Below, in pieces: positions 1 through 64,000 of a stretch of 64,000 nt of DNA. Origin of the DNA: Centroscyllium fabricii (lineage: Eukaryota). The stretch's first letter is position 1. The number at the start of each line of letters is the position of its first letter. Position numbers and translations under genes: made by a program. The stretch is taken from the NCBI GenBank assembly GCA_051313645.2, contig JBNRSN020000039.1, forward strand, positions 6,386,001 to 6,450,000. The letters are read 5' to 3'. A model generated the notes under the pieces. That model searched no databases, had not been told where the DNA came from, and worked only from the letters and a program-made list of their open reading frames with translations.

Positions 1-1195
1 TCACCTAAAAAAAAAATTATGTAACCCCCTGCACCTTCTATACTCCTCTTCAGCATCCTCTGTCTTTGGTTCTTTATGCCTGCCGAAAGCTCCCCTTTTT
101 TTCCGAATCAATTCACTTATATCCCTTGACGTCCAAGTTCTATGTTCTATGTTCTATGTTCCCTATGCTTCTTGGACCCACCCTTGACCTTTAGGGGAAC
201 ATGTTTCCCTTGCACTTTCACAATTTCCTTTCTGAACGCCTCCCCCAGTTCAGATGGTGACTTTCCTTCGAGGAGCTGGAACCAGTCTTCTTGGGCTAGC
301 TCCTGCCTTATCATATTAAAATCGGCCTTGCCCCAATTTAGAAACTTTATTTCTGGAACATATTTGTCCTTTTCCATTACTACCTTAAATGTTACCGACT
401 TATAGTCACTGTCACCGAAGTGCTCAGCTACTGACATTTCTTCCACTTGTCCGTCTTCATTTCCCAGAATTAAGTCTAAAACCGCACCCTCTCTTGTAGG
501 ACTTCCTACCTACTGCCTCAAAAAGCTCTCCTTGATGGACTTTAAGAATTCTGCACCCTCTAAGCCCTTCACTTATTTGGCTATCCCAGTCAATATTGAG
601 GAAGCTGAAATCCCCTACTATTACTACCCTATTATTCCCACAATTCCCGAGATTTGCCTGCAAATCTGCTCCTCTGTTTCCCCCTGACTGTTTGGGGGTC
701 TGGGGTATACTCCCAGTAATGTGCTTGCCACTTCCTTATTTTTAATTTCCACCCAAATTGCCTAATTGGAGCACCGTGCCAAGATATCATCCCTTCTTAC
801 AACAGTAATTGTCTCCATAATTATTATCACAACACCCTTCCTATTTCCGCCCCCCCCTGTCTTGCCTGAAGATTCTTTACCCCGGAATATTGAGCAGCCG
901 TTCCTGCCCCTGCCTCAACCATGTCTCAGTACTGGCAACAATATCATATTCCCATTGTGTTTAACAACAACTTCAATTCATCCGCCTTATTCGCCAGACC
1001 TCTTGCATTAAAATAAATACAATTTAAGCTTGCCCTACAACTTTGTGCAGAGACATATTTGTTATTCCTTCCAAGCTGACTTATTTTTTCCTCTATATTT
1101 GTCTGCACATCACCCACTATGTTTGCTCCCTCTGTATCCCATCCCCCTGCCAATTTATTTAAAACCCCCGCCCCCCAGCAGTGCTAGCAATCCTC
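1..1195 (-). mobile_element. CR1-clade LINE fragment, ORF2 APE endonuclease region, degraded
   Basis: Minus-strand ORF pieces LNCIYFNARGLANKADEL, RVVIVGDFSFLNIDW and EHFGDSDYKSVTF..LNWGKADFNMIRQEL are CR1 endonuclease motifs, broken by frameshifts. Confidence 0.85.
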
Positions 1196-1563
1196 CCAGG
1201 TTATTAGGATATCCAATATCAGACATCCTAATCTGAAAGCTATTTCCCTGTCTTTGTAATTGAAGATTAAATATATAAGGAAAGAATGAAAGAAGGAACA
1301 TTTAGGAAGAGATACAAACGATAGACAGAGATAACGGGAACAAGCAGGAAATTTAAAATCCAAGAAAGAAACAAAGAAAATAAGACGTAAAGAATGCAAG
1401 TAGGAAAGACAACAAACACGTTAAGATAGAAGGAAATAAATCATTAAGGGCGTGAGTAATTAATGCAGGAAGGAATGAACAGAGGAAGAAATAAATAAAT
1501 AAAGTAGGAAAGAGATCAGGAATGAAATGAAGAAGGAAAAATAGAAAGAAAGGAATACAGCAA

Positions 1564-1730
1564 NNNNNNNNNNNNNNNNNNNNNNNNNNNNNNNNNNNNN
1601 NNNNNNNNNNNNNNNNNNNNNNNNNNNNNNNNNNNNNNNNNNNNNNNNNNNNNNNNNNNNNNNNNNNNNNNNNNNNNNNNNNNNNNNNNNNNNNNNNNNN
1701 NNNNNNNNNNNNNNNNNNNNNNNNNNNNNN
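1564..1730. other. Assembly gap (N run); others at ~4297-4458, ~14965-15392 and ~22046-22420
   Basis: N runs, all within the GA-rich microsatellite position of the unit. Confidence 0.99.
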
Positions 1731-1761
1731 GAGGGAAAGAATGAAGGAAAAAAGAAAAGCC

Positions 1762-3060
1762 AGGACTGGATTCCTCCTGTGCAACTCTAGACATTCTCCA
1801 GGCTGAAATTGTACATTGTCCTGGGACGAAATCTTTCTGTGCACCTCTACACATTCGCCAGTCAAAAATTGTGAATTGGCGTGAGCTGGAATCATCCTGT
1901 GCACGTCCACACTTTATCCAGTCTGAAATTGTACATTCGCCAAGACTGGATTACTCCTGTGCCCCTCTATACTTTTTTCAGTCTTAAATTCTACATTGCT
2001 CTTTGCTGGAATTCGCTTGTGCCCATTTCCAATTTATCCAGTCTTAAGTTGTACATTGGCGTTGGCTGTAATTCTTCTGTGCCCCTCAAAACTAGCTCCA
2101 GTCTGAAATTTGACGTTGTACTGCTGTCGAATTCTACTTTGCCCCTTTGCACGTTCACCAGCCCGTAATTGTGCATTAGTCTGGCCTGGAATCGAACTGT
2201 GCCGCTCTACACGTTCTAAACTCAAGCGTTGTATATCGGCATGGTCTGAAATACTGTAGTGCAACACTGGACTTTCTCCAGATTGATATTGCACATTTCC
2301 CTGTGCTAGAGTCATCGTATGCCTCTCGGCAATTTCTCCAGCCTGAAATTGGACATTTTACACTGATGGAATACTCCGCTTCCCCTCCACAAGTTCTCTT
2401 GCCTGAAATTGGACAATCACCTCAACTGGAATTTTCCTGTGCCCCTCCACGCATTCGCCAGGCTGAACTTGTACTTTGGCCTGGGCAGGAGTCCTGATCC
2501 CTTCTACAGTCTAAGATTGTATTTCGGCCTGGGCTGGAATCATTCTGTGCAGCTTTAAATTTTCTCCAGTCTGAATAGGTATACTGTCCTGGGCTGGAAT
2601 CATCCTGTGCAGCTCTACACTTTATCCAGCCTGAAATTGTACATTGTCCTCAGCTGGAATCCCCCTGTGCACATCTATACTTTCTTCAGTCTGAAAGTGT
2701 ACCTTGTCCTGTGCTGGATTCCTCATTTGCAGCTCTAAACTCTCTCAAGTCTGAAATTGTACATTGAACTGGATTGGAGTCCTCCGGTCCCCCTCTTTAC
2801 ATAGACAAATCTGAAGGTATGCATTGCACTCGGGTGAAAGTCAACTTTACCCCTTTCCACTTTCACATATCTGAAAGTATACATTGTCCTCGACTGGATT
2901 CGTTATGTGCCCCTGTAACAATTCTCCTGTATGAAATTGCACATTGTCTGGGCGGGAATGCTCCTGTGCCAGTCTAAAGTGTCTCCAGTCTTAAGTTGTA
3001 CATTAGCCTTGTCTGCAATCGTCATGAGCACATCGACTCTTTCTCCACTCTGGGATTACT
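1762..3060. repeat. 60-bp minisatellite block (unit 1)
   Basis: Degenerate copies of cctgggctggaatcctcctgtgcccctctacactttctccagtctgaaattgtacattg(t/g). Other blocks at ~4498-6820, 8520-9460, 22460-23745, 25680-26630, 29097-30455, 31760-32660, 38757-40655 and 44305-44510. Confidence 0.95.
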
Positions 3061-3085
3061 AACTAAACCCGGCACATGTACTCTC

Positions 3086-3131
3086 TTCATCGAAGAAAGA
3101 TCAGTGCGAGCGCAAGTCAAGCTGTCTTCAT
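3086..3131 (-). pseudogene. Leader exon copy 1, disrupted
   Basis: ATG AAG ACA GCT TGA gives a stop at codon 5; second stop at codon 15; donor mutated to gagagt. Confidence 0.6.
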
Positions 3132-4525
3132 CCTGGACCATGTTGACTGATATCTTCTGCATGGTTTATGAGCACGCACTAGTTCAGCTTTAGTAAAATT
3201 TGGCTCCACCTAATTTCTTAGCAATTAACCAATTCTGCTCAATTGCTAATAATTACTTTGCATACCGTCAGAACCTGCTCCTGACTTTTGCTCCTGGTTC
3301 TGTATATTTTTCCTCCTGATTCGTCAGGATACACCTTCCTCTCGGCTGTTGTCCACATAACCCCCTCGTCATACACCGGCATCTGAGAAGACTCCTCTAA
3401 GCATAAACATAACGTTGAATATTCCTATGTCCCCGTGACTCTGTCCACTGTGGATTCAAAGCACTCTGTGTTATTGCTGCCTAGAGCATGGATTCGAACC
3501 GTGACGACCACTCACCCATTCACACTTATTGTATTTCTTACTGTCCTGTATCCTTAACAGTCCCACTTTTCTTTTTAGTATTCCTGCCTTTTGGTTTTGA
3601 TGACATGTCTTCTCTTATGATGGCCATTACCTAAATAGCCTAGTTAATGGGATTATTCATCCTTCTGTGTTTAAAAAACGTTCATTTATCCTGCTTCCTT
3701 GTCGACCTCGGACTCCTGGGGTATTTGTATTATTCCCTTCTCTTGGTTTATTTACTTACTAAATTCTCCTGTTTGTGGTTAGGAAACTTCCTTCACTCTT
3801 CATATTACTCACCCTCGTCGATTTCATTATGGCCCCGCCCACCCCATAGGTTAATCAACAGAATCGCAGGGAAATTTCTCAAACTAGATAGAAAATTGAA
3901 CCCGCAGTGAGTGTTGCTCATTATTCTCCTATTTATCAGTAGAAATGATCCAATGCCCCCCCGTTCCCAAGTCAGATATCTTAATCCGAAAGCAATTTCC
4001 CTGTTTTTGTAAATGCGGTTTCTAGATAAGAAAAAATAAACATATGTAGAAAGAAAGAATTAAAAAAGGAATGATTGAAAGAAAGAACGTTTAGAAAGGA
4101 ATAAAAAAGAAAGACAGAAAGAAACACAACAAGCAAGAATGTAAACACACAAGAAAGAAATACATGAATTATAAAATAACGAATGAATGTAGGAAGGAAA
4201 ATAAAAATGTACAGTTAGAAGGAAAGAAAGATGTAAGGCAGTGAGCAATTAAATCAGGGAGGAAGGAATGAAGGAAGTAAGAAAGAAATAAATAAANNNN
4301 NNNNNNNNNNNNNNNNNNNNNNNNNNNNNNNNNNNNNNNNNNNNNNNNNNNNNNNNNNNNNNNNNNNNNNNNNNNNNNNNNNNNNNNNNNNNNNNNNNNN
4401 NNNNNNNNNNNNNNNNNNNNNNNNNNNNNNNNNNNNNNNNNNNNNNNNNNNNNNNNNNTAAGGCAGGAAGGGAAGAATGCAGGAAACAAGAAAGGATCGG
4501 GCTGGAATCCTCTTCTGCCCAGTTA

Positions 4526-5423
4526 GGTTGTGTGCTGAGCCCCCTCCTCTACTCCCTCTTCACTCACGACTGTGCGCCTGTCCAGGGCTCCAACACGATC
4601 ATCAAGTTTGCGGACGACACCACGTTGTTTGGCCAGATCACCAACAATGATGAGTCAGCCTACAGGGATGAGATCCAGCGCCTGGTGGGATGGTGTGCCG
4701 ACAACAACCTGGCACTGAATATCAAGAAAACTAAGGAGGACTGAATGCAGAAGACACCCCCCGTCTTCTTCCAATGGGCCGAGGTGGAAAGACAGTCCAG
4801 CTTCAAGTTCCTCGGGGTCCACATCTCAGAAGACCTCTCCTGGTCACTAAACAACTCCTCTCTGGTTAAGAAGGCCCAACACCGCCTGTACTCCATAAGG
4901 AAGCTGAAAAAAGCCAGGCTGTCATCCGGCATCCTCTCCAAATTCTACCGCTGCACATTCGAAAGCATACTGACAAGCTGCATCACTGTCTGGTATGGAA
5001 ATTGCACCATCTCGGACCGGAAGACCCTACAGCGTGTAGTCAAATCTGCCCAACGAATCACCGGTACCCAGCTACCGTCAATGGAAATAATCTACCTCAA
5101 ACGCTACTTACGGAGGTCTCTGAACATTATTAAAGACCCCACACACCCCAGCCACAGTATGTTCGCCCCCCTGCCCTCCGAGAGACGCTACAGATCAATT
5201 CGCACCCGCACAACTAGATTTAAGAACAGCTTCTTCCCCAGGGCTGTCAGCCACCTGAACTCTAAAAATCAACTCCGGTACCTGCACACCTGAAAATGTA
5301 ATTTACTGTATGCAATTTGCATGTAATATATTTGCACTACTCTCGGGAGTGTCGAGTCTTCGTCTCGTTGTATTGTACTAGTAATCTGCAATGACAATAA
5401 AACTTGAATTGAATTGAATTGAA
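4526..5423 (+). mobile_element. Rex1/Babar LINE, 5'-truncated RT C-terminal fragment
   Basis: LSPLLYSLFTHDC..IIKFADDTT..WCADNNLALN, FKFLGVHISEDLSW, RFKNSFFPRAV; aataaaac followed by a (ttgaa)n tail. Confidence 0.9.
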
Positions 5424-6842
5424 TAGACATTCTCCAGTCTGAAATTGTACATTGTCCTGGGCTGAAATCATTATGTGCCCCTCTACACTATATCCAATCT
5501 AAAATTGTACATTGGCCTGGGCTGCAATCATCCTGTGCCTATCTACAATGTATCAAGTGTTAACTTGTACATTTGCCTAGAGTGGATTTCTCCTGTATCC
5601 CTGTACAGTTTCTCCAGACTTAAAGTGTACATTGGCCTGGGCTGTAACTCTCCCGTGCCCCTCGACACTTGATCCAGTCTGAAATTGTACGTTATCCTGT
5701 GTTCGAATCGTTCTGCGCCCCTTTCCACTTTCTCCAGTCAGTGATTGTGCATTACCCTGTGCAGAAATCGTCATGTACCTCACTGCGCTTTCTGCTGGCC
5801 AGCATTGTATATTGGCATGGTCTGCAATCGTGTAGTACAACACAGGACTTTCTCCAGGCTGAAATTGTACATGTGCCTGCGCTAGAATTATCTTATACCT
5901 CCCCGTGATTTCTCCGGTCTGAAATTGTACATTTTACAGTGATGGAAGTCTCCACTGCCCATCAAAATTAGCTCTTGCCTGCAATCGGACGTTGCGCTGC
6001 GTTAGCATCTTCCTGTGCCCCCCTGCACTTCCGCCAGGTTGAAATTGTACTTTGGACTGGGCTGGAGTCCTCCGAAGCAATTCTGCACTTTTCTCCAGTC
6101 TGAAATTGTACATTGCCTTGGGCTCGAATCCTCCCGTGTAGCTCTACACTTTCTCCAGTCTCAAATTGCACCTTGTCCCGGGCTGGACTCTCCTGTGCAG
6201 CTGTACAGTTGCTCGAGTCTGAAGTTGTAGATTGGCCTGGGCTGGAGTCCGCTTGAACATATCTACAGTTGCTCCAGTCTAAAAGTGAACATTGTCCCGG
6301 CCTGGAATCCTGTGCAGCTCTACAGTTTTTCCCGTCTGATATTGTACATTGGCCTGGTCTTGATTCGTACTATCACCCACTTTACATACTGCAGCCTGGC
6401 GTTATGCATGGCCCTCAGCTGGAATTCCCCTTTAATCCTATAAAATGTCACATATCTGCCAGTATACATTGTCCTCGGCTGCATTCGTCATGTGCCCCTC
6501 TAATAGTTCTCCTGTATGAAATTGCACATTGGCTTGGGCGTGAAGCCTCCTGTACAGTTTGTCCAGACTGAAATTGTAAATTGTCCTGGGCTGTGATCTG
6601 CATGTGCCCCTCTACGTTTTTGCAGATTGAAATTCTACATTTGCCTCGACTTCAAAAGTCCTATACCCCTCTAAACATACTGCCATCAGAAATTTTTCAT
6701 TTCCCTGGGCTGGCATCCTCCTGTGCCGTTCTACAATATCTCCAGTCTGAAACTGTTCATTGGCCTAGGCTACAATCCCCCAGTGCCACTCTACTCTTTC
6801 AACAGTCTGTGATTATGAACCAACATCGGCGCTTGTAATCAC

Positions 6843-6888
6843 GGCATGGAAGACAGATCAGAGCGAGCGCATGTAAAGCTGTCTTCAT
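6843..6888 (-). CDS. Putative signal-peptide first exon, copy 2 (MKTALHALALICLPC, phase 1), apparently intact
   Basis: 46 nt from ATG to a gtgatt donor; hydrophobic leader; HNF1-like site at 6974-6986 and TGTTTAC at 7016-7022 upstream. Confidence 0.55.
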
Positions 6889-7113
6889 CCTGGACTCTGT
6901 TGAATAAGATCCTCTGCATGGTTTCCGTGCACGCACTACTTCAGCTTCACATATATTTGGTTTCAACTAATTTGTTAATCATTAAACAATTCCGCTCAAC
7001 TGCTAATCAATATTTTGTTTACCGTCAGAACCAGCCCTTGACTTTGATCCTGGTTCAGTTTAATTTTCCATCTGATTCGTCAGTTTCCTCCTTCCTCTCG
7101 GCTATTGTCCATC

Positions 7114-7339
7114 TGTGGTAAACCACTAATCTGCCTGTACAGAACATGTCTGGGCATGCTTAAACTGGCACCGCCGCTGGCTACACTCCTAAGCCCCGGT
7201 ATAAAGGTGATTTACCTCCAGTCCCCTGGCTTTAATGATCGGTCTACCAGCAGAGGCATGATCGTTTTCTTCTGTTAATAAAAGCCTACTTGTTAAAAGT
7301 TTATCTCTTTGACTTTTTGGAGTTTTTGATGGCACATCA
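7114..7339 (+). mobile_element. Solo LTR with 5-bp TSD CCATC
   Basis: TG...CA ends, internal ggtataaagg and aataaa, ccatc at 7109-7113 and 7340-7344; absent from all other units except the one at 24036. Confidence 0.8.
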
Positions 7340-9484
7340 CCATCTAAACATTTTTTTTTGATTCCTGAATCAGAGAAAAATCCTCTAAGCAGAATCTACA
7401 ACGTTGATTATTCCTATGTCCCCGTGACTCTGTCCTGTGTGCAACCATAAAACTCTGTGTTTGGGCTTCCTGGAGCATAGATACGTGCTGTAACTACCAC
7501 TCCCCCCTCCACGCTGCTTGTAGCTCGTACTGTCCCTTATAGTTAATATTCACCCTTTCCGTTTTAGTAGTCTCGCATTTTGGTTTTGCTGCCATATCTT
7601 CCCTTATAATGGTGATTCCCTCGCTATCCTGGTTACTGAGATTAATGATCCTTCTGTGTTTAAACACATTTCCTTTCTCCTGCGTCCGTGTAGATCTCGG
7701 ACTCTTCGGATATTTGTATTATTCCCAAATCTTGGTTTCTTGTTATTACTCAATTCTCCTGTCTGTGGTTATGAAACATCCTTCACTCTTCGTCGCTTTC
7801 TTTATGACCCCCCCCCCCCCCCACTCCCCGCCGCACCCCGTATATTTTACACAGAATCACAGGAAAATTCTCAAACGAGAAAGAAGATGAACCCATGGAG
7901 AAAGTTGCTCAGCATTCTCCTCTGTATCAGTGGAACTGATCCCCTGTGCCCCCCGTTCCCATATCTGATAACAAAATCAAAAGCTGTTGCCCTGTCTTTG
8001 TAAAAAGAGATTTGTATATGAGAAGGATAACATATAAAGAATGAATGAGTGAAAAAAGGAACGGATGAAAGAAAGAACATTTAGAAAGGAATAAAAAAGA
8101 AAGACAGAAAGAAAGCGAACAAGCAAGATAGTGAACATGCAAGAAAGAAACAAAGAAAATATGGAATAAAGAAAGAAAGTAGGATGAAAATAAAGAAAAA
8201 AGTAAGGAAAGAAAGAAATAAGGCAATGACGAATTAATGCAGGAAAGAAGGAACGAAGGAAGAAGGCAAGGCAGAAAGAAAGTAGGAAAGAGTGAATTAA
8301 AGGAAGGAAGAAAGAAATAAAGAAAAAAAGAACGAGGGAAAGAAATCAGGCAGGAAGTACGGAATGAATGAAAAACGAGGAGCTAAAAAAAGACAGAAAG
8401 TAAGTAAAAACATTGAGAAAGATCGAAGGAAAGAAATTATGAAAGTTAGATTTAAAAAGAAAGAAAGAACGAAAGAATGAAACTAACGCCGGAAGGAACG
8501 AATGAAGAAAAAAGGAAAGGACAGGCCTGGTGTCCTCCAGTGGTATTCGGAAGATACTCCAGTCTGGAATTGTATTTTGACCTGGGCTGGAATCCTCCTG
8601 TGCGACTCTAAACATTCTCCAGTCTGAAATTATACATTGACCTGGGCTAGACTTCTCCTGTGGCCCTCAACATATTCTCCAGCCTGATATTGTACGTGGG
8701 ACTGTGGGGAATTACTCTTGAGTCACTCTGGACTTGCTCCAGACAGACATTGTGCATTTACCTGTGCTGGAATCATGCTGTGCCACTCTGGAATTCCTCT
8801 AGCCAGAAATTGCACATTTTCTGGTGACGGTAGCCTCCGCTGCCCCTCTATACATTCTCTTGCCTGAAATTGTACATTGTCCTGTGCTGGATTCCTGCTT
8901 AACCCCTCTGCGCATTCTCCAGTCCGAAATTGTACTTTGTTCTGGGCTGGAATACTCGTATGCACCTCTACACGTTCGCCAGTCTGAATTTGTACAGTGC
9001 CACCGTATGGTGTCCTACTTTGCCCCTCTGTACTCACTGCAGTCTGAATTTATCAAGTGTCGTCGCTGGAAATTCTCCGTTACCACATTAAACATTCTCA
9101 GATCTGAAAACGTACATTCTCCTCGGATGGATTCGTCAGACTCCCCTTTAATAATTCTCCTGTGTGATATTTTAAATTGGCAAGGGCTGGAGTCCTGATG
9201 TGCCGCTCTACAGTTTCTCCAGTCTCAAGTGTACCTTGGCGTGGCCTGGATTTCTCCTGTGCTCCTCTACCCTTTTTCATACTGACATTCTATATTGGCC
9301 TAATCTGAAATCCTGCCATGCCCCTCTAAAACTTCTCCATTGTGAAATTCCCCATTGGCCTGGGCTACCGCTCTATACAGTCTCCTGTCTGCAATTTTCC
9401 ATTGGCCTTGTCTGTAATCTTCCTGTGCCCCTCTACTCTTTCTCCAGTCTGGGATTATGAACCAGCCCCGTCGATTGTACTCAC

Positions 9485-9530
9485 TGCATCGAAGGCAGAT
9501 CAGAGCGAGCGCAAGTAGAGCTGCCTTCAT
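9485..9530 (-). CDS. Putative signal-peptide first exon, copy 3 (MKAALLALALICLRC, phase 1), intact
   Basis: caggATG context, 46 nt, consensus donor A|gtgagt, Lys n-region plus Leu/Ala h-region. Confidence 0.65.
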
Positions 9531-9584
9531 CCTGGACCAGTTGAATGATATATTCTGCAATGTTTCTGTGCGTGCAGTAGCTCA

Positions 9585-9695
9585 GCTTTATTAATATTTG
9601 GCTGCATGGTATTTGTTAATCATTAAACAATTCCGCTCAATTGCTAATCATTAATTTGTTTACCGTCATTACTGACCTTGACTTTTACTCCTGGT
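9585..9695 (-). promoter_or_regulatory. Endoderm/liver-type proximal promoter: AT-rich TATA-like box, HNF1 site, FoxA site, DR1 HNF4-like site
   Basis: gttaatcattaaa at 9615-9627, tgtttac at 9657-9663, tgacttttactcc near 9680; spacing to the ATG is conserved across copies. Confidence 0.6.
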
Positions 9696-10819
9696 TCTGT
9701 TTAGTTTTCCTTCTGTTTCGTAAGCGTAGTCTTTCCACTCGGCTATTGTCCCGCTAACCCCCTTTTCATACTCTGGTATCTGAGAAGACTCCTCTACGTT
9801 AAACGTACAATGTTGAATATTCCTATGTCCCATTGACTCTGTTCAGTTATGAATCGTATCCCTCGGTGTTACTGCAGCCCAGAGCATGTATTCGTACCGT
9901 GACCACCACTCACCCGCAATCCTGATTGTAGCTCTTACTCTCCTGTATTTTAAACATTCCCCATACTACAGCCTTTTGTTTTTGCTGAGATCTTTTCCCT
10001 AGTAGTGGCCATTCCCTCGCTATCCTGGTCCCTGGGATTATTCATGCTTCTGTTTTTAAACACATTTCCTTCCTCCTGCTTCCGTGTCGACCTCGGCCTC
10101 CTGGGTTCTTCGTATTATTACCTTTTCTCCATTTTTTCTGATGACTCAATTATCCTCTCTGTGGTTATTGAAATTCCTTCATTCTTCTTATTACTCAATC
10201 TCGTCCTAATCATTATGTCGCCACCCACCCCGAACGTTTTTACACAAAATCACAGGGAAATTACACATGCATGTCCTCTCTATCAGTGGAGCTGATCCCA
10301 TGTGCTCCCCCGTTCCCATATCAGATATCCTAAACAGAAAGCTATTTCCTTTTTTTTGTAAAAGCTGTTTGTATATAAGAAGCAAAAAAATATAAAGAAA
10401 GAATGAATGAAATGGCGTTTAGAAAGTAATAACAACGAAATACAGAAAGAAAGAGAACAAGAAAGAAAGTAAAAATGCAAGAAAAGAAACAAAGAAAATA
10501 AGAAATAACGAACGAAAGTAAAAGAAAGAAAGATAAATGTAAAGAATGCAAGAATGAAAGAAGTAAGGAAGTGAGGAATTATTACAGGAAGGAAGGAACG
10601 AAAGAAGAAAGAAAGGAAGAAAGATAGAAAGTAGTAAAGAGAGAAGGAAGGAAACGAAGGTAGAAAAAAAGAACGAGAGAATGAGAGAAATAAATAAATA
10701 AATAATGACCGAAAGAACGAAGGAAGGAAGAATGTGAGTAAGATCGAAGGAAAGAAAGAAAGTAAGAAAACGAAAGAAATACGTAATGCAGGAAGGAAAT
10801 AATGAAGGAAATAGGAAAG

Positions 10820-13645
10820 GACCGTGCTGGAGTCCTTCTTTGCAGCTCTATACATTCTCCAGTATGAAATTAGACATTGTCCTGAGCTATAATCCTCCTG
10901 TACCCCTCTGCCCTTTTTCCAGTCTGAAATAGTACATTCTCCTGGGCTGACATCCTCTTGTGTCCCTCGACACATTCTCCTGCCGCAAATTATTCATGCT
11001 CCTGGGCTGCAAACTTCCCGTGTCCGTATACACCTTTTCCAGTCTGAAATTCTACATTTGCCTGAGCTGGACTTCTCTTTTCCACCTCTGCACATTCTCC
11101 AGTCAGAAATTGTGCATTGTTCGGGACTGGAATCGTCCTGTGCCGCTGTAGACTTTCTCCAGTCTGGAATTGATCATAATCCAGTAGGCCCATCTACAAA
11201 TTGCCGAGTATGAAATTATATATTGGCCTCAGCTGGAATCCTCATCGGCCCCTTTACATTTTCTCCCATCTTAAATTGTAGATGTTCTCTCCTGGGACAC
11301 TCCTGTGCCCATCGACAATTTATCCAGCCTCAACTTGTCCATTGACTTGTGCTGGAATTATCCTGCGCCCCTCTTAATTTGCTGCAGTCCGAAATTGTAC
11401 GTTGTCCTCGGCTGGAATCCTCCTGTACCCCTTTACATTTTCTCCTGTCTTACTTGTAAATTGGCCTCGGCTAGAATTTCCTGTGCACCTCTACATTTTC
11501 GCAATTCCGAAATTGTACAATGGCCTGGGCTGGCATCCTCTTGTGTCACTCTAGATTTTGTCCATAATGAAGTTGTACATTGGACTGAGCAACAATGTAC
11601 TATGCCGCTCTAAACTTTCCCCAGCCTGACACTGTATATTGGCCGGTGCTGCAATTCACCCGAGCACATCTACAATATCTCCAATCTAAAATTGTGCACT
11701 GGCCTGGGCTGGAATCATCCTGTATCCCGCTAAATTGTCTCCAGTCTCAAATTGTACCGTGGCCTGAGCTGGAATACTCCTACGTCCCTCAGAAACTTCT
11801 CCCATCCGTAATTGTGCATTCGCCTGGGCTGGAAACCTCCTGTGCCCCATTTCAATTCCTCCATTCTCAAATTGTTTAATGGCCTGGGAGATAAACCTGT
11901 TCTGTGACTCTGGATTTGCTAAAGACTGAAATTGCACATTGTTCTCTGCTGGAAACAATTTGATATTTGCTGGTATTTTATCCAGTTCGAAATTGAACAT
12001 TTTCCGGTGTTGGAATATGCCCCTGTCCCTCTATACTTTCTGCAGTCTGAAATTATACATTGGTCTGGGATGGTATACTCCTGTAAACCTCGGCCCTTCC
12101 ACCAGTCTGAATTTGTAATTTGGTATGTGCTGGAGTCCTCCTGTGCACCTCTAAACTTACTGCAGTCTGAAATTTACATTGCCCTAGACTGTAATGCTCC
12201 ATTTCACTCTACATTTTCTCCAGTCTGAAATTGTACATTGGCCTGTACGAAAATCGTCCTCTGCCCCTCTGCACTTTTTCCAGTATGAAATTGTACATTG
12301 TCCTGTACTTTAATCGTCCTGTGTCCCTCTGCACTTTTTCCAGTATGAAATTGTACATTGTCCTGTACAATATACGTCCTGTGCCCCTTTGCACTTTCTC
12401 CAGTCTGAAATTGTACATTGGCCTGGGCTGGAATTCTCCTGTGCTACTCTGAACCATCGCCAGGCTGAAATTGTACATTGGCCTGTGCTGAAATCCTCCT
12501 GAGCCCCTTTGTACTTTCTCCAGTTTGAAATGGTATATTTGCTTGGCCTAGAATTCTCTTGTGCCACTCTGTACTTTCTCCACTTTGAAATTGTATATTT
12601 GCTTGGCCTAGATATCTCTTGTGCCACTCTGGATTTTCGCGAGACTGAAATTATATTTTTTCCCCGGCTGGCAAACTCCTGTGCTGCTCAAAACATTGTC
12701 CAGTCTGAAATTGTACATTGGCCTGTTCTGGAATTCTCCTTTGGCACTTAAATTGTTCTCCAGTCTGAAATTGTACATCGGCCAGTGCTGTAATAATCCC
12801 GTGCGCCTCTACACTATCTCCAGTCTAAAGTTGTGCATTGCCTGAGCTGGATTCATACTGTTCAACTTTACATTTTCTGCAGTCTCAAATTGTACATTTG
12901 CCTGGGCTGGAATCCTCCTGCGTTAATCTGAACCTTCTCCCATTTGTAATTGTTCATTAGCCTGGGCTGGAATCCTCCTGTGCCCCACTTCAATGTCTCC
13001 ATTATTAAATTGTATAATGGCCTGTGATGGAATACTCTTCTGCCACTCTGTTTTTTCTAAAGACTGACATTGCTCATTGTCCTGTGCTGGAGCAATCTTG
13101 TGACTTTCTAGAATGTATCCAGACTTAAATTGTACATTTTCCGGTGATGGAATTCTCCGCTGCCCCCCTATAATTTCTACAGTCTGAAATTGTATATTGG
13201 TCTGTCCTGGAATCCTCCTGGACGTCACTAAACTATCACCATTGACTGTGCTGCAGGCATCCTGAGCCCCTCTCTACTTTCTCCACTCTAAAAGTGTATA
13301 CTGGCTTTGGCTAAAATTCTCTTGTACCACTCTGGACTTTCTCCAGACTAAAATTTGACATTTTCCTTTGAAGGAGTCGTCCGCTGACCCTCTGTACCTT
13401 CTCTTTCCTCAGGTTGTATAATTTCCTGGTCTGGAAACCTCCTTGACACCTCTGCACTTGCTCCAGTTCTAAATTATACACTTTCCAGAGCTGGAATACT
13501 CATGTGTCCATCTAAACAGTCTCCAGCTTCAAATTGTAAGTTGGCCTGGGCTGGAGCACTCCTGAGCCCCTCTACACTTACTGCAGTCTGAACATGTACA
13601 TAGGCCTAGGCTGAAATAATCCTATGCCTGTCGACCCTATCTCCA
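10820..13645. repeat. Expanded 60-bp minisatellite block (unit 4; leader and promoter deleted)
   Basis: Exact 60-nt register visible at 12241-12480; the block joins directly to the mid-unique-segment sequence ttttgctgacatc at ~13650. Confidence 0.9.
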
Positions 13646-13810
13646 TTTTTTTTGCTGACATCTCCTCCGTTATAATGGCCATTCTCTCGCTATCCTGGTT
13701 AATGTAGTTATTCAACCTTCCGTGTTTCATCACATTTCCTGCCTCCTGCTTCCAGGTAATCTTCGGCCTCCTGGAATCTTCATATTACTCATTTTTCTTA
13801 GTTTCTTGTT

Positions 13811-14692
13811 ATTCAATTCAATTCAATTCAATTCAAGTTTTATTGTTATTGCAGAGTACTAGTACAATACAACGAGACGAAGACTCGACACTCCCGAGAG
13901 TAGTGCAAACAAAACAAACAAACCACATAAATAAATTGCATACAGTAAAGTTCATTATCAGGCGTGCAGGTGCCGGAGTTTCTTTTTAGAGTTCAGGAGG
14001 CTGACAGCCCTGGGGAAGAAGCTGTTCTGAAATCTAGTTGTGCGGGTGCAAACTGCTCTGTAGCGTATCCCGGAGGGCAGAGGGGCGAACAGACTGTGGC
14101 TGGGGTGTGTGGGGTCTTTTATAATGTTCATAGACCTCCGTAAGCAGCGTTTGAGGTAGATGCTTTCCACTGACGGTAGCTGTGTACCGGTAATTCGTTG
14201 GGCAGTTTTGACTACCCGCTGCAGGTTTTTCCGGTCCGAGATAGTGCAATTACCATACCAGACAGTGATGTAGCTTGTCAGTATGCTTTCTATTGTGCAG
14301 CGGTAGAAGTTGGAGAGGATGCCGGATGACAGCCTGGCTTTCTTCAGCTTCCTAAGGAAGTACAGGCGCTGTTGGGCCTTCTTAACCAGAGAGGAGGTGT
14401 TTAATGACCAGGAGAGATCTTCCAAGATGTGGACCCCGAGGAACTTGAAGCTGGACACCCTTTCCACCTCAGCCCCTTGGATGAAGATGGGGGTGTGTCT
14501 TCTGCTTCCAGTCCTCCGGAAGTCCACTATGATCTCCTTCGTTTTCTTGGTGTTCAGTGCCAGGTTGTTGTCGGCACACCAACCCACAAGGTGCTGGATC
14601 TCATCCCTGTAGGCTGACTCGTCGTTGTTGGTGATCTGGCCAACCACCGTGGTGTCATCCGCGAACTTGATGATCGTGTTGGAGCCATGGAT
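13811..14692 (-). mobile_element. Rex1/Babar LINE 3' fragment with uninterrupted reading frame
   Basis: 246-aa ORF IIKFADDTTVVGQITNNDESAYRDEI...RFQNSFFPRAVSLLN; tail reads (attca)n on the plus strand. Confidence 0.92.
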
Positions 14693-15414
14693 ACTCAATT
14701 CTCCTGTCTGTGGTTATAAAACTTCCTTCATTTTACTTAATACTCAAACACTTCGTCTTCATTATGAACACGGCCCACCCCATAGGTTATTATACAGAAT
14801 CACAGGGAAGTTACTCAAACAAAACGAAAATTGAACCCACCGTGCATGCTGCTCATTTTAGTCCTCTATGACAGTGCAACTAATCCCCTGTGCCGCCGCC
14901 CCCCCCCCCGTTCCAATTTCAGATATCCTAAGCAGAAAGCTATTTACCTGTTTTTGTAAAGCGGNNNNNNNNNNNNNNNNNNNNNNNNNNNNNNNNNNNN
15001 NNNNNNNNNNNNNNNNNNNNNNNNNNNNNNNNNNNNNNNNNNNNNNNNNNNNNNNNNNNNNNNNNNNNNNNNNNNNNNNNNNNNNNNNNNNNNNNNNNNN
15101 NNNNNNNNNNNNNNNNNNNNNNNNNNNNNNNNNNNNNNNNNNNNNNNNNNNNNNNNNNNNNNNNNNNNNNNNNNNNNNNNNNNNNNNNNNNNNNNNNNNN
15201 NNNNNNNNNNNNNNNNNNNNNNNNNNNNNNNNNNNNNNNNNNNNNNNNNNNNNNNNNNNNNNNNNNNNNNNNNNNNNNNNNNNNNNNNNNNNNNNNNNNN
15301 NNNNNNNNNNNNNNNNNNNNNNNNNNNNNNNNNNNNNNNNNNNNNNNNNNNNNNNNNNNNNNNNNNNNNNNNNNNNNNNNNNNNNNNNNNNNAATGAAGG
15401 AACAATGAAAGGCC

Positions 15415-17340
15415 CCGACTGGAATCCTCCTGTGCCTCTCTAGCCATTTTCCAGTCTGAAATTGTATATTGTCCTGGGCTGAAATATTTCTGTACACCCC
15501 AACACTTTCGTCAGTCAAAAATTGTGCATTGGCCTGGGCTGGCATCATCCTGTGCCCGTCCACACTTTATCCAGTCTGCAATTATACATTGACCTGGACT
15601 GGATTTCTCCTGTGTCCGTCCACACTTTATCCAGTCTGAAATTGAACATTGACCTGGAATGGATTTCTCCTGTGCCCCTATATACTTTATTCAGTCTTAC
15701 ATTGTACATTGGTCTTTGCTGGTATACGCCTGTGCCCATTTTCAATGTCTACCGTCTTAATTGTACATTGGCCTGGGCTGCATTCCTTCAGTACAACTCT
15801 ACACTTGATCCAGTCTGAAATTTGACGTGGTACTGGTGTCGAATAATCCTGTGCCACTTTGCACGTTCACCAGTCCGTAATCCTGCATTAGCCTGTGCTG
15901 GATTCGTCCTGTGCCTCTCTACACATTCTCAATTCTAGCATTGTATATTCGCATGTTCTAAAATCTTGCAGTGCAACACCCGACTTTCTCCAGTCAGAAA
16001 TTGTACATTTGCCTGTGCTAGAAACTTCTTATGCCTCTCGGGAATTTCTCAAATCTGAAATTGTACATTTTCCAGTGATGGAATCCTCCGCTGACCCTCC
16101 ACACATTCTCCTGCCTGAAAGTGGACATTAACCTCGGCTGGAAACTTTCTGTGCCCCTCTAAACTTTCGCCCGGCTGAAATTGTACTTTGGCCTAGGCCG
16201 CAGTCCTCCTGATCACTTCTAAACCTCCTCCAGTCCGAAATTGTAAATCTGTGCAGCTCTAAACTTTCTCCACTGTGAATAGGTATATTGTGCTCGGCTG
16301 GAGTCATCCGGTGCAGGTCAACACTTTCTCCAGTCTGTAATTGTACACTGTCCTGGGCTGGAATCGTCCTGTGCAGCTCTACACTTTCTCCAGTCTGTAA
16401 TTGTACATTGTCCTGGGCTGGAATCCTCATGTGCAGCTCTACACTTTCTGCAGTCTGAAATTGTACGTTGGCCTGGGCTGGAATCCTCCTGGTCACGTCT
16501 GCATCTTCTCCAGTCCGAGATTGTATATCGGCCTGGGCTGGAATCCTTTTGTGCAGCTCTAAAATTTCTGCAGTCAGAATAGGTACATTGTCCGGGGCTG
16601 TAATAATCCTGTGCAGCTCGACACATTCTCCAGTCTGTAATTGTACATTGTCCTGGGCTGGAAACCTCATGTGCAACTCTCAATTTTTTCCCGGCTGAAA
16701 TTGTTCTTTGGCCTAAGCTGGTGTCCTCCTGATCACTTCTACGCATTCTCCAGTCCGAAATTGTATATCGCCCTGGGCTGGAATCCATCTGGGCAGCTCT
16801 AAACTTTCTCTAGTCTGAAATTGAGCATTGTCCGGGGCTGGAATCGTCCTGTGCAGCTCTAAACTTTCTCCAGTCTGTAGTATACATTGTCCTGGGCTGG
16901 AATCCTCCTGTGCAGCTCTAAACTTTCTCCAGTCTGAAATTGTACATTGTCCTCGGCTGGAATCCCCCTGCGCACATCTACACATTCTCCAGTCTGAAAG
17001 TGTACCTTGTCCTGGGCTGGAATCCTCCTGTGCAGCACTGCAATTTCTACAGTCTGAAATTGTACATTGCCCAGGCTGGAGTCCTCCGGTCCCCCTCTTT
17101 ACATAAAGCAGTCTGAAGGAATGCACTGTCCTCCCGTGGAATTCAGCTTTACCGCTCCCCACTTTCACATATCTGAAAGTATACATTGAGCCCCTGTAAC
17201 ATTTCTCCTGTATGAAATTGCAAATTGGTCTGGGCGTGATTCCTCCTGTGCCAATCTGCAGTTTATCCAGTCTTGAGCTGTTAATTGGCCTTGGCTGCAA
17301 TCGTCATGTGCCCCTCTACACGTTCTCCAGTCTAGGATTA
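15415..17340. repeat. 60-bp minisatellite block (unit 5) with a homogeneous stretch at 16320-17070
   Basis: Near-identical 60-mers in register at 16321-16680. Confidence 0.95.
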
Positions 17341-17367
17341 TTGACCAACCCCGGCGCTTGTACTCAC

Positions 17368-17413
17368 TTCTTCGAAGACAGATCAGTGTGAGCACAAGTA
17401 AAGCTGTCTTCAT
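17368..17413 (-). CDS. Putative signal-peptide first exon, copy 5 (MKTALLVLTLICLRR, phase 1), intact
   Basis: 46 nt, donor gtgagt; HNF1 site degenerate (cttaacaattaac); DR1-like tgacttttgctcc at 17564-17576. Confidence 0.6.
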
Positions 17414-17953
17414 CGTGGATCCTGTTGAATGATACCCTCGGCATGGTTTCTGTGTACGCACTAGTTCAGCTTTAGTAATATTTGTCTGCACCTAATTTCT
17501 TAACAATTAACCAATTCTGCTCAATTGCTAATCATTACTTTGCTTACCGTCAGAACCTGCCCTTGACTTTTGCTCCTTGATCTGTATATTCCTTATTCGT
17601 CAGGATACTGCATCCTCCTGGCTGTTGTCTATCTAACCCCCTGCGCATGAACACGTATCTGAGAAGACTCCTCTAAGCAAAACCTACAACGTTGAATATT
17701 CCTAGTCCCCGCGTCTCTGAGCAGTGTGAAATCAGAGCATACTGTGTTATTGCTGCCTAGAGCATGGATTCGAACCGTGACTACCACTTCCTCCTCCGCT
17801 CTAAAGTCGCTCTTACTCTGCTATATTCATAACATTCACCCTTTTCTGGTTTTGCTGACATGTCTTCTCTTATAATGGCCATTCCCTTGGAATCCCTGTT
17901 AATGGGATTATTCATCATTCTGTGTTTAAACAATTTCTCTCCTCCTGCCTCCA

Positions 17954-18270
17954 TGTACAAATGCAAGAAGTAACACAACACCAGATTATAGTCCAACAGT
18001 TTTATTGTAAATCACATGCTTTCGGAGCTTTTGCCCCTTCTTCAGGTGAAAGAGAGAGACTGACTTATATAACGCACATATGGGAGGAAGGGAGAAATCC
18101 GATCGCTCCCACATCTCGCATATGTGCGTTCTTTAAGTCAGTCTCTCTTTCACCTGACGAAGGGGTAAAAGCTCCGAAAGCTTTTGATTTAAAATAAAAC
18201 TGTTGGACTATAATCTGGTGTTGTGTGACATCTTGCATTTGTCCACCCCAGTCCAACACCGGCACCTCCA
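17954..18270. mobile_element. Penelope-like non-autonomous palindromic insertion carrying hammerhead ribozyme cores
   Basis: Inverted arms over 17954-18245; ctgacga-aggggtaaaagctcc-gaaa on + (18154-18179) and ctgaaga-aggggcaaaagctcc-gaaa on - (18020-18045). Confidence 0.7.
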
Positions 18271-18492
18271 CGTCATTCCTCCTTGTAGACCTCGGACTCC
18301 TGGGATATTTGTATTATTACCTAATCTTGGTTTATTTTCTTACTCAATTGTCCTGTCTCTGGATATGAAAGTTATTTCATCTTCATGTTGCTCACCCTCG
18401 TCGCTTTCATTATGACCCCCACCCACCCCATAGGATATTCCACAGAATCACAGGAAAATTGCTCAAACGAGAAAGAAAATTGAACCCACAGT

Positions 18493-21400
18493 CTTCTTCT
18501 TCTTTCGTGTATCGTCATTTTCATATGTCCAGCTCCGTGTCGTGCAGCCACACCCTCGTCTCAGGTCCCACTCGGAAGAGGCCCTCCTCCGAAGGTGGTC
18601 TATGCAGGGGACAGGCGGTGGTAATGTGGTCGGCAGTCTGCTCCAGCTCCCCGCACTCACACGCCGCGCTGTCTGTCAGGCCCCACCTCTTCATGGAGGC
18701 CTTGAAGCAGCCGACCCCGGTGCGTAGGCGGTTCAGGAGGGTCCATTGCCGGCGGGGTAGGTCCTCTCCCTCAACGCCATCTCCAGGATCCCGGATGTAT
18801 TGGTGCAGGCGTGTAGGTCCTGCCGACTCCCACTCTTGCTTCCAGGCTACCGCCAGCCAGGCTTTCATTGTCCAGTCCTCCGGAGTAGAAACAAGCATCT
18901 CCCGTGCCGCCTTGCTGTATGGGTGGCGGGACTTGAGCCTGCATGGAGGTGCTGCCTTGGTTATGGTATCATGGAGGAGGTGCCAGTCGTGTTCCTGTGC
19001 TTTCCTTGCCAGGGCGAGGGTAGCAGCCTCTCGCCGTAGGCCGGCTGGTGTAATTCCTGCTAGGACTGGCAGGTAGAACACGGGAGTGGGTTTCAGGCAG
19101 CCAGTTATTATCCGGAGAGCATTGTTAATGGCCACATCTACCTTCTTGGCATGCGGGCTTCTGCTCCAGGTTGGGGCACAGTACTCTGCTGCAGAGAAGA
19201 CAAGGGCTTGAGTGGAGATACGTAGTACCTTGGCGGAGGCACCCCAGGTCGTACCAGCAAGGCGACGGATAAGTGAGACCCTTGATGTTACTTTGGCCCT
19301 TACTTCCTCGAGGTGTTGTTTGTAGGACAGCGTCCTGTCCAGGCGTACGCCAAGGTACTTTGGCGCCTGCTGGAACTCCAGGTGTTTGTTGTCCACAGAG
19401 ACCTTCAACTCCCTTTTTGCTTCCCTGTTGCAGAGATGGAATGCTGCCGACACTGTCTTCCCGGTACTGAGCTGCAGGTGCCACCTGCGAAGGTAGGCAG
19501 TCAGGATGCCCATATCCTGGTTAAGGCCCTCTTCCACCGCCTTCCACGTTGGTTGTTGCAGCATAATGGCTAGGTCGTCCGCGTACCCGTACCTTCTGGA
19601 TGTTGTCACCGGTATGTCAAAGATGTATATATTGAATAGCATCGGTGAGAGGACAGACCCTTGCGGGACCCCGTTTCTCAGCCTTCTGAGCCTGCTACGC
19701 TGGCCATTGCTGGTCTGAAGGATGAAGCTACGGTTTGACAGCATCTCCATACTGAAGTTGACCATATGCCGGTCTGGGGTGGTTCTCAGCAGCTTCAAGT
19801 GGAGTCTGCGGTGCCAGACAGTGTCATAGGCGGCGGTCAGGTCCATTAGAACAACCCCAGCTTTTTCATTGGCCTGGAAACTGTCCTCGAGATCTTGTGT
19901 GAGTAGGGTTACCTGGTCCACTGTTGACCTGCCCCGCCGGAAACCAGCCTGTTCCCTCGGTAGCTGTGGGTCGACTACTGGCTCAATGCGGCTGTGAATC
20001 ATCCTTTCCAGAATCTTTAAAGGGACACAGAGCAGCGAGATTGGTCTATAGGCCTTGGGGTCATCCGCAGGTTTGTTGGGTTTCAACAGGGCTATGATAG
20101 CAGCCCGTCGCCAGGTCCTTGGGAGCTTGGACCTCCGGAGGCATGCAGAGAAGAACGCGCACAGCCAGGCAGATATTGTTTCGCTCTGGTGGATCACAAA
20201 CTCTGGGTGGATGTTGTCGTGGCCTGGTGCCTTGCCTTGCTTAAGTTTGGATAAGGCATCCCTAAGCTCAGCTGATGTAAAGTCTCCTGACAGGTTGGCA
20301 TTGGCACTGGCTGCTCTGGAGAGAGCGGATACCTCGCGTGCTATCAGGCGGGCAAAGTCCTTATCTGCCTCTGGGAAGTGGCCATTTTTCAGGAGCTCGG
20401 CTGCGATGGCATTTGCTGTCACCGGGCACTTGGGAGGCTTCGTGTTTCTGCCTGAGAGCCGGTTGATGGTCTGCCACGCCTTGCGGCTGGAGTGGGTGAA
20501 GTCAATCGACTCGACGACCTCCGTCCATCTGGCCCTGCGGGTGGCATCCAGCCTCTCAACTAGTGTCGTTGCCGTTGCATCCACTTCCACTCTTGAAATA
20601 GCCTGTTGGTGGGCCACAACAGGTGGTTACACTCTTCATCCCAACCTGGGATGTAGTTCGCGTTGTAGCCTCGTGGGATTGATTTTTTCGCTGCCCCTAT
20701 CAGCACTTCACAGTAGGCTGCATATGCGGCATCTACATCAGGGCTGTCTGGGTCCGGAATACTGGCAGATGCTCTCTCTGTCTCGGCAGAAAATACATGC
20801 CATTTGGCCTTCCGGAAGTTCCATCTTCTGACAGGTTTCCCCGCGACCGGCTGCACCAGTGATGGGATTCCGATGACGGACGGTCGGTGGTGTGATCGGG
20901 GGAACCTGTCAATGACCCTTCTCTCTGGCAGCGGGTCATTACTGTGGAACACAGCAAAGGCAAGGTCTGGGTTGGTGAAGGTGTTCCATCTGGAGGAGTA
21001 GAAGCTAGGTGGCTCTTTGGGGTCAAACAGGAGCTGGGCATTGGCGTTGGAGGCCCAATCACTCAGCGTCTCACCATCCTGTGTTGTGTGGGTGTATCCC
21101 CAGTCGGTGTGCTGGCAGTTGAAATCCCCGGCGTAGATGGCGGGTGCCGGGGCAATCGGGAGGGCTGATGTGGACAGTACCGATGGTGGGGGCTTGTACA
21201 CGTTCACAACCGTTGTTGTCTGTATTCTTGTGGACAGCCACTCAACACCAGAGCCCGGTGGAGATTGACCAGTGGCTGACCAACTGAGGTCAGACCTAAC
21301 AAAGGTTGCCATCCCATGCTGCCTACTGAGGATGGACCCGGCGATGTGGAACCCGGGCAATCCGAGGATGTCTCCTTTTCCACAGTGTGTCTCCTGAAGG

Positions 21401-21612
21401 AGGACGGCTGCAACTTCGTGGGAGTCGGCGAGGTGGCGTACAATGTCCAGTTTGGCGGTGGTGAGGCCCTCGACATTTAGCTGAAGCACTGACAGACCCT
21501 GACACTCGATGATCGGGATGGCCGCCCGCCCCGACGTGAGCTTGCGTCCCCCCGACCTCCTGTGCCCTGGTCTGACAGCGTGAGCGTGACGATTTGTTGG
21601 CGACATTCGTTT
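18493..21612 (-). mobile_element. Vingi (Ingi-group) non-LTR retrotransposon, near-intact APE + RT + CCHC finger, one frameshift at ~20614
   Basis: 348-aa and 698-aa overlapping ORFs: LQLNVEGLT, LLQETH, YAGDFN, SHHRP; YRPISLL, DLTAAYDTVWH, GVPQGSVLSP, YADDLA, LAGTTWGAS, CECGELEQTADHITTACP; no RNase H; very short 3' UTR with an (aag)n tail. Confidence 0.85.
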
Positions 21613-23764
21613 TGTGAGTTCTGCTCATTATTCTACACTTTATCAATAGAAATAATCAAATGCCACCACCCCCCCGCCTGTTCCCAAGTCAGATATCTTA
21701 ATATGAAAGCCATTCCCTGTTTTTTGTAAAAGCGGATTCTATATAAATAAAGAATAAAAATATATAGAAAGAATGAATGAAAAACGGAATGAATGAAAGA
21801 AGGAGCATTTAGAAAGGAAGAAAAAGGAAAGGGAAAAAGAAACAGAACAAGCAAGAATGGAAACAGGCAAGAAAGAAAGAAAGGAAATAAGAAATAACGA
21901 TTGAAAGTAAGATGGAAAATAACAAAGTAAAGACAGAAGGAAATAAATAAGAAAGGCAGTGAGGAATGAATGCAGGGAGGAAAGAGCGAAAGAAGTAAGA
22001 AAGGAAGAATGAAATAAAGTAGCAAAGAGAGAAGGAATGAAAGGANNNNNNNNNNNNNNNNNNNNNNNNNNNNNNNNNNNNNNNNNNNNNNNNNNNNNNN
22101 NNNNNNNNNNNNNNNNNNNNNNNNNNNNNNNNNNNNNNNNNNNNNNNNNNNNNNNNNNNNNNNNNNNNNNNNNNNNNNNNNNNNNNNNNNNNNNNNNNNN
22201 NNNNNNNNNNNNNNNNNNNNNNNNNNNNNNNNNNNNNNNNNNNNNNNNNNNNNNNNNNNNNNNNNNNNNNNNNNNNNNNNNNNNNNNNNNNNNNNNNNNN
22301 NNNNNNNNNNNNNNNNNNNNNNNNNNNNNNNNNNNNNNNNNNNNNNNNNNNNNNNNNNNNNNNNNNNNNNNNNNNNNNNNNNNNNNNNNNNNNNNNNNNN
22401 NNNNNNNNNNNNNNNNNNNNAATAAGTTATGAAGGAAGGAATGAAGGAAAAAAGAAAGGACCGGGCTGGAATACCCTTGTGCCCCTTTAGACATTATCCA
22501 GTCTGAAATTGTACATTTTCCTGGGCAGAAATCTTTCCCTGACGCTCTACAATATATACAATGTAAAATTGTACATTGGCCTTGGCTGGAATCATCCTTT
22601 GGCCATCTACACTTTATCCACTGTGAACTTGTACATTGTCCTGGACTGGATTTCTCCTGTGCACCTCCCCGTAAACTTTCTCCAGTCTTAAATTCTACAT
22701 TGGCCTGGGCTGTAATTCTCCTGTGCCCCTCTACACTTGCTCCAGTCGGAAATTGCAGGTTGTTCTGGGATCGAATCCTTCTACGCCCCTTTGCACATCC
22801 TCCAGTCCGTAATTGTCCAATAGCCTGGGCGGGATTCGTCCTGTGCCCTCCACGCTTTCTCAAGTCTAGCATTGTATATCGGCATGGTCTGAAATCATGT
22901 TGTGCAACACTGGACTTTCTCCAGGCTGAAATTGTACATCTGCCTGTGCTAGAATCATCTTTTGCCTCTTGGCAATATCTACAATCAGAAATTGTACACT
23001 TTCCAGTGATGGAATTATCCACTGCACCTCTAAAAATTATCTTGCCTGAAGTCGGACATTACCCTGCGGTGAAATATACCTGTGCCCCTCTACACTTCGA
23101 CCAGGCAGAAATTATACTTTGCCCTGGGCTGGGGTCCTCCTGAACCCCTCTACATTTCCTCCATTCTGGTATCCTGCTGTGTAGCTCTTCAATTTCTCCA
23201 GTCTGGAATTGCACCTTGTCGCGGGCTGGACTCTCCTGTGCAGTTCTACAGCTTCTCTAGTCTGAATTTGAAGATTGCCCTGGGCTGGAGTCCGCTGAGC
23301 ACATCTACACATTTTCCAGTCTGAAGTGTTGTATTGTCCTCGGCTGGAAATCTCCTTTAACCATGTACAATTTCACATATCTGTCCTCGGCTGGATTCGT
23401 CATGTGCCCCTAAATATTTCCCCTGTATGAACTTTGCACATTAGCCTGGGCGCGAAGCCTCCTGTGCTCCGCTATAGTTTTTTTCCAGTCTGAAATTGTA
23501 AATTGTCCTGGGCTGTGATCGGCATGTGCCCCTCTACCCTTTTTCCGACTGAAATGATACATTGTCCTCGTATTGAATACACCTATACCCCTCTAAACAT
23601 TCTCACATCAGAAATTCCTCATTGCCCTGGGCTGGCATCCTCCTGTATTACTCCACACTCTCTCCAGTCTGCAACTGCCCATTGGCCTAGGCTACAATCC
23701 CCCAGTGCCACTCTACTCTTTCTCCAGTCTGGCATTGTGAACCGGCCCCGGCGCTTGTAATCAC

Positions 23765-23810
23765 TGCATCAAAGACAGATCAGAGCGAGCGCAAGTAAAG
23801 CTTTCTTCAT
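23765..23810 (-). pseudogene. Leader exon copy 6, nonsense (MKKALLALALICL*)
   Basis: CGA to TGA at codon 14; donor gtgatt; TATATAAAA upstream (plus 23867-23877) and HNF1-like site at 23896. Confidence 0.6.
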
Positions 23811-24035
23811 CCTGAACCCTGTTGAATAAGATCCTTTGCATGGTTTCTGTGCGCGCACAAGTTCAGTTTTATATATATTTGACTACACCTAATTTGTTAA
23901 TCATTAATCAATTCCGCTCAACTGCTAATCAGTATTTTGTTTACCGTCAGAACGCATCCTTGACTTTGCTCCTGATTCTGTTTAATTTTCCTTCTGATTC
24001 GTCAGGTTCCTCATTCCTCTCGGCTATTGTCCATC

Positions 24036-24261
24036 TCTGGTAAATAATGAATCTGTCTATACAGAACATGTCTGGCCATGCCTCAGCTGGCTCCGCCCCT
24101 GACTCCACTCAAAGCTCAGGTATGAAGGTGATTGACCTCCTGTGCCCCTGGCTTTAATGATCGGTGTTCCAGCAGGGGCATGCTCCTTTTCTGTTGTTAA
24201 TAAAATACTACTTGTTATAAGTTTAACTCATAGACTTTTGGGAGTTATTGATTGCACAGCA
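24036..24261 (+). mobile_element. Solo LTR at the same site as 7114-7339
   Basis: Same sequence, same position in the unit, same CCATC TSD (24031-24035 and 24262-24266). Confidence 0.8.
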
Positions 24262-24924
24262 CCATCTAAAAACTCTCTCAGACTCGTGGATCTGAATAGG
24301 CTCCTCTAAGCATAATCCACAACGTTGAATATACCTATGTCCCCGTGACGCTGTCCAGTGTGGAATCATAACAATCTGTGTTGGTGCTGCCTGGAGCATG
24401 GATTCGTGCCGAGAAGACCACCACCCCCCCCACCCCCACGCTGCTTGCAGCTCGTACTCTCTTGTATTCTTAACATTGACCCTTTTCTTTTTAGTCTTCC
24501 TGCCTTTTGTTTTTGCTGACATGTCTTCCCTTATAGTGGCAATTCCCTCGCTATCCTGGTTACTGGGATTAATGATCCTTCTGTCTTTATACACATTTCA
24601 TTCCTTTTGCTTCCGTGTAGCTCTCGTACTCCTGGGTTATTTGTATTATTCCTTTATCCTGACTTATTGTTATTACTCAATTCTCCTGTTTCTGGTTATG
24701 AAACATCATTCATTCTTCTTATTACTCACCCTTGTTTTTTCATTATGACCCCCCCCCCCCCCACCCACCCCGTACATTTTACAGAGAATCACAGGAAAAT
24801 TCTCAAACAAGAAAGAAAATTGTACACATGGCGAATGTTGCACTTTATTCTCATCTCTATCAGTAGAACTGGTCCCTTGTGCCCACCGGTCCCATATCGG
24901 ATAACCTAATCAGAAATCTATTTC

Positions 24925-25161
24925 TGTGGCGGTACGCCGGCTGGCGAATCTGCCTCGGCAGTACTGCGGGGCATAGCCCCGCCCAACGGGTGACGCGCTG
25001 ACGTCACCACGTCTCTCGGCGTGATGAGGTCAAGAGCGGCGGGTAGTTTAAATAAGCCTGCTCCTCGTGGTTCAGTCTCTTCCTCGTTATGTAGTGTGAT
25101 TAAACAAGAGCTAAATGTCTCTCTGGCTCCTTTGTGGTTATTGGGTCCTGCATGCGCTACA
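24925..25161 (+). mobile_element. Gypsy solo LTR with 4-bp TSD TTTC
   Basis: tgtggcgg...gcgctaca with tttc on both sides; homologous to the LTR at 48963-49201. Confidence 0.9.
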
Positions 25162-26655
25162 TTTCCCTGTTTTTGTGAAAAGCGTTTTGTATATAAGAAG
25201 GAAAAAAATATAAAGAAAGAATGAATGAAAAGAGGAAAGGCTAAAAGAAAGAACATTTAGAAAGGAAAAAAAATAAAGACAGAAAGAAAGAGAACATGCA
25301 AGAAAGAAACAAAGAAAATAAGAATTAAACAAAGAAAGTAGGTAGAAAAGTAAGAAAAAAGTAAGGGAAGAAAGAAATAAGGCAATGACGAATGAATGCA
25401 GGAGGGAAGGAATGAAGGAAGAAGGCATCGCAGAAAGAAAGTAGGAAAGAGTGAATAAAGAAAGGAAGAAAGAAATAAAGAAAAAAAGAATGAGGGGAAG
25501 AAATCAGACAGGAAGTAAGGAATGAATGAAGAAATGAAGAAATGTGAATGACAGAAAGAAAGTAAAAAAAACGAGAAAGATCTAAGGAAAGAAATTAAGA
25601 AAGTTAGATTTTAAATGAAACAAGGAACGAAAGAATGAAAAAACGCCGGAAGGAACGAATGAAGAAAACATGAAAGGACACCCCTGGTGTATTCCTGTGA
25701 TCTTCTAAACTTACTCCAGTCTGGGGTTGCACAGTGTCCTGGGCGGAAATCTTCCTGTGCCCATCTACACCTTCTACAGTCTGAAATTGTACTTTCACCC
25801 TGGCTGGAATCCTCCTGTGGCCCTCAAGATTTTTTCCAACTTGATATTGTACGTTGGACTGTTGGGAATTCGTCTTGTGCCACTCTGGACTTGCTCCAGA
25901 CATAAATTGTGCATTAACCTGTGCTGGAATCATGTAGTGCCACTCTGGAATTTCTCTCGCAAGAAATTGCATATATTCTGATGAATGTATCCTCCGCTGC
26001 CACTCTATACATTCTTTTGCCTGAAATTGTACATTGTCCTGGGCTGGATTCCGGCAATAGCCCTCTGCGCATTCTCCAGTCCGAAATTGTACTTTGTTTG
26101 AGGCTGCAATGTTCTTATTCACCTCTACACATTCTCCAGTCTGAAATTGTACACTGTCACCGTCTGGTGTCCTCCTTTGCCCCTCTGTACTTACTGCAGT
26201 CTGAATTTATCAAGTATCGTCGCCGGAAATTCTCCGTAACCCCTCTAAACTTTCTCACATCTGAAAACGTACATTGTCATCGGATGGATTCGTCATGCTC
26301 CAGTGTAATATTTCTCCTGTGTGAACTTGTACATTGGCATGGGCTGCAGTCCTGCTGTGACTCTCTACAATATCTCCAATCTGAATGTGTACCTTGGCCT
26401 GGGCTGGAATTCTCAGGTGCCCCTCTACTCTTTTTCAGACTTACATTCTATATTGGCCTCGTCTTAAATCCTCTTAAGCCCCTCTAAAAGTTTTCCATTA
26501 TCAAATTCTCCATTGGACTGGGCTAAAATACTGCTTTACCACTCTGTAGTGTCTCCTGTCTGAAATTGTTCAGTGGCCTTGTCTGTAATCCTCCTGGACC
26601 CCTCTAATACTTCTCCAGTCTGGGATTATGAAGCAGCCCCGTCGGTTGCACTCAC

Positions 26656-26701
26656 TGCATCAAAGGCAGATCAGAGCGAGCGAAAGTACAGCTGCCTTAA
26701 T
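26656..26701 (-). pseudogene. Leader exon copy 7, start codon lost (ATT) and nonsense at codon 14
   Basis: ATT AAG GCA GCT GTA CTT TCG ... CTT TGA TGC A|gtgagt; HNF1-like site at 26787. Confidence 0.6.
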
Positions 26702-27396
26702 CCTGGATCCAGTTTAATGATATATTCTGCATGATTATTGTACGTGCACTAGTTCAGCATTATTAATATTTGGCTGCACCTTATCTGTTAATCATTAAAC
26801 AATTCTGCTCAATTGCTGATCATTAATTTGTTTATCGTCATTACTTGCCCTTGACTTTTACACAAGACTTTTACACAAGATTCTGTTATGTTTTCCTCCT
26901 GATTCGTCAGCTTACTCCCTCCCTCGGCTATTGTCCCTCGAAACACCTTTTCATACTCTGGTATCTGAGAAGACTCCTCTAAGTTTAACGTACAATGTTG
27001 AATATTCCTATGTCCATTTGACTCTGTCCAGTTTGGAATCTTATCACTCGGTGTTAGTGCTGCCTAGACCATGGATTCCTACCGTGACGACCACTTCCCC
27101 TCCACCCTGCTTGTAGCTCTCACTCTCATGTATCCTCAACATTACCCTTTTTCTTTTTAGTATTCCTGCCATTTGGTTTTGCTGTTATCTCTTCCCTTCT
27201 ATTGGCTATTCCCTCGCTATCTTGGTTACTGTGATTATTTATCCTTCTGTGTTTAAGCACATTTCCTTCCTCCTGCTTCCGTGTAGACCTCGGCCCCCTG
27301 GGTTTTCGTATTATTACTTTTTCTCCATTTTTTGTTATTACTCCATACTCCTGCTGTGGTTATTGAAAATCCTTCATTATTCGTATTACTCATCCT

Positions 27397-28500
27397 TGGG
27401 TTGGCAGATAGAAAACAGAGAGTTGGAATATACGGCATATTTTCTGAGTGGCAGGCGGTGACTAGTTGGCTACCGCAGGGGTCTGTCCTGGGACCCCAGC
27501 CGTTTACAATATATATTAATGATCTGGAACAGGGAATTGAATGTAATATCTCCAGATTCGCGGATGACACCAAACTAGGAGGGGGTGCGGGCTCTGAAGA
27601 GGGAGTCAGGAAGTTACAGGGTGATTTGGATAACTTGGGGGACTGGGCAGAGAGATGGCAGATGCACTATAATGTGGATAAATGTGAGGTTATCCACTTT
27701 GGGGGCAAAAACAGGAGGGTAGATTATTACTTAAATGGCAATAGATTGGGAGATGGGGAGGTGCAAAGAGAACTGGGTGTTCTTGGGCACCAGTAGCTGA
27801 AGGTGAGCACGCAGGTGCAGCAGGCGGTTAGGAAGGCAAATTGTGTGTTGGCCTTCATATCAAGAGGGTTCGAGTATAGGAATAAGGATACCTTACTGCA
27901 GCTGTACAAGGCACTGGTGAGACCACACCTCGAGTATTGTGTACAGTTCTGGTCGCCTCGCCTGAGGAAGCATGTTCTTGCCATGGAAGGAGTGCAGCGG
28001 CGTTTCACCAGGCTGATTCCTGGAATGGCAGGAATGACCTACGAGGAGAGACTATGCAGTCTGGGCTTGTACTCGTTGGAGTTTAGAAAATTGAGAGGCG
28101 ATCTCATTGAGACGTATACTATTCTGAAAGGTCTGGACAGGTTAGATTCAGAGAGATTGTTTCCAATGGCGGGGGAGTCCAGAACCAGGTGCCACGGTCT
28201 AAGAATAAGGGGTAAACCATTTAGGACAGACATGAGGAAGAATTTCTTCACTCAGAGAGTGGTGGGCCTGTGGAATTCCTTGCCACAGAGGGCGGTGGAG
28301 GCCAGCTCATTAAATATATTCAAGAGGGAATTGGATATATTTCATTCAAGCTAAAGGGATTAAAGGTTATGGAGAAAAGGCGGGGACGGGGTACTAGCTT
28401 GCTAAAGATCAGCCATGATCTCATTGAATGGCGGAGCAGGCTCGAAGGGCTGAATGGCCTACTCCTGCTCCTATCTTCTATGATTCTATGATTCAATGAT
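27397..28500 (+). mobile_element. CR1 LINE 3' fragment (RT)
   Basis: PQGSVLGP..IYINDL..ISRFADDTKLGG, LVRPHLEYCVQFWSP, FFTQRVVGLWNSLP; (attctatg)n tail. Confidence 0.95.
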
Positions 28501-30479
28501 TGTCCTATTCATTATGACGCCACCCATCCCGAAGGTTTTTTTAAACAAAATGACAGGGAAATTACGCATTAATGTTCTCTCTATCAGTAGAGCTGACCCC
28601 ATGTGCTCCCCCGTTCGCATATCAGATATCCTAAACAGAAAGCTATTTCCAAGTGTTTTGAAAACGCTGTTTTTATATAAGAAACAAAAATATACAAAGA
28701 AAGAATGATTCAAAGAGCATTTAGAAAGTAATAACAACGAAAGACAGAAAGAAAGAGAACAAGCAAGAAAAAACCAAATAAAATAAGAAATATAAGAACG
28801 AAAGTAGAAATGAGAGAAAGAAAAAAGTAAGGAAAGAAAAAATGTAAGAAATAATGCAGTGAGGAATTATTGCAAGAAGGAAGGAACGAACGAATAAAGA
28901 AAGGAATAAAGATAGAAAAAAGTAAAGAGAGAAGGAAGGCAACGAAGGATAAAAAAAAGAAAGAGAGAAATAAACAAAAAAGAATGACCGAAAGAAAGAA
29001 CGAAGGAAGAATGTAAGAAAGATCGAAGGGAAGAAAGAAAGAAAACGAAAGAACGAAATAAGGCAGGAATGAAATAATTAAGGAAATTAGAGAAGGATCG
29101 GGCTGGAGTCCTCCTTTTCAGCTCTACACGTTCTCGAGTCTAAAATAATACATTGGCCTGGGCTGCAATCATCCGGTGCCCCTCTAAACATTCTGCAGTC
29201 TGAAATTGTACATTGTCCAGGGCTGCAATCATCCTGTGCCCCTCTGCACATTTTACAGTCTGAAATTGAACATTGGCCAGGGCTGCTGTCATCCTTTGCC
29301 CCTCTCAACATTCTCCAGTGTGAAATTGTACATAGTCCTTGGCTATAATCGTCCTGTGCCCCTCTGCACAGTTTACAGTCTGAAATTGTATATTGTCCTG
29401 GTCTGACGTCCTCTTGTGCCCCTCTACTCTTTCTCCAGTCTGATATTGTGCATGGTCCTGGGCTGGATTCTTCCCCTGACCCTCTAAACTTGCTCCAGTT
29501 TAAAACTGTATATTGCCTGGGCTAGAAACCTCTTGTGCTACTCTGGAATTTCTCCAGACTGAAATTGTAATTTTTCCTGTGCTGGAATCATCTTGTCCCA
29601 CTATGGTATTTATCTAGCCCCAAAGTGTACATTTTCCTCCACGGCACCTCTATAAATTCTCTTGCCTGAAATTGTACATTGGCCTGGGCTGGTATCCTCC
29701 TTAACTTCTCTGCACAGTCTCCAGTCTGAAAGTGTACATATGCTGGACTGGAATACTCCTGTGCACCTCTACATTTTCTCCAGTCTGAAATCTAACCTTG
29801 ACATGAGCTGGAGTTGTCCTGAGCACCTTTCCCTTACGGCAATATCAAATTATATATTAGTCTTGGCTGCAATTCTCCTATGCCCCTCTTTCCTTATCTC
29901 CCGTCTGAAATTGGACTTTGTGCAGGGCTGGAATACTCATGTTGACCTGTACACGTTCTCCAGCCTGAAATCATACATTGTGACGATATGCAGTCCTTCT
30001 GACCCCCTCTATACTTACAGCAGTCTGAAGTTATAAATTGGCCTCGGCTCAAATTCTCCTTTACCCCTCTACACTTTCTCATATATTAAATTGTACATTG
30101 TTCTGGGATGGATTCGCCATGCGGCCCTGTAACATTTCTCCTGTCTGCAAGTGTACATTGGCCTGGGTTCGAATCCTCCTGTAACCCTCGACAGTTTCTC
30201 CAATCTGAAATTGTACATCGGATGGGCTCGATTCCCCCTGTGCCCCTCTACTGTTTCTCCATTATCAAATTGTACATTGGCTTCGCCTATAATCTTCCTC
30301 TGTCCCTCTAAACATTCTCCATTCTGAACTGCTTCATATGGCAGGGCTGGAAACGTGTTGTTTTCCTCCAAACCCTCTCGAGTCTGAAATTGTTAATTGG
30401 CCTTGGCTGGAATCATCCAGTGCCCCTCTACTCTTTCCCCAGTCTGCGATTGTGAACCAGCCCCGTCGGTTGTACTCAA

Positions 30480-30525
30480 CAGATTGAAGACTGATCAGAG
30501 TGAGCGCAAGTGAAGGTCACTTCAT
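30480..30525 (-). pseudogene. Leader exon copy 8, disrupted
   Basis: ATG AAG TGA; donor mutated to ttgagt. Confidence 0.55.
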
Positions 30526-30610
30526 CCTGGATCCAGTTGAATGATATCGTCTACATGGTTTCTGTGCGTACACTGAATCAGCTTTAGCAATATGTGGCTG
30601 CACCCAATTT

Positions 30611-30623
30611 GTTAATCATTAAC
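30611..30623. promoter_or_regulatory. Perfect HNF1 palindrome GTTAATCATTAAC
   Basis: Matches GTTAATNATTAAC; 86 nt from the leader ATG at 30525. Confidence 0.6.
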
Positions 30624-33064
30624 CGATTCTCTCATTTGCTAATCATGAGTTTGTTTACCATCAGAACCAGCCCTTGACTTTTGTTCCTGGTTCTGTTTAT
30701 TTTTTTCCACCTGATTTGTCAGGTTACTCCTTTCCTCTCGGCTATTGCCCATCAAACCCCTTTCTCATACTGTGGTATCTGGGAAGTGTCCTCTAATCGT
30801 ATCACACAAAGCTGAATATTCTCATGGCTCTGTGACGCTGTCCAGTGTGGAATCATAACACTCTGTATTATTGCTGCCCGAGTATTTGTACCCTGGCGAC
30901 CACTCCACCCGGCTTGAAGGTCTTACTATCTTGTATTTTTAACATTCCCCCTTTTCTTTTTAGTATTCCTGCCTTTTCTTTTGCTGACATGTCTTCACTT
31001 ATAATGGCCATTCCCAAGATATCATGTTTACTGGGATTATTCAAATTTATGTAATTCAACACATTTCCTTCCTCCTGTTTCAGGGAAGACTCGGCCTCCT
31101 GCGTTCTTAATATTATTCATTTATGTTGGTGTGTTATTATTACTCAATTCTCCTGTCTGTAGCTATAAAACTTCCTTTATTCTTTTTACTCATTCACGTC
31201 ATTTTCATTAAGACGCCACCCACCCCGTAGTTTATTACACAGAATCTCATGGAAATTATTCAAACGCGAAAGACAATTGAATCCACAATGAGTGTTGCTC
31301 ATCATTCTCCTCCCTATCAGTAGAGCTGATACAATGTGCCCCCAATTTCACATATTACATACACTAATCATAAGTTATTTCCCTGTTTATAGTATGAATA
31401 TAAGAAGCAATGAATAAAAGAAAGATCATTTAGAAAGGAATCAAACCGAAAGACAGAAACAGAGAACAAGTTATAAAATAAAAAATGGAAGAAAGAAACA
31501 TGAAACTAAGGAGCAAAGAAAGAACGTAGGAAGGATACAAATAAAAATGTAAAGAAAGAAAGCAAGGTATAAAGAATAAGGCAGTGAGGAATGAATGCAG
31601 GAAGGGAGGTTCGAATGAATAAAGTAATATAGTAGGAATGCGAGAAGGCAAGAAAGGAGGTAAGAATGAATGAAAGAACGGAAGAAAGAAAGAGAGAAAT
31701 AGAAGGAACGATGGAAATAAACCAGACAAGGAAGTAAAGAATGAATGAAACAAGAAAGGACAGGACTGGCGTCCTCCTGTGCACCCCTACACTTACTGCA
31801 GTCTGAAATTGTACATTGGCCTAGATTAGAATCCTCCTGTGCCCCTGTACAGATTCGCCAGCCTGAATTTGTAAATTGGCCTTGGCTCGAGTCCTCCTGT
31901 GCAACGCTACACTTACTGCAGTCTGAAATTACACATTGGTCTGCACTGGCATGCTGTGCCCATCTACAACTTCTCCAGTATGAATTTGTACATTGACCTG
32001 AGCTGGAACTTTCCTTTCTCCAGTCTTAAATTGTAATGTGATTGTTCTTGACTACTCCTGTGCCCATCTACACTTGCTGCATTCTGAAACTGTACGCTGT
32101 CCAGGGCTGGACACCCCCTTGCGCCCCTCTTCAATTTCTCCTGTCGGAAATTGTAAAGTGGCATCAGCTGGAATCCTCCTGTGCACCTCTACACTTTCTC
32201 AATTCTGAAATTCTATATTAGCCTGGGCTGGCAACCTATTGTTCCACTCTGGACAATCTCCAGACTGAAAGTTTACATGTTCCGGTGGTGGAATACTCTG
32301 CTACCCCTCTATACGTTCTCCTGTCTAAAATTGTACATTGGCCTGTGCTGAAGTCCTCCTGTGCACCTCTACAATCACTGCAGTCTGAAATTGTGCATTG
32401 GCTTAGACTGTCATTCTACATTTCGCTCTAAATGATCTCTGGTCTGAAATTGTACATTGGCCTTAGCTATAATCCTCCTGTGCCCCTCTGCACTTTCCCC
32501 AGTCTGAAATTCTACATGGTTGTGGGCTGGCATCCTCTTCCGCCCCTATACACTTTATCCAGTCCGAAACTGTACGTTGTCCTCAGCTGGAATACTCCTG
32601 TGCCACTCTACACTTACTCCAGTCTGCAATTCTACTTTGGCCTGGGCTGGAATACTCCTACATAAGAACATAACAAATAGCAGCAGAAGTAGGCCAATCG
32701 GCCCCTCGAGCCTGCTCCACCATTCACAAGATGATCGCTCATCTTATCATAACCTGAAATCTACTTGCACTCTCCATCCCACCCGTATGCATGTGATCTC
32801 CCGGGAGAGGCGAAACGGCAGAAAAATAAACGAATGGCAAATGTGGGAGAAAAAATCTGGGGAGCTCATTTCCGACCCCTCTTGGCGATCGAAACTCGTC
32901 CAGAAGTTCACATGGCCGATCTAAACCTAGCCTTAAATCCACTTTCCTGACGGCTCACCGTAATCGCTAATGCCCTTTACATCGAGAAAGATGTCTCTGC
33001 TTGAAATGCATTCAATTAGTAGTTTCCACAGCTGTCTGGGGCAGCAAATTCCATAGACCTGCCA

Positions 33065-33875
33065 ATTCAATTCAATTGAATTAGTATTGTCATTGCAGAG
33101 TACGAGTACAATACAATGAGACGAAGACTCTTCGCTCCCGAGTGTAGTGCAAATAAATTACATGCAATTGCATACATTAAAGTACATTTTCAGGTGTGCA
33201 GGTACCGGAGTTTTTTGGTAGCATTCAGGAGGCTGACAGCCCTGGCGAAGAAGCTATTCTTGCGTCTAGTCGCGCGGGTGCAAATTCATCTGTAGCGTCT
33301 CCCGGAGGGCAGGGGGCGTACAGACTGTGGCTGGGGTGTTTGTGGTCTTTAATAATTCTCAGATAACTCAGTAGGCAGCGTTTGAGCTAGCTGCTATCAA
33401 TTGACGGTAGCTGGGTACCGGTGATTCGTTGGGCAGTTTTGACTACCCGCTGCAAGTTCTTCCGGTTCGAGATGGTACAATTTCCATACCAGACTGTGGT
33501 GCAGCTTGTCACTATGCTTTCGATTGTGCAGCGGTAGAATTTGGAGAGGATGCCGGATGACAGCTTGGATTTTTTCAGCTTCCTTAGGATGTACAGGCAC
33601 AGTTGGGCCTTCTTAACCAGAGAGGAGGTGTTTATTGACCAGGAGATGTCTTCCGAGATGTGGACCCCGAGGAACATAAAGCTGGACACCCTTTCCACCT
33701 GAGCCCCTTGGATGATGATGGGTGTGTGTCTTCTGCTTGCAGTACTCCGGAAGTCCATTATGATCTCCTTAGTTTTCTTGGTGTTCAGTGCCAGGTTGTT
33801 GTCCGCACACCATCGGACAAGGCGCTGGATCTCATTCCTGTAGGCTGACTCACCGTTTTTTCTGATCTGGCCAAA
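33065..33875 (-). mobile_element. Rex1/Babar 3' fragment nested in CR1
   Basis: ESAYRNEIQRLVRWCADNNLALNTKKTKEI; (ttgaa)n tail at ~33065. Confidence 0.9.
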
Positions 33876-34567
33876 CACGTTCTGTGTGAACAAATGTCTC
33901 TTCATCTCAGTTTTGAATTGGAAGCCCATTATTTTCAGATTATGCCCCTAGTCCAAGTTCAATGCATCATTGGAAACATCCACAGCGCATCCATCCGATC
34001 ATGACCCTTCACCATCCTATATGTTTCAATATGTTCGCCTCTCATTCTTCTGAACTCAAGCGAGTAGCGGCCCAATCTAGGAATCCACTTCTTACACGTC
34101 AGCCGCCTCTACCACGGTATTAACCAGGTGAAAATTATTTTTACTGCATCGAGCGCAAGTATGTCTTTTTAAAATATTGACAACAGAACTGTAGCAGTAT
34201 TCAAGGTGTGGTCTCACCAATACGCTGTACAACTGCAGCAAGACCCACATTTGTTTATACTCCATCCCATTAGCAATAAAAGCCAACAATCCATTGAGCT
34301 TCCTGATCACCTGCTGCACCTGCATACTAACGTTTTGTGTTTCCTGCACCAGGACACCCATATCCCTTTGCCATTTGAGTACTTTCTAGTTTCTTTCCAT
34401 TAAGATAATTGCTCGCCCTTTTATTTTTCCAGCCAAAGTGCATAACCTCACACTTGTCAGTGTTATATTCCAGCTGCCAAATGTCTGCCCACGCACTTAA
34501 CCTATCTAAGTCCTTTTGCAGGTTTTCAATGACCTCCTTACTCAATACTCTCCCTCCCATATTTGTA

Positions 34568-34902
34568 TCATCTACCTCAAACGCTGCTTACGGAGGTCTC
34601 AGAACATTATTAAAGACCCCACACACCACAGCCACAGTCTGTTCGCCCCCCTGCCCTCCGGGAGACGCTACAGATCAATTCGCACCCGCACAACTAGATT
34701 TCGGAACAGCTTCTTCCAAAGGGCTGTCAGCCTCCTGAACTCTAAAAAGAAACTCCGGTACCTGCATGCCTGATAATGTACTTTTCTGTATGCAATTTGC
34801 ATGTCATTTATTTATTTGCACTACTCTCGGGAGAGTCGAGTCTTCGTCTCGTTGTATTGTACTAGTACTCTGCAATGACAATAAAACTTGAATTGAATTG
34901 AA
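34568..34902 (+). mobile_element. Rex1/Babar short 3' fragment nested in CR1
   Basis: IIKDPTHHSHSLFAPLPSGRRYRSIRTRTTRFRNSFF plus (ttgaa)n tail. Confidence 0.9.
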
Positions 34903-35665
34903 AACGTTGATATGTTGCACTTGGTCCCTTCGTCCAAATCGTTAATACAGATTGTTAAAAGTTGGGGTCCCAACACCGACCGTTTCGGAACACCACTAGA
35001 TACTAATTGCCAGACTGAGAATGAACCATTTATCGCAACTTTCTGATTTATGTTAGAAAGCCAATCTTACACACATGCCAGAATATTACCCCCAATCCCG
35101 TGATTATTTATCTTCAGCAATAATGATTTGTGTGGCACCTTGTCAAATGTCTGTTGGAAATACAAATACTGTACTCCCACTGTTTCCACTTTCTCCACCT
35201 GTACGTTACGTCCTCAAAAACAATAGCAAATTTGCCAAACATGACTTCCCCTTTGTAAAACCATGCTGACTTTGCCCTATTAATTATGTTTATCCAAAGG
35301 CCCTGTTACTGGTTCCTTATTAATGGACTCTAACATTTTGCAAACCACAGATGTTTGGCTAACTGTGCTATAGTTTCCAGCCTTCTGTCTACTACCCTTC
35401 CTGTGCATGTTTTCTGTGCACGCACTAGCTCAGCTTTAGTGATATTTGGCTGCACCTCATTTTTTAATCATTAACCAATTCCGCTCAATTGCTAATCATT
35501 AGTTTATGTAACGACATAACCTGCCCTTGACTTGTACTCATTTGTTCTGTTTATCATTTCTCCTGATTACATAGATACATACATAGAAAATAGGTGCAGG
35601 AGTAGACCATTCGGCCCTTCCAGCCTGCATTCTGCCCTTCGAGCATTCAACACGTTCATGGCTGA

Positions 35666-36067
35666 ACATAGAAATATAGAAACTAGGAGCAGGAGGAGGC
35701 CATTCGGCCCTTCGAGCCTGCTCCGCCATTTAATGAGATCATGGCTGATCATCCAAATCCAGCATCCCTCCCCTGCCCCCTCCCCACATCCCTCGGTCCC
35801 CACCGAACCTGCATCAACACATATCCCAGCCTATCCCCGTAAACCCACATATTCAATCCCCCTAACACTAAGGGTCAATTTATCCTGGCCAATCAACCTA
35901 ACCCGCACATCTTTGCCTGTGGGAGGAAAACGGAGCACCCGGAGGAAACCCACGCAGACACGGGGAGAATGTGCAAACTCCACACAGATAGTACCCGAGG
36001 CTGGATTTGAACCCGGGTCTCCAGTGCTGTGAGGCAACAATGCTAACCACTGTGCCACCGTGCCGCC
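35666..36067 (-). mobile_element. HE1/V-SINE-type tRNA-derived SINE with CR1-like tail
   Basis: Head ggcacggtggcacagtggttagc (A box), ggttcaaatcc (B box), V-domain tgtgtggagtttgcacattctccccgtgtctgcgtgggtttcctccgg, CR1 3' end. Confidence 0.9.
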
Positions 36068-36805
36068 ACATCAGTACACCATTCCTGCTTTCTCGCCATA
36101 TCCCTTGATCCCCTAGTTGTAAGTATTACATCTAACTCCCTTTTGAATATATTTAGTGAACTGGCCTCAACAACTTTCTGTGGTAGAGAATTCCACAGGT
36201 TCACCACTCTCTGGGTGAAGAAGTTTCTCCTCATCTCGGTCCTAAATGGCTTACCCCTTATCCTTAGACTGTCCCCCCTGGTTCTGGACTTCCCCAACAA
36301 TTGGAACATGCTGCCCGCATCTAACCTGTCTAAACCCGTCAGTATTTTAAACGTTTCTATGAGATCCCCCCTCATTCTTCTGAACTCCAGAGAGTACAAG
36401 TTCAGTTGATCCAGTCTTTCTTGATATGTCAGTCCGGCCATCCCGGGAATCAATCTAGTAAACCTTCGCTGCACTCCCTCAATAGCAAGAATGTCCTTCC
36501 TCAAGTTAGGAGACCAAAACTGCACACAATACTCCAAGTGTGGCCTCACCAAGGCCCTGTACAACTGTAGCAACACCTCCATACTCCTGTACTCAAATCC
36601 CCTCGCCATGAAGGCCAACATGCCATTTGCTTTCTTGATTGCCTGCTGTACCTACATTTCCACCTTCAGTGACATGTACCATGACGCCCAGGTCTCGTTG
36701 CACCTCCCCTTTCCCTAATCTGTCACCATTCAGCTAATAGACTGTCTCTCTATTTTTACCGCCAAAGTGGATAACCTCACATTTATCCACATTGTACGTC
36801 ATCTG
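36068..36805 (-). mobile_element. CR1 LINE 3' fragment
   Basis: 192-aa ORF LYRALVRPHLEYCVQFWSP..FFTQRVVNLWNSLP; a further CR1 tail lies at 35568-35665. Confidence 0.92.
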
Positions 36806-37695
36806 ATTCGTCATGATTCGTCAGCTTACTCCTACCTCTCGGCTATTGTCCATCTAAAGTCCTTCTCACACTCCGGGATCTGAGAATAATCCTTTATGGG
36901 TAACGCACAACGTTGAATATTCCTATGTACCCGTGGCTCTGTCCAGTTTGGAATCATAACATGCCTTGTTAGAGCTGCCTAGAGCTTGGATTCGTACCGT
37001 GAAGACCACTCCCCCTCCACCCTGCTTGTAGCTTTTACTCTCATTTATTCTTAACATTCCCCGTTTTCTTTTTAATATTCCTGCCTTGTGGTTTTGCTGA
37101 CTTGTCTTCACTCATACTGTCCATTCCCTCACTATCCTGGTAACTGGGATTATTCTTCCTTTCTGTGTTTCAACACATGCCCTTTCTCGTGCTTACGTGT
37201 AGATCTCGGGATCCTGGGTCCTTCGTATTATTACTTTATCTTGGTTTCTTGCTGTTACTCATTTCTCCTGTCTGTGTCTATAAAACTTCCTTCATTCTTC
37301 TTATTGCTCACCCGCATCTTTTTCAATTTGGCCCCTACCCAATCCGTAGGTTTTTACACAGAATCACACGGAAATTACAATGAAGGCGCATGGAGCGGGC
37401 TGTGGTAGGCCCCTGGCCTCAGACCCGATGTTTGAAACTTAGACTTGAAATTACACAAAGGGGAAAGACAATTCAATGCACAGTGAGAGGTGCTCATTAT
37501 TCTCCCGTCTATCAATAGAACTGATGCCAAGCCCCCCACCCCCGTTCCCATATATATTCTCCTGGTCAGAAATCTCATCCCTCTTTTTGTAGAAGCTGTT
37601 TGGATATAAGAAAGAAAAGGTATAAAGAAAGATTATAAGAAAGAGCATAAAAAGAATAAAACCGAAAGACGGAAAGAAAGAGAACAAGCAATAAT

Positions 37696-38390
37696 GGGCC
37701 AGAATTTCCTGTGCTCCAGAGGAGCTGCACACTCACGAAGGGGGGTCCGAAATGCCCCGTGGGTGTGCAGCACGGTGGATGCCCACGAACGGGAATTTCC
37801 TGTGCTGAAGCTGCAGATAACTCTGTAGGTTTCAGCCTTGAGAAACTGCGAGCCCAGCACAGACTGTTTAATATTCAGCCTCACAAGGCTTCGACAGGAG
37901 ACTTCCCAACATAGATGTGGTAATTTTGTCCCGGACCCGACGCTGAACTTCATTAGTGCAAGAATTGCCTGGGAATATCGGCTGCAAGATGAGAGCCCCG
38001 ATTTGCCGACCCACACTCGCCACTAGTGAGGGTTCATACCAGGAGCAGAGCCTTGCTAAATTACTCCTGGAATTATCAAGCAAAGCACAATCACAGAAAG
38101 TACACAGCAATTTTATTTAATAAATGTATTGCAGCTTTTTCAGCTTCGGAGCCTTTCGTTCTGTGCGTTCTGTGGGGGCGTGTTCACAGAAATCAGACAT
38201 CAGTGGGCGGGGCTTGGTGATAGCCCACGCAGCAAGCTCTACGCAGCAAGACAGGCTACATCGCTACGCAACCCATGAAGCTGCCAAATCGGACAGGAAT
38301 TTTTCGGAAAACAAAGAATTACGTGCGCGTGCGTCACGGGTGTGCATGAGCACGCACCCGCACGAAACGGAGCACAGGAAATTCTGGCCC
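37696..38390. mobile_element. PIF/Harbinger-like MITE
   Basis: Perfect 22-bp TIRs gggccagaatttcctgtgctcc / ggagcacaggaaattctggccc; 3-bp TSD AAT; no coding capacity. Confidence 0.85.
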
Positions 38391-39775
38391 AATGTAAAGT
38401 TGCTAAAAGTAAAGAACGAGCATAAGAAATAAATAAAGAAAGCAGGAAGCAACGAAAGAATAAAGCAAAGAAAGACAAAAAGAAGGAAAGAAATAACTAA
38501 GGCGGTGAGAAATTAGTGCACGAAGGAAGGAAAGAAGGGTGACATAAAGGAAGAATGAAAGAAAGTAGGAAAGCGAGAAGCGAGGAAATGAAGAAAGAAA
38601 GGAAGAAAGACAGAAAGAACGACTGAAAGAACGAAATCAGGCAGGAAGTAAGGAACGAATGAAGAAATAAATAAAGACCAAGGTAAAGAAGGAAATACAT
38701 TTTAAGAAACGAATTAAGTAAGGCAGGAAGGAAAGAATGAAAGAAACAAGAAAGGACCGGACTGTAGTCATTCTGTGCAGCTCTACACTATCTCCAGTCT
38801 ATAATTGTACACTGGCCTGGGCCAGAATCATCTTCTGCCCGTCTACACTTTATCTTGTCTGAAATTGTTCAGTGACTTGGGCTCGAAAACTCTTGTGGCC
38901 ACCAGCATTTTATCCAGTCAAAATTGTACATTGTACAGGGCTGAAATCATCCTGCGCCCCTCTAAAAAATCGTCATTGTAAAAAAGTATATTGGCCTGTG
39001 CTGAATTCCTCTTGTGACACTCTGGAATTGTTTCAGCCTGAAATTGTCCATTTACCGGTGACTGGATCCTCTGCTGCCCCTCTATGCATTCTCTTGACTG
39101 AAATTGTATATTGGCCTATGCTGAAATTTTCCTTTATCGCTCTGCACCGTCTCCAGCCTGAAATCGTACATCGCCCTGGTCTGGAATACACCTGTACAGC
39201 TCTACACTTTCTCCACCATGAAATTGGAACTTGGCCTGGGCTGGAATTCTTCTGAGCACCTCTGCACATATCACAGTCCGAAATTGTACATTGGCCTGGG
39301 CTGAAATTTTCATATGCCCATCTCCCTATCTCCAGTCTAAAATTGTACATTTTCCTGGGCTAGATTCCTCCTGTGCACATCTAAATTAATCCAGTCTGAC
39401 ATTGTACAATGGCACGGCCTGGAGTTCGCCTACCCCCCCTCTATTCTCACAGCAGTCTGTAGTTATGCATTCGCTCGGCTGACATAATCCTGTACCCCGC
39501 TACACTTCCTCATATGTTCAATTGCACATGGGCCTCGGCTGGATACGTCATCAGCCCCTGTAAAATGTCTCCTGTCTGAAATTATACATTGGCCTGGGCT
39601 CCATTACTCCTGTGACCCTCTTCAGGTTCTCCAGCCTGAAATTGTGCTTTGGCCTGCGCAAGATTCCTCCTGTGCCCCGCTACAGTTAATCAATTCTAAA
39701 ATTGTTGATTGGCCACGACTGGATGACTCCTAAGCCACTCTAAATGTTCTCCATTCTGAAATTTGACATTGGGCA

Positions 39776-40126
39776 ATGAAACACAGAAGATAGGAGCAGG
39801 AGTAGGCCATTCGGCCCTTCGAGCCTGCTCCGACATTCAATGAGATCATGGCTGATCATCCAAACTTAGCACCCCCCTCCTATCATATCCCCTGACACAC
39901 CCCAATTCTATGAACTATCATATATCCCACCCTATCCCCGTAACCCCCAGATATTCAATCACCCTAACACTAAGGGTCAATTTATCCTGGCCAATCAACC
40001 TAATCCGCACATCTTTAGACTATGGGAGGAAACCCAAGCAGACACGGGGAGAATGTGCAAACTCCACACAGATAGTACCCGAGGCTGGATTTGAACCCGG
40101 GTCTCTAACACTGTGCCACCGTGCCG
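39776..40126 (-). mobile_element. HE1/V-SINE
   Basis: Same family as 35666-36067, with small internal deletions. Confidence 0.88.
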
Positions 40127-40219
40127 GCCAATGCTGGAATCATGCTCAGTCTTTCAAAACTTTATCCAGACTGAAATTGTTCATTGGCTTTGGCTGGGCT
40201 CTTCCAGTGCCCCTCTACT

Positions 40220-40626
40220 GGACGGTGGCATAGTGGTTAGCACTGTTGCCTCACAGCACTGGAGACCCGGGTTCAAATCCAGCCTCGGGTACTATCTGTG
40301 TGGAGTTTGCACATTCTCCCCGTGTCTGCCTGGTTTTCCTCCGGGTGCTCCGGTTTCCTCCCACAGTCCAAAGATGTGTGGGTTAGGTTGATTGGCCAGG
40401 ATAAATTGACCTTTAGTTTTAGGGGGATTTAATATGTGGGTTTACGGGGATAAGGTGTGATATGTGTCGGTGCAGGCTCGATAGGGATCGAGGGATATGG
40501 GGACAAGGCCGGGACAGGGTGCTGGGTTTGGATGATCAGCTATGATCTCATTGAATGGCGGAGCAGGCTCGAAGGGCCGAATGGCCTACTCCTGCTCCTA
40601 TCTTCTATTTTTCTATGTTTCTATGT
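40220..40626 (+). mobile_element. HE1/V-SINE
   Basis: ggtggcatagtggttagc..ggttcaaatcc..V domain..CR1 tail ending in (tttctatg)n. Confidence 0.9.
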
Positions 40627-40677
40627 TACTCTTTCTCCAGTCTGGGATTGTGAACCAGCCCCGTAGGTTGTACTCCT

Positions 40678-40723
40678 TCCATCGAAGACAGATCAGAGTG
40701 AGCGCAAGTAATGCTGGCTTCAT
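40678..40723 (-). pseudogene. Leader exon copy 10 (MKPALLALTLICLRW), splice donor lost
   Basis: Open leader but the donor reads aggagt; perfect HNF1 at 40809-40821 and TGTTTAC at 40851-40857. Confidence 0.55.
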
Positions 40724-41007
40724 TCTGGATCCTGTTGAATGATATCCCCTGCATGGTTGATGTGCGTGCATTGAATCAGGTTTAGTAATATTTTGCTGCA
40801 CATAATTTGTTAATCATTAACCAATTCTGCTCTATTGATAATTATTTGTTTGTTTACCGTCAGAACGTTCCCTTGACTTCTGCTCCTGAATCTGTTTATT
40901 TTTCCTCGTGATTCATCAGGTTACTTGTTCCTCTTGGCTGTTGTCCATCTAACCCCCATCTCATACTCCGGTATCTCAGAAGAGTAAGCAGAACATGCAA
41001 CGTTGAA

Positions 41008-43030
41008 TCAACCCTGGTTTACAGAAGCATGCAGGAACGCATGTGTGGAACAGCACCAGGCAAACCGAAAAAGGAGATGTCAACCTGGTGAGGCAACAAC
41101 ACAGAACTACGTACATGCCAAACAACAGAAGCAACATGCGATAGACAGAGCTAAGCGATCTCACAACCATCGGATCAAATCAAAGCTCTGCCATGCTGCC
41201 ACGTCCAGTCATTAGTTGTGGTGGACAATGAAACAGTCGGCAGCAGGAGGAGGCTCCAAAACTTGTCCCCAACCTCAATTATGTTGCAGCCCAGCACGTG
41301 AGTGCAAAAGACAAGGCTGAAGCTGTTGCACCTATCTTCCGACAGAAATGCCGTGTCGATGATTCATCTCGGCCTTCAGCTGAGGTACCCAGCATCACAG
41401 ATGCCAGTCTTCAGCCCACTCAATTTACGTTAAGTGATGTTAAGAAACGGCACAAGACACTGGATACTGCAAACGCTATGGGCCCTGAAAACTTTCCGGC
41501 ATTAGAAGTGAAGACTTGCGCTCCAGAACTAACTGTGCCCCTACCCAAGCTGTTACAATACAGCTACAATGCCGGCATCTAGCCGGCAATGTGGAAAATT
41601 GCCCAATATATCCTGTCAGCAAAAAGTAGGACACATCCGACCAGACCAATTACCGTCATATCAGACTACTCTCAATCATTAACAAAGGGATGGAATTTGT
41701 TTTCGAAAATGTTATCAAGTGTCACTTACTCAGCAATAATCTGCTAACTGACGCCCAGTTTGGTTTCCGCCAGGGCCACTAAGATCCTGACCTCATTACA
41801 GCCTTGGGCCAAACATGGACAAAAAAGCTGACGTCAAGAGCTGAGGTGAGAGCGACTCCCCTTGACATCAAGGCAGCATTTGATCGAGTGTGGTATCATG
41901 GAGACTTAGCAATGCTAAAGTCAATGGTAATCAAGGGGAAAACTCTCTATTGGTTGGAATCTTACCTACCAAAAAGGATGTTGGCTGTGATTGTTGGAGG
42001 TCATTCATCTTTACCCCAGGATATCACTGCAGGAGTTTTTCAAGGCAGTGTCATAGGCCCAACCAACTTCAGCTGTTTCATCAATGGCTGTCCCTCCATC
42101 ATAAGATCAGAAGTGGGGATTTTCGCTACAGATTTCACACGGTTCAGCACCATTCGAGACTCGTCAGATACTGACGCATTCCATTTCCATATGCAGCAAG
42201 ACCTGGACAGCATCCAGACTTGGGCTAACCATTGGCAAGTAACATTCCCACCACACAAGTACGAGGCAATGTCCATCTCCAACAAGCGAGATTCTTACTC
42301 TCTCCCCTTGCCATTCAATGGCATTCTCATCGCTGAAACCCCCACTATCAACAGCTTGGCGGTTAGCATTGATTAGTACCTGAACTGCACCAGCCATATA
42401 AACACTATGGCTAAAAGAGCAGGCCAGACCCTGGGAATTCTGCCGCCAATATCTAACCTCCTGATTCCCCGAAGCCTTTCCACCATCTACAAGGCACAAG
42501 TCAGGAGTGTGATGGAATAGTCTCCACTTGCCTATATGAGAGCATCATCAACAACACTCAAGAAGTTCGACACCATTCAGGATAAAGCAGCCCGCTTGAT
42601 TGGTACTCCATCCACCACCTTCAACATTTACTCCCTCCAACACCGGCGCACTGTGGCTGCAGTGTGTATCATCTACAATATGCACTTGAGCCACTCGCCA
42701 ATGCTGCTCCAGAAGAAACTTCCAAAGCCGCTACCTCTACCACTTAGAAGGACAAGGGCAGCAGACGCATAGAACAGCACCACCTACAAGTTCACCTCCA
42801 AGTCACACACCATCCTGACTTGGAACTGTATCGCCACTCCTTCACTTTCGCTGGGCGAAAAACCTGGAACTCCATTCCAGCAAGATTGTGCATGTAGCTA
42901 CACCATATGGATTGCAGCGGTCTAATAAGGCGGCTCACCACCATCTTCGCAAGGGCAATTAGGGATGGGCACTATATGCAAACCTAGCCTACCAGCGACG
43001 CCCACATCCAATCAAGGGATAAAATAAACT
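41008..43030 (+). mobile_element. Degraded CR1/L2-group LINE of a second lineage, RT and 3' end
   Basis: QPWFTEAC, DIKAAFDRVW, ITAGVFQGSVIGP, TTLKKFDTIQDKAARLIG; many stops; inserted into the gttgaatattcc motif of the unit. Confidence 0.8.
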
Positions 43031-44230
43031 AATATTCTATGGGACCGTGACTCTGTCCAGTTTGGAATCATATCAATCTGTGTTAATGCTGCCCAGAAGA
43101 TGGATTCGCACCGTGATGTCCACTCCCCCTCCACCCTGCTTGTAGCTCTTACTTCCCTGTATTCGTAGCATGCCCCCTTTTCGTTTTAGTATTCCTGTCT
43201 TTGGGTTTGCTGACATCTCTTCCCCTGTAATGGCCAATCCCTAGATATCCTGTTTACTGGAATTGTTCATCCTTCTGTCATACAACACATTCCCTTCATC
43301 CTGCTTCCAAGTGTACGTCGGCCTTCTGTGATCTCAGTATTATTCATTTATCTTGGTTTCTTGATATTTCTCAATTATCTTGTCTGTAGTTATAAAACAT
43401 CCTTAATTCTTCTTGTTACTCACCCACGTCGTCTTCATTATGAACCACACACACACCGTAGTTTATTACACAGAATCAAAAGGAAAATACTCAAACGAGA
43501 AATAGAATTTAACCCACCGTGAGAACTGCTCATTATCTCACCCCCCCCACCACTATCAGTGGAACTGATCCCATGTGCCCCCATGTTCATATATCACGTA
43601 TAATATTCAGGAAGCTATTTCCTTTTTTGCAAAACAGCTTTGTATATAAGAAAGATAAAACTATAAAGGAAGAATGAATGAAATAAGGACTGAATGAAGC
43701 AATGATCATTAAGAACGGAATAAAAACGAAACACAGAAAGAAGGAGAGCAAGCATGAAGGAAATAATAGAAAATTCAAAGAAAGGAAGATGATTAGATAG
43801 AAATAAAACAGGAAGTAAGGAATTAATGAAGAAAGAAATAAAGAAAGAAATAAAGAAAGAAAGAAATAAATAAAGAAATAAAGAACGAAAGAAAGAGAGA
43901 AAAAAAGAAATGAAGAAGAATGAAAGTAAGAAAGATGGAAAGAAATATGGAAAGAAAGAAAGAATGACTGAAAGAAAGAAAGAGAGAAAGAAAGAAAGAA
44001 AAAAATGCAGCTTAGGTGAATTGGAGATGCTGAAATTGCCCAGGACTATTTGCGTGATATATATTTCTTAGATTTGTGTGTTTCTGGGTATATAGGGAGA
44101 GGGTAGCAGGGGGTTGCTGAGTTTGGATGATCAGCCATGATCTCATCAAAATGGCTGAGCAAGCTCGAAGGGCCAAATGGCCTACGCCTGCTTCTAACTT
44201 CTGTGTTTTTGTGTTTTTGTGTTTTTGTGA

Positions 44231-44262
<32 letters not shown>

Positions 44263-44509
44263 ACGAACTAAGCAGGAAGGAAAGAATGAAGAAAACAAGA
44301 AAGGACAGGACTGGAGTCCTCCACAGCCATCTACACTTTATCCAGTCTTCAATTGGCTGTTGGCCCGAACTGCCTTACTCCTGTGCCAATTTACACTTTA
44401 AAGAATCCATAACTGTGCATCAGACTGGGCTGGAATTGTCCTGGGCCACTCTATATTTTACCAATCTGAAATTGTATATTGGCCAGGGCTGGCATCCTCT
44501 TGTGCCAGG

Positions 44510-45320
44510 TCAGAAGATTGGCAGATTAACGTGAGTATATGCGAGATAATCCACTTTGGCGACAGAAACAGATAGGCAGACTATTAACTGAATGGAAATA
44601 TATTGGATGACGTGGAAGTGCAAAGTGACCTGGGTCTGTCTGTGCAGCATTCGGTGAAGGTAAGTATGCAGGTGCAGCATGCGATGAAGAAGGCAAATGG
44701 TATGTTTGCCTTCATAGCGGAAGATTTTGAGTACAAGAACAAGGATGTCCTGCTGAAGATGTACAGGGCCTTGTTGAGACCACAGCTTGAGTACTGTGTG
44801 TACCTTTGGTCGCCTTATCTGAGGAAGGATGTTCTTGCCATGGAGGGAGTTCAGATAAGTTTCACAAGGCTGATACCTGGGATGGCAGGAATGTCGTATG
44901 AGGAGAGATTCGATTTATTTGGCTTAAATCGATGGAGTTTAAAAGAATGTTGTGGATCTCACCGAAACGTATACAATTCTGACACCTCTGGACAGCTAGA
45001 TGCAGGAAGAATGTTCCCGGTGATCATAGAGCCCGGAACCTGGGGGCACAGTCTAAGGATATGTGGTAGGCCATTCAGGACAGTGGTGTGGAAGAATGTA
45101 TTCATCCAGAGAGCTCTGAACCTGTGGAAATCTCTACCACAGAATATGTTCATTAAATATATTCAATAAGGAGTTAGATATATAACTTAGATCTCAAGTT
45201 AGCAAGGGATATGAAGAGAAGGCAGGTACGGGGTACTGCGTTTGGATGATCAGGTAGGATCTCATCGAGTGATGGAGCAGACTTGAGGGAACGAATGGCC
45301 TCCTCCTGCTATTTTCTTCA
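44510..45320 (+). mobile_element. CR1 LINE 3' fragment terminating the array (another CR1 tail at ~44080-44230)
   Basis: KKANGMFAFI..LRPQLEYCV.LWSPYLRKD..RALNLWKSLP. Confidence 0.88.
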
Positions 45321-45683
45321 ATGTGACTATGCATCCTCTCCTGGGCGGGCTATTTATTCCCGGATGCAGCTCCTGAGGCTCTGCTGCCCTCCCCAGGAGC
45401 ATGTTTATCCGTTGAGCGTAGACAGTGATTAATGGTCTGATTGAGGCCGCAGAACCAAGACTGATGTTGTCCAAAGCCGCCTTCACACCACACTTTCCAT
45501 TAGATCCTCACATAATCCACAAGAGATGGGGATACTCTCAGAGACCCGATTAATCCGGGTCATTTCCTGCCTGCATGCTTCGTTAAGAGAGTAATCAATA
45601 ATATAGAGGGTTAGTGGGAGATGTCCTGGTCAAAGCACCGTCCGCTGGAACAAGTGCCATCCAGAGCGAGCGTCTTCACCCCA

Positions 45684-45770
45684 CCATAAGGATAGTTGAA
45701 ACTTCGGCCTGACATTCTCTCGCTTCTGCAGCTCTTTGCGCCCTTGAGAAGTGAAACATTCGCTCGTAAT
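45684..45770 (-). pseudogene. NLR-like terminal exon, copy A (frame mismatch, stop lost)
   Basis: Acceptor ttttgcag; reads LRAN then, in a shifted frame, FTSQGRKELQKRENVRPKFQLSL; TGG where copy B has TGA. Confidence 0.5.
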
Positions 45771-46963
45771 CTGCAAAAGGAGTGGCAAGTAGCAATCAAT
45801 TGACAGGGGCTCTGTTCAAATATTTTAGATGAAGTGATATGGAATGCAGTTTAGCATTAGATTATATTATAGAAACTATATAGGTGTCATCAACACTTTC
45901 TGGACAGCATTCAGTCCCGCTCTGTCTCTGTCTCCCTCTTTATATATTTCTGTCTCTCTATTTAACATATCTTTACTTGTACCACTCCCGCTCCATTTCT
46001 CCCTCACTGTGCCTTGCCTCAAATCTGAGACTCCATCTCCCACTAACCCTCTATATAATTTAATTTGTCTATCTCTTCAACTCTAATTCTCACTTTATAT
46101 TCCTCTTTCTCAACCTCTCTTTGCCTCCGCTTCTAACTAGCTCCCTCTCTTATTTTATTCCTTTATCCATCATCCTATTTCTCTATTATTTTCATCTCTT
46201 GGCCTCTTTCTGCCTCTATCACTGTCTATATATAGTTTCCCTCGGCCTCTATTTCTGACTCTGTATTTGTCTCTGTGTTTGTGAGTCACTCTATCTGTCT
46301 AAGTCTCTATCACTGTTTTCCATTTTTTATGTCCCTTCAACCTCTCCGTTTCTCTTTCCCACCTTTCTCTTGCCATGTCTCTGTCATTCTCTCCGCATCG
46401 CTATTTAAGTATGTGTTTGTCTACCACTTTCTCTGCAGTCGACTATGTTACTCTGTCCCTCTCCCTCCCTTATTTCCCATTTATATATCTCATTTTCTCC
46501 TTCTCTTTCTCTAATTCTCCCCATTATCTGTATTTCTCTGTCTGTTTCTCTCCCTTCCTCTATCTCTCTGCTTTGCTCTACATTTCTCTCTTTCACTAAC
46601 TTCCTATCTGTGACATTCGATATTCCCTTCTTTCTATTCCTAACTTCCAAGTAATATTTTTCTTTCTGTATTTGCAGAAGCAGCTGCCCCTATCTTATTT
46701 TTTCTCTCTATCTCTATAGCCTGATAGGTCAAGGGCGTGGCAATGGGAGAGATTTAAAAATAAAAAGAATCAGAGATTGTGCTTTGCATCCCAATATATT
46801 ATTAGAGCCTAAGCTATCATAATGGAATGGAAATGTGCGCTCAGTTATATTAGAAACATGTTCTCGGTTTGTTACTCAAGACAAGATTGATTACAGATTT
46901 TATTTGAGAATTATCCGCAGATATTAAATTAAATGCAAAGCAAAAAATAAACAAATCTCTTAC

Positions 46964-47131
46964 GTTACTTTTTCCAGATTGGCACAGTTCCGTACGAGCT
47001 GGCGGAACTTTTCTTGAGATTTTTCTGTGAATCCATTAAACGAGAGGTGCAGGACTCTCAGCGTTTCTTTCACACAAAGAGCAGAAACAAGTTCCTCACA
47101 GCACTCGTGTGTCAGGTAATTGCTCTTCAGG
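46964..47131 (-). CDS. 168-nt ribonuclease-inhibitor-type LRR exon of an NLR (NACHT-LRR)-like gene, copy A
   Basis: caacag acceptor, gtaaga donor, phase 2-2, 2x28 aa: LKSNYLTHECCEELVSALCVKETLRVLHLSFNGFTEKSQEKFRQLVRNCANLEKV. Confidence 0.8.
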
Positions 47132-48209
47132 CTGTTGGACAATGGATAAGCGAATCAGCGAATGAGATACAGAGGGAGAGTGATAGAAGCAGAGAGATTG
47201 ATACAGAGAGTGAAAATAGATAGAGTGATAGTGAGAGAGGCAGAGAGACAGAGAAGGGGAGAGCGAGACGGTGGAGGGAGAAAGTGACAGAGAGAGAGAC
47301 AGAAAGAGCGGCAGTGAGACACAGAGAATGGAAGAAGGGGGAGGAAAGAGACAGAGAGAGACAGAAAGAGCGGCAGTAAGACAGAGAGTGAGAGAGAAGG
47401 GTGAGGAAAGAGACAGAGAGAGACAGAAAGAGCGGCAGTAAGACAGAGAGTGAGAAAGAAGGGTGAGGAAAGAGAAAGAGAAGGACAAAAAAGCAAAAGT
47501 GAGACAGAGTTTAAGGGAGAAGAAGTGATAGACAGAGAGGGAGAGCGAATGAGAGAGGGAGAGAAGAGATAGGGAGATAGATAATTAAGGGGAGGAGAGA
47601 GAGTCAGAGAGAGGTAAAGAACCCTGAGAGAGAGTGTGGGAGCGAAGAGATAGAGAGCAACAGAAGGTGACATGAAGACCAAGAGATTTAAAGGTAGGCA
47701 GTCACAGTTGGAGGAAGAGAATGGTTGAAAAAATGTTATAAACAAACCGTCCAGGATAAAATGAGGGAGAGAGAAAGAGAGAGAGTGCATGTAACAGTGA
47801 ATAAAAGAAGTAGTTTCAGAAATGCCAGAATAATGATCTACATCCAGAACTAGCTGCACATATAGACAAGATGATCCACTACAGAAAAAAGCATCGGCAG
47901 GAACCCAAAAAAATGCTGGACGAATCCAATCCTCTCAGTCTACTCTCAATCAACAGCAAATTGACCGTCCGCAGCGGTTCAAGAGGTTGTGTCACCAACC
48001 ACGTCAAAAGGGCAAGTAGAGATGTGCTATAAATGCTGGAATTGCCAGCGACGCACACATCCCAGGATAAAATAAAAATAATCTCGCAAGACAATGTCGT
48101 CTGAGAGGCTGTAAGTACAGATGACATGATGAGGACCGAGACACTGCTAAAACGGCTAAAATATTCCATAATAAGAGAGAACAGATGACGTGGACACCGG
48201 CACTGTCAG

Positions 48210-48960
48210 TACAGATATTTCGATGGGTATTGAGACATATACAAATAATGACTCGTTTCGTAAGCCGTCTTTTCAAACAGGTTCGTCATTTGATCCTGAG
48301 AGACGGTTACAACAGGTGACGAAATGGGTGCTGATATATGGATAGAACAATTGAAATCTTGGGTGCTGAGAAGCTTTTAGAAACGGTCGTGCCTTGGGTA
48401 CAGAGAGATTGTCAGAACAGGTGAGACATTGAGTGCTGAGAGACCGTTAGAACAGGTGAAACAATCTGTGCTGAGAGAATGTTAGAGCAGGTGAGCCATT
48501 GGATGCTGAGTGACTGTTAAATCTGGTAAGATATTGAATGCTGAGTAACTGTTAGAATAGCTTTGACATTGGGGGCTGAGAGACTGTTAGAAATGGTGAG
48601 ACAATGAATGCTGAGAGACTGTTCGAATAGTTTAGACGTTGGTTGCTGAGAGACTGTTAAAACAGGTGAGGCATTGGGTGTAGATAGACTGTAATTGGAG
48701 ACGAGTCATTGGGTGACGTGAGACTGGTAGAATAGGTGAGACATTAGGTGTAGAGAGACTGTAATTGGAGGTGAGACATTGGGTGCTGAGAGACGTTTCG
48801 AAAAGGGAGATCTTGGGTGATCCCAGGATAGTTAGAAAATGTGAGACATTCAGTGCAGATAGTCTGTAATAACAGGGGAGACATCGCCTGCTGAGAGTCT
48901 TTTAAAACAGGAGAGATTTCGGGTGTAGAGGGACTGATAGAACAGGGAAAGAATTGTGCA
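48210..48960. repeat. ~35-bp minisatellite
   Basis: Degenerate copies of gagacattgggtgctgagagactgttagaacaggt. Confidence 0.85.
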
Positions 48961-48962
48961 GA

Positions 48963-51900
48963 TGTGGCGGCACACTAAGACTGACGAATCCGCCTCGAGA
49001 GCTGCGGGGCATAGCCCCGCCCATCGGGTGACGTGATGTCGTCACCACCATCCCTCGGTGTGATGAGGTCACTAAAGCGGGCCTTTTAAATAAGCTCGCT
49101 CCTCGTGTTTCAGTCTGTTCCTTCCTCACTGTAATGTATTAAACAAGTGTTTCTCTGTCTCTCTGGCTCCCGCGTGGATCTTGGGTCCTGCAAGCGCTAC
49201 GCTGGTGACCCCGACTTGGAACGACTCCCAAGGAGAAAAAGCAGCTACAGGACCAAAGACCAAGCAGCCTCAGGACACTTTAAAAGTTAAACATGACTAC
49301 AAGGAACCAAGCTTCTCAAACACAAGGACTTCGCCAGAACTTCGGACACAGACTTACACTACCGGAGTTCTGGGAGCAGCGCCCAGCGGCCTGGCTTATG
49401 TGCATCGAAACCAGCTGCCGCACACATGGCGTCCAGGGTGATGACAGCTACTACTTGGTCTTTTGGACACTACCGCAATCGACGATCAATCGGATGTGGT
49501 CGAAGCTACAGCGTGTGCCCACAGCGGGCAGGTATGAGTTCCTTAAGGCCGCGCTGCTAAAAAAAATTACCCCCTCCCAATTTGAGCGCGACTGCCAGCT
49601 CCTTAACCTCCCCAAACTCGGGGATGCAGACCCATCGGGACTTTGGGGGCAGATGCAAGCGCTTACCGCAGATCCCCCCTCCCTGTTCCGCACCGTTTTC
49701 CGCCTGAAAATACCCCGCTCCATCAGACCGGCCCTGGCGGCCCTCTGCCACTGGAACGGGGACAAACTAGCCGAGGAAGCCGACAGGCTCACGGCGGCCG
49801 AGCGCACCCGCTCCAACTCGTGCGACCCTAATGCAGCATCCATTGAGCGCAACCACTCGCCCCCCAGGTCCAACCCAACGCCTGTACCCAGGGCCCCGTG
49901 CCCACCCACACGGATCGATAATAAAGCACACCGCTGCGTACAGCCCTGTGCATTTAAGCCACGGCCCACACCAGCCCCCACTATGTCTGTAGGACACACA
50001 GGAGCACTGCTCTTTGTCACAGACAGCGGCACAGGCCTCCGGTTCCTCTGCAACACAGGCGCACAGCACAGCATCGTGCCAGCCTCCCCAGCAGAAGCCA
50101 AACAATGCACCCGGGGCCCGCCACTCGCAGCGGCCAATGGCTCCAATATAAAAAAGTACGGCACCCGCAAGCTCACATTTAAGCTCGCCGGCCACATGTA
50201 TCACTGGGACTTTGTCACAGCCCAGTTCACTTCACCCCTCCTCGGGGCAGATTTCCTCTGCGCCCACGGCCTGCTGGTTGACATGACCCGGCCCTGCCTG
50301 GTCGACATCAATAACATGCTCCACAGGGCCCGCAGTCCTGGCCCACGCGGCGGCACAATGCCGCTCCCGAAACTCTGACGCATGCAGCACGCTCCTCGCA
50401 GAGTTCCCCACCCTTACCAAACCCACGTTCACCGCCCGCCGGGCCAAACACGGGGTAGAGCATTTTATAACCACCACTGGCCCTCCTGTCCATGCCCACG
50501 CCCGCAGGCTAGACCCGGCCAAACTGGAGATCGCGCACACAGAGTTCCGCACCATGGAACAACTCGGCATAATCCGCCGCTCCAACAGCCCCTGGGCCTC
50601 TCCCCTACACATCACCCCCAAGCCGGGCGGGGGTTGGCTCCCCTGCGGCGACTACCGCCGCCTAAACATTGCCACTACCCCAGATAGGTACCCCGTACCC
50701 CACATCCAGGATTTCTCCGCCAGACTAGCAGGCTGCACGATCTTATCTAAGACCGACCTGGTGCGTGGCTACTTGGACGACATCCTCGTGGCCAACACCC
50801 CACCCCCCAGAAACACCTCCTGCACCTCAGGACCATGTTACAGCGCCTGGTCGAACACGGCCATATATTAAGCCCCTCAAAAGGCAAATTCGGCCTCGAG
50901 ACCATAGACTTCCTCGGCCACCGCATCTCCCAAACCGGGGCCATACCCCTGCCCTCCAATGTGCAGGCAGTTCAGTAATTCCCCCGCCCGCACTCCATTA
51001 AGGGGCTGCAGTAATTCCTGGGGATGGTTAATTTTTATAATCGCTTTATCCCAGGAGCAGACGCTCTCATGGCCCCCCTATACCAGGCCACATGCGGGCA
51101 GTCCGGCAAAACTGCGGTAGAGTGGACGGCCGATGCCGCCACCACCTTCACCACAACCAAAACCGCCCTGGCCATCACCACCCTCCTAGCCCACACCAGG
51201 CCCAACGCCAGAGTGGACCTCACCACTGACGCCTCCGACCACGCTGTCGGGGCTGTCTTTCAACAGTGGACCGGCAACTCTTGGCAGCCCCTGGCCTTTT
51301 TCAGCCGGCAACTTCGGCCCCCAGAGGTCAAGTACAGCTCCTTCGACAGGGAGCTCCTCGCTCTCTACCTCGCAGTGCGCCATTTACGCTTCCTCTTGGA
51401 GGGCCGTCCCTTCAAAGCCTTCGTCGACCGCAAGCCACTCACCTTCGCTATGGCCAAGGTCACCGAACCCTGATCGGCCAGGCAGCAGCGCCAGCTCGCG
51501 GCTGTGTCGGTGTTCACTACCGACATTCAGCATATCTCTGGCCGTGACAACGTGGTTGCTGACTGCCTCTCACGCCCCGCAAGTAACGCCGCCCAAATGG
51601 CGGTCAATTATGGCAAGCTGGCAGCAGACCAGCTGGCCGACCCAGACCTGCTCGACCCAGCAGCCAACCTCCCAGGCCTACACCTGGACAAAATCGCACA
51701 TGGCCCCGCTGCCACAGTCGTCCTGGACCAGTTTTCGATCGCCACCTGGGTCGCCCGTTTCGGCGTGCCCACCGACATCACGTCGGACAGAGGACCCCAG
51801 TTTACGTCAGCACTATGGGCGGCTATCGCCCGCGACCTCGGGGTAACCTTACAACGAACCACCGCATACCACCCACAATCTAACGGGCTCTGTGAACGCT

Positions 51901-52042
51901 TCCACCACTCTAGGAAAGCATCCCTGTGGGCCAGCCTCAAAGTCGCGTCATGGACCGACCGTCACCCATGGGTACTCCTCGGGCTGCGCTCGGCAGTCAA
52001 AGAGGACCTAAACACCTCGGCAGCAGAACACGTCTACGGCCA
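48963..52042 (+). mobile_element. Ty3/Gypsy LTR retrotransposon (CsRn1-like): 5' LTR, PBS, decayed gag-pol, 3' truncated
   Basis: LTR 48963-49201; PBS tggtgaccccgac 49203-49215 (tRNA-Trp); gag FWEQRPAAWL; protease FLCNTGAQHS and LLGADFL; RT SPWASPLH, CGDYRRLN, YLDDIL; RNase H TDASDHAVGAV, FDRELLA; integrase SDRGPQF, YHPQSNGLCERF. Confidence 0.92.
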
Positions 52043-52456
52043 GATGGAGCAGACTCGTGGGAACGAATGGCCTACTCCTGCTATTTTCTTCAATGTGTCC
52101 ATTCATCCTCTCCTGGGCGGGCTATTTATACCCGGATGCAGCGCCTGAGGCTCTGCTGCCCTCGCAAGGAGCATGTTTATCCGTTGAGTGTAGACAGTGA
52201 TTAATGGTCTGGTTGAGGCCGCACAAACTAGACTGATATCGTCCAAAGCCGCCCTTCACACCACACTTTCCACAAGATCCTCACATAATCCACAAGAGAT
52301 GGGGATACTCTCAGAGACCCGATTAATCCGGGTCATTTCCTGCTTGGATGCTTCTTTAAGAGAGTAATCAATTTTGACCAACACCAGTTAACTCTGTCCT
52401 GGTCAAAGCACCGTCCGCTGGAACAAGTGCCATCCAGAGCAAGCTTCTTCACCCCA

Positions 52457-52543
52457 TCATAAGGATAGTTGAAGCTTCGGTCTGACATTCACCAGCTTCT
52501 GCAGCTCTTTGCGCCCTTGGGAAGTGAAACATTCGCTCGTAAT
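52457..52543 (-). pseudogene. NLR-like terminal exon, copy B
   Basis: ttttgcag acceptor; ..FTSQGRKELQKLVNVRPKLQLSL-TGA; 87 nt, one nt short for the phase-2 upstream donor. Confidence 0.55.
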
Positions 52544-53740
52544 CTGCAAAAGGAGGGGGAAATTACAATCAGTTGACAGGGGCTCTGTTCAAATATTTTA
52601 GATGAAAAGATATGGAATGCAATTTAACATTAGATTATATTATAGATTAACTATGTAGGTGTCATCAACACTTTCTGGACAGCATTCAGTCCCGCTCTGT
52701 CTCTGTCTCCCCCTATATATATTTCTGTCTCTTTATTTAACATATCTTTACTTGTACCACTCCCGCTCCATTTCTCCCTCACTGTGCCTTGCCTCAATTC
52801 TAAGACTCCATCTCCCACTAACCCTCTATATAATTGAATTTGTCTATCTCTTTAACTATAATTCTCACTTTATATTCCACTTTCTCCCTCTCTCTTTCCC
52901 TCCGCTTCTAACTAGATACCTCTCTTAATTTATTCCATTATCCATCATCCTATTTCTCTATTATTTTCATCTCTTGGCCTCTCTCAGCCTCTATCACTCT
53001 CTATAAATAGTTTCCCTCGGCCTCTATTTCTGACTCTGTATCTGTCTCTGTGTTTGTGAGTCTCTCTATCTGTCTACGACTCTATCACTGTTTTCCATTT
53101 TTATGTCCCTTCAACCTCTCCGTTTCTCTCTCCCACCTCTCTCTTTCGATGTCTCTGTCATTCTCTCTGTATCGCTATTTAAGTGTGTGTTTGTCTACCA
53201 CTTTCTCTGCAGTCGTCAATGTTACTCTGTCCCTCTCCCTCCCCTATTTCCCATTTATATATCTAATTTTCTCCTTCTCTTTCTCTAATTCTCTCCATTA
53301 TCTGTATTTCTCTGTCTGTTTCTCTCCCTTCCTCTATCTCTCTGCTTTGCTCTACATTTCTCTCTTTCACTAACTTCCTATCTGTGACATTCGATATTCC
53401 CTTCTTTCTATTCCTATCTTCCAAGTAATATTTTTATTTCTGTATTTGCAGAAGCAGCTGCCCCTATCTCACTTTTTTCTCTCTATCTCTATAGCCTGAT
53501 AAGTCAAGGGCGTGGCAATGGGAGAGATTTAAAAATAAGAAGAATCAGAGATTGTGCTTTGCATCCCAATATATTATTAGGGCCTAAGCTATCATAATGG
53601 AATGGAAATGTGCGCTCAGTTATATTAGAAACATGTTCTCGGTTTGTTACTCAAGACAAGATTGATTACAGATTTTATTTGAGAATTATCCGCAGATATT
53701 AAATTAAATGCAAAGCAAAAAAAAAAAAAAAATCGCTTAC

Positions 53741-53908
53741 GTTATCTGTTCCAGATTGGCACAGTTCAGTACGAGCTGGCGGAACTTTTCTTGAGATTTT
53801 TCTGTGAATCCATTAAACGAGAGGTGCAGGACTCTCAGCGTTTCTTTCACACAAAGAGCAGAAACAAGTTCCTCACAGCACTCGTGTGTCAGGTAATTGC
53901 TCTTCAGG
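53741..53908 (-). CDS. 168-nt LRR exon of an NLR-like gene, copy B
   Basis: caacag acceptor, gtaagc donor; ends RQLVLNCANLEQI. Confidence 0.8.
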
Positions 53909-54649
53909 CTGTTGGAGAATGGATAAGCGAATCAGCGAATGAGATACAGAGGGAAAGTGATAGAAGCAGAGAGATTGATACATAGAGTGAAAATAGATAG
54001 AGTGATAGAGAGAGAGGCAGAGAGACAGAGAAGAGGAGAGCGAGACGGTGGAGGGAGAAAGTGACAGAGAGAGAGAGAGACAGAAAGAGCGGCAGAGAGA
54101 CACAGAGAATGGATGAAGGGGGAGGAAAGGGACAGAGAGAGACAGAAAGAGCGGCAGTAAGACAGAGAGTGAGAGAGAAGGGTGAGGAAAGAGACAGAGA
54201 AAGACAAAAAAGCAAAAGTGAGAGAGAGTTTAAGTGAGAAGGAGTGATAGATAGAGAGGGAGAGCGAATGAGAGAGGGAGAGAAGAGATCGGGAGATAGA
54301 GAATTAAGGGGAGGAGAGAGAGTCAGAGAGAGGTAAAGAACCCTGAGAGAGAATGTGGGAGGGAAGAGATAGAGAGCAACAGAGGGTGACATGAAGTCCA
54401 AGAGATTTAAAGTTAGGCAGTCACAGTTGGAGGAAGAGAAAGATTGATTTTTTTTTATAAACAAACCGTCCAGGTTAAAATGAGGGAGAGATAAAGAGAG
54501 AGAGTGCATGTAACAGTGAATAAAGAAAGTAGTTTCAGAAATGCCAGAATAATGATCTACATCCAGAACTAGTTGCACATCTAGACAAGATGATCCACTA
54601 CAGAAAAAAGCATCGGCAGGAACCCGAAAAAATGCAGGACGAATCCAGG

Positions 54650-55224
54650 ACACTCCTTCCCCCTCATTATCTCTGTTCTTCTCTCTCTCGCCCTCCGATC
54701 TCAGTCAGTCCTCCTCTCTCTCCGATCTGCTCTCCATTTCCCCTCTTATCTCCATTCCTCTCTGATATACTCTCTCCCCATCTCCTCTCCATCTGACCTC
54801 TGATTTCGTTCCACCTTCTCCTCTCCGTACCTCATCCGATCTCCTCTCTCACTCCGATCTCCTCTCAGCTCACTTCCCCTCTCATCTCCCATCTCTTCCC
54901 CTCCGCTCACCAGGCTCTCTCTGACATCCGCCATCTGCACTTTGATCACCTTCTCTCTCCTATCTGTTCTCCTCCCCTCCCTTCACCTCGCTCCCTCCGA
55001 TTCCATCACACTCCCCTAGGATCTCGTCTCTCCCTTGTGCTCATTCTCGCTCTCCGATCTCCACTCACCCTCTCTAATCTCCTCTCTTTCACCAATCCCT
55101 TTTCCCTTCCACTATGTTCTTCTCTCTCTCCATCTGCTCTCTGTGCGATCTCCTCTCCAGCTTCCACTCTGATCTCCTCTATCTCCCTTACAATCTCAAC
55201 TCTCTTTCCGATCTCATCTCTCTC
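54650..55224. repeat. CT-rich low-complexity tract (continues at 59206-59470)
   Basis: (ctctcc)/ccgatctc motifs; split by the Rex1 insertion. Confidence 0.85.
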
Positions 55225-57470
55225 AAGAGATTCAAGATCATTTTATTCGCCATATGTAACTAGTACAATGGAATGCTTACTCCCCATTCACTCCCACACT
55301 TATGAAATGAAGAAAAGCACGAGGTAAAAAGGTAAAAACAAGTGTAAATATAGTAACAAATTAGTAAACAGAGAAACAGATAGATAACAATTGCCGTTAG
55401 CAGTTCAGTAGGCGCACTGCCTGTGGATAAAAACTGTTATTGAATCTGCTGGTCCTGGTTCGGATGCTGCGGTACCGACGGCCGGTTCGCAGGAGGGAGA
55501 ACAGTTCGTGCCCAGGGTGGTTGGGGTCTTTGATAATGGCACGGGCCTTGTTCCGACATCTAGTCTGGAAGATCTCTTCGATTGATGGGAGTTTACACCC
55601 GATGATTTTTCCTGCCGTCTTCACAACCCTCTGGATGGCCTTCCTGTCCTGAACAGTGGTATTGCCATACCACACAGTGACGCCACCTGACAAGACGCTC
55701 TCTATGGTTCCGCGGTAGAAGTTCACCAGCAATTGTGTACTTATACCGCATTTCCTCAGGCACCGCAGAGGGTAGCGGTGCTGGTGAGCCTTCTTCAGCA
55801 TTTCATTGGTGTTATAATTCCAAGTCAGATCGTCAGAGATCTGCAGACCTAGGAATCGAAAGCAGCTGACTCTTTCTACCGGTAACCCGCCTATTGTGAT
55901 TGGTCGGTGGTTCTTTTGATGGCGTCTGAAGTCCACGATGAGTTCCTTCATCTTGCTGACGTTCAGGGCAAGGTTGTTATCCTTGCACCATCCCATCAGC
56001 TGAACTATCTCATCCCTGTACTCTGTCTCGTCCTCATTACTGATCAGGGCAATTACCGTGGTGTCATCGGCAAACTTTATTATTCGGTTGTTGCTGCGTT
56101 GGGCTGTACAATCGTTTGTGAACAGAGAGTACAGCCGAGGACTGAGGCAGCAGCCCTGTGGCGCTCCGGTATTGAGGACCAGTGTGGAGGAGGTGTTGTT
56201 CCCTATTCTCACCACTTGAGGCCTGCCGGTCAGGAAGTCCAGAATCCAGTTGCAGATGGGGGTGCCCAGACCTAGGTCCTTCAGTTTCAGGATTAACTTG
56301 GAGGGAACAATAGTATTAAATGCAGAACTGTAGTCGATGAACATCAGTCTGACATAAGTCTCCCTTTTATCCAGATGTTCTAGGACAGTGTGTAGTGTTA
56401 GGGGGACTGCATCGTCCACAGACCTGTTCGCCCTGTATGCAAACTGGAACGGATCCAAGGAATCAGGGATGATGCTGTTTATATGTGTCATCACCAGCTT
56501 TTCCAGGCACTTCATGGCTATAGATGTTAGGGCTATCTGTCGATAGTCATTGAGACCCGTTACCTTGGTCTTCTTTGGTAGCGGCACAATGGTCATCTCC
56601 TTAAAACACACTGGCACGACAGACTGCTGCAGTGAGATATTAAAAATGTCTCTGAACACAGGAGCCAGCTGGTCTGCACATGTCTTGAAGTCGCGGGATG
56701 GCACTCCGTCTGGACCGGCTGCCTTTCGTGCCTTCACCCTCCTGAATGTTTTGCAGACCTCGGACTCAGTCACCTGTAGTCTGTAGTCCTCTGGATGACA
56801 AGGTTTTTTTTTGGCCTGCTCAGTATTTTCCCTATCAAAGCGAGCATAGAAGATATTCAGCTCGTCCGGTAGGGAGGGATCAGTGTTGGTGACACCCGCT
56901 GATCTTTCCTTGCAGTTGGTGATGGCCCTCAGTCCCTGCCACATGCGTCTGGCATCGGAGCCCCCGCCGTACTGGGACTCCAGTTTATCCCTGAAGTCAA
57001 TTTTAGCTATTTTTATCGCTCTAATAAGGTCATACTTGGCCTTCCTGTAGACTTCACTCTCCCCTGTTTTAAAAGCAGAACGCCGATCTCTTAATTTGTT
57101 GTAGATGTTAGAATTCATCCACGGTTTGCAGTTGGGAAATGAACGTACAGACTTGGTAGGGATGCAATCATCTACCAATTTGTTGATGTATCCATTGACA
57201 TGGTCTGCATACTCATCGAGGTCTGGGTTCTTAAATACACTCCAGTCTGTTTTTTCCAGCCCGCCCTGTAGTTTGAGTTCATTGTCCGTTGTCCAAATTA
57301 TTTTTGTTTTCATTATTGCTGGTGTATTTTTTAGCTTCTGTTTGTAAGCAGGAAGTAGAAGCACAGAGGCATGGTCTGACTTGCCGAAGCCCGGCCGAGC
57401 AGTGGCACGGAAGGCATGTTGAATTGTGGTATAGCACTGGTCCAGATTTTTTCCATTTCTTGTTGGACAG
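55225..57470 (-). mobile_element. Rex1/Babar LINE, 3' part (end of APE + full RT, open frame)
   Basis: Within the 716-aa ORF: CPTRNGKNLD, FGKSDH, DPFQFAYR, FIDYSSAFNTI, GAPQGCCLSP, IKFADDTT, RFNNSFYPQAVRLLN; aataaa and a short tail at ~55225-55250. Confidence 0.93.
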
Positions 57471-59205
57471 AGTGCTGTGTCACTTCCGGTGCTGCAGAAG
57501 GAACACGGCACTGGAGAAGAGCTGACGTGTCTCTGTGAAGCTACCACACTTTTGTTTTTTAACTTTCTACCTTTTGCCTTTTACTTTTACTTTTTAACTT
57601 TTTAACTTTATAACCTGAAACAAAAGACGTCGCCTTTTGGGACAACCTGCCTTACCTCTTGCCGTTTTCTGGGCTTGCTTGCCTTGGGACTGGCTGTCGG
57701 CTATACTTGTTATCTTTTTACCTTTACTTTGTAACTTTTTAACTTATAACCTGAAACAAAAGACGTCGCCTTCTGGGACAACCTGCCTTACCTCTTGCCA
57801 TTTTCTGGGCTTGCTTGCCTTGGGACTGGCTGTCTCGGCTTTTTTCAGCTGCTACCGCTCTGGTCCTGCCTGCCTTGTCGTCTTTTGCGTGGATGCCTCT
57901 CTCCCGCTTGGTTGCCGCTGGTCGTTCTCCTCTTGGCCGTTGCTTTGCCTTGCCTGTGGAAACTCAACTGCTGCTGTCGCTGCCGCTGCCTGTGGAAATT
58001 CAACTGCTGCTGTCGCTGCCGCTGCTGCTGCCGCTCTGGACCGCCTGCCTTGTCGTCTGCGTGGATGCCTCTCTTCTGCTGGGCTGCTGCTGGTCGCTCT
58101 CTTCTTGGCCGTTGCCTTGCTTGCTGGAACTCAGCTGCTGCTGCCGCTGCTGCTGCCGCTCTGGACCGCCTGCCTTGTCGACTGCTGCATGGATGCCAGC
58201 TGCTGCTGGTCGTTCTCCTCTTGGTCGTTGCCGTTGCTTTGCCTGTTGCTGCTGCTGCCGTTCTGGACCTGTCTGCATTGCCGTCGGATCAACGCTTCTG
58301 CTTGGCTGCCTCATCTGCTATGGGTCTGTTGCTACTGCCTGGTTGCCGCACCGCTGTTTTTTTAAATTGTAATATTTCCATAGTAATATTTAAGGCTCTA
58401 CTTATTCATTGTAATATTTTTTTAATTATAATATGTAAAGCTATTTATTTATTATATATTTTTTTAATTTTTATTAACTAACTAACTATTAACATGCTTG
58501 GTCTGAGCGCGAAAGTTGTCAGATACAGTCGCCAAGTCCTCTTGGAATTAAGGAAGATGTCAGCCGTTTTTTATACTAAAACAGAGTTGACAACAAACAA
58601 GTTAATGAAGGATTTACCTGTGGAGGTACTGAATGTCAACAGAGTGCAGTGGGGGCAGAGGAGCCCACCCCTCGACCAGAACCATCACGCTCATGGAAGT
58701 AGGTGCAAATGGGCCCACAGGCGGGGGTCACGGGCAGGCCTACTAGTCAGATTGCGCCGACGGGGTTGGGAACCAGCCTAGCCCAGCATTCTCCTCGCAA
58801 ATGTCCAATCTTTGGTCAACAAGATTGACGAGCTGAATTGCCGTATCGCCTCACAGCGGGTCATTAGGGAGTGCTGTGCAATGATCCTTACAGAGTCGTG
58901 GTTAACCTCAATGATACCTGACGAGGAGGTGCAGCCCCATGGTTTTGCTTTGTTCAGGACCGATAGAACATCTGACTCTACAGGGAAGAGCAGAGGCGGC
59001 GGTGTCTGCTGCCTGATTAACAACAAATGGTGCACAGATGTACAGGTACTGTCACAGCACTGTACCGCCAACTTGGAACTATTAACAATCAAGTGTCGCC
59101 CTTTTTACCTACCAAGGGAAATCTCAGCTATCCTCATGTCTGCTGTCTACATCCAACCATGAGCCAATGAAAACACTGCATTGAGCGAACTTTACAGTGA
59201 GTACA
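57471..59205 (+). mobile_element. Inverted 5' part of the same Rex1/Babar LINE (5' UTR + APE N-terminal half)
   Basis: RYSRQVLLELRK, PSILLANVQSLVNKIDEL, LTESWLT, GKSRGGGVC, CRPFYLPRE, AVYIQP; the whole composite is flanked by a 15-bp TSD gatctcatctctctc (55210-55224 and 59206-59220). Confidence 0.85.
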
Positions 59206-59524
59206 GATCTCATCTCTCTCTGCGATCTTCTATCATTGCGAACTCCTTTCCATCCACGCTGTCATCACCGCTCCCTCTCGTCTCTCCTCTCTCTCCGCTA
59301 CGACCAACTCGTTCTCTCCATTTTCATCTCCCTCCTTCCGATTTCCTCTCTCTGCAATCTCCTGCCACTGTCTCCGATCTAATTTGTCCATCCCCTGTCT
59401 CACCAACTTCAATCCCTCTCTCCACTTACTTCGTCACTCTCTCAACACTGGCTAACCATGATCTTCCCCTTCTCCAACCCCAACAATCATCGGACCAACT
59501 CCGCACTGAGCCGATTACAGCGTG

Positions 59525-59901
59525 CAGGGCCGGCTCAAGGTATTTGGGGGCCCCAAACAAGGTATTTTGGGGGCCCCAAACAAGGTATTTGGGGGCCCCA
59601 AACAAGGTATTTTGGGGGCCCCAAACAAGGTATTTTGGGGGCCCTTTCTGTTTGTGTCTGTAGATATGTGTGCACAAGCACAAGGGGGGCTTCTTCTGCC
59701 GGCACTAAAACCTACTGTACCCAGTATATAATTATGCACCAGTTATGTACCAGTACATTGTGCACAATATTGTGCAGGGGAAATGTATGTCTATCATGGG
59801 CTATAATTTAAGAATGAAAACACTTAGGCCTATGAGGGGCCCTCTCAAATCGGGGGCCCTAAACAAATGTTTACATCGTTTATATGGTAGGGCCGGCCCT
59901 G
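59525..59901. mobile_element. hAT-type MITE with internal 21-22-bp tandem repeat
   Basis: TIR cagggccggc / gccggccctg; 8-bp TSD acagcgtg; about 5 copies of caaggtattt(t)gggggccccaaa at 59536-59645. Confidence 0.9.
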
Positions 59902-60029
59902 ACAGCGTGGCCCACGTGCAGTCGCCTGTATACAGCGCAAATGTGTGTAAGCGCATCGGGTGTGCATGTGTCGCAGCTTTTAAAAGCACGCAGTGCAGAA
60001 ACCCACAATCATCCTCATGCAAATATTCA

Positions 60030-60640
60030 CAGCGATTACAAAAAATATGGAAGTATAAGATTAAGAAAGTTTTACTGCAATTAAATGGGGTTCTTGTGAA
60101 ACCACATCTGATTACTGTTGACAGTTTTGGTCTCTCTACCAATGAAGGGTTACTTTCCGTTGAGTGTGTGCAAATAATGTTGAGCAAAGGTTTCCTGCGA
60201 TGGGGATTTGGACCATATGGATTGACAGAGGCGACAAAGCCTGCAAGGTGATCTCATTTAAGCATATACCTTACTTACAGGGGTTGACAGTGTAGGGCTC
60301 AGAGAAGATTCACCTGGGAAGGGTGTTTAGAAATAGCTGTCATATTCACAGAATACGGTCACCATTTAGGACTGAGACAAGGATAAATTACATTAATCAA
60401 AGTTCAATGACTCGTTGCAATGCCAGAGCCCAGAGGAACTTTACATGCCCACAGTCAGAGCTCAGTCCTTGTGTATATTCACGACAGAGCACCAACACTT
60501 TTTTTGATTTTCATGGAATAAAGGGACATGGTGTTAGGGCGGTAAGTGGAATTGAGTTGAAATTCCAACTATGATCTGTTTGAAAGTTGGTGCATGATCG
60601 ACTGGCAGAATGGCCTTCTGCAAATGCTATTTCTTCAAAT
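60030..60640 (+). mobile_element. Old degraded CR1 3' fragment
   Basis: YKIKKVLLQLNGVLVKPHL and a CR1-like 3' end. Confidence 0.6.
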
Positions 60641-61004
60641 ACTATGTTCTTAACAGAGACTCCTCTTGCAAGTCAACATCATGACTGTACAGAAATTGGT
60701 ATCACAGCAAAATATTTTACAATTTACCATTAGATGCAATTTCAAAGAAATTAAAAAAATTATATTGTTCTGCCAATCCTCTAATGAAAATAACATATTA
60801 CATACATATCCTTGGAGTAAAAGCGGTCCATTGAATCTGTTTGTTTTTTGGAATGTTACTAATATGACTGATCACTCTCCCGAGATAACCTTGTCCGTGG
60901 AGGTTCCTACAGGACATATTTAAGAGCTCCTCTGAATCAGCCTTTACATTTCCACAGTCAGTGCTCTGTGCCTGGCAGAACAGACATTGACCTTCAGGTC
61001 AGAA

Positions 61005-61074
61005 ATGGCATACACAGTCATTTACCAGATAGAACTTATTTACTACCCGATTCTTGCAGCCCTCGCTGTTCCTG
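61005..61074 (+). CDS. GPR139-like: First coding exon of a GPR139/GPR142-like class A GPCR (MAYTVIYQIELIYYPILAALAVP, phase 1)
   Basis: gaaATGG Kozak context; IYYPILA...VP TM1 signature of chondrichthyan GPR139-like receptors; donor CCTG|gtaaga. Exon 2 is not in the window. Confidence 0.75.
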
Positions 61075-61499
61075 GTAAGACAGTAAAACGAGAGAGTATA
61101 TCTAATTGTTATGTTTATGACTGTACATATGAGGCTATCCATTCCGGTTTTTTGATTGCAGTTCATTAATTGAATGTCTTGTTTTCATAACGTGATCTCT
61201 TCATTGAGATTATCATGCCTCTTCAATTTTCTCCACAGACAAGGATGAAACAATGATTCCCCTTTCTGTTGTCAGCAGAAACTCCCTTTTGGAGCTGAAA
61301 CTGTCATCCTAACATATATTAATTAGTAATGCTTTTTGTGATTGACATGTTTTTGAAAGGTAACGTGGGGATTTTAAGAAATATTTCTTTGTATATTTAT
61401 TTCATGTATACATTGGATTCAACTGCAGAATTCTATATTTTATTTTTCGCCGTCCGTCCAACTCTGACTTTGCTTGTGGCTTCTTTAAATGGAAACTAA

Positions 61500-61880
61500 A
61501 ATCCAGTGACGTCTGTGAACAGTGAGCAGTCCACCCCTACAGATTTGCTTTGCCAACGAACGTTGTATTGTCAGCAAATTGTATACTTTACAGTCGGTCT
61601 GCTGTACTATGTCATTGATATAGGTTGTAAAAAGCTGAGCCACAAATACAGCTCCTTGGGGTACTTCAGGAGTTACAGTGAGCCAAACAAAAAATGACCC
61701 GTTTATTCCTACTTGCTCTTCTATGTCCGCTAACCAAGCCTCAATCAATGCGACAATAATATCCCTAATACCACGAGGCCCAATGTTTTGCGGCACCTGA
61801 TCGAATGACTTTTTAAAAATAACATCTACTGGTTCCCCCTTACACATTTAAATCTACTAAAAAATTTGTCAAACACGAAT
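61500..61880 (-). mobile_element. Degraded CR1 RT fragment
   Basis: KSFDQVP..IEAWL..VGINGSF..VPQGAV..LFTTYIND. Confidence 0.75.
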
Positions 61881-61882
61881 TC

Positions 61883-62902
61883 CAACTGGACCCTGGACAT
61901 CCTAACCAACAGACAACCGTCTGTGAAGTTAGGAAACCTCACATCCCCGCCCACTTACCCAAACACGGGGGCCCCACAAGGCTGTGTGCTGATCCCCCTC
62001 CTCTAGTCCCTCTTCACCCACGACTGTGCGGCTATCCATGGCTCCAACATGATCATCAAGATTCTGGAATACACCACGGTGGTTGGCCAGATCAGCAACA
62101 ACGATGAGTCAGCCTACAGTAATGCGATTCAGCGCCTTGTGGGATGGTGTGCTGACAACAACCTGGCACTGAACACCAAGAAAACCAAGTAGATCCTAGT
62201 GGTCTTCCGAAAGACTAAAAGCAGAAGACACCCCCCCGCCCCCCCCATCTTCTTCCAAGGGCTGAGGTGGAAAGTTTGTCCAGCTTCAGGTTCCTCGGGG
62301 TCCACATCTCGGAAGATCTCTCCTTGTTATTAAACATTTCCTCTCTGATATAGGAGGCCCAACAGCGCCTGTGTTTCATAAGCAAGCTGAAAAAAGCAAA
62401 ACTGACATCCGACATCCTCACCAACTTCTACCGCTACTCAATCGAAAGCATACTAACAAGTGCATCACAGTCTGCGATGGAAACTGCACCATCTCGCACC
62501 GGAAGGCCCTGCAGCGGGTAATCAAAACTACCCAACGAATCCCCGGCACTTAGCCTCCGTCAATTGAATGCAGTTACCTTAAACGCTGCCTACAGAGGTC
62601 TGTGATCATTAATAAAGTGCCCACACACCCAAGCCATAGTCTGTTCGCCCCCTGCCCTCCGGGAGACGCTACAGATCAATTAGCACCCCCACGACTCGAT
62701 TCATGAGCAGGTTTTTTCCCAGTGCTGTCTGCCTCCTGAACTGTAGCAAAAAACTCAAATATCTGCGCAGCTGAAATATACTTTACTGCATGCAGTTGTA
62801 TGTAACTTACTTGCAGTACTCTCGGCAGCGCCGAGTCTTCGTTTCGTTATATTGTACTATTACCCTGCAATAAAAATAAAATTTGAATTGAATTGAATTG
62901 AG
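61883..62902 (+). mobile_element. Rex1/Babar 3' fragment, degraded
   Basis: Same family as 4526-5423 (gccccacaaggctgtgtgctg...), (ttgaa)n tail at ~62883-62901. Confidence 0.88.
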
Positions 62903-62942
62903 GTGAATTTCATGATTCCGCATTGCTTCTGCCCAACTATTT

Positions 62943-64000
62943 TGGCCCAAAAATTCGGGTGCAAAAGCCTGAGAACGGACGGTGTACCCACGCGAATGCC
63001 CAAGTATAGTGCCGGTTTCCTGCAAGCACTGATCCTGCGTGGGTAACCGTCACCTCCGTCATCCTGAAGGAAGGGTTTAGAAGGTGGAGCGCATGCGCGG
63101 GAGCGCAGCCATGCGCATTGCACTTACTTTTTTTTACCGGTTTTCGAAGCGGCGAATTCTGAAACATTTACACATGTAAAAAGCAGGTGGAATGCCTGCT
63201 TTTAACAAGGTAAGTGGAGATATAATTAACATTTTAGCATTTTTTTAACAGAGTTATTATTTTTGAATACATTAACGAAAGGTGAGTTTATTTTTTCCCC
63301 TTTAGAAAATCTATATATTTTTAATTAAAATTATTGTTTAACAGAGTTATTTGAAGTACTGTATAAGTAATTTAAAAGTGTGATTTATAAAAAGAAATTG
63401 ATGAATTTCTGATGATTTCAGGCTTATAATAATCAACGTTTTGACAGCTCTTTAGCCAAACATATGGATGGGTAATTCTCGGCTCCCATTGACTCTCCTT
63501 GGCCCACGTGATCCCAGGGGACGCAGCGAAATCACTGCGCCCCGGGGATATGCAAGCTCTGCGCGCAGGCCGTTGGATGAGGCCCAGGATCGGAATCGTG
63601 GGTGGGCCCACAGGTCAATGTCCGGCACGCAAAGTATGTGATGGTGTGAGGTTGCACCCGAGGGGAGCCTCCAAACCGAATTACTGACCCATTATGATTT
63701 TCTAACTGCCTAATAATGGGTTTCATCTTTTTCTTTGTTTCCAACTATCACTTTTGAGGAAATATCAATATGATACAACTAGACTATTGCATTATTAGCG
63801 GTAATCTTCAGGTGACTTTCCACCCAGTGGTCTCCTGCTGATACGCCGTTTATGAAAAGCGAAAGAGTGTGCAACATGACGTTGTGCAATGGAACAAAAG
63901 CGGCGTTGTCGGAAACGCCGCCCATCAAATAAAACACCGGATATTCAGTTCCAGTGCAGTCAATGGATCAGATTTTTTGGCGCTGCAAAAACAGGCGGCC
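62943..64000. mobile_element. Possible non-autonomous DNA transposon running off the window
   Basis: Starts tggcccaaaaattcggg, similar in style to the TIR at 37696; CpG-rich non-coding blocks; right end not visible. Confidence 0.3.

Follow-up and report, generated by a model that had tools for sequence, protein, structure and literature searches.

Tandem copies of a promoter and signal-peptide exon precede a single exon 2/exon 3 pair of a probable Ly6/three-finger gene in Centroscyllium fabricii

The 64,000-nucleotide stretch of Centroscyllium fabricii DNA analysed here (the window) contains an array that is best read, with a probability of about 0.65 as judged from the sequence, as an old tandem amplification of a promoter and signal-peptide exon in front of one pair of exons 2 and 3. 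Transcription of the gene likely starts in a single surviving copy upstream, most probably that with its start codon at 9530, and the transcript is likely spliced over dead copies to encode a predicted secreted precursor of 95 residues. Annotation can readily overlook a gene of this kind, because its predicted leader lies about 29 kb away among dead copies.

Results

Layout of the array

Eleven promoter-bearing units, about as many as the sequence-only reading had proposed, were mapped head to tail on the minus strand of the window. They are accompanied by a twelfth minisatellite remnant (44330–44530, minus strand), which stems either from a further lost unit or from the original upstream duplication seed. 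The array continues to about −18085; negative genomic coordinates are positions on contig C922 minus 6,386,000, and thus lie left of the window. The whole locus exists in three copies (A, B and C) on the same contig, 430–510 kb apart.

Each unit consists of a pyrimidine tract, a promoter-like stretch of about 0.9 kb, a 46-nt leader exon and a 60-bp minisatellite, and the succession of minisatellite and tract after each leader is as originally described. The leader is kept in 8 of the 11 units, with the 46-nt minus-strand segment at all of the proposed start positions (3131, 6888, 9530, 17413, 23810, 26701, 30525 and 40723). The leader-plus-donor sequence first given for it, however, is a consensus that is matched by 9530 alone. 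An HMM of the core promoter and leader recovered eight full copies and one leaderless piece at the window locus. The copies are 73–87% identical to each other, so that their resemblance is not due to chance.

All units and leaders described below are on the minus strand. U0, which adjoins exon 2, is split by a LINE insertion (1–1211, minus strand). Its pyrimidine tract and promoter start are at 1212–1758, and the remainder is at −5900 to −18085, where the distal promoter (−5900 to −6282, outside the window) is fused directly to the minisatellite, the core promoter and leader being deleted. U1 (1759–4460) consists of a minisatellite (1759–3052), a dead leader with two stops and a lost donor (3086–3131), and an uninterrupted promoter (3132–4052). 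U2 (5424–8530) has an insertion in its promoter; its leader (6843–6888) is open and followed by GT in the window copy, but the donor is weak and there are changes involving His and Pro. In U3 (8557–10800), the leader (9485–9530) is intact with a canonical donor, and the promoter (9531–10400) is uninterrupted. U4 (10826–15410) carries the same deletion as U0. U5 (15411–22460) has a 3.1-kb retroelement in the distal promoter, and its leader (17368–17413), with four non-synonymous changes, is open and followed by GT in all three locus copies. The leader of U6 (22463–25690) contains a stop (23765–23810), that of U7 (25693–29099) has a stop and has lost its ATG in the window copy (26656–26701), and that of U8 (29100–31762) has a stop and a lost donor (30480–30525). 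U9 (31763–38758) has many insertions, a promoter in fragments (35404–35568, 36807–37376 and 37447–37630) and no leader. U10 (38759–44330) has an open leader without donor (40678–40723) and a 2-kb insertion in its promoter.

Of the 11 listed junctions between minisatellite and pyrimidine tract, 10 have an identical sequence and the one at 5424 is broken by an insertion; one breakpoint is common to the units. A block of four units was duplicated, yielding the sister pairs U0/U4, U1/U5, U2/U6 and U3/U7. The deletion of core promoter and leader is the same in U0 and U4 and is found in all three locus copies; these two sisters differ at 34 of 223 positions.

No trace of exon 2 or exon 3 was found within the array at a word size of 7, and no unit has an exon 2 of its own. 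The pyrimidine tract was therefore rejected as the acceptor of a unit-specific exon 2; rather than a splice acceptor, it forms the far-upstream flank of the promoter that follows. A dispersed transposon was also rejected, since all genome matches of two unique unit pieces (34/34 and 35/35) are confined to the three locus copies and one paralogous locus.

Shared exons 2 and 3

Shared exons had been expected to the left of the window, and a phase-1 acceptor exon was found there (−19298 to −19420, minus strand; 123 nt, phase 1-1, AG/GT, five Cys). Exon 3 (from −20092, minus strand) has 38 codons with five Cys and ends with CCxxDxCN, five residues and a stop, AATAAA following 120 nt further. Both exons are present once, 19–20 kb from the window and in phase with the leader, in agreement with the proposal that amplification had been confined to the 5′ end of a gene for a secreted protein. 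At the DNA level the plan comprises three exons: the 46-nt phase-1 leader, the 123-nt phase 1-1 exon 2, and exon 3 with the stop.

In copies A, B and C, exons 2 and 3 encode the 10-cysteine pattern (5 + 5) of a Ly6/uPAR three-finger domain with its CCxxDxCN end. One account of the family defines the LU motif as a pattern of 8–10 cysteines ending in CCxxxxCN (PMC8904931). There is no GPI tail, as the stop falls five residues past CN in A, B and C. A hydrophobic tail is present in the control, an ordinary GPI-type Ly6 gene on contig C1488 with the same leader/phase-1/exon-2 layout and an intron of about 0.5 kb. Taken alone, exon 2 scored 21.1 bits against PF00021 (UPAR_LY6; E 4.5e-4), under the curated cut-off of 24.8, and exon 3 matched PF21947 with E 0.13; the scores stay below the cut-offs because two exons share the domain. 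When the genome was searched with PF00021, three weak matches were returned, none at the window locus, which shows that domains divided between exons escape the family search.

Atlas leads include the SLURP1 and PATE clusters, with scores under 0.9, and a search of solved structures returned weak matches only. Orthologue searches with exon 2 alone and with a four-row exon-2 alignment gave no match among longer proteins, which is weak evidence. A candidate paralogue on contig C557 proved not to be an LU gene. The paralogous locus, on contig C1045, has four copies of exon 2 and one exon 3, and no leader was found in 230 kb. From these sequence features, the parent gene is likely a fast-evolving Ly6/three-finger gene whose product is predicted to be secreted. 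Ly6/uPAR was among the secreted families suggested initially.

Divergence of the locus copies

Among A, B and C, non-coding DNA differs by 0.6–2.3% whereas the mature-protein exons differ by 7–20%, almost all changes being non-synonymous. The differences amount to 17/234 coding versus 14/2170 non-coding positions between A and B, and 37/228 versus 49/2158 between B and C. The pN/pS values are 0.215/0.029 for B–C (p=0.0017) and 0.25/0.079 for A–C (p=0.0066); that of A–B alone is not significant (p=0.26). The proteins differ at 14–32 of 77–78 residues (14/78 for A versus B), and all 10 Cys are kept. This pattern indicates strong positive selection on the mature-protein exons.

Gene conversion that brought in divergent exons is not a favoured explanation, as synonymous divergence between B and C (0.029) is close to that of the intron (0.023). 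Nor are two alleles or an assembly duplicate, since sequencing run X4 contains all three exon-3 types, on separate contigs. The four sequencing runs used come from a single study, and the animal behind the assembly may be among them; the intron is present in them as well as the exons, and they behave like DNA. The proximal deletion predates the A–B split (0.65% non-coding divergence) by far, yet A and B diverged with frame, cysteines and splice signals kept, which argues that selection acted long after the deletion. The deletion of the proximal exon 1, the triplication and the positive selection on the coding exons are additions to the sequence-only reading.

The candidate working exon 1

As U0 lacks its core promoter and leader and U1 is dead, an upstream duplicate must serve as exon 1. 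U3 is the sole unit that combines an uninterrupted promoter with an intact leader. A TATA-like box is present in its promoter, as are HNF1-like sites that score 12/13 and 11/13. Over a stretch of 121 nt, the unit does not differ between the three locus copies. Its leader differs from the column majority by two synonymous changes and one conservative change, and no differing letter is listed in 4/4 DNA runs. A sign of constraint on 9530 did not reach significance across the nine copies examined (p=0.61). A scan for leaders (ATG, hydrophobic stretch, phase-1 GT) from exon 2 to +114 kb yielded six candidates: three array leaders, one in the LINE insertion at −891, and two beyond 70 kb. On these sequence grounds 9530 is likely the best candidate for the working exon 1; 17413, which is no less intact in the three locus copies, could also be used. 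The intron inferred for 9530, of 28.8 kb, contains 10 AATAAA hexamers and other promoter copies. An out-of-frame ATG is present at −31 in seven of the eight leader-bearing units and missing in 9530; it is too close to the likely start site to be given weight.

Discussion

Origin of the array

The array is presumed to have begun with one partial duplication that brought the intron-1 minisatellite up against the upstream pyrimidine tract, and to have been expanded by unequal crossing-over. Spare copies would have made the proximal exon 1 dispensable; upon its loss, its role would have passed to an upstream copy, the remaining leaders decaying about neutrally. The locus would be a natural and dated example of the way in which tandem arrays of promoters plus first exons originate, combining a single breakpoint, the duplication of blocks, the disappearance of the native exon 1 and the persistence of the gene by way of a spare copy. 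The three recent locus copies serve as replicates.

Possible regulatory roles of the array

The best match to a 13-mer that we take to be an HNF1-like motif lies at −97/−98 in all eight leader-bearing units, in line with the fixed distance to transcription-factor motifs noted beforehand. HNF1 is linked to liver, kidney and gut, and the promoter would point to expression in these tissues. On a more speculative reading, judged rather unlikely, the array would be a working regulatory device: exon-1 amplification would have assembled its HNF1-type promoters into a homotypic battery, two or three of the leaders would be in use, and the dead units would be enhancers that tune the tissue and dose of a three-finger protein engaged in an arms race. 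It would then be a variable-first-exon locus that varies regulation alone, exon-1 duty passing from copy to copy.

An enhancer-dosage array, in which the HNF1-like sites of the dead-leader units sum to drive high expression from the one working exon 1 and these units are retained for that reason, is considered unlikely. The proximal site scores 12–13/13 in four of the five dead-leader units of the window (13/13 in U8 and U10), and its A/T core underwent two change events in 10 columns, below all 91 AT-rich comparison windows. This core has changed less than expected under neutral decay, both sites together giving p=0.046 in a tree-aware test that was post hoc. That the proximal site is kept slightly better than its flanks leaves room for a dosage effect, and dose may matter where coding exons are strongly selected and the locus is triplicated. 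However, no excess conservation was found over all motif columns (p=0.34) or on dead branches alone (p=0.27). Moreover, the core promoter or leader is gone from three units, insertions interrupt the promoter in five of eight units, and copy C has lost about a unit and a half.

A regulated bank in the style of UGT1 or protocadherin, with two or three of 9530, 17413 and 6888 used tissue-specifically with a common exon 2, is quite improbable. The layout matches that of variable-first-exon clusters, each of the three locus copies has 9530 and 17413 intact, and the shorter branch leads to the intact member in two of three sister pairs. ATG, open frame and GT are nevertheless all present only in these three of the eight leaders, the other five carrying a stop or lacking ATG or GT, and three further units have no leader. 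The three intact leaders compare with 3.7–4.2 expected under neutral decay, and pooled leaders show no purifying selection (pN 0.118 versus pS 0.074), both at low power; between B and C each unit has just 1–8 changes in 252 positions, too few to judge constraint. Survival at the neutral expectation argues against a maintained UGT1-like bank, and the working set of alternative first exons proposed earlier was not borne out. In copy C, furthermore, 6888 has lost its GT and the promoter of 17413 is cut to about 0.4 kb. The repeated exon has 15 signal-peptide codons only; the leaders differ in a peptide that would be cleaved and cannot diversify the mature protein in the manner of UGT1 or protocadherin variable exons, since it would be the same from every leader.

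It is very improbable that the gene is dead, with selection on its coding exons a thing of the past, or that a first exon unrelated to the array supplies exon 2: the leader nearest to exon 2 has been deleted, the next one is dead and the paralogous locus on C1045 has decayed likewise, but selection on the coding exons long outlasted the proximal deletion, as A and B show. An ordinary cluster of whole genes with decayed exons 2 and 3, or single-exon genes reading into a coding 20-residue repeat, can largely be dismissed: the 60-bp period is a multiple of three and the leader frame can run into the repeat, but the array has a common junction and no exon 2/3 trace, read-through meets a stop after 29–82 codons, and the 217 minisatellite monomers have no codon-position pattern (variation 0.22/0.22/0.18) and contain 0.4–0.6 stops per monomer in each minus-strand frame.

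Comparison with known systems

No description of the locus or its layout was found in the main texts searched, mostly outside subscription journals. Secreted Ly6/uPAR genes of the SLURP1 and PATE type are described as having three exons, with the signal peptide in exon 1, the LU domain in exons 2–3 and no GPI tail (PMC4839075). The locus gene has this exon plan, with 10 Cys and no GPI tail, but its exon 1 belongs to an 11-unit array and its intron 1 would span 26–37 kb.

In snake three-finger toxins and salamander plethodontid modulating factor (PMF), exons 2–3 are reported to diverge while introns or UTRs remain alike and cysteines are kept (PMC2474615, PMC8904931). The predicted fold family, the exon plan, divergent coding exons and conserved cysteines are the same at the locus; in contrast, the locus amplified its leader unit in tandem, and its whole-locus copies are 430–510 kb apart. 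Similarity to these proteins is at the motif level only (E 0.015 or worse). An assignment to the snake toxins was not adopted, as the toxin matches are confined to a weak C-terminal motif whose best E (0.036) is nearly equalled by uPAR (0.051). A likely secreted three-finger protein has been uncovered whose divergence follows the pattern of snake toxins and salamander pheromones. It would bind a fast-changing partner, for example a pathogen protein or a receptor, which is worth finding. Salmonid DRTP1, a small secreted fish protein of the stress and acute-phase response and a putative LU member, is a further point of comparison. Its induction by stress is described in PMC11467335.

The UGT1, GCNT2 and protocadherin clusters are described as having tandem promoter and first-exon units, some of them dead or relics, before constant exons (PMC1885805), and the locus likewise has tandem promoter and exon-1 units before shared constant exons. 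In those systems each variable exon encodes a large functional domain and is under positive selection, whereas the repeated exon of the locus encodes a signal peptide only; most of its copies are dead, and selection falls on the shared exons.

Layout of the array and state of the leaders

Mapping of the promoter, leader, minisatellite and tract pieces delineates 11 promoter-bearing units, numbered U0 to U10 from the end nearest to exon 2, and a last minisatellite remnant beyond U10 (44330-44530). On the minus strand, the unit order is a pyrimidine tract, about 0.9 kb of promoter-like DNA, a 46-nt signal-peptide exon (the leader) and a 60-bp minisatellite, which is non-coding. Pairwise identity among the units is 73-87%. 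The eight leaders described in the sequence-only reading were all recovered in place, with start positions 3131, 6888, 9530, 17413, 23810, 26701, 30525 and 40723 (U1, U2, U3, U5, U6, U7, U8 and U10); U0, U4 and U9 carry none. The ATG, open frame and GT are all retained in only three of the eight, at 6888, 9530 and 17413. The leaders at 3131, 23810, 26701, 30525 and 40723 are broken by loss of ATG, frame or GT. In all eight leader units, the top match to the HNF1 consensus is found at −97/−98 (score 10-13 of 13). The U5 promoter contains a 3.1-kb non-LTR retroelement-like insert (18493-21624, minus strand) with long frames of 354 and 701 codons.

Two unique pieces of the array had 34 and 35 matches in the 7.2-Gb genome, every one of them within three copies of the locus on the same contig (C922) or one paralogous locus on contig C1045, which rules out a dispersed transposon. 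To judge by its repeats and a GPCR fragment near the window, the animal is probably a cartilaginous fish.

The parent gene

The parent gene was sought over 150 kb to the left and 50 kb to the right of the window; negative coordinates are C922 positions minus 6,386,000, that is, left of the window. The minisatellite extends leftwards, interrupted by insertions, as far as -18085. Exon 2 lies 1.2 kb past this end, at -19298..-19420 (123 nt, phase 1-1, with AG and GT), and the last exon, exon 3, starts 671 nt beyond it, at -20092, with 38 codons and a stop followed 120 nt later by AATAAA. The shared exons predicted to the left of the window are thus present, in single copy. No trace of exon 2 or 3 was found inside the array, which bears out the proposal that leader-bearing units were amplified without downstream exons and leads us to reject a cluster of whole genes.

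A phase-1 leader would join exon 2 in frame. The predicted precursor is 95 residues long, with a hydrophobic leader. Small residues occupy positions −3 and −1 of the likely cleavage site (read by eye), and there are ten cysteines; the chain closes with CCxxDxCN plus five residues, without a GPI tail. On its own, exon 2 matches Pfam UPAR_LY6 with an E-value of 4.5e-4, under the cut-off. Atlas leads belong to the Ly6/uPAR three-finger family, with scores under 0.9, and matches to solved structures are weak, at the motif level, and common to uPAR and snake toxins. Like the array gene, Ly6/uPAR genes typically have three exons, the first of which encodes the signal peptide (PMC4839075). The cysteine pattern, exon plan and absent GPI tail are those of the secreted Ly6/uPAR group, and the parent gene is likely of this type, with a putative three-finger fold. 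A distant paralogue on contig C1488 (C1488:187,692,100-187,696,509) served as control for layout and leader scan. It is an ordinary three-exon Ly6-type gene with one phase-1 leader about 0.5 kb before exon 2 and a GPI-type tail.

Selection on the coding exons

The locus copies lie on C922 at 5.86 Mb (A), in the window (B) and at 6.80 Mb (C), each with its own array, one exon 2 and one exon 3. A and B are colinear and about 99.4% identical over the 90 kb compared. Coding against non-coding differences amount to 17/234 and 14/2170 for A-B, 46/228 and 48/2158 for A-C, and 37/228 and 49/2158 for B-C (p<1e-9 each). The pN/pS values are 0.215/0.029 for B-C (p=0.0017), 0.25/0.079 for A-C (p=0.0066) and 0.086/0.028 for A-B (p=0.26), with 28/77, 32/77 and 14/78 residue differences, respectively. 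All cysteines and splice signals are retained in the three copies. Judged by this pattern of change, the parent gene is alive. With pS this low, import of the exons from a distant paralogue is disfavoured. Fast exons and slow introns are likewise reported for three-finger toxin genes of snakes and for PMF of salamanders (PMC2474615, PMC8904931); the likeness does not imply toxicity.

In public DNA runs (one study, perhaps of the assembled animal), the exon-3 types are on separate contigs, all three being present in run X4. In three of runs X1-X4, word depth is higher for the C-type contig than for the B-type (e.g. 14.7 vs 2.7 in X4), which may reflect additional C-type copies or variation in copy number, contig depth being a poor measure.

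History of the array

One sequence is common to 10 of the 11 minisatellite-to-tract junctions printed, from which we infer that the array was founded by one partial duplication and later grown by unequal crossing-over. A tree of 9 rows yields the sister pairs 3131/17413, 6888/23810 and 9530/26701; in a tree of 14 rows, U0 pairs with U4 and the 6888/23810 pair is not resolved. These pairings indicate the doubling of a block of four units. In both U0 and U4, and in all three locus copies, the same deletion removed the core promoter and leader and fused the distal promoter directly to the minisatellite. U0, which adjoins exon 2, has thus lacked an exon 1 from a time before the block was doubled, and its neighbour U1 (3131) is dead in A, B and C. 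Because the coding exons were still under selection long after this loss, exon 2 must have been served by a leader farther upstream.

The copy C array differs (C922:6,834,600-6,851,600): it has lost the distal 17413-type promoter and the 23810-type unit through a deletion, and it contains a doubled block of two units, with a leader type that B has not retained. The array is still changing.

The leader likely to serve exon 2

Between exon 2 and +114 kb, a scan for ATG, hydrophobic stretch and phase-1 donor picked out six segments. Three are the intact leaders of the array, one lies within a LINE insertion at -891, and the other two are over 70 kb away. A comparable scan recovered the leader of the C1488 control gene. 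The three intact array leaders would give an intron 1 of 26.1, 28.8 or 36.7 kb. Promoters are uninterrupted only at 3131, 9530 and 30525, so that 9530 alone combines an uninterrupted promoter with an intact leader. This unit carries two HNF1-like sites and a canonical donor, departs from the column majority by two synonymous and one conservative change, and is identical in A, B and C over 121 nt; across four DNA runs, its leader shows no differing letter. This cleanness is only suggestive of use, as so clean a copy among nine has p=0.61. The 17413 leader is also intact in all three copies, and 6888 has lost its GT in copy C. With a probability of roughly 65%, we favour a mostly decayed promoter-plus-leader array in which one distal copy provides exon 1 for a three-finger gene that is under positive selection and likely encodes a secreted protein; of several redundant first exons, one would have taken over the exon-1 role.

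Alternative explanations

Selection for enhancer dosage, suggested earlier, is unlikely, although, against the reading favoured here, fewer changes fall on A/T columns within the two HNF1-like sites than on A/T columns elsewhere (uncorrected p=0.019; p=0.046 with sister changes counted once). The difference fades when only dead branches are counted (p=0.27) or over all motif columns (p=0.34).

Slightly less probable still is a regulated bank of alternative first exons. The layout resembles the UGT1 and protocadherin clusters, which also contain dead and relic exons (PMC1885805), and 17413 persists beside 9530 in all locus copies. The array locus nevertheless departs from what defines those clusters, since its repeated exon codes for the signal peptide only and selection falls on the shared exons. 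When point changes are simulated neutrally at 10-12% divergence, 46-53% of leaders stay intact, or 3.7-4.2 of 8 against 3 observed; for the leaders pooled, pN (0.118) does not fall below pS (0.074). These low-powered comparisons thus give no sign that the leaders are maintained as a set. The sequence-only reading is therefore supported as to the amplified 5' end of a secreted-protein gene, but not as to a working bank. A dead gene is very improbable, and any other explanation even more so. No published description of the locus or layout was found in the literature searched, which mostly excluded subscription journals.

The paralogous locus and surroundings

The decayed C1045 locus (C1045:1,366,900-1,497,000) has four exon-2 copies with promoter scraps and one exon 3; three exon-2 copies lack the third cysteine and the nearest is cut short. 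No leader was found there in 230 kb, nor the 60-bp minisatellite. It shows an independent and different partial amplification. Partial tandem duplication is thus a recurrent event in this gene family, one that can leave a dead locus behind, and this speaks for instability rather than design.

C922 is rich in tandem duplications and satellites. Several tandem blocks of 2-6 kb (88-94% identical), with a glutamine/glutamate-rich repeat frame, lie 122-149 kb left of the window. GC-rich gypsy-like retroelement pieces at 49000-52100 (plus strand), with a related copy at -11638..-9794, are flanked by a 2.7-kb direct duplication (45271-47928 and 52043-54647, 91%). Just right of the window, a 229-codon plus-strand frame may be a fragment of a rhodopsin-type GPCR, of a family expanded in sharks.

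What the first reader, a model, noticed from the sequence alone, without database searches (positions are those of the whole stretch)
55210..59220. 5'-inverted near-full-length Rex1/Babar LINE with a 15-bp TSD: twin-priming signature outside L1
Seen: the 3' part (APE end + RT + tail) is on minus and the 5' UTR + APE N-terminal half is on plus. They meet at ~57470, the APE segment containing GDFN is missing, and the composite is bounded by gatctcatctctctc direct repeats. Established: this geometry is the twin-priming product described mainly for mammalian L1. Inference: a Rex1/Babar element used twin priming, and the inverted strand reached the native 5' end, which is rarely preserved.
Basis: partly seen in the sequence, partly recalled or inferred. 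Interest (0 to 1): 0.7.

Follow-up and report, generated by a model that had tools for sequence, protein, structure and literature searches.

The report
Front-flipped Rex1 jumping gene copy
One dead copy of a Rex1-type jumping gene, in what looks like a shark or ray genome, landed with its front 1.7 kb flipped, the scar that human L1 elements often leave when both cut DNA ends prime copying of one RNA, which suggests that an unrelated LINE family can do this too.

Summary
Confirmed. A 3,981-nt Rex1-like LINE copy sits between exact 15-nt direct repeats (55210-55224, 59206-59220). Its 3' part (end of endonuclease, RT, tail) reads on minus; its leader and endonuclease front read on plus; they meet at 57470-57472. 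In one public run an empty homologous site holds the 15-mer once, so it is a true target-site duplication. Uninverted family copies in all four runs laid continue past one breakpoint, and in three past the other, into the missing stretch, about 102-106 nt. Both halves group with the same three homologues. Best reading: twin priming (0.8). Not shown: that 57472 is the native 5' end; no listed contig spans the inversion junction or the right junction; priming at the right junction is ambiguous (4 extra or mutated bases). In the papers read, 5' inversions are an L1 trait with one Nimb exception; I found no Rex1 case (limited library). A survey of 92 related loci gave one doubtful second case. The scan noted twin-primed LINEs before on other DNA (dinoflagellate, L1/Tx1). 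A known mechanism in a new, ORF1-less clade: one dead copy, modest interest.

The parts
55210..55224 (.). Target-site duplication, copy next to the element's 3' tail (15 nt)
   Evidence: empty site in run X5
55225..55396 (-). 3' untranslated region ending in a short CTTGAAT-type repeat tail, no poly(A)
   Evidence: other copies' tails seen as loose ends at 55249; folding no better than shuffles, z +1.2
55397..57471 (-). Non-inverted part of ORF2: end of AP endonuclease, RT (about 55838-56578), PF09004 domain (about 55697-55822); 690 codons without a stop
57470..57472 (.). Inversion junction; 57470-57471 (GA) still match uninverted family copies and may also belong to the leader (0-2 nt overlap, untested)
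   Evidence: loose ends behind 57471 in X1, X2, X9
57472..58493 (+). Inverted part: about 1-kb leader, repetitive in all four runs, with a 136-nt unit x1.9 (57579-57834) and GC-rich repeats (57848-58290); no Pfam match in its three long plus frames
58494..59201 (+). Inverted part: ORF2 start and front half of the AP endonuclease, 236 codons with stops at 58779 and 59160
   Evidence: 59160 differs from all family contigs in all four runs
59202..59205 (+). Four bases (TACA) where family copies read ATCA: extra bases added at priming, or a two-base change in this copy
   Evidence: loose ends behind 59201 in 4 of 4 runs
59206..59220 (.). Target-site duplication, copy next to the inverted part (15 nt)
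54650..55209 (.). CT-rich target tract, left part; a ~90%-identical homologue without the insertion is in runs X1, X2, X5
59221..59500 (.). CT-rich target tract, right part

Best explanation
One Rex1-type LINE RNA of about 4.1 kb was inserted by twin priming. The element's endonuclease cut the two strands of a CT-rich tract 15 nt apart (inferred from the duplication, which is shown). The first cut end paired with the repeat tail (2-nt GA match, seen) and primed a 2,247-nt cDNA. Before that cDNA was finished the second cut end, a 15-nt 3' overhang ending in GATC, paired inside the endonuclease region of the same RNA and primed a second cDNA of about 1,730 nt towards the RNA's 5' end (inferred). 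The RNA between the two was lost (about 102-106 nt, shown by spacing), the two cDNA ends were joined head to head with 0-2 nt overlap, and host repair filled in (inferred). The copy was dead on arrival, because ORF2 is split and the leader points away, and it has since gathered private changes.
For: Shown: exact 15-nt flanking repeat, single in an empty homologous site (X5, 2 contigs); X1 and X2 each hold a diverged-flank contig that ends exactly at 55224, and X2 a contig crossing the tail junction (55120-55257, 33 nt inside the element, 2 differences). The inverted part starts within 4 nt of the duplication at its most downstream point, and the two parts are complementary with a short gap: the residue spacing across the gap is 36 in 31 of 32 homologues where the pattern matched, of 43 examined, and loose ends of uninverted copies cover its first 10 and last 9 codons in frame. 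Both halves have the same three nearest homologues and similar depth on either side of the gap in X1 (23,640-33,408). The family RNA reads GATC exactly at the right breakpoint, the complement of the overhang's last four bases; GATC occurs at 11 of 3,977 positions of the copy, roughly a 3% coincidence within 5 nt (my estimate). Known: this is the structure of twin-primed L1 (PMC2912911, passages; PMC12016303 section 8), and L1 inversions come with 10-20-nt duplications peaking near 15 (PMC4245944).
Against: No contig listed spans the inversion junction or the right junction (table 8 shows 32 of 15,606 pieces), and X1/X2 may be the window's own source. The right junction is not the clean product of GATC priming: 4-5 bases intervene, or else the element runs to 59205-59206 with a two-base change and 1 nt of overlap. 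No contig bridges the gap, so same-subfamily rests on trees of homologues only 50-60% identical, on loose ends and on depth. The native 5' end is not established: the leader lacks the ATGGCG start seen in 14 of 33 published ray Rex1 consensus starts read. Four other Rex1-like copies in the window show neither inversion nor a convincing duplication. The empty site is about 90% identical, so probably a paralogue or another species, not the sister allele.
Confidence: 0.8

Rival explanations
1. Two-template variant: the second cut end primed on a second RNA of the same family (or the RT jumped), so the structure is the same but the halves come from two molecules.
For: Opposite-orientation chimeras of L1 with other RNAs are ascribed to priming from both ends (bioRxiv 10.1101/2025.02.02.635956, passages). 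The 4 odd bases at 59202-59205 repeat TACA(G) found 9 nt upstream, as slippage or re-priming would.
Against: The two parts end only about 102-106 nt apart on a 4.1-kb RNA with no overlap, which one template explains and two templates would meet only by luck.
Confidence: 0.09
2. Ordinary full-length insertion, later inverted in its 5' part by break repair with loss of about 100 nt.
For: The region is duplicated and rearranged (91%-identical block pair 45271-47928 / 52043-54647); the copy is not brand new (at least 23 positions, among the 40 of 359 rows shown, differ from nearly all family contigs in all four runs).
Against: One breakpoint would have to fall within 4 nt of the duplication and leave it whole; no inverted repeat joins the two breakpoints apart from one 20-nt, 80% pair offset by 140 nt (I18).
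Confidence: 0.04
3. Assembly artefact: a repeat was scaffolded with its front half reversed.
For: The window has 1,132 N and is repeat-rich; the two diagnostic junctions were not seen in the listed contigs.
Against: A misjoin would not be expected to drop about 100 nt of non-repetitive endonuclease sequence, add four bases, and still end on an exact target duplication; the tail junction is in X2.
Confidence: 0.04
4. Two independent insertions of the same family, head to head, with a chance direct repeat.
For: The family is very abundant (depth thousands of times the flank's in X1) and the target is low-complexity.
Against: The empty site has the 15-mer once and skips both halves together; the plus part has no 3' end or tail; no other pairing in the tracts reaches 15 nt.
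Confidence: 0.03

Closest known systems
5'-inverted (twin-primed) human L1 insertions (model of Ostertag and Kazazian 2001, not held; known here through PMC2912911 passages and PMC12016303 passages and section 8)
   Same: Duplication - inverted upstream part - junction - non-inverted 3' part - tail - duplication; 15-nt duplication (L1 peak about 15, PMC4245944); short gap between the two cDNAs; short possible pairing at the internal priming site.
   Different: Rex1-type protein, no ORF1 found, short-repeat tail instead of poly(A), CT-rich target instead of TTTT/A; both cDNAs long (2,247 and about 1,730 nt against germline L1 medians of 571 and 751), together near full length; gap about 102-106 nt whereas 132 of 287 L1 cases lie within 20 nt.
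Single 5'-inverted zebrafish Nimb-2_DR insert in chicken DT40 cells (PMC4245944, passages and section 12)
   Same: 5' inversion by a non-L1 fish LINE with a fairly long duplication (Nimb peak about 12 nt).
   Different: That was one event in a cell assay, in another clade; this is a germline genomic copy of a Rex1-type element. The L2-clade ZfL2-1 (5-nt duplication) gave none in that work.
Rex1/Babar non-LTR retrotransposons (PMC6274825 passages; PMC13343379 passages and supplement table 2, first 400 letters of each entry)
   Same: One ORF with AP endonuclease and RT, no ORF1, 3' UTR followed by short oligonucleotide repeats, 100-500-nt leader repeats in ORF1-less elements; the end of the visible part of HypSab_Rex1-1 matches 58746-58901 at 32 of 52 residues (compared by hand).
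   Different: None of the passages read mentions 5' inversion in Rex1; this leader (about 1 kb) is longer than most and none of three 5' motifs matched any visible entry.
cDNA snap-back junctions of R2-based transgene insertion (PMC11371274 passages)
   Same: Target DNA joined to antisense element sequence.
   Different: Snap-back copies the cDNA already made, so the antisense part duplicates downstream sequence; here it is upstream sequence absent from the non-inverted part.

Membership tests
Twin-primed 5'-inverted LINE insertion | Whole composite bounded by one target-site duplication, single in the empty site | tested here: met
   (empty site is a ~90% homologue, not the sister allele)
Twin-primed 5'-inverted LINE insertion | 3' part with tail in normal orientation; upstream part reversed with its most downstream point next to the duplication | tested here: met
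Twin-primed 5'-inverted LINE insertion | Small gap or overlap between the two cDNAs on the RNA | tested here: met
   gap about 102-106 nt
Twin-primed 5'-inverted LINE insertion | Second cut end complementary to the RNA at the internal priming site | tested here: inconclusive
   GATC present at the breakpoint in family copies but 4-5 bases intervene; alternative reading gives 1 nt
Twin-primed 5'-inverted LINE insertion | Short overlap at the inversion junction | tested here: inconclusive
   0-2 nt; depends on the native 5' end, which was not seen
Twin-primed 5'-inverted LINE insertion | Both parts from one element subfamily | tested here: met
   at lineage level only: same three nearest homologues, in-frame loose ends, similar depth
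Twin-primed 5'-inverted LINE insertion | Junctions present in single DNA molecules | tested here: inconclusive
   tail junction crossed by one X2 contig; the other two not among the pieces listed
Rex1/Babar clade | AP endonuclease upstream of RT in one ORF | tested here: met
   RT PF00078; endonuclease by blastx to homologues, several of which carry PF03372; the split halves give no Pfam endonuclease hit by themselves
Rex1/Babar clade | No ORF1 | tested here: met
   leader frames are low-complexity, no Pfam match in 3 of 3 scanned; feature from PMC13343379
Rex1/Babar clade | 3' UTR ending in short oligonucleotide repeats | tested here: met
   feature from PMC6274825
Rex1/Babar clade | RT groups with named Rex1 references in a tree | not testable with these tools
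   no named Rex1 RT could be fetched; homologues carry no clade names; only the hand comparison with HypSab_Rex1-1

The most novel reading that the evidence does not exclude
Rex1 elements of sharks and rays regularly cut long (about 15-nt) staggers and make twin-primed 5' inversions at appreciable rates without any ORF1 protein, so inversion is set by overhang length and not by L1- or mammal-specific factors; their very many copies would then be a natural data set for how the second strand is primed.
Probability: 0.15. Interest if true: 0.62.

Novelty: new variant of a known kind. Interest (0 to 1): 0.42.

Why it matters
A cell-assay study concluded that 5' inversion depends on L1 features and human host factors and proposed that a 10-20-nt overhang is needed (PMC4245944). 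A germline copy of an ORF1-less Rex1-type element, in a probable cartilaginous fish, with an inversion and a 15-nt duplication fits the overhang rule and argues against an L1-only or ORF1-dependent process. It is one dead copy, so it shows possibility and not frequency; it makes a cheap genome-wide test obvious (inversion rate against duplication length in Rex1 copies). It also preserves an unusually long Rex1 leader.

Tried and rejected
No whole genome was held, so copies could not be surveyed in the host. The duplicated block at 45271-47928 stops at the equivalent of 54647 and gives no empty site. No RNA holder listed. First metagenome scan with the endonuclease front alone: 59 stretches, 0 relatives; viral contigs: 38 stretches, 0 relatives. 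Survey: 71 metagenome loci (best 80 kept of 439) plus 21 loci from genome contigs; 1 of 92 has a minus-strand ORF2 match, and 1 of the 18 that are truncated with at least 300 nt upstream; many loci look like collapsed repeat contigs, so these are not counts of insertions. That locus, L051, has the same head-to-head layout but its halves have different best relatives and its 3' end is off the contig, so I do not count it as support. No convincing duplication at the ends of 4 other Rex1-like copies in the window. Three short leader motifs found 0 matches in the published consensus table, of which only the first 400 letters per entry are visible; the full sequences might identify the family and its 5' end. 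3' UTR folding is no better than shuffles. Snap-back rejected by geometry. Literature: 10 searches; 'twin priming' with Rex1 gave 1 paper (a human review, listing only); the 40 listed of 106 papers holding 'twin priming' are, by title, nearly all on mammalian L1 or mammalian genomes; two searches returned nothing relevant; PMC5389967, PMC2718515, PMC6007223 hold the term only in references and PMC2666801 not at all. Subscription journals are mostly not held, so absence of a Rex1 report is not established.

Full report
Observation. An exact 15-nt direct repeat lies at 55210-55224 and 59206-59220 and nowhere else in the window. Between the copies, a minus-strand frame open for 690 codons (55400-57469) holds an RT domain and PF09004, and plus-strand frames at 58494-59201 hold the ORF2 start and the front of the endonuclease, with two stops. 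Against full-length fish homologues the minus part begins at about residue 244-290 and the plus part ends 37-40 residues earlier; the missing stretch holds GDFN. The host looks like a cartilaginous fish; that is my inference from the CR1-like fragments and the Rex1 likeness, not a tool result. No whole genome was held.

Is the repeat chance? The flanks are CT-rich and a 14-nt match exists between them, but none of 144,689 other end/start pairings reaches 15 nt. The decisive test came from laying contigs of four public runs on 54950-59480. Run X5 has 2 contigs joining 55209 to 59206, skipping 3,996 nt with 15 letters fitting both sides: an empty site with one copy of the target. Its flank is about 90% identical to the window and shares variants with a second flank type in X1 and X2, whose contigs stop exactly at 55224, so it is probably a paralogue or a related species. 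X1 and X2 also hold the window's own right flank without differences, and X2 has a contig across the tail junction (33 nt inside). These two runs may be the window's source. No listed piece spans the other two junctions, but only 32 of 15,606 pieces are shown.

Breakpoints. Uninverted family copies appear as loose ends. Behind 59201, in 4 of 4 runs, they go on in frame (ISKVQNRYPE); behind 57471, in 3 of 4, they give the codons before the minus part (MPKYFQNIF) (my translation). Homologues space these two points by 36 residues in 31 of 32 where the pattern matched, of 43 examined, so about 106 nt are missing, or about 102 if the four bases 59202-59205 belong to the element. Those bases read TACA where the family reads ATCA: either extra bases (they repeat a word 9 nt upstream) or a two-base change followed by a 1-nt overlap with the duplication. 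The family RNA reads GATC at this point, complementary to the last four bases of the second cut end; GATC occurs at 11 of 3,977 positions. I take this as suggestive and not clean. At the inversion junction 0-2 nt may be shared. At the tail, the repeat's last GA overlaps the duplication.

One element? In separate trees with 43 homologues each half groups with P0037, P0098 and P0102 (support 0.89 and 0.94), and bit scores of the halves correlate (Spearman 0.39, p 0.009). Depth in X1 is alike on both sides of the gap (the tool warns that depth is no copy number). This shows one lineage, not one source copy. The leader 57472-58493 is repetitive in all four runs, far above the flanks, and varies in repeat number among copies, so it belongs to the family; it has a 136-nt unit, like the 100-500-nt leader repeats described for ORF1-less CR1-group elements (PMC13343379, passages), and no Pfam match. 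Whether 57472 is the very 5' end is not shown: it lacks the ATGGCG start of 14 of the 33 ray Rex1 consensus starts I could read, though the summed length, about 4,083 nt, is at the top of their range.

Mechanism. Shown: one duplication around both parts, reversed upstream part with its downstream end at the duplication, short gap. Inferred: cuts 15 nt apart, first cDNA from the tail, second cDNA primed inside the same RNA by the other cut end, loss of the RNA between, end joining. This is twin priming as described in PMC2912911 (passages) and PMC12016303 (passages and section 8); the original paper was not held. I give it 0.8. A two-RNA variant (0.09), a later inversion (0.04), misassembly (0.04) and two chance insertions (0.03) are the rivals. 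Snap-back synthesis (PMC11371274, passages) would duplicate downstream sequence and does not fit.

Family. One ORF with endonuclease and RT, no ORF1 and a short-repeat tail are the Rex1 features in PMC6274825 (passages) and PMC13343379, which also reports high Rex1 coverage in rays. A published stingray Rex1 consensus matches 58746-58901 at 32 of 52 residues by hand. A tree with named Rex1 RTs could not be made, so membership is likely and not formally shown.

Novelty. PMC4245944 (passages and section 12) found 5' inversions among more than 200 new inserts only for human L1 in human cells, save one zebrafish Nimb-2_DR insert, none for the L2-clade ZfL2-1, and proposed that a 10-20-nt overhang is needed. 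This copy's 15-nt duplication fits that idea. In human data 18-22% of L1 insertions are inverted. Ten searches showed no Rex1 case, in a library that lacks most subscription papers. The scan's own notes list twin-primed LINEs in a dinoflagellate and in an L1/Tx1-like nest (unchecked), and nothing like this sequence.

How common? Of 92 related loci from host DNA in metagenome and genome collections, one, L051, has the same head-to-head layout, with an intact ORF2 front on minus and RT on plus from about residue 478; it is 1 of 18 loci that are truncated with upstream sequence visible. Its halves have different best relatives and it ends inside the RT, so it may be two elements or a misjoin. Four other Rex1-like copies in the window are plainly truncated, with no convincing duplication. 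So the evidence is one good case.

Verdict. Real, well supported, a known mechanism in a clade where I found no report of it, and notable for lacking ORF1 and for being near full length. It is a single dead copy with no sign of function. Interest 0.42; new variant of a known kind.

Noticed in passing
window 59517-59909: A 377-nt element (59525-59901) with terminal inverted repeats starting CAGGGCCGGC, an exact 8-nt flanking repeat (59517-59524, 59902-59909) and an internal 23-nt tandem array; read. Looks like a hAT-type miniature element (label recalled).
   Followed up: no
window 45271-47928 and 52043-54647: A 2.7-kb block present twice in direct orientation at 91% identity, with decayed gag-pol-like frames of an LTR retrotransposon between the copies at about 49284-52148 (label from motifs, recalled).
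   Followed up: partly
window 18521-21624, minus: Another LINE with endonuclease (PF03372/PF14529) and a 701-codon open RT frame (PF00078) in two overlapping frames, only 22% identical to the Rex1-type protein.
   Followed up: partly
window about 4510-5420 (+), 13810-14700 (-), 33060-33880 (-), 61880-62900 (+), 34570-34750: Four 5'-truncated copies and a fragment of a second Rex1-like subfamily with TTGAA-repeat tails, 65-70% identical to the studied copy.
   Followed up: partly
window 1766-39685: Many degenerate arrays of a 60-nt unit alternating with GAAA-rich tracts.
   Followed up: no
L051:100-1747: Possible second 5'-inverted Rex1-like copy: ORF2 front on minus up to a putative 5' start near 824, RT part on plus from about 830; halves have different best relatives, no tail on the contig.
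   Followed up: partly
L072-L092: 21 loci in records titled as bacterial genomes encode Rex1-like proteins, most simply animal host DNA in those assemblies.
   Followed up: no
window 57848-58290: Family copies differ in the number of GC-rich leader repeats (joints 57906-57987 and 58042-58282 in several runs).
   Followed up: no
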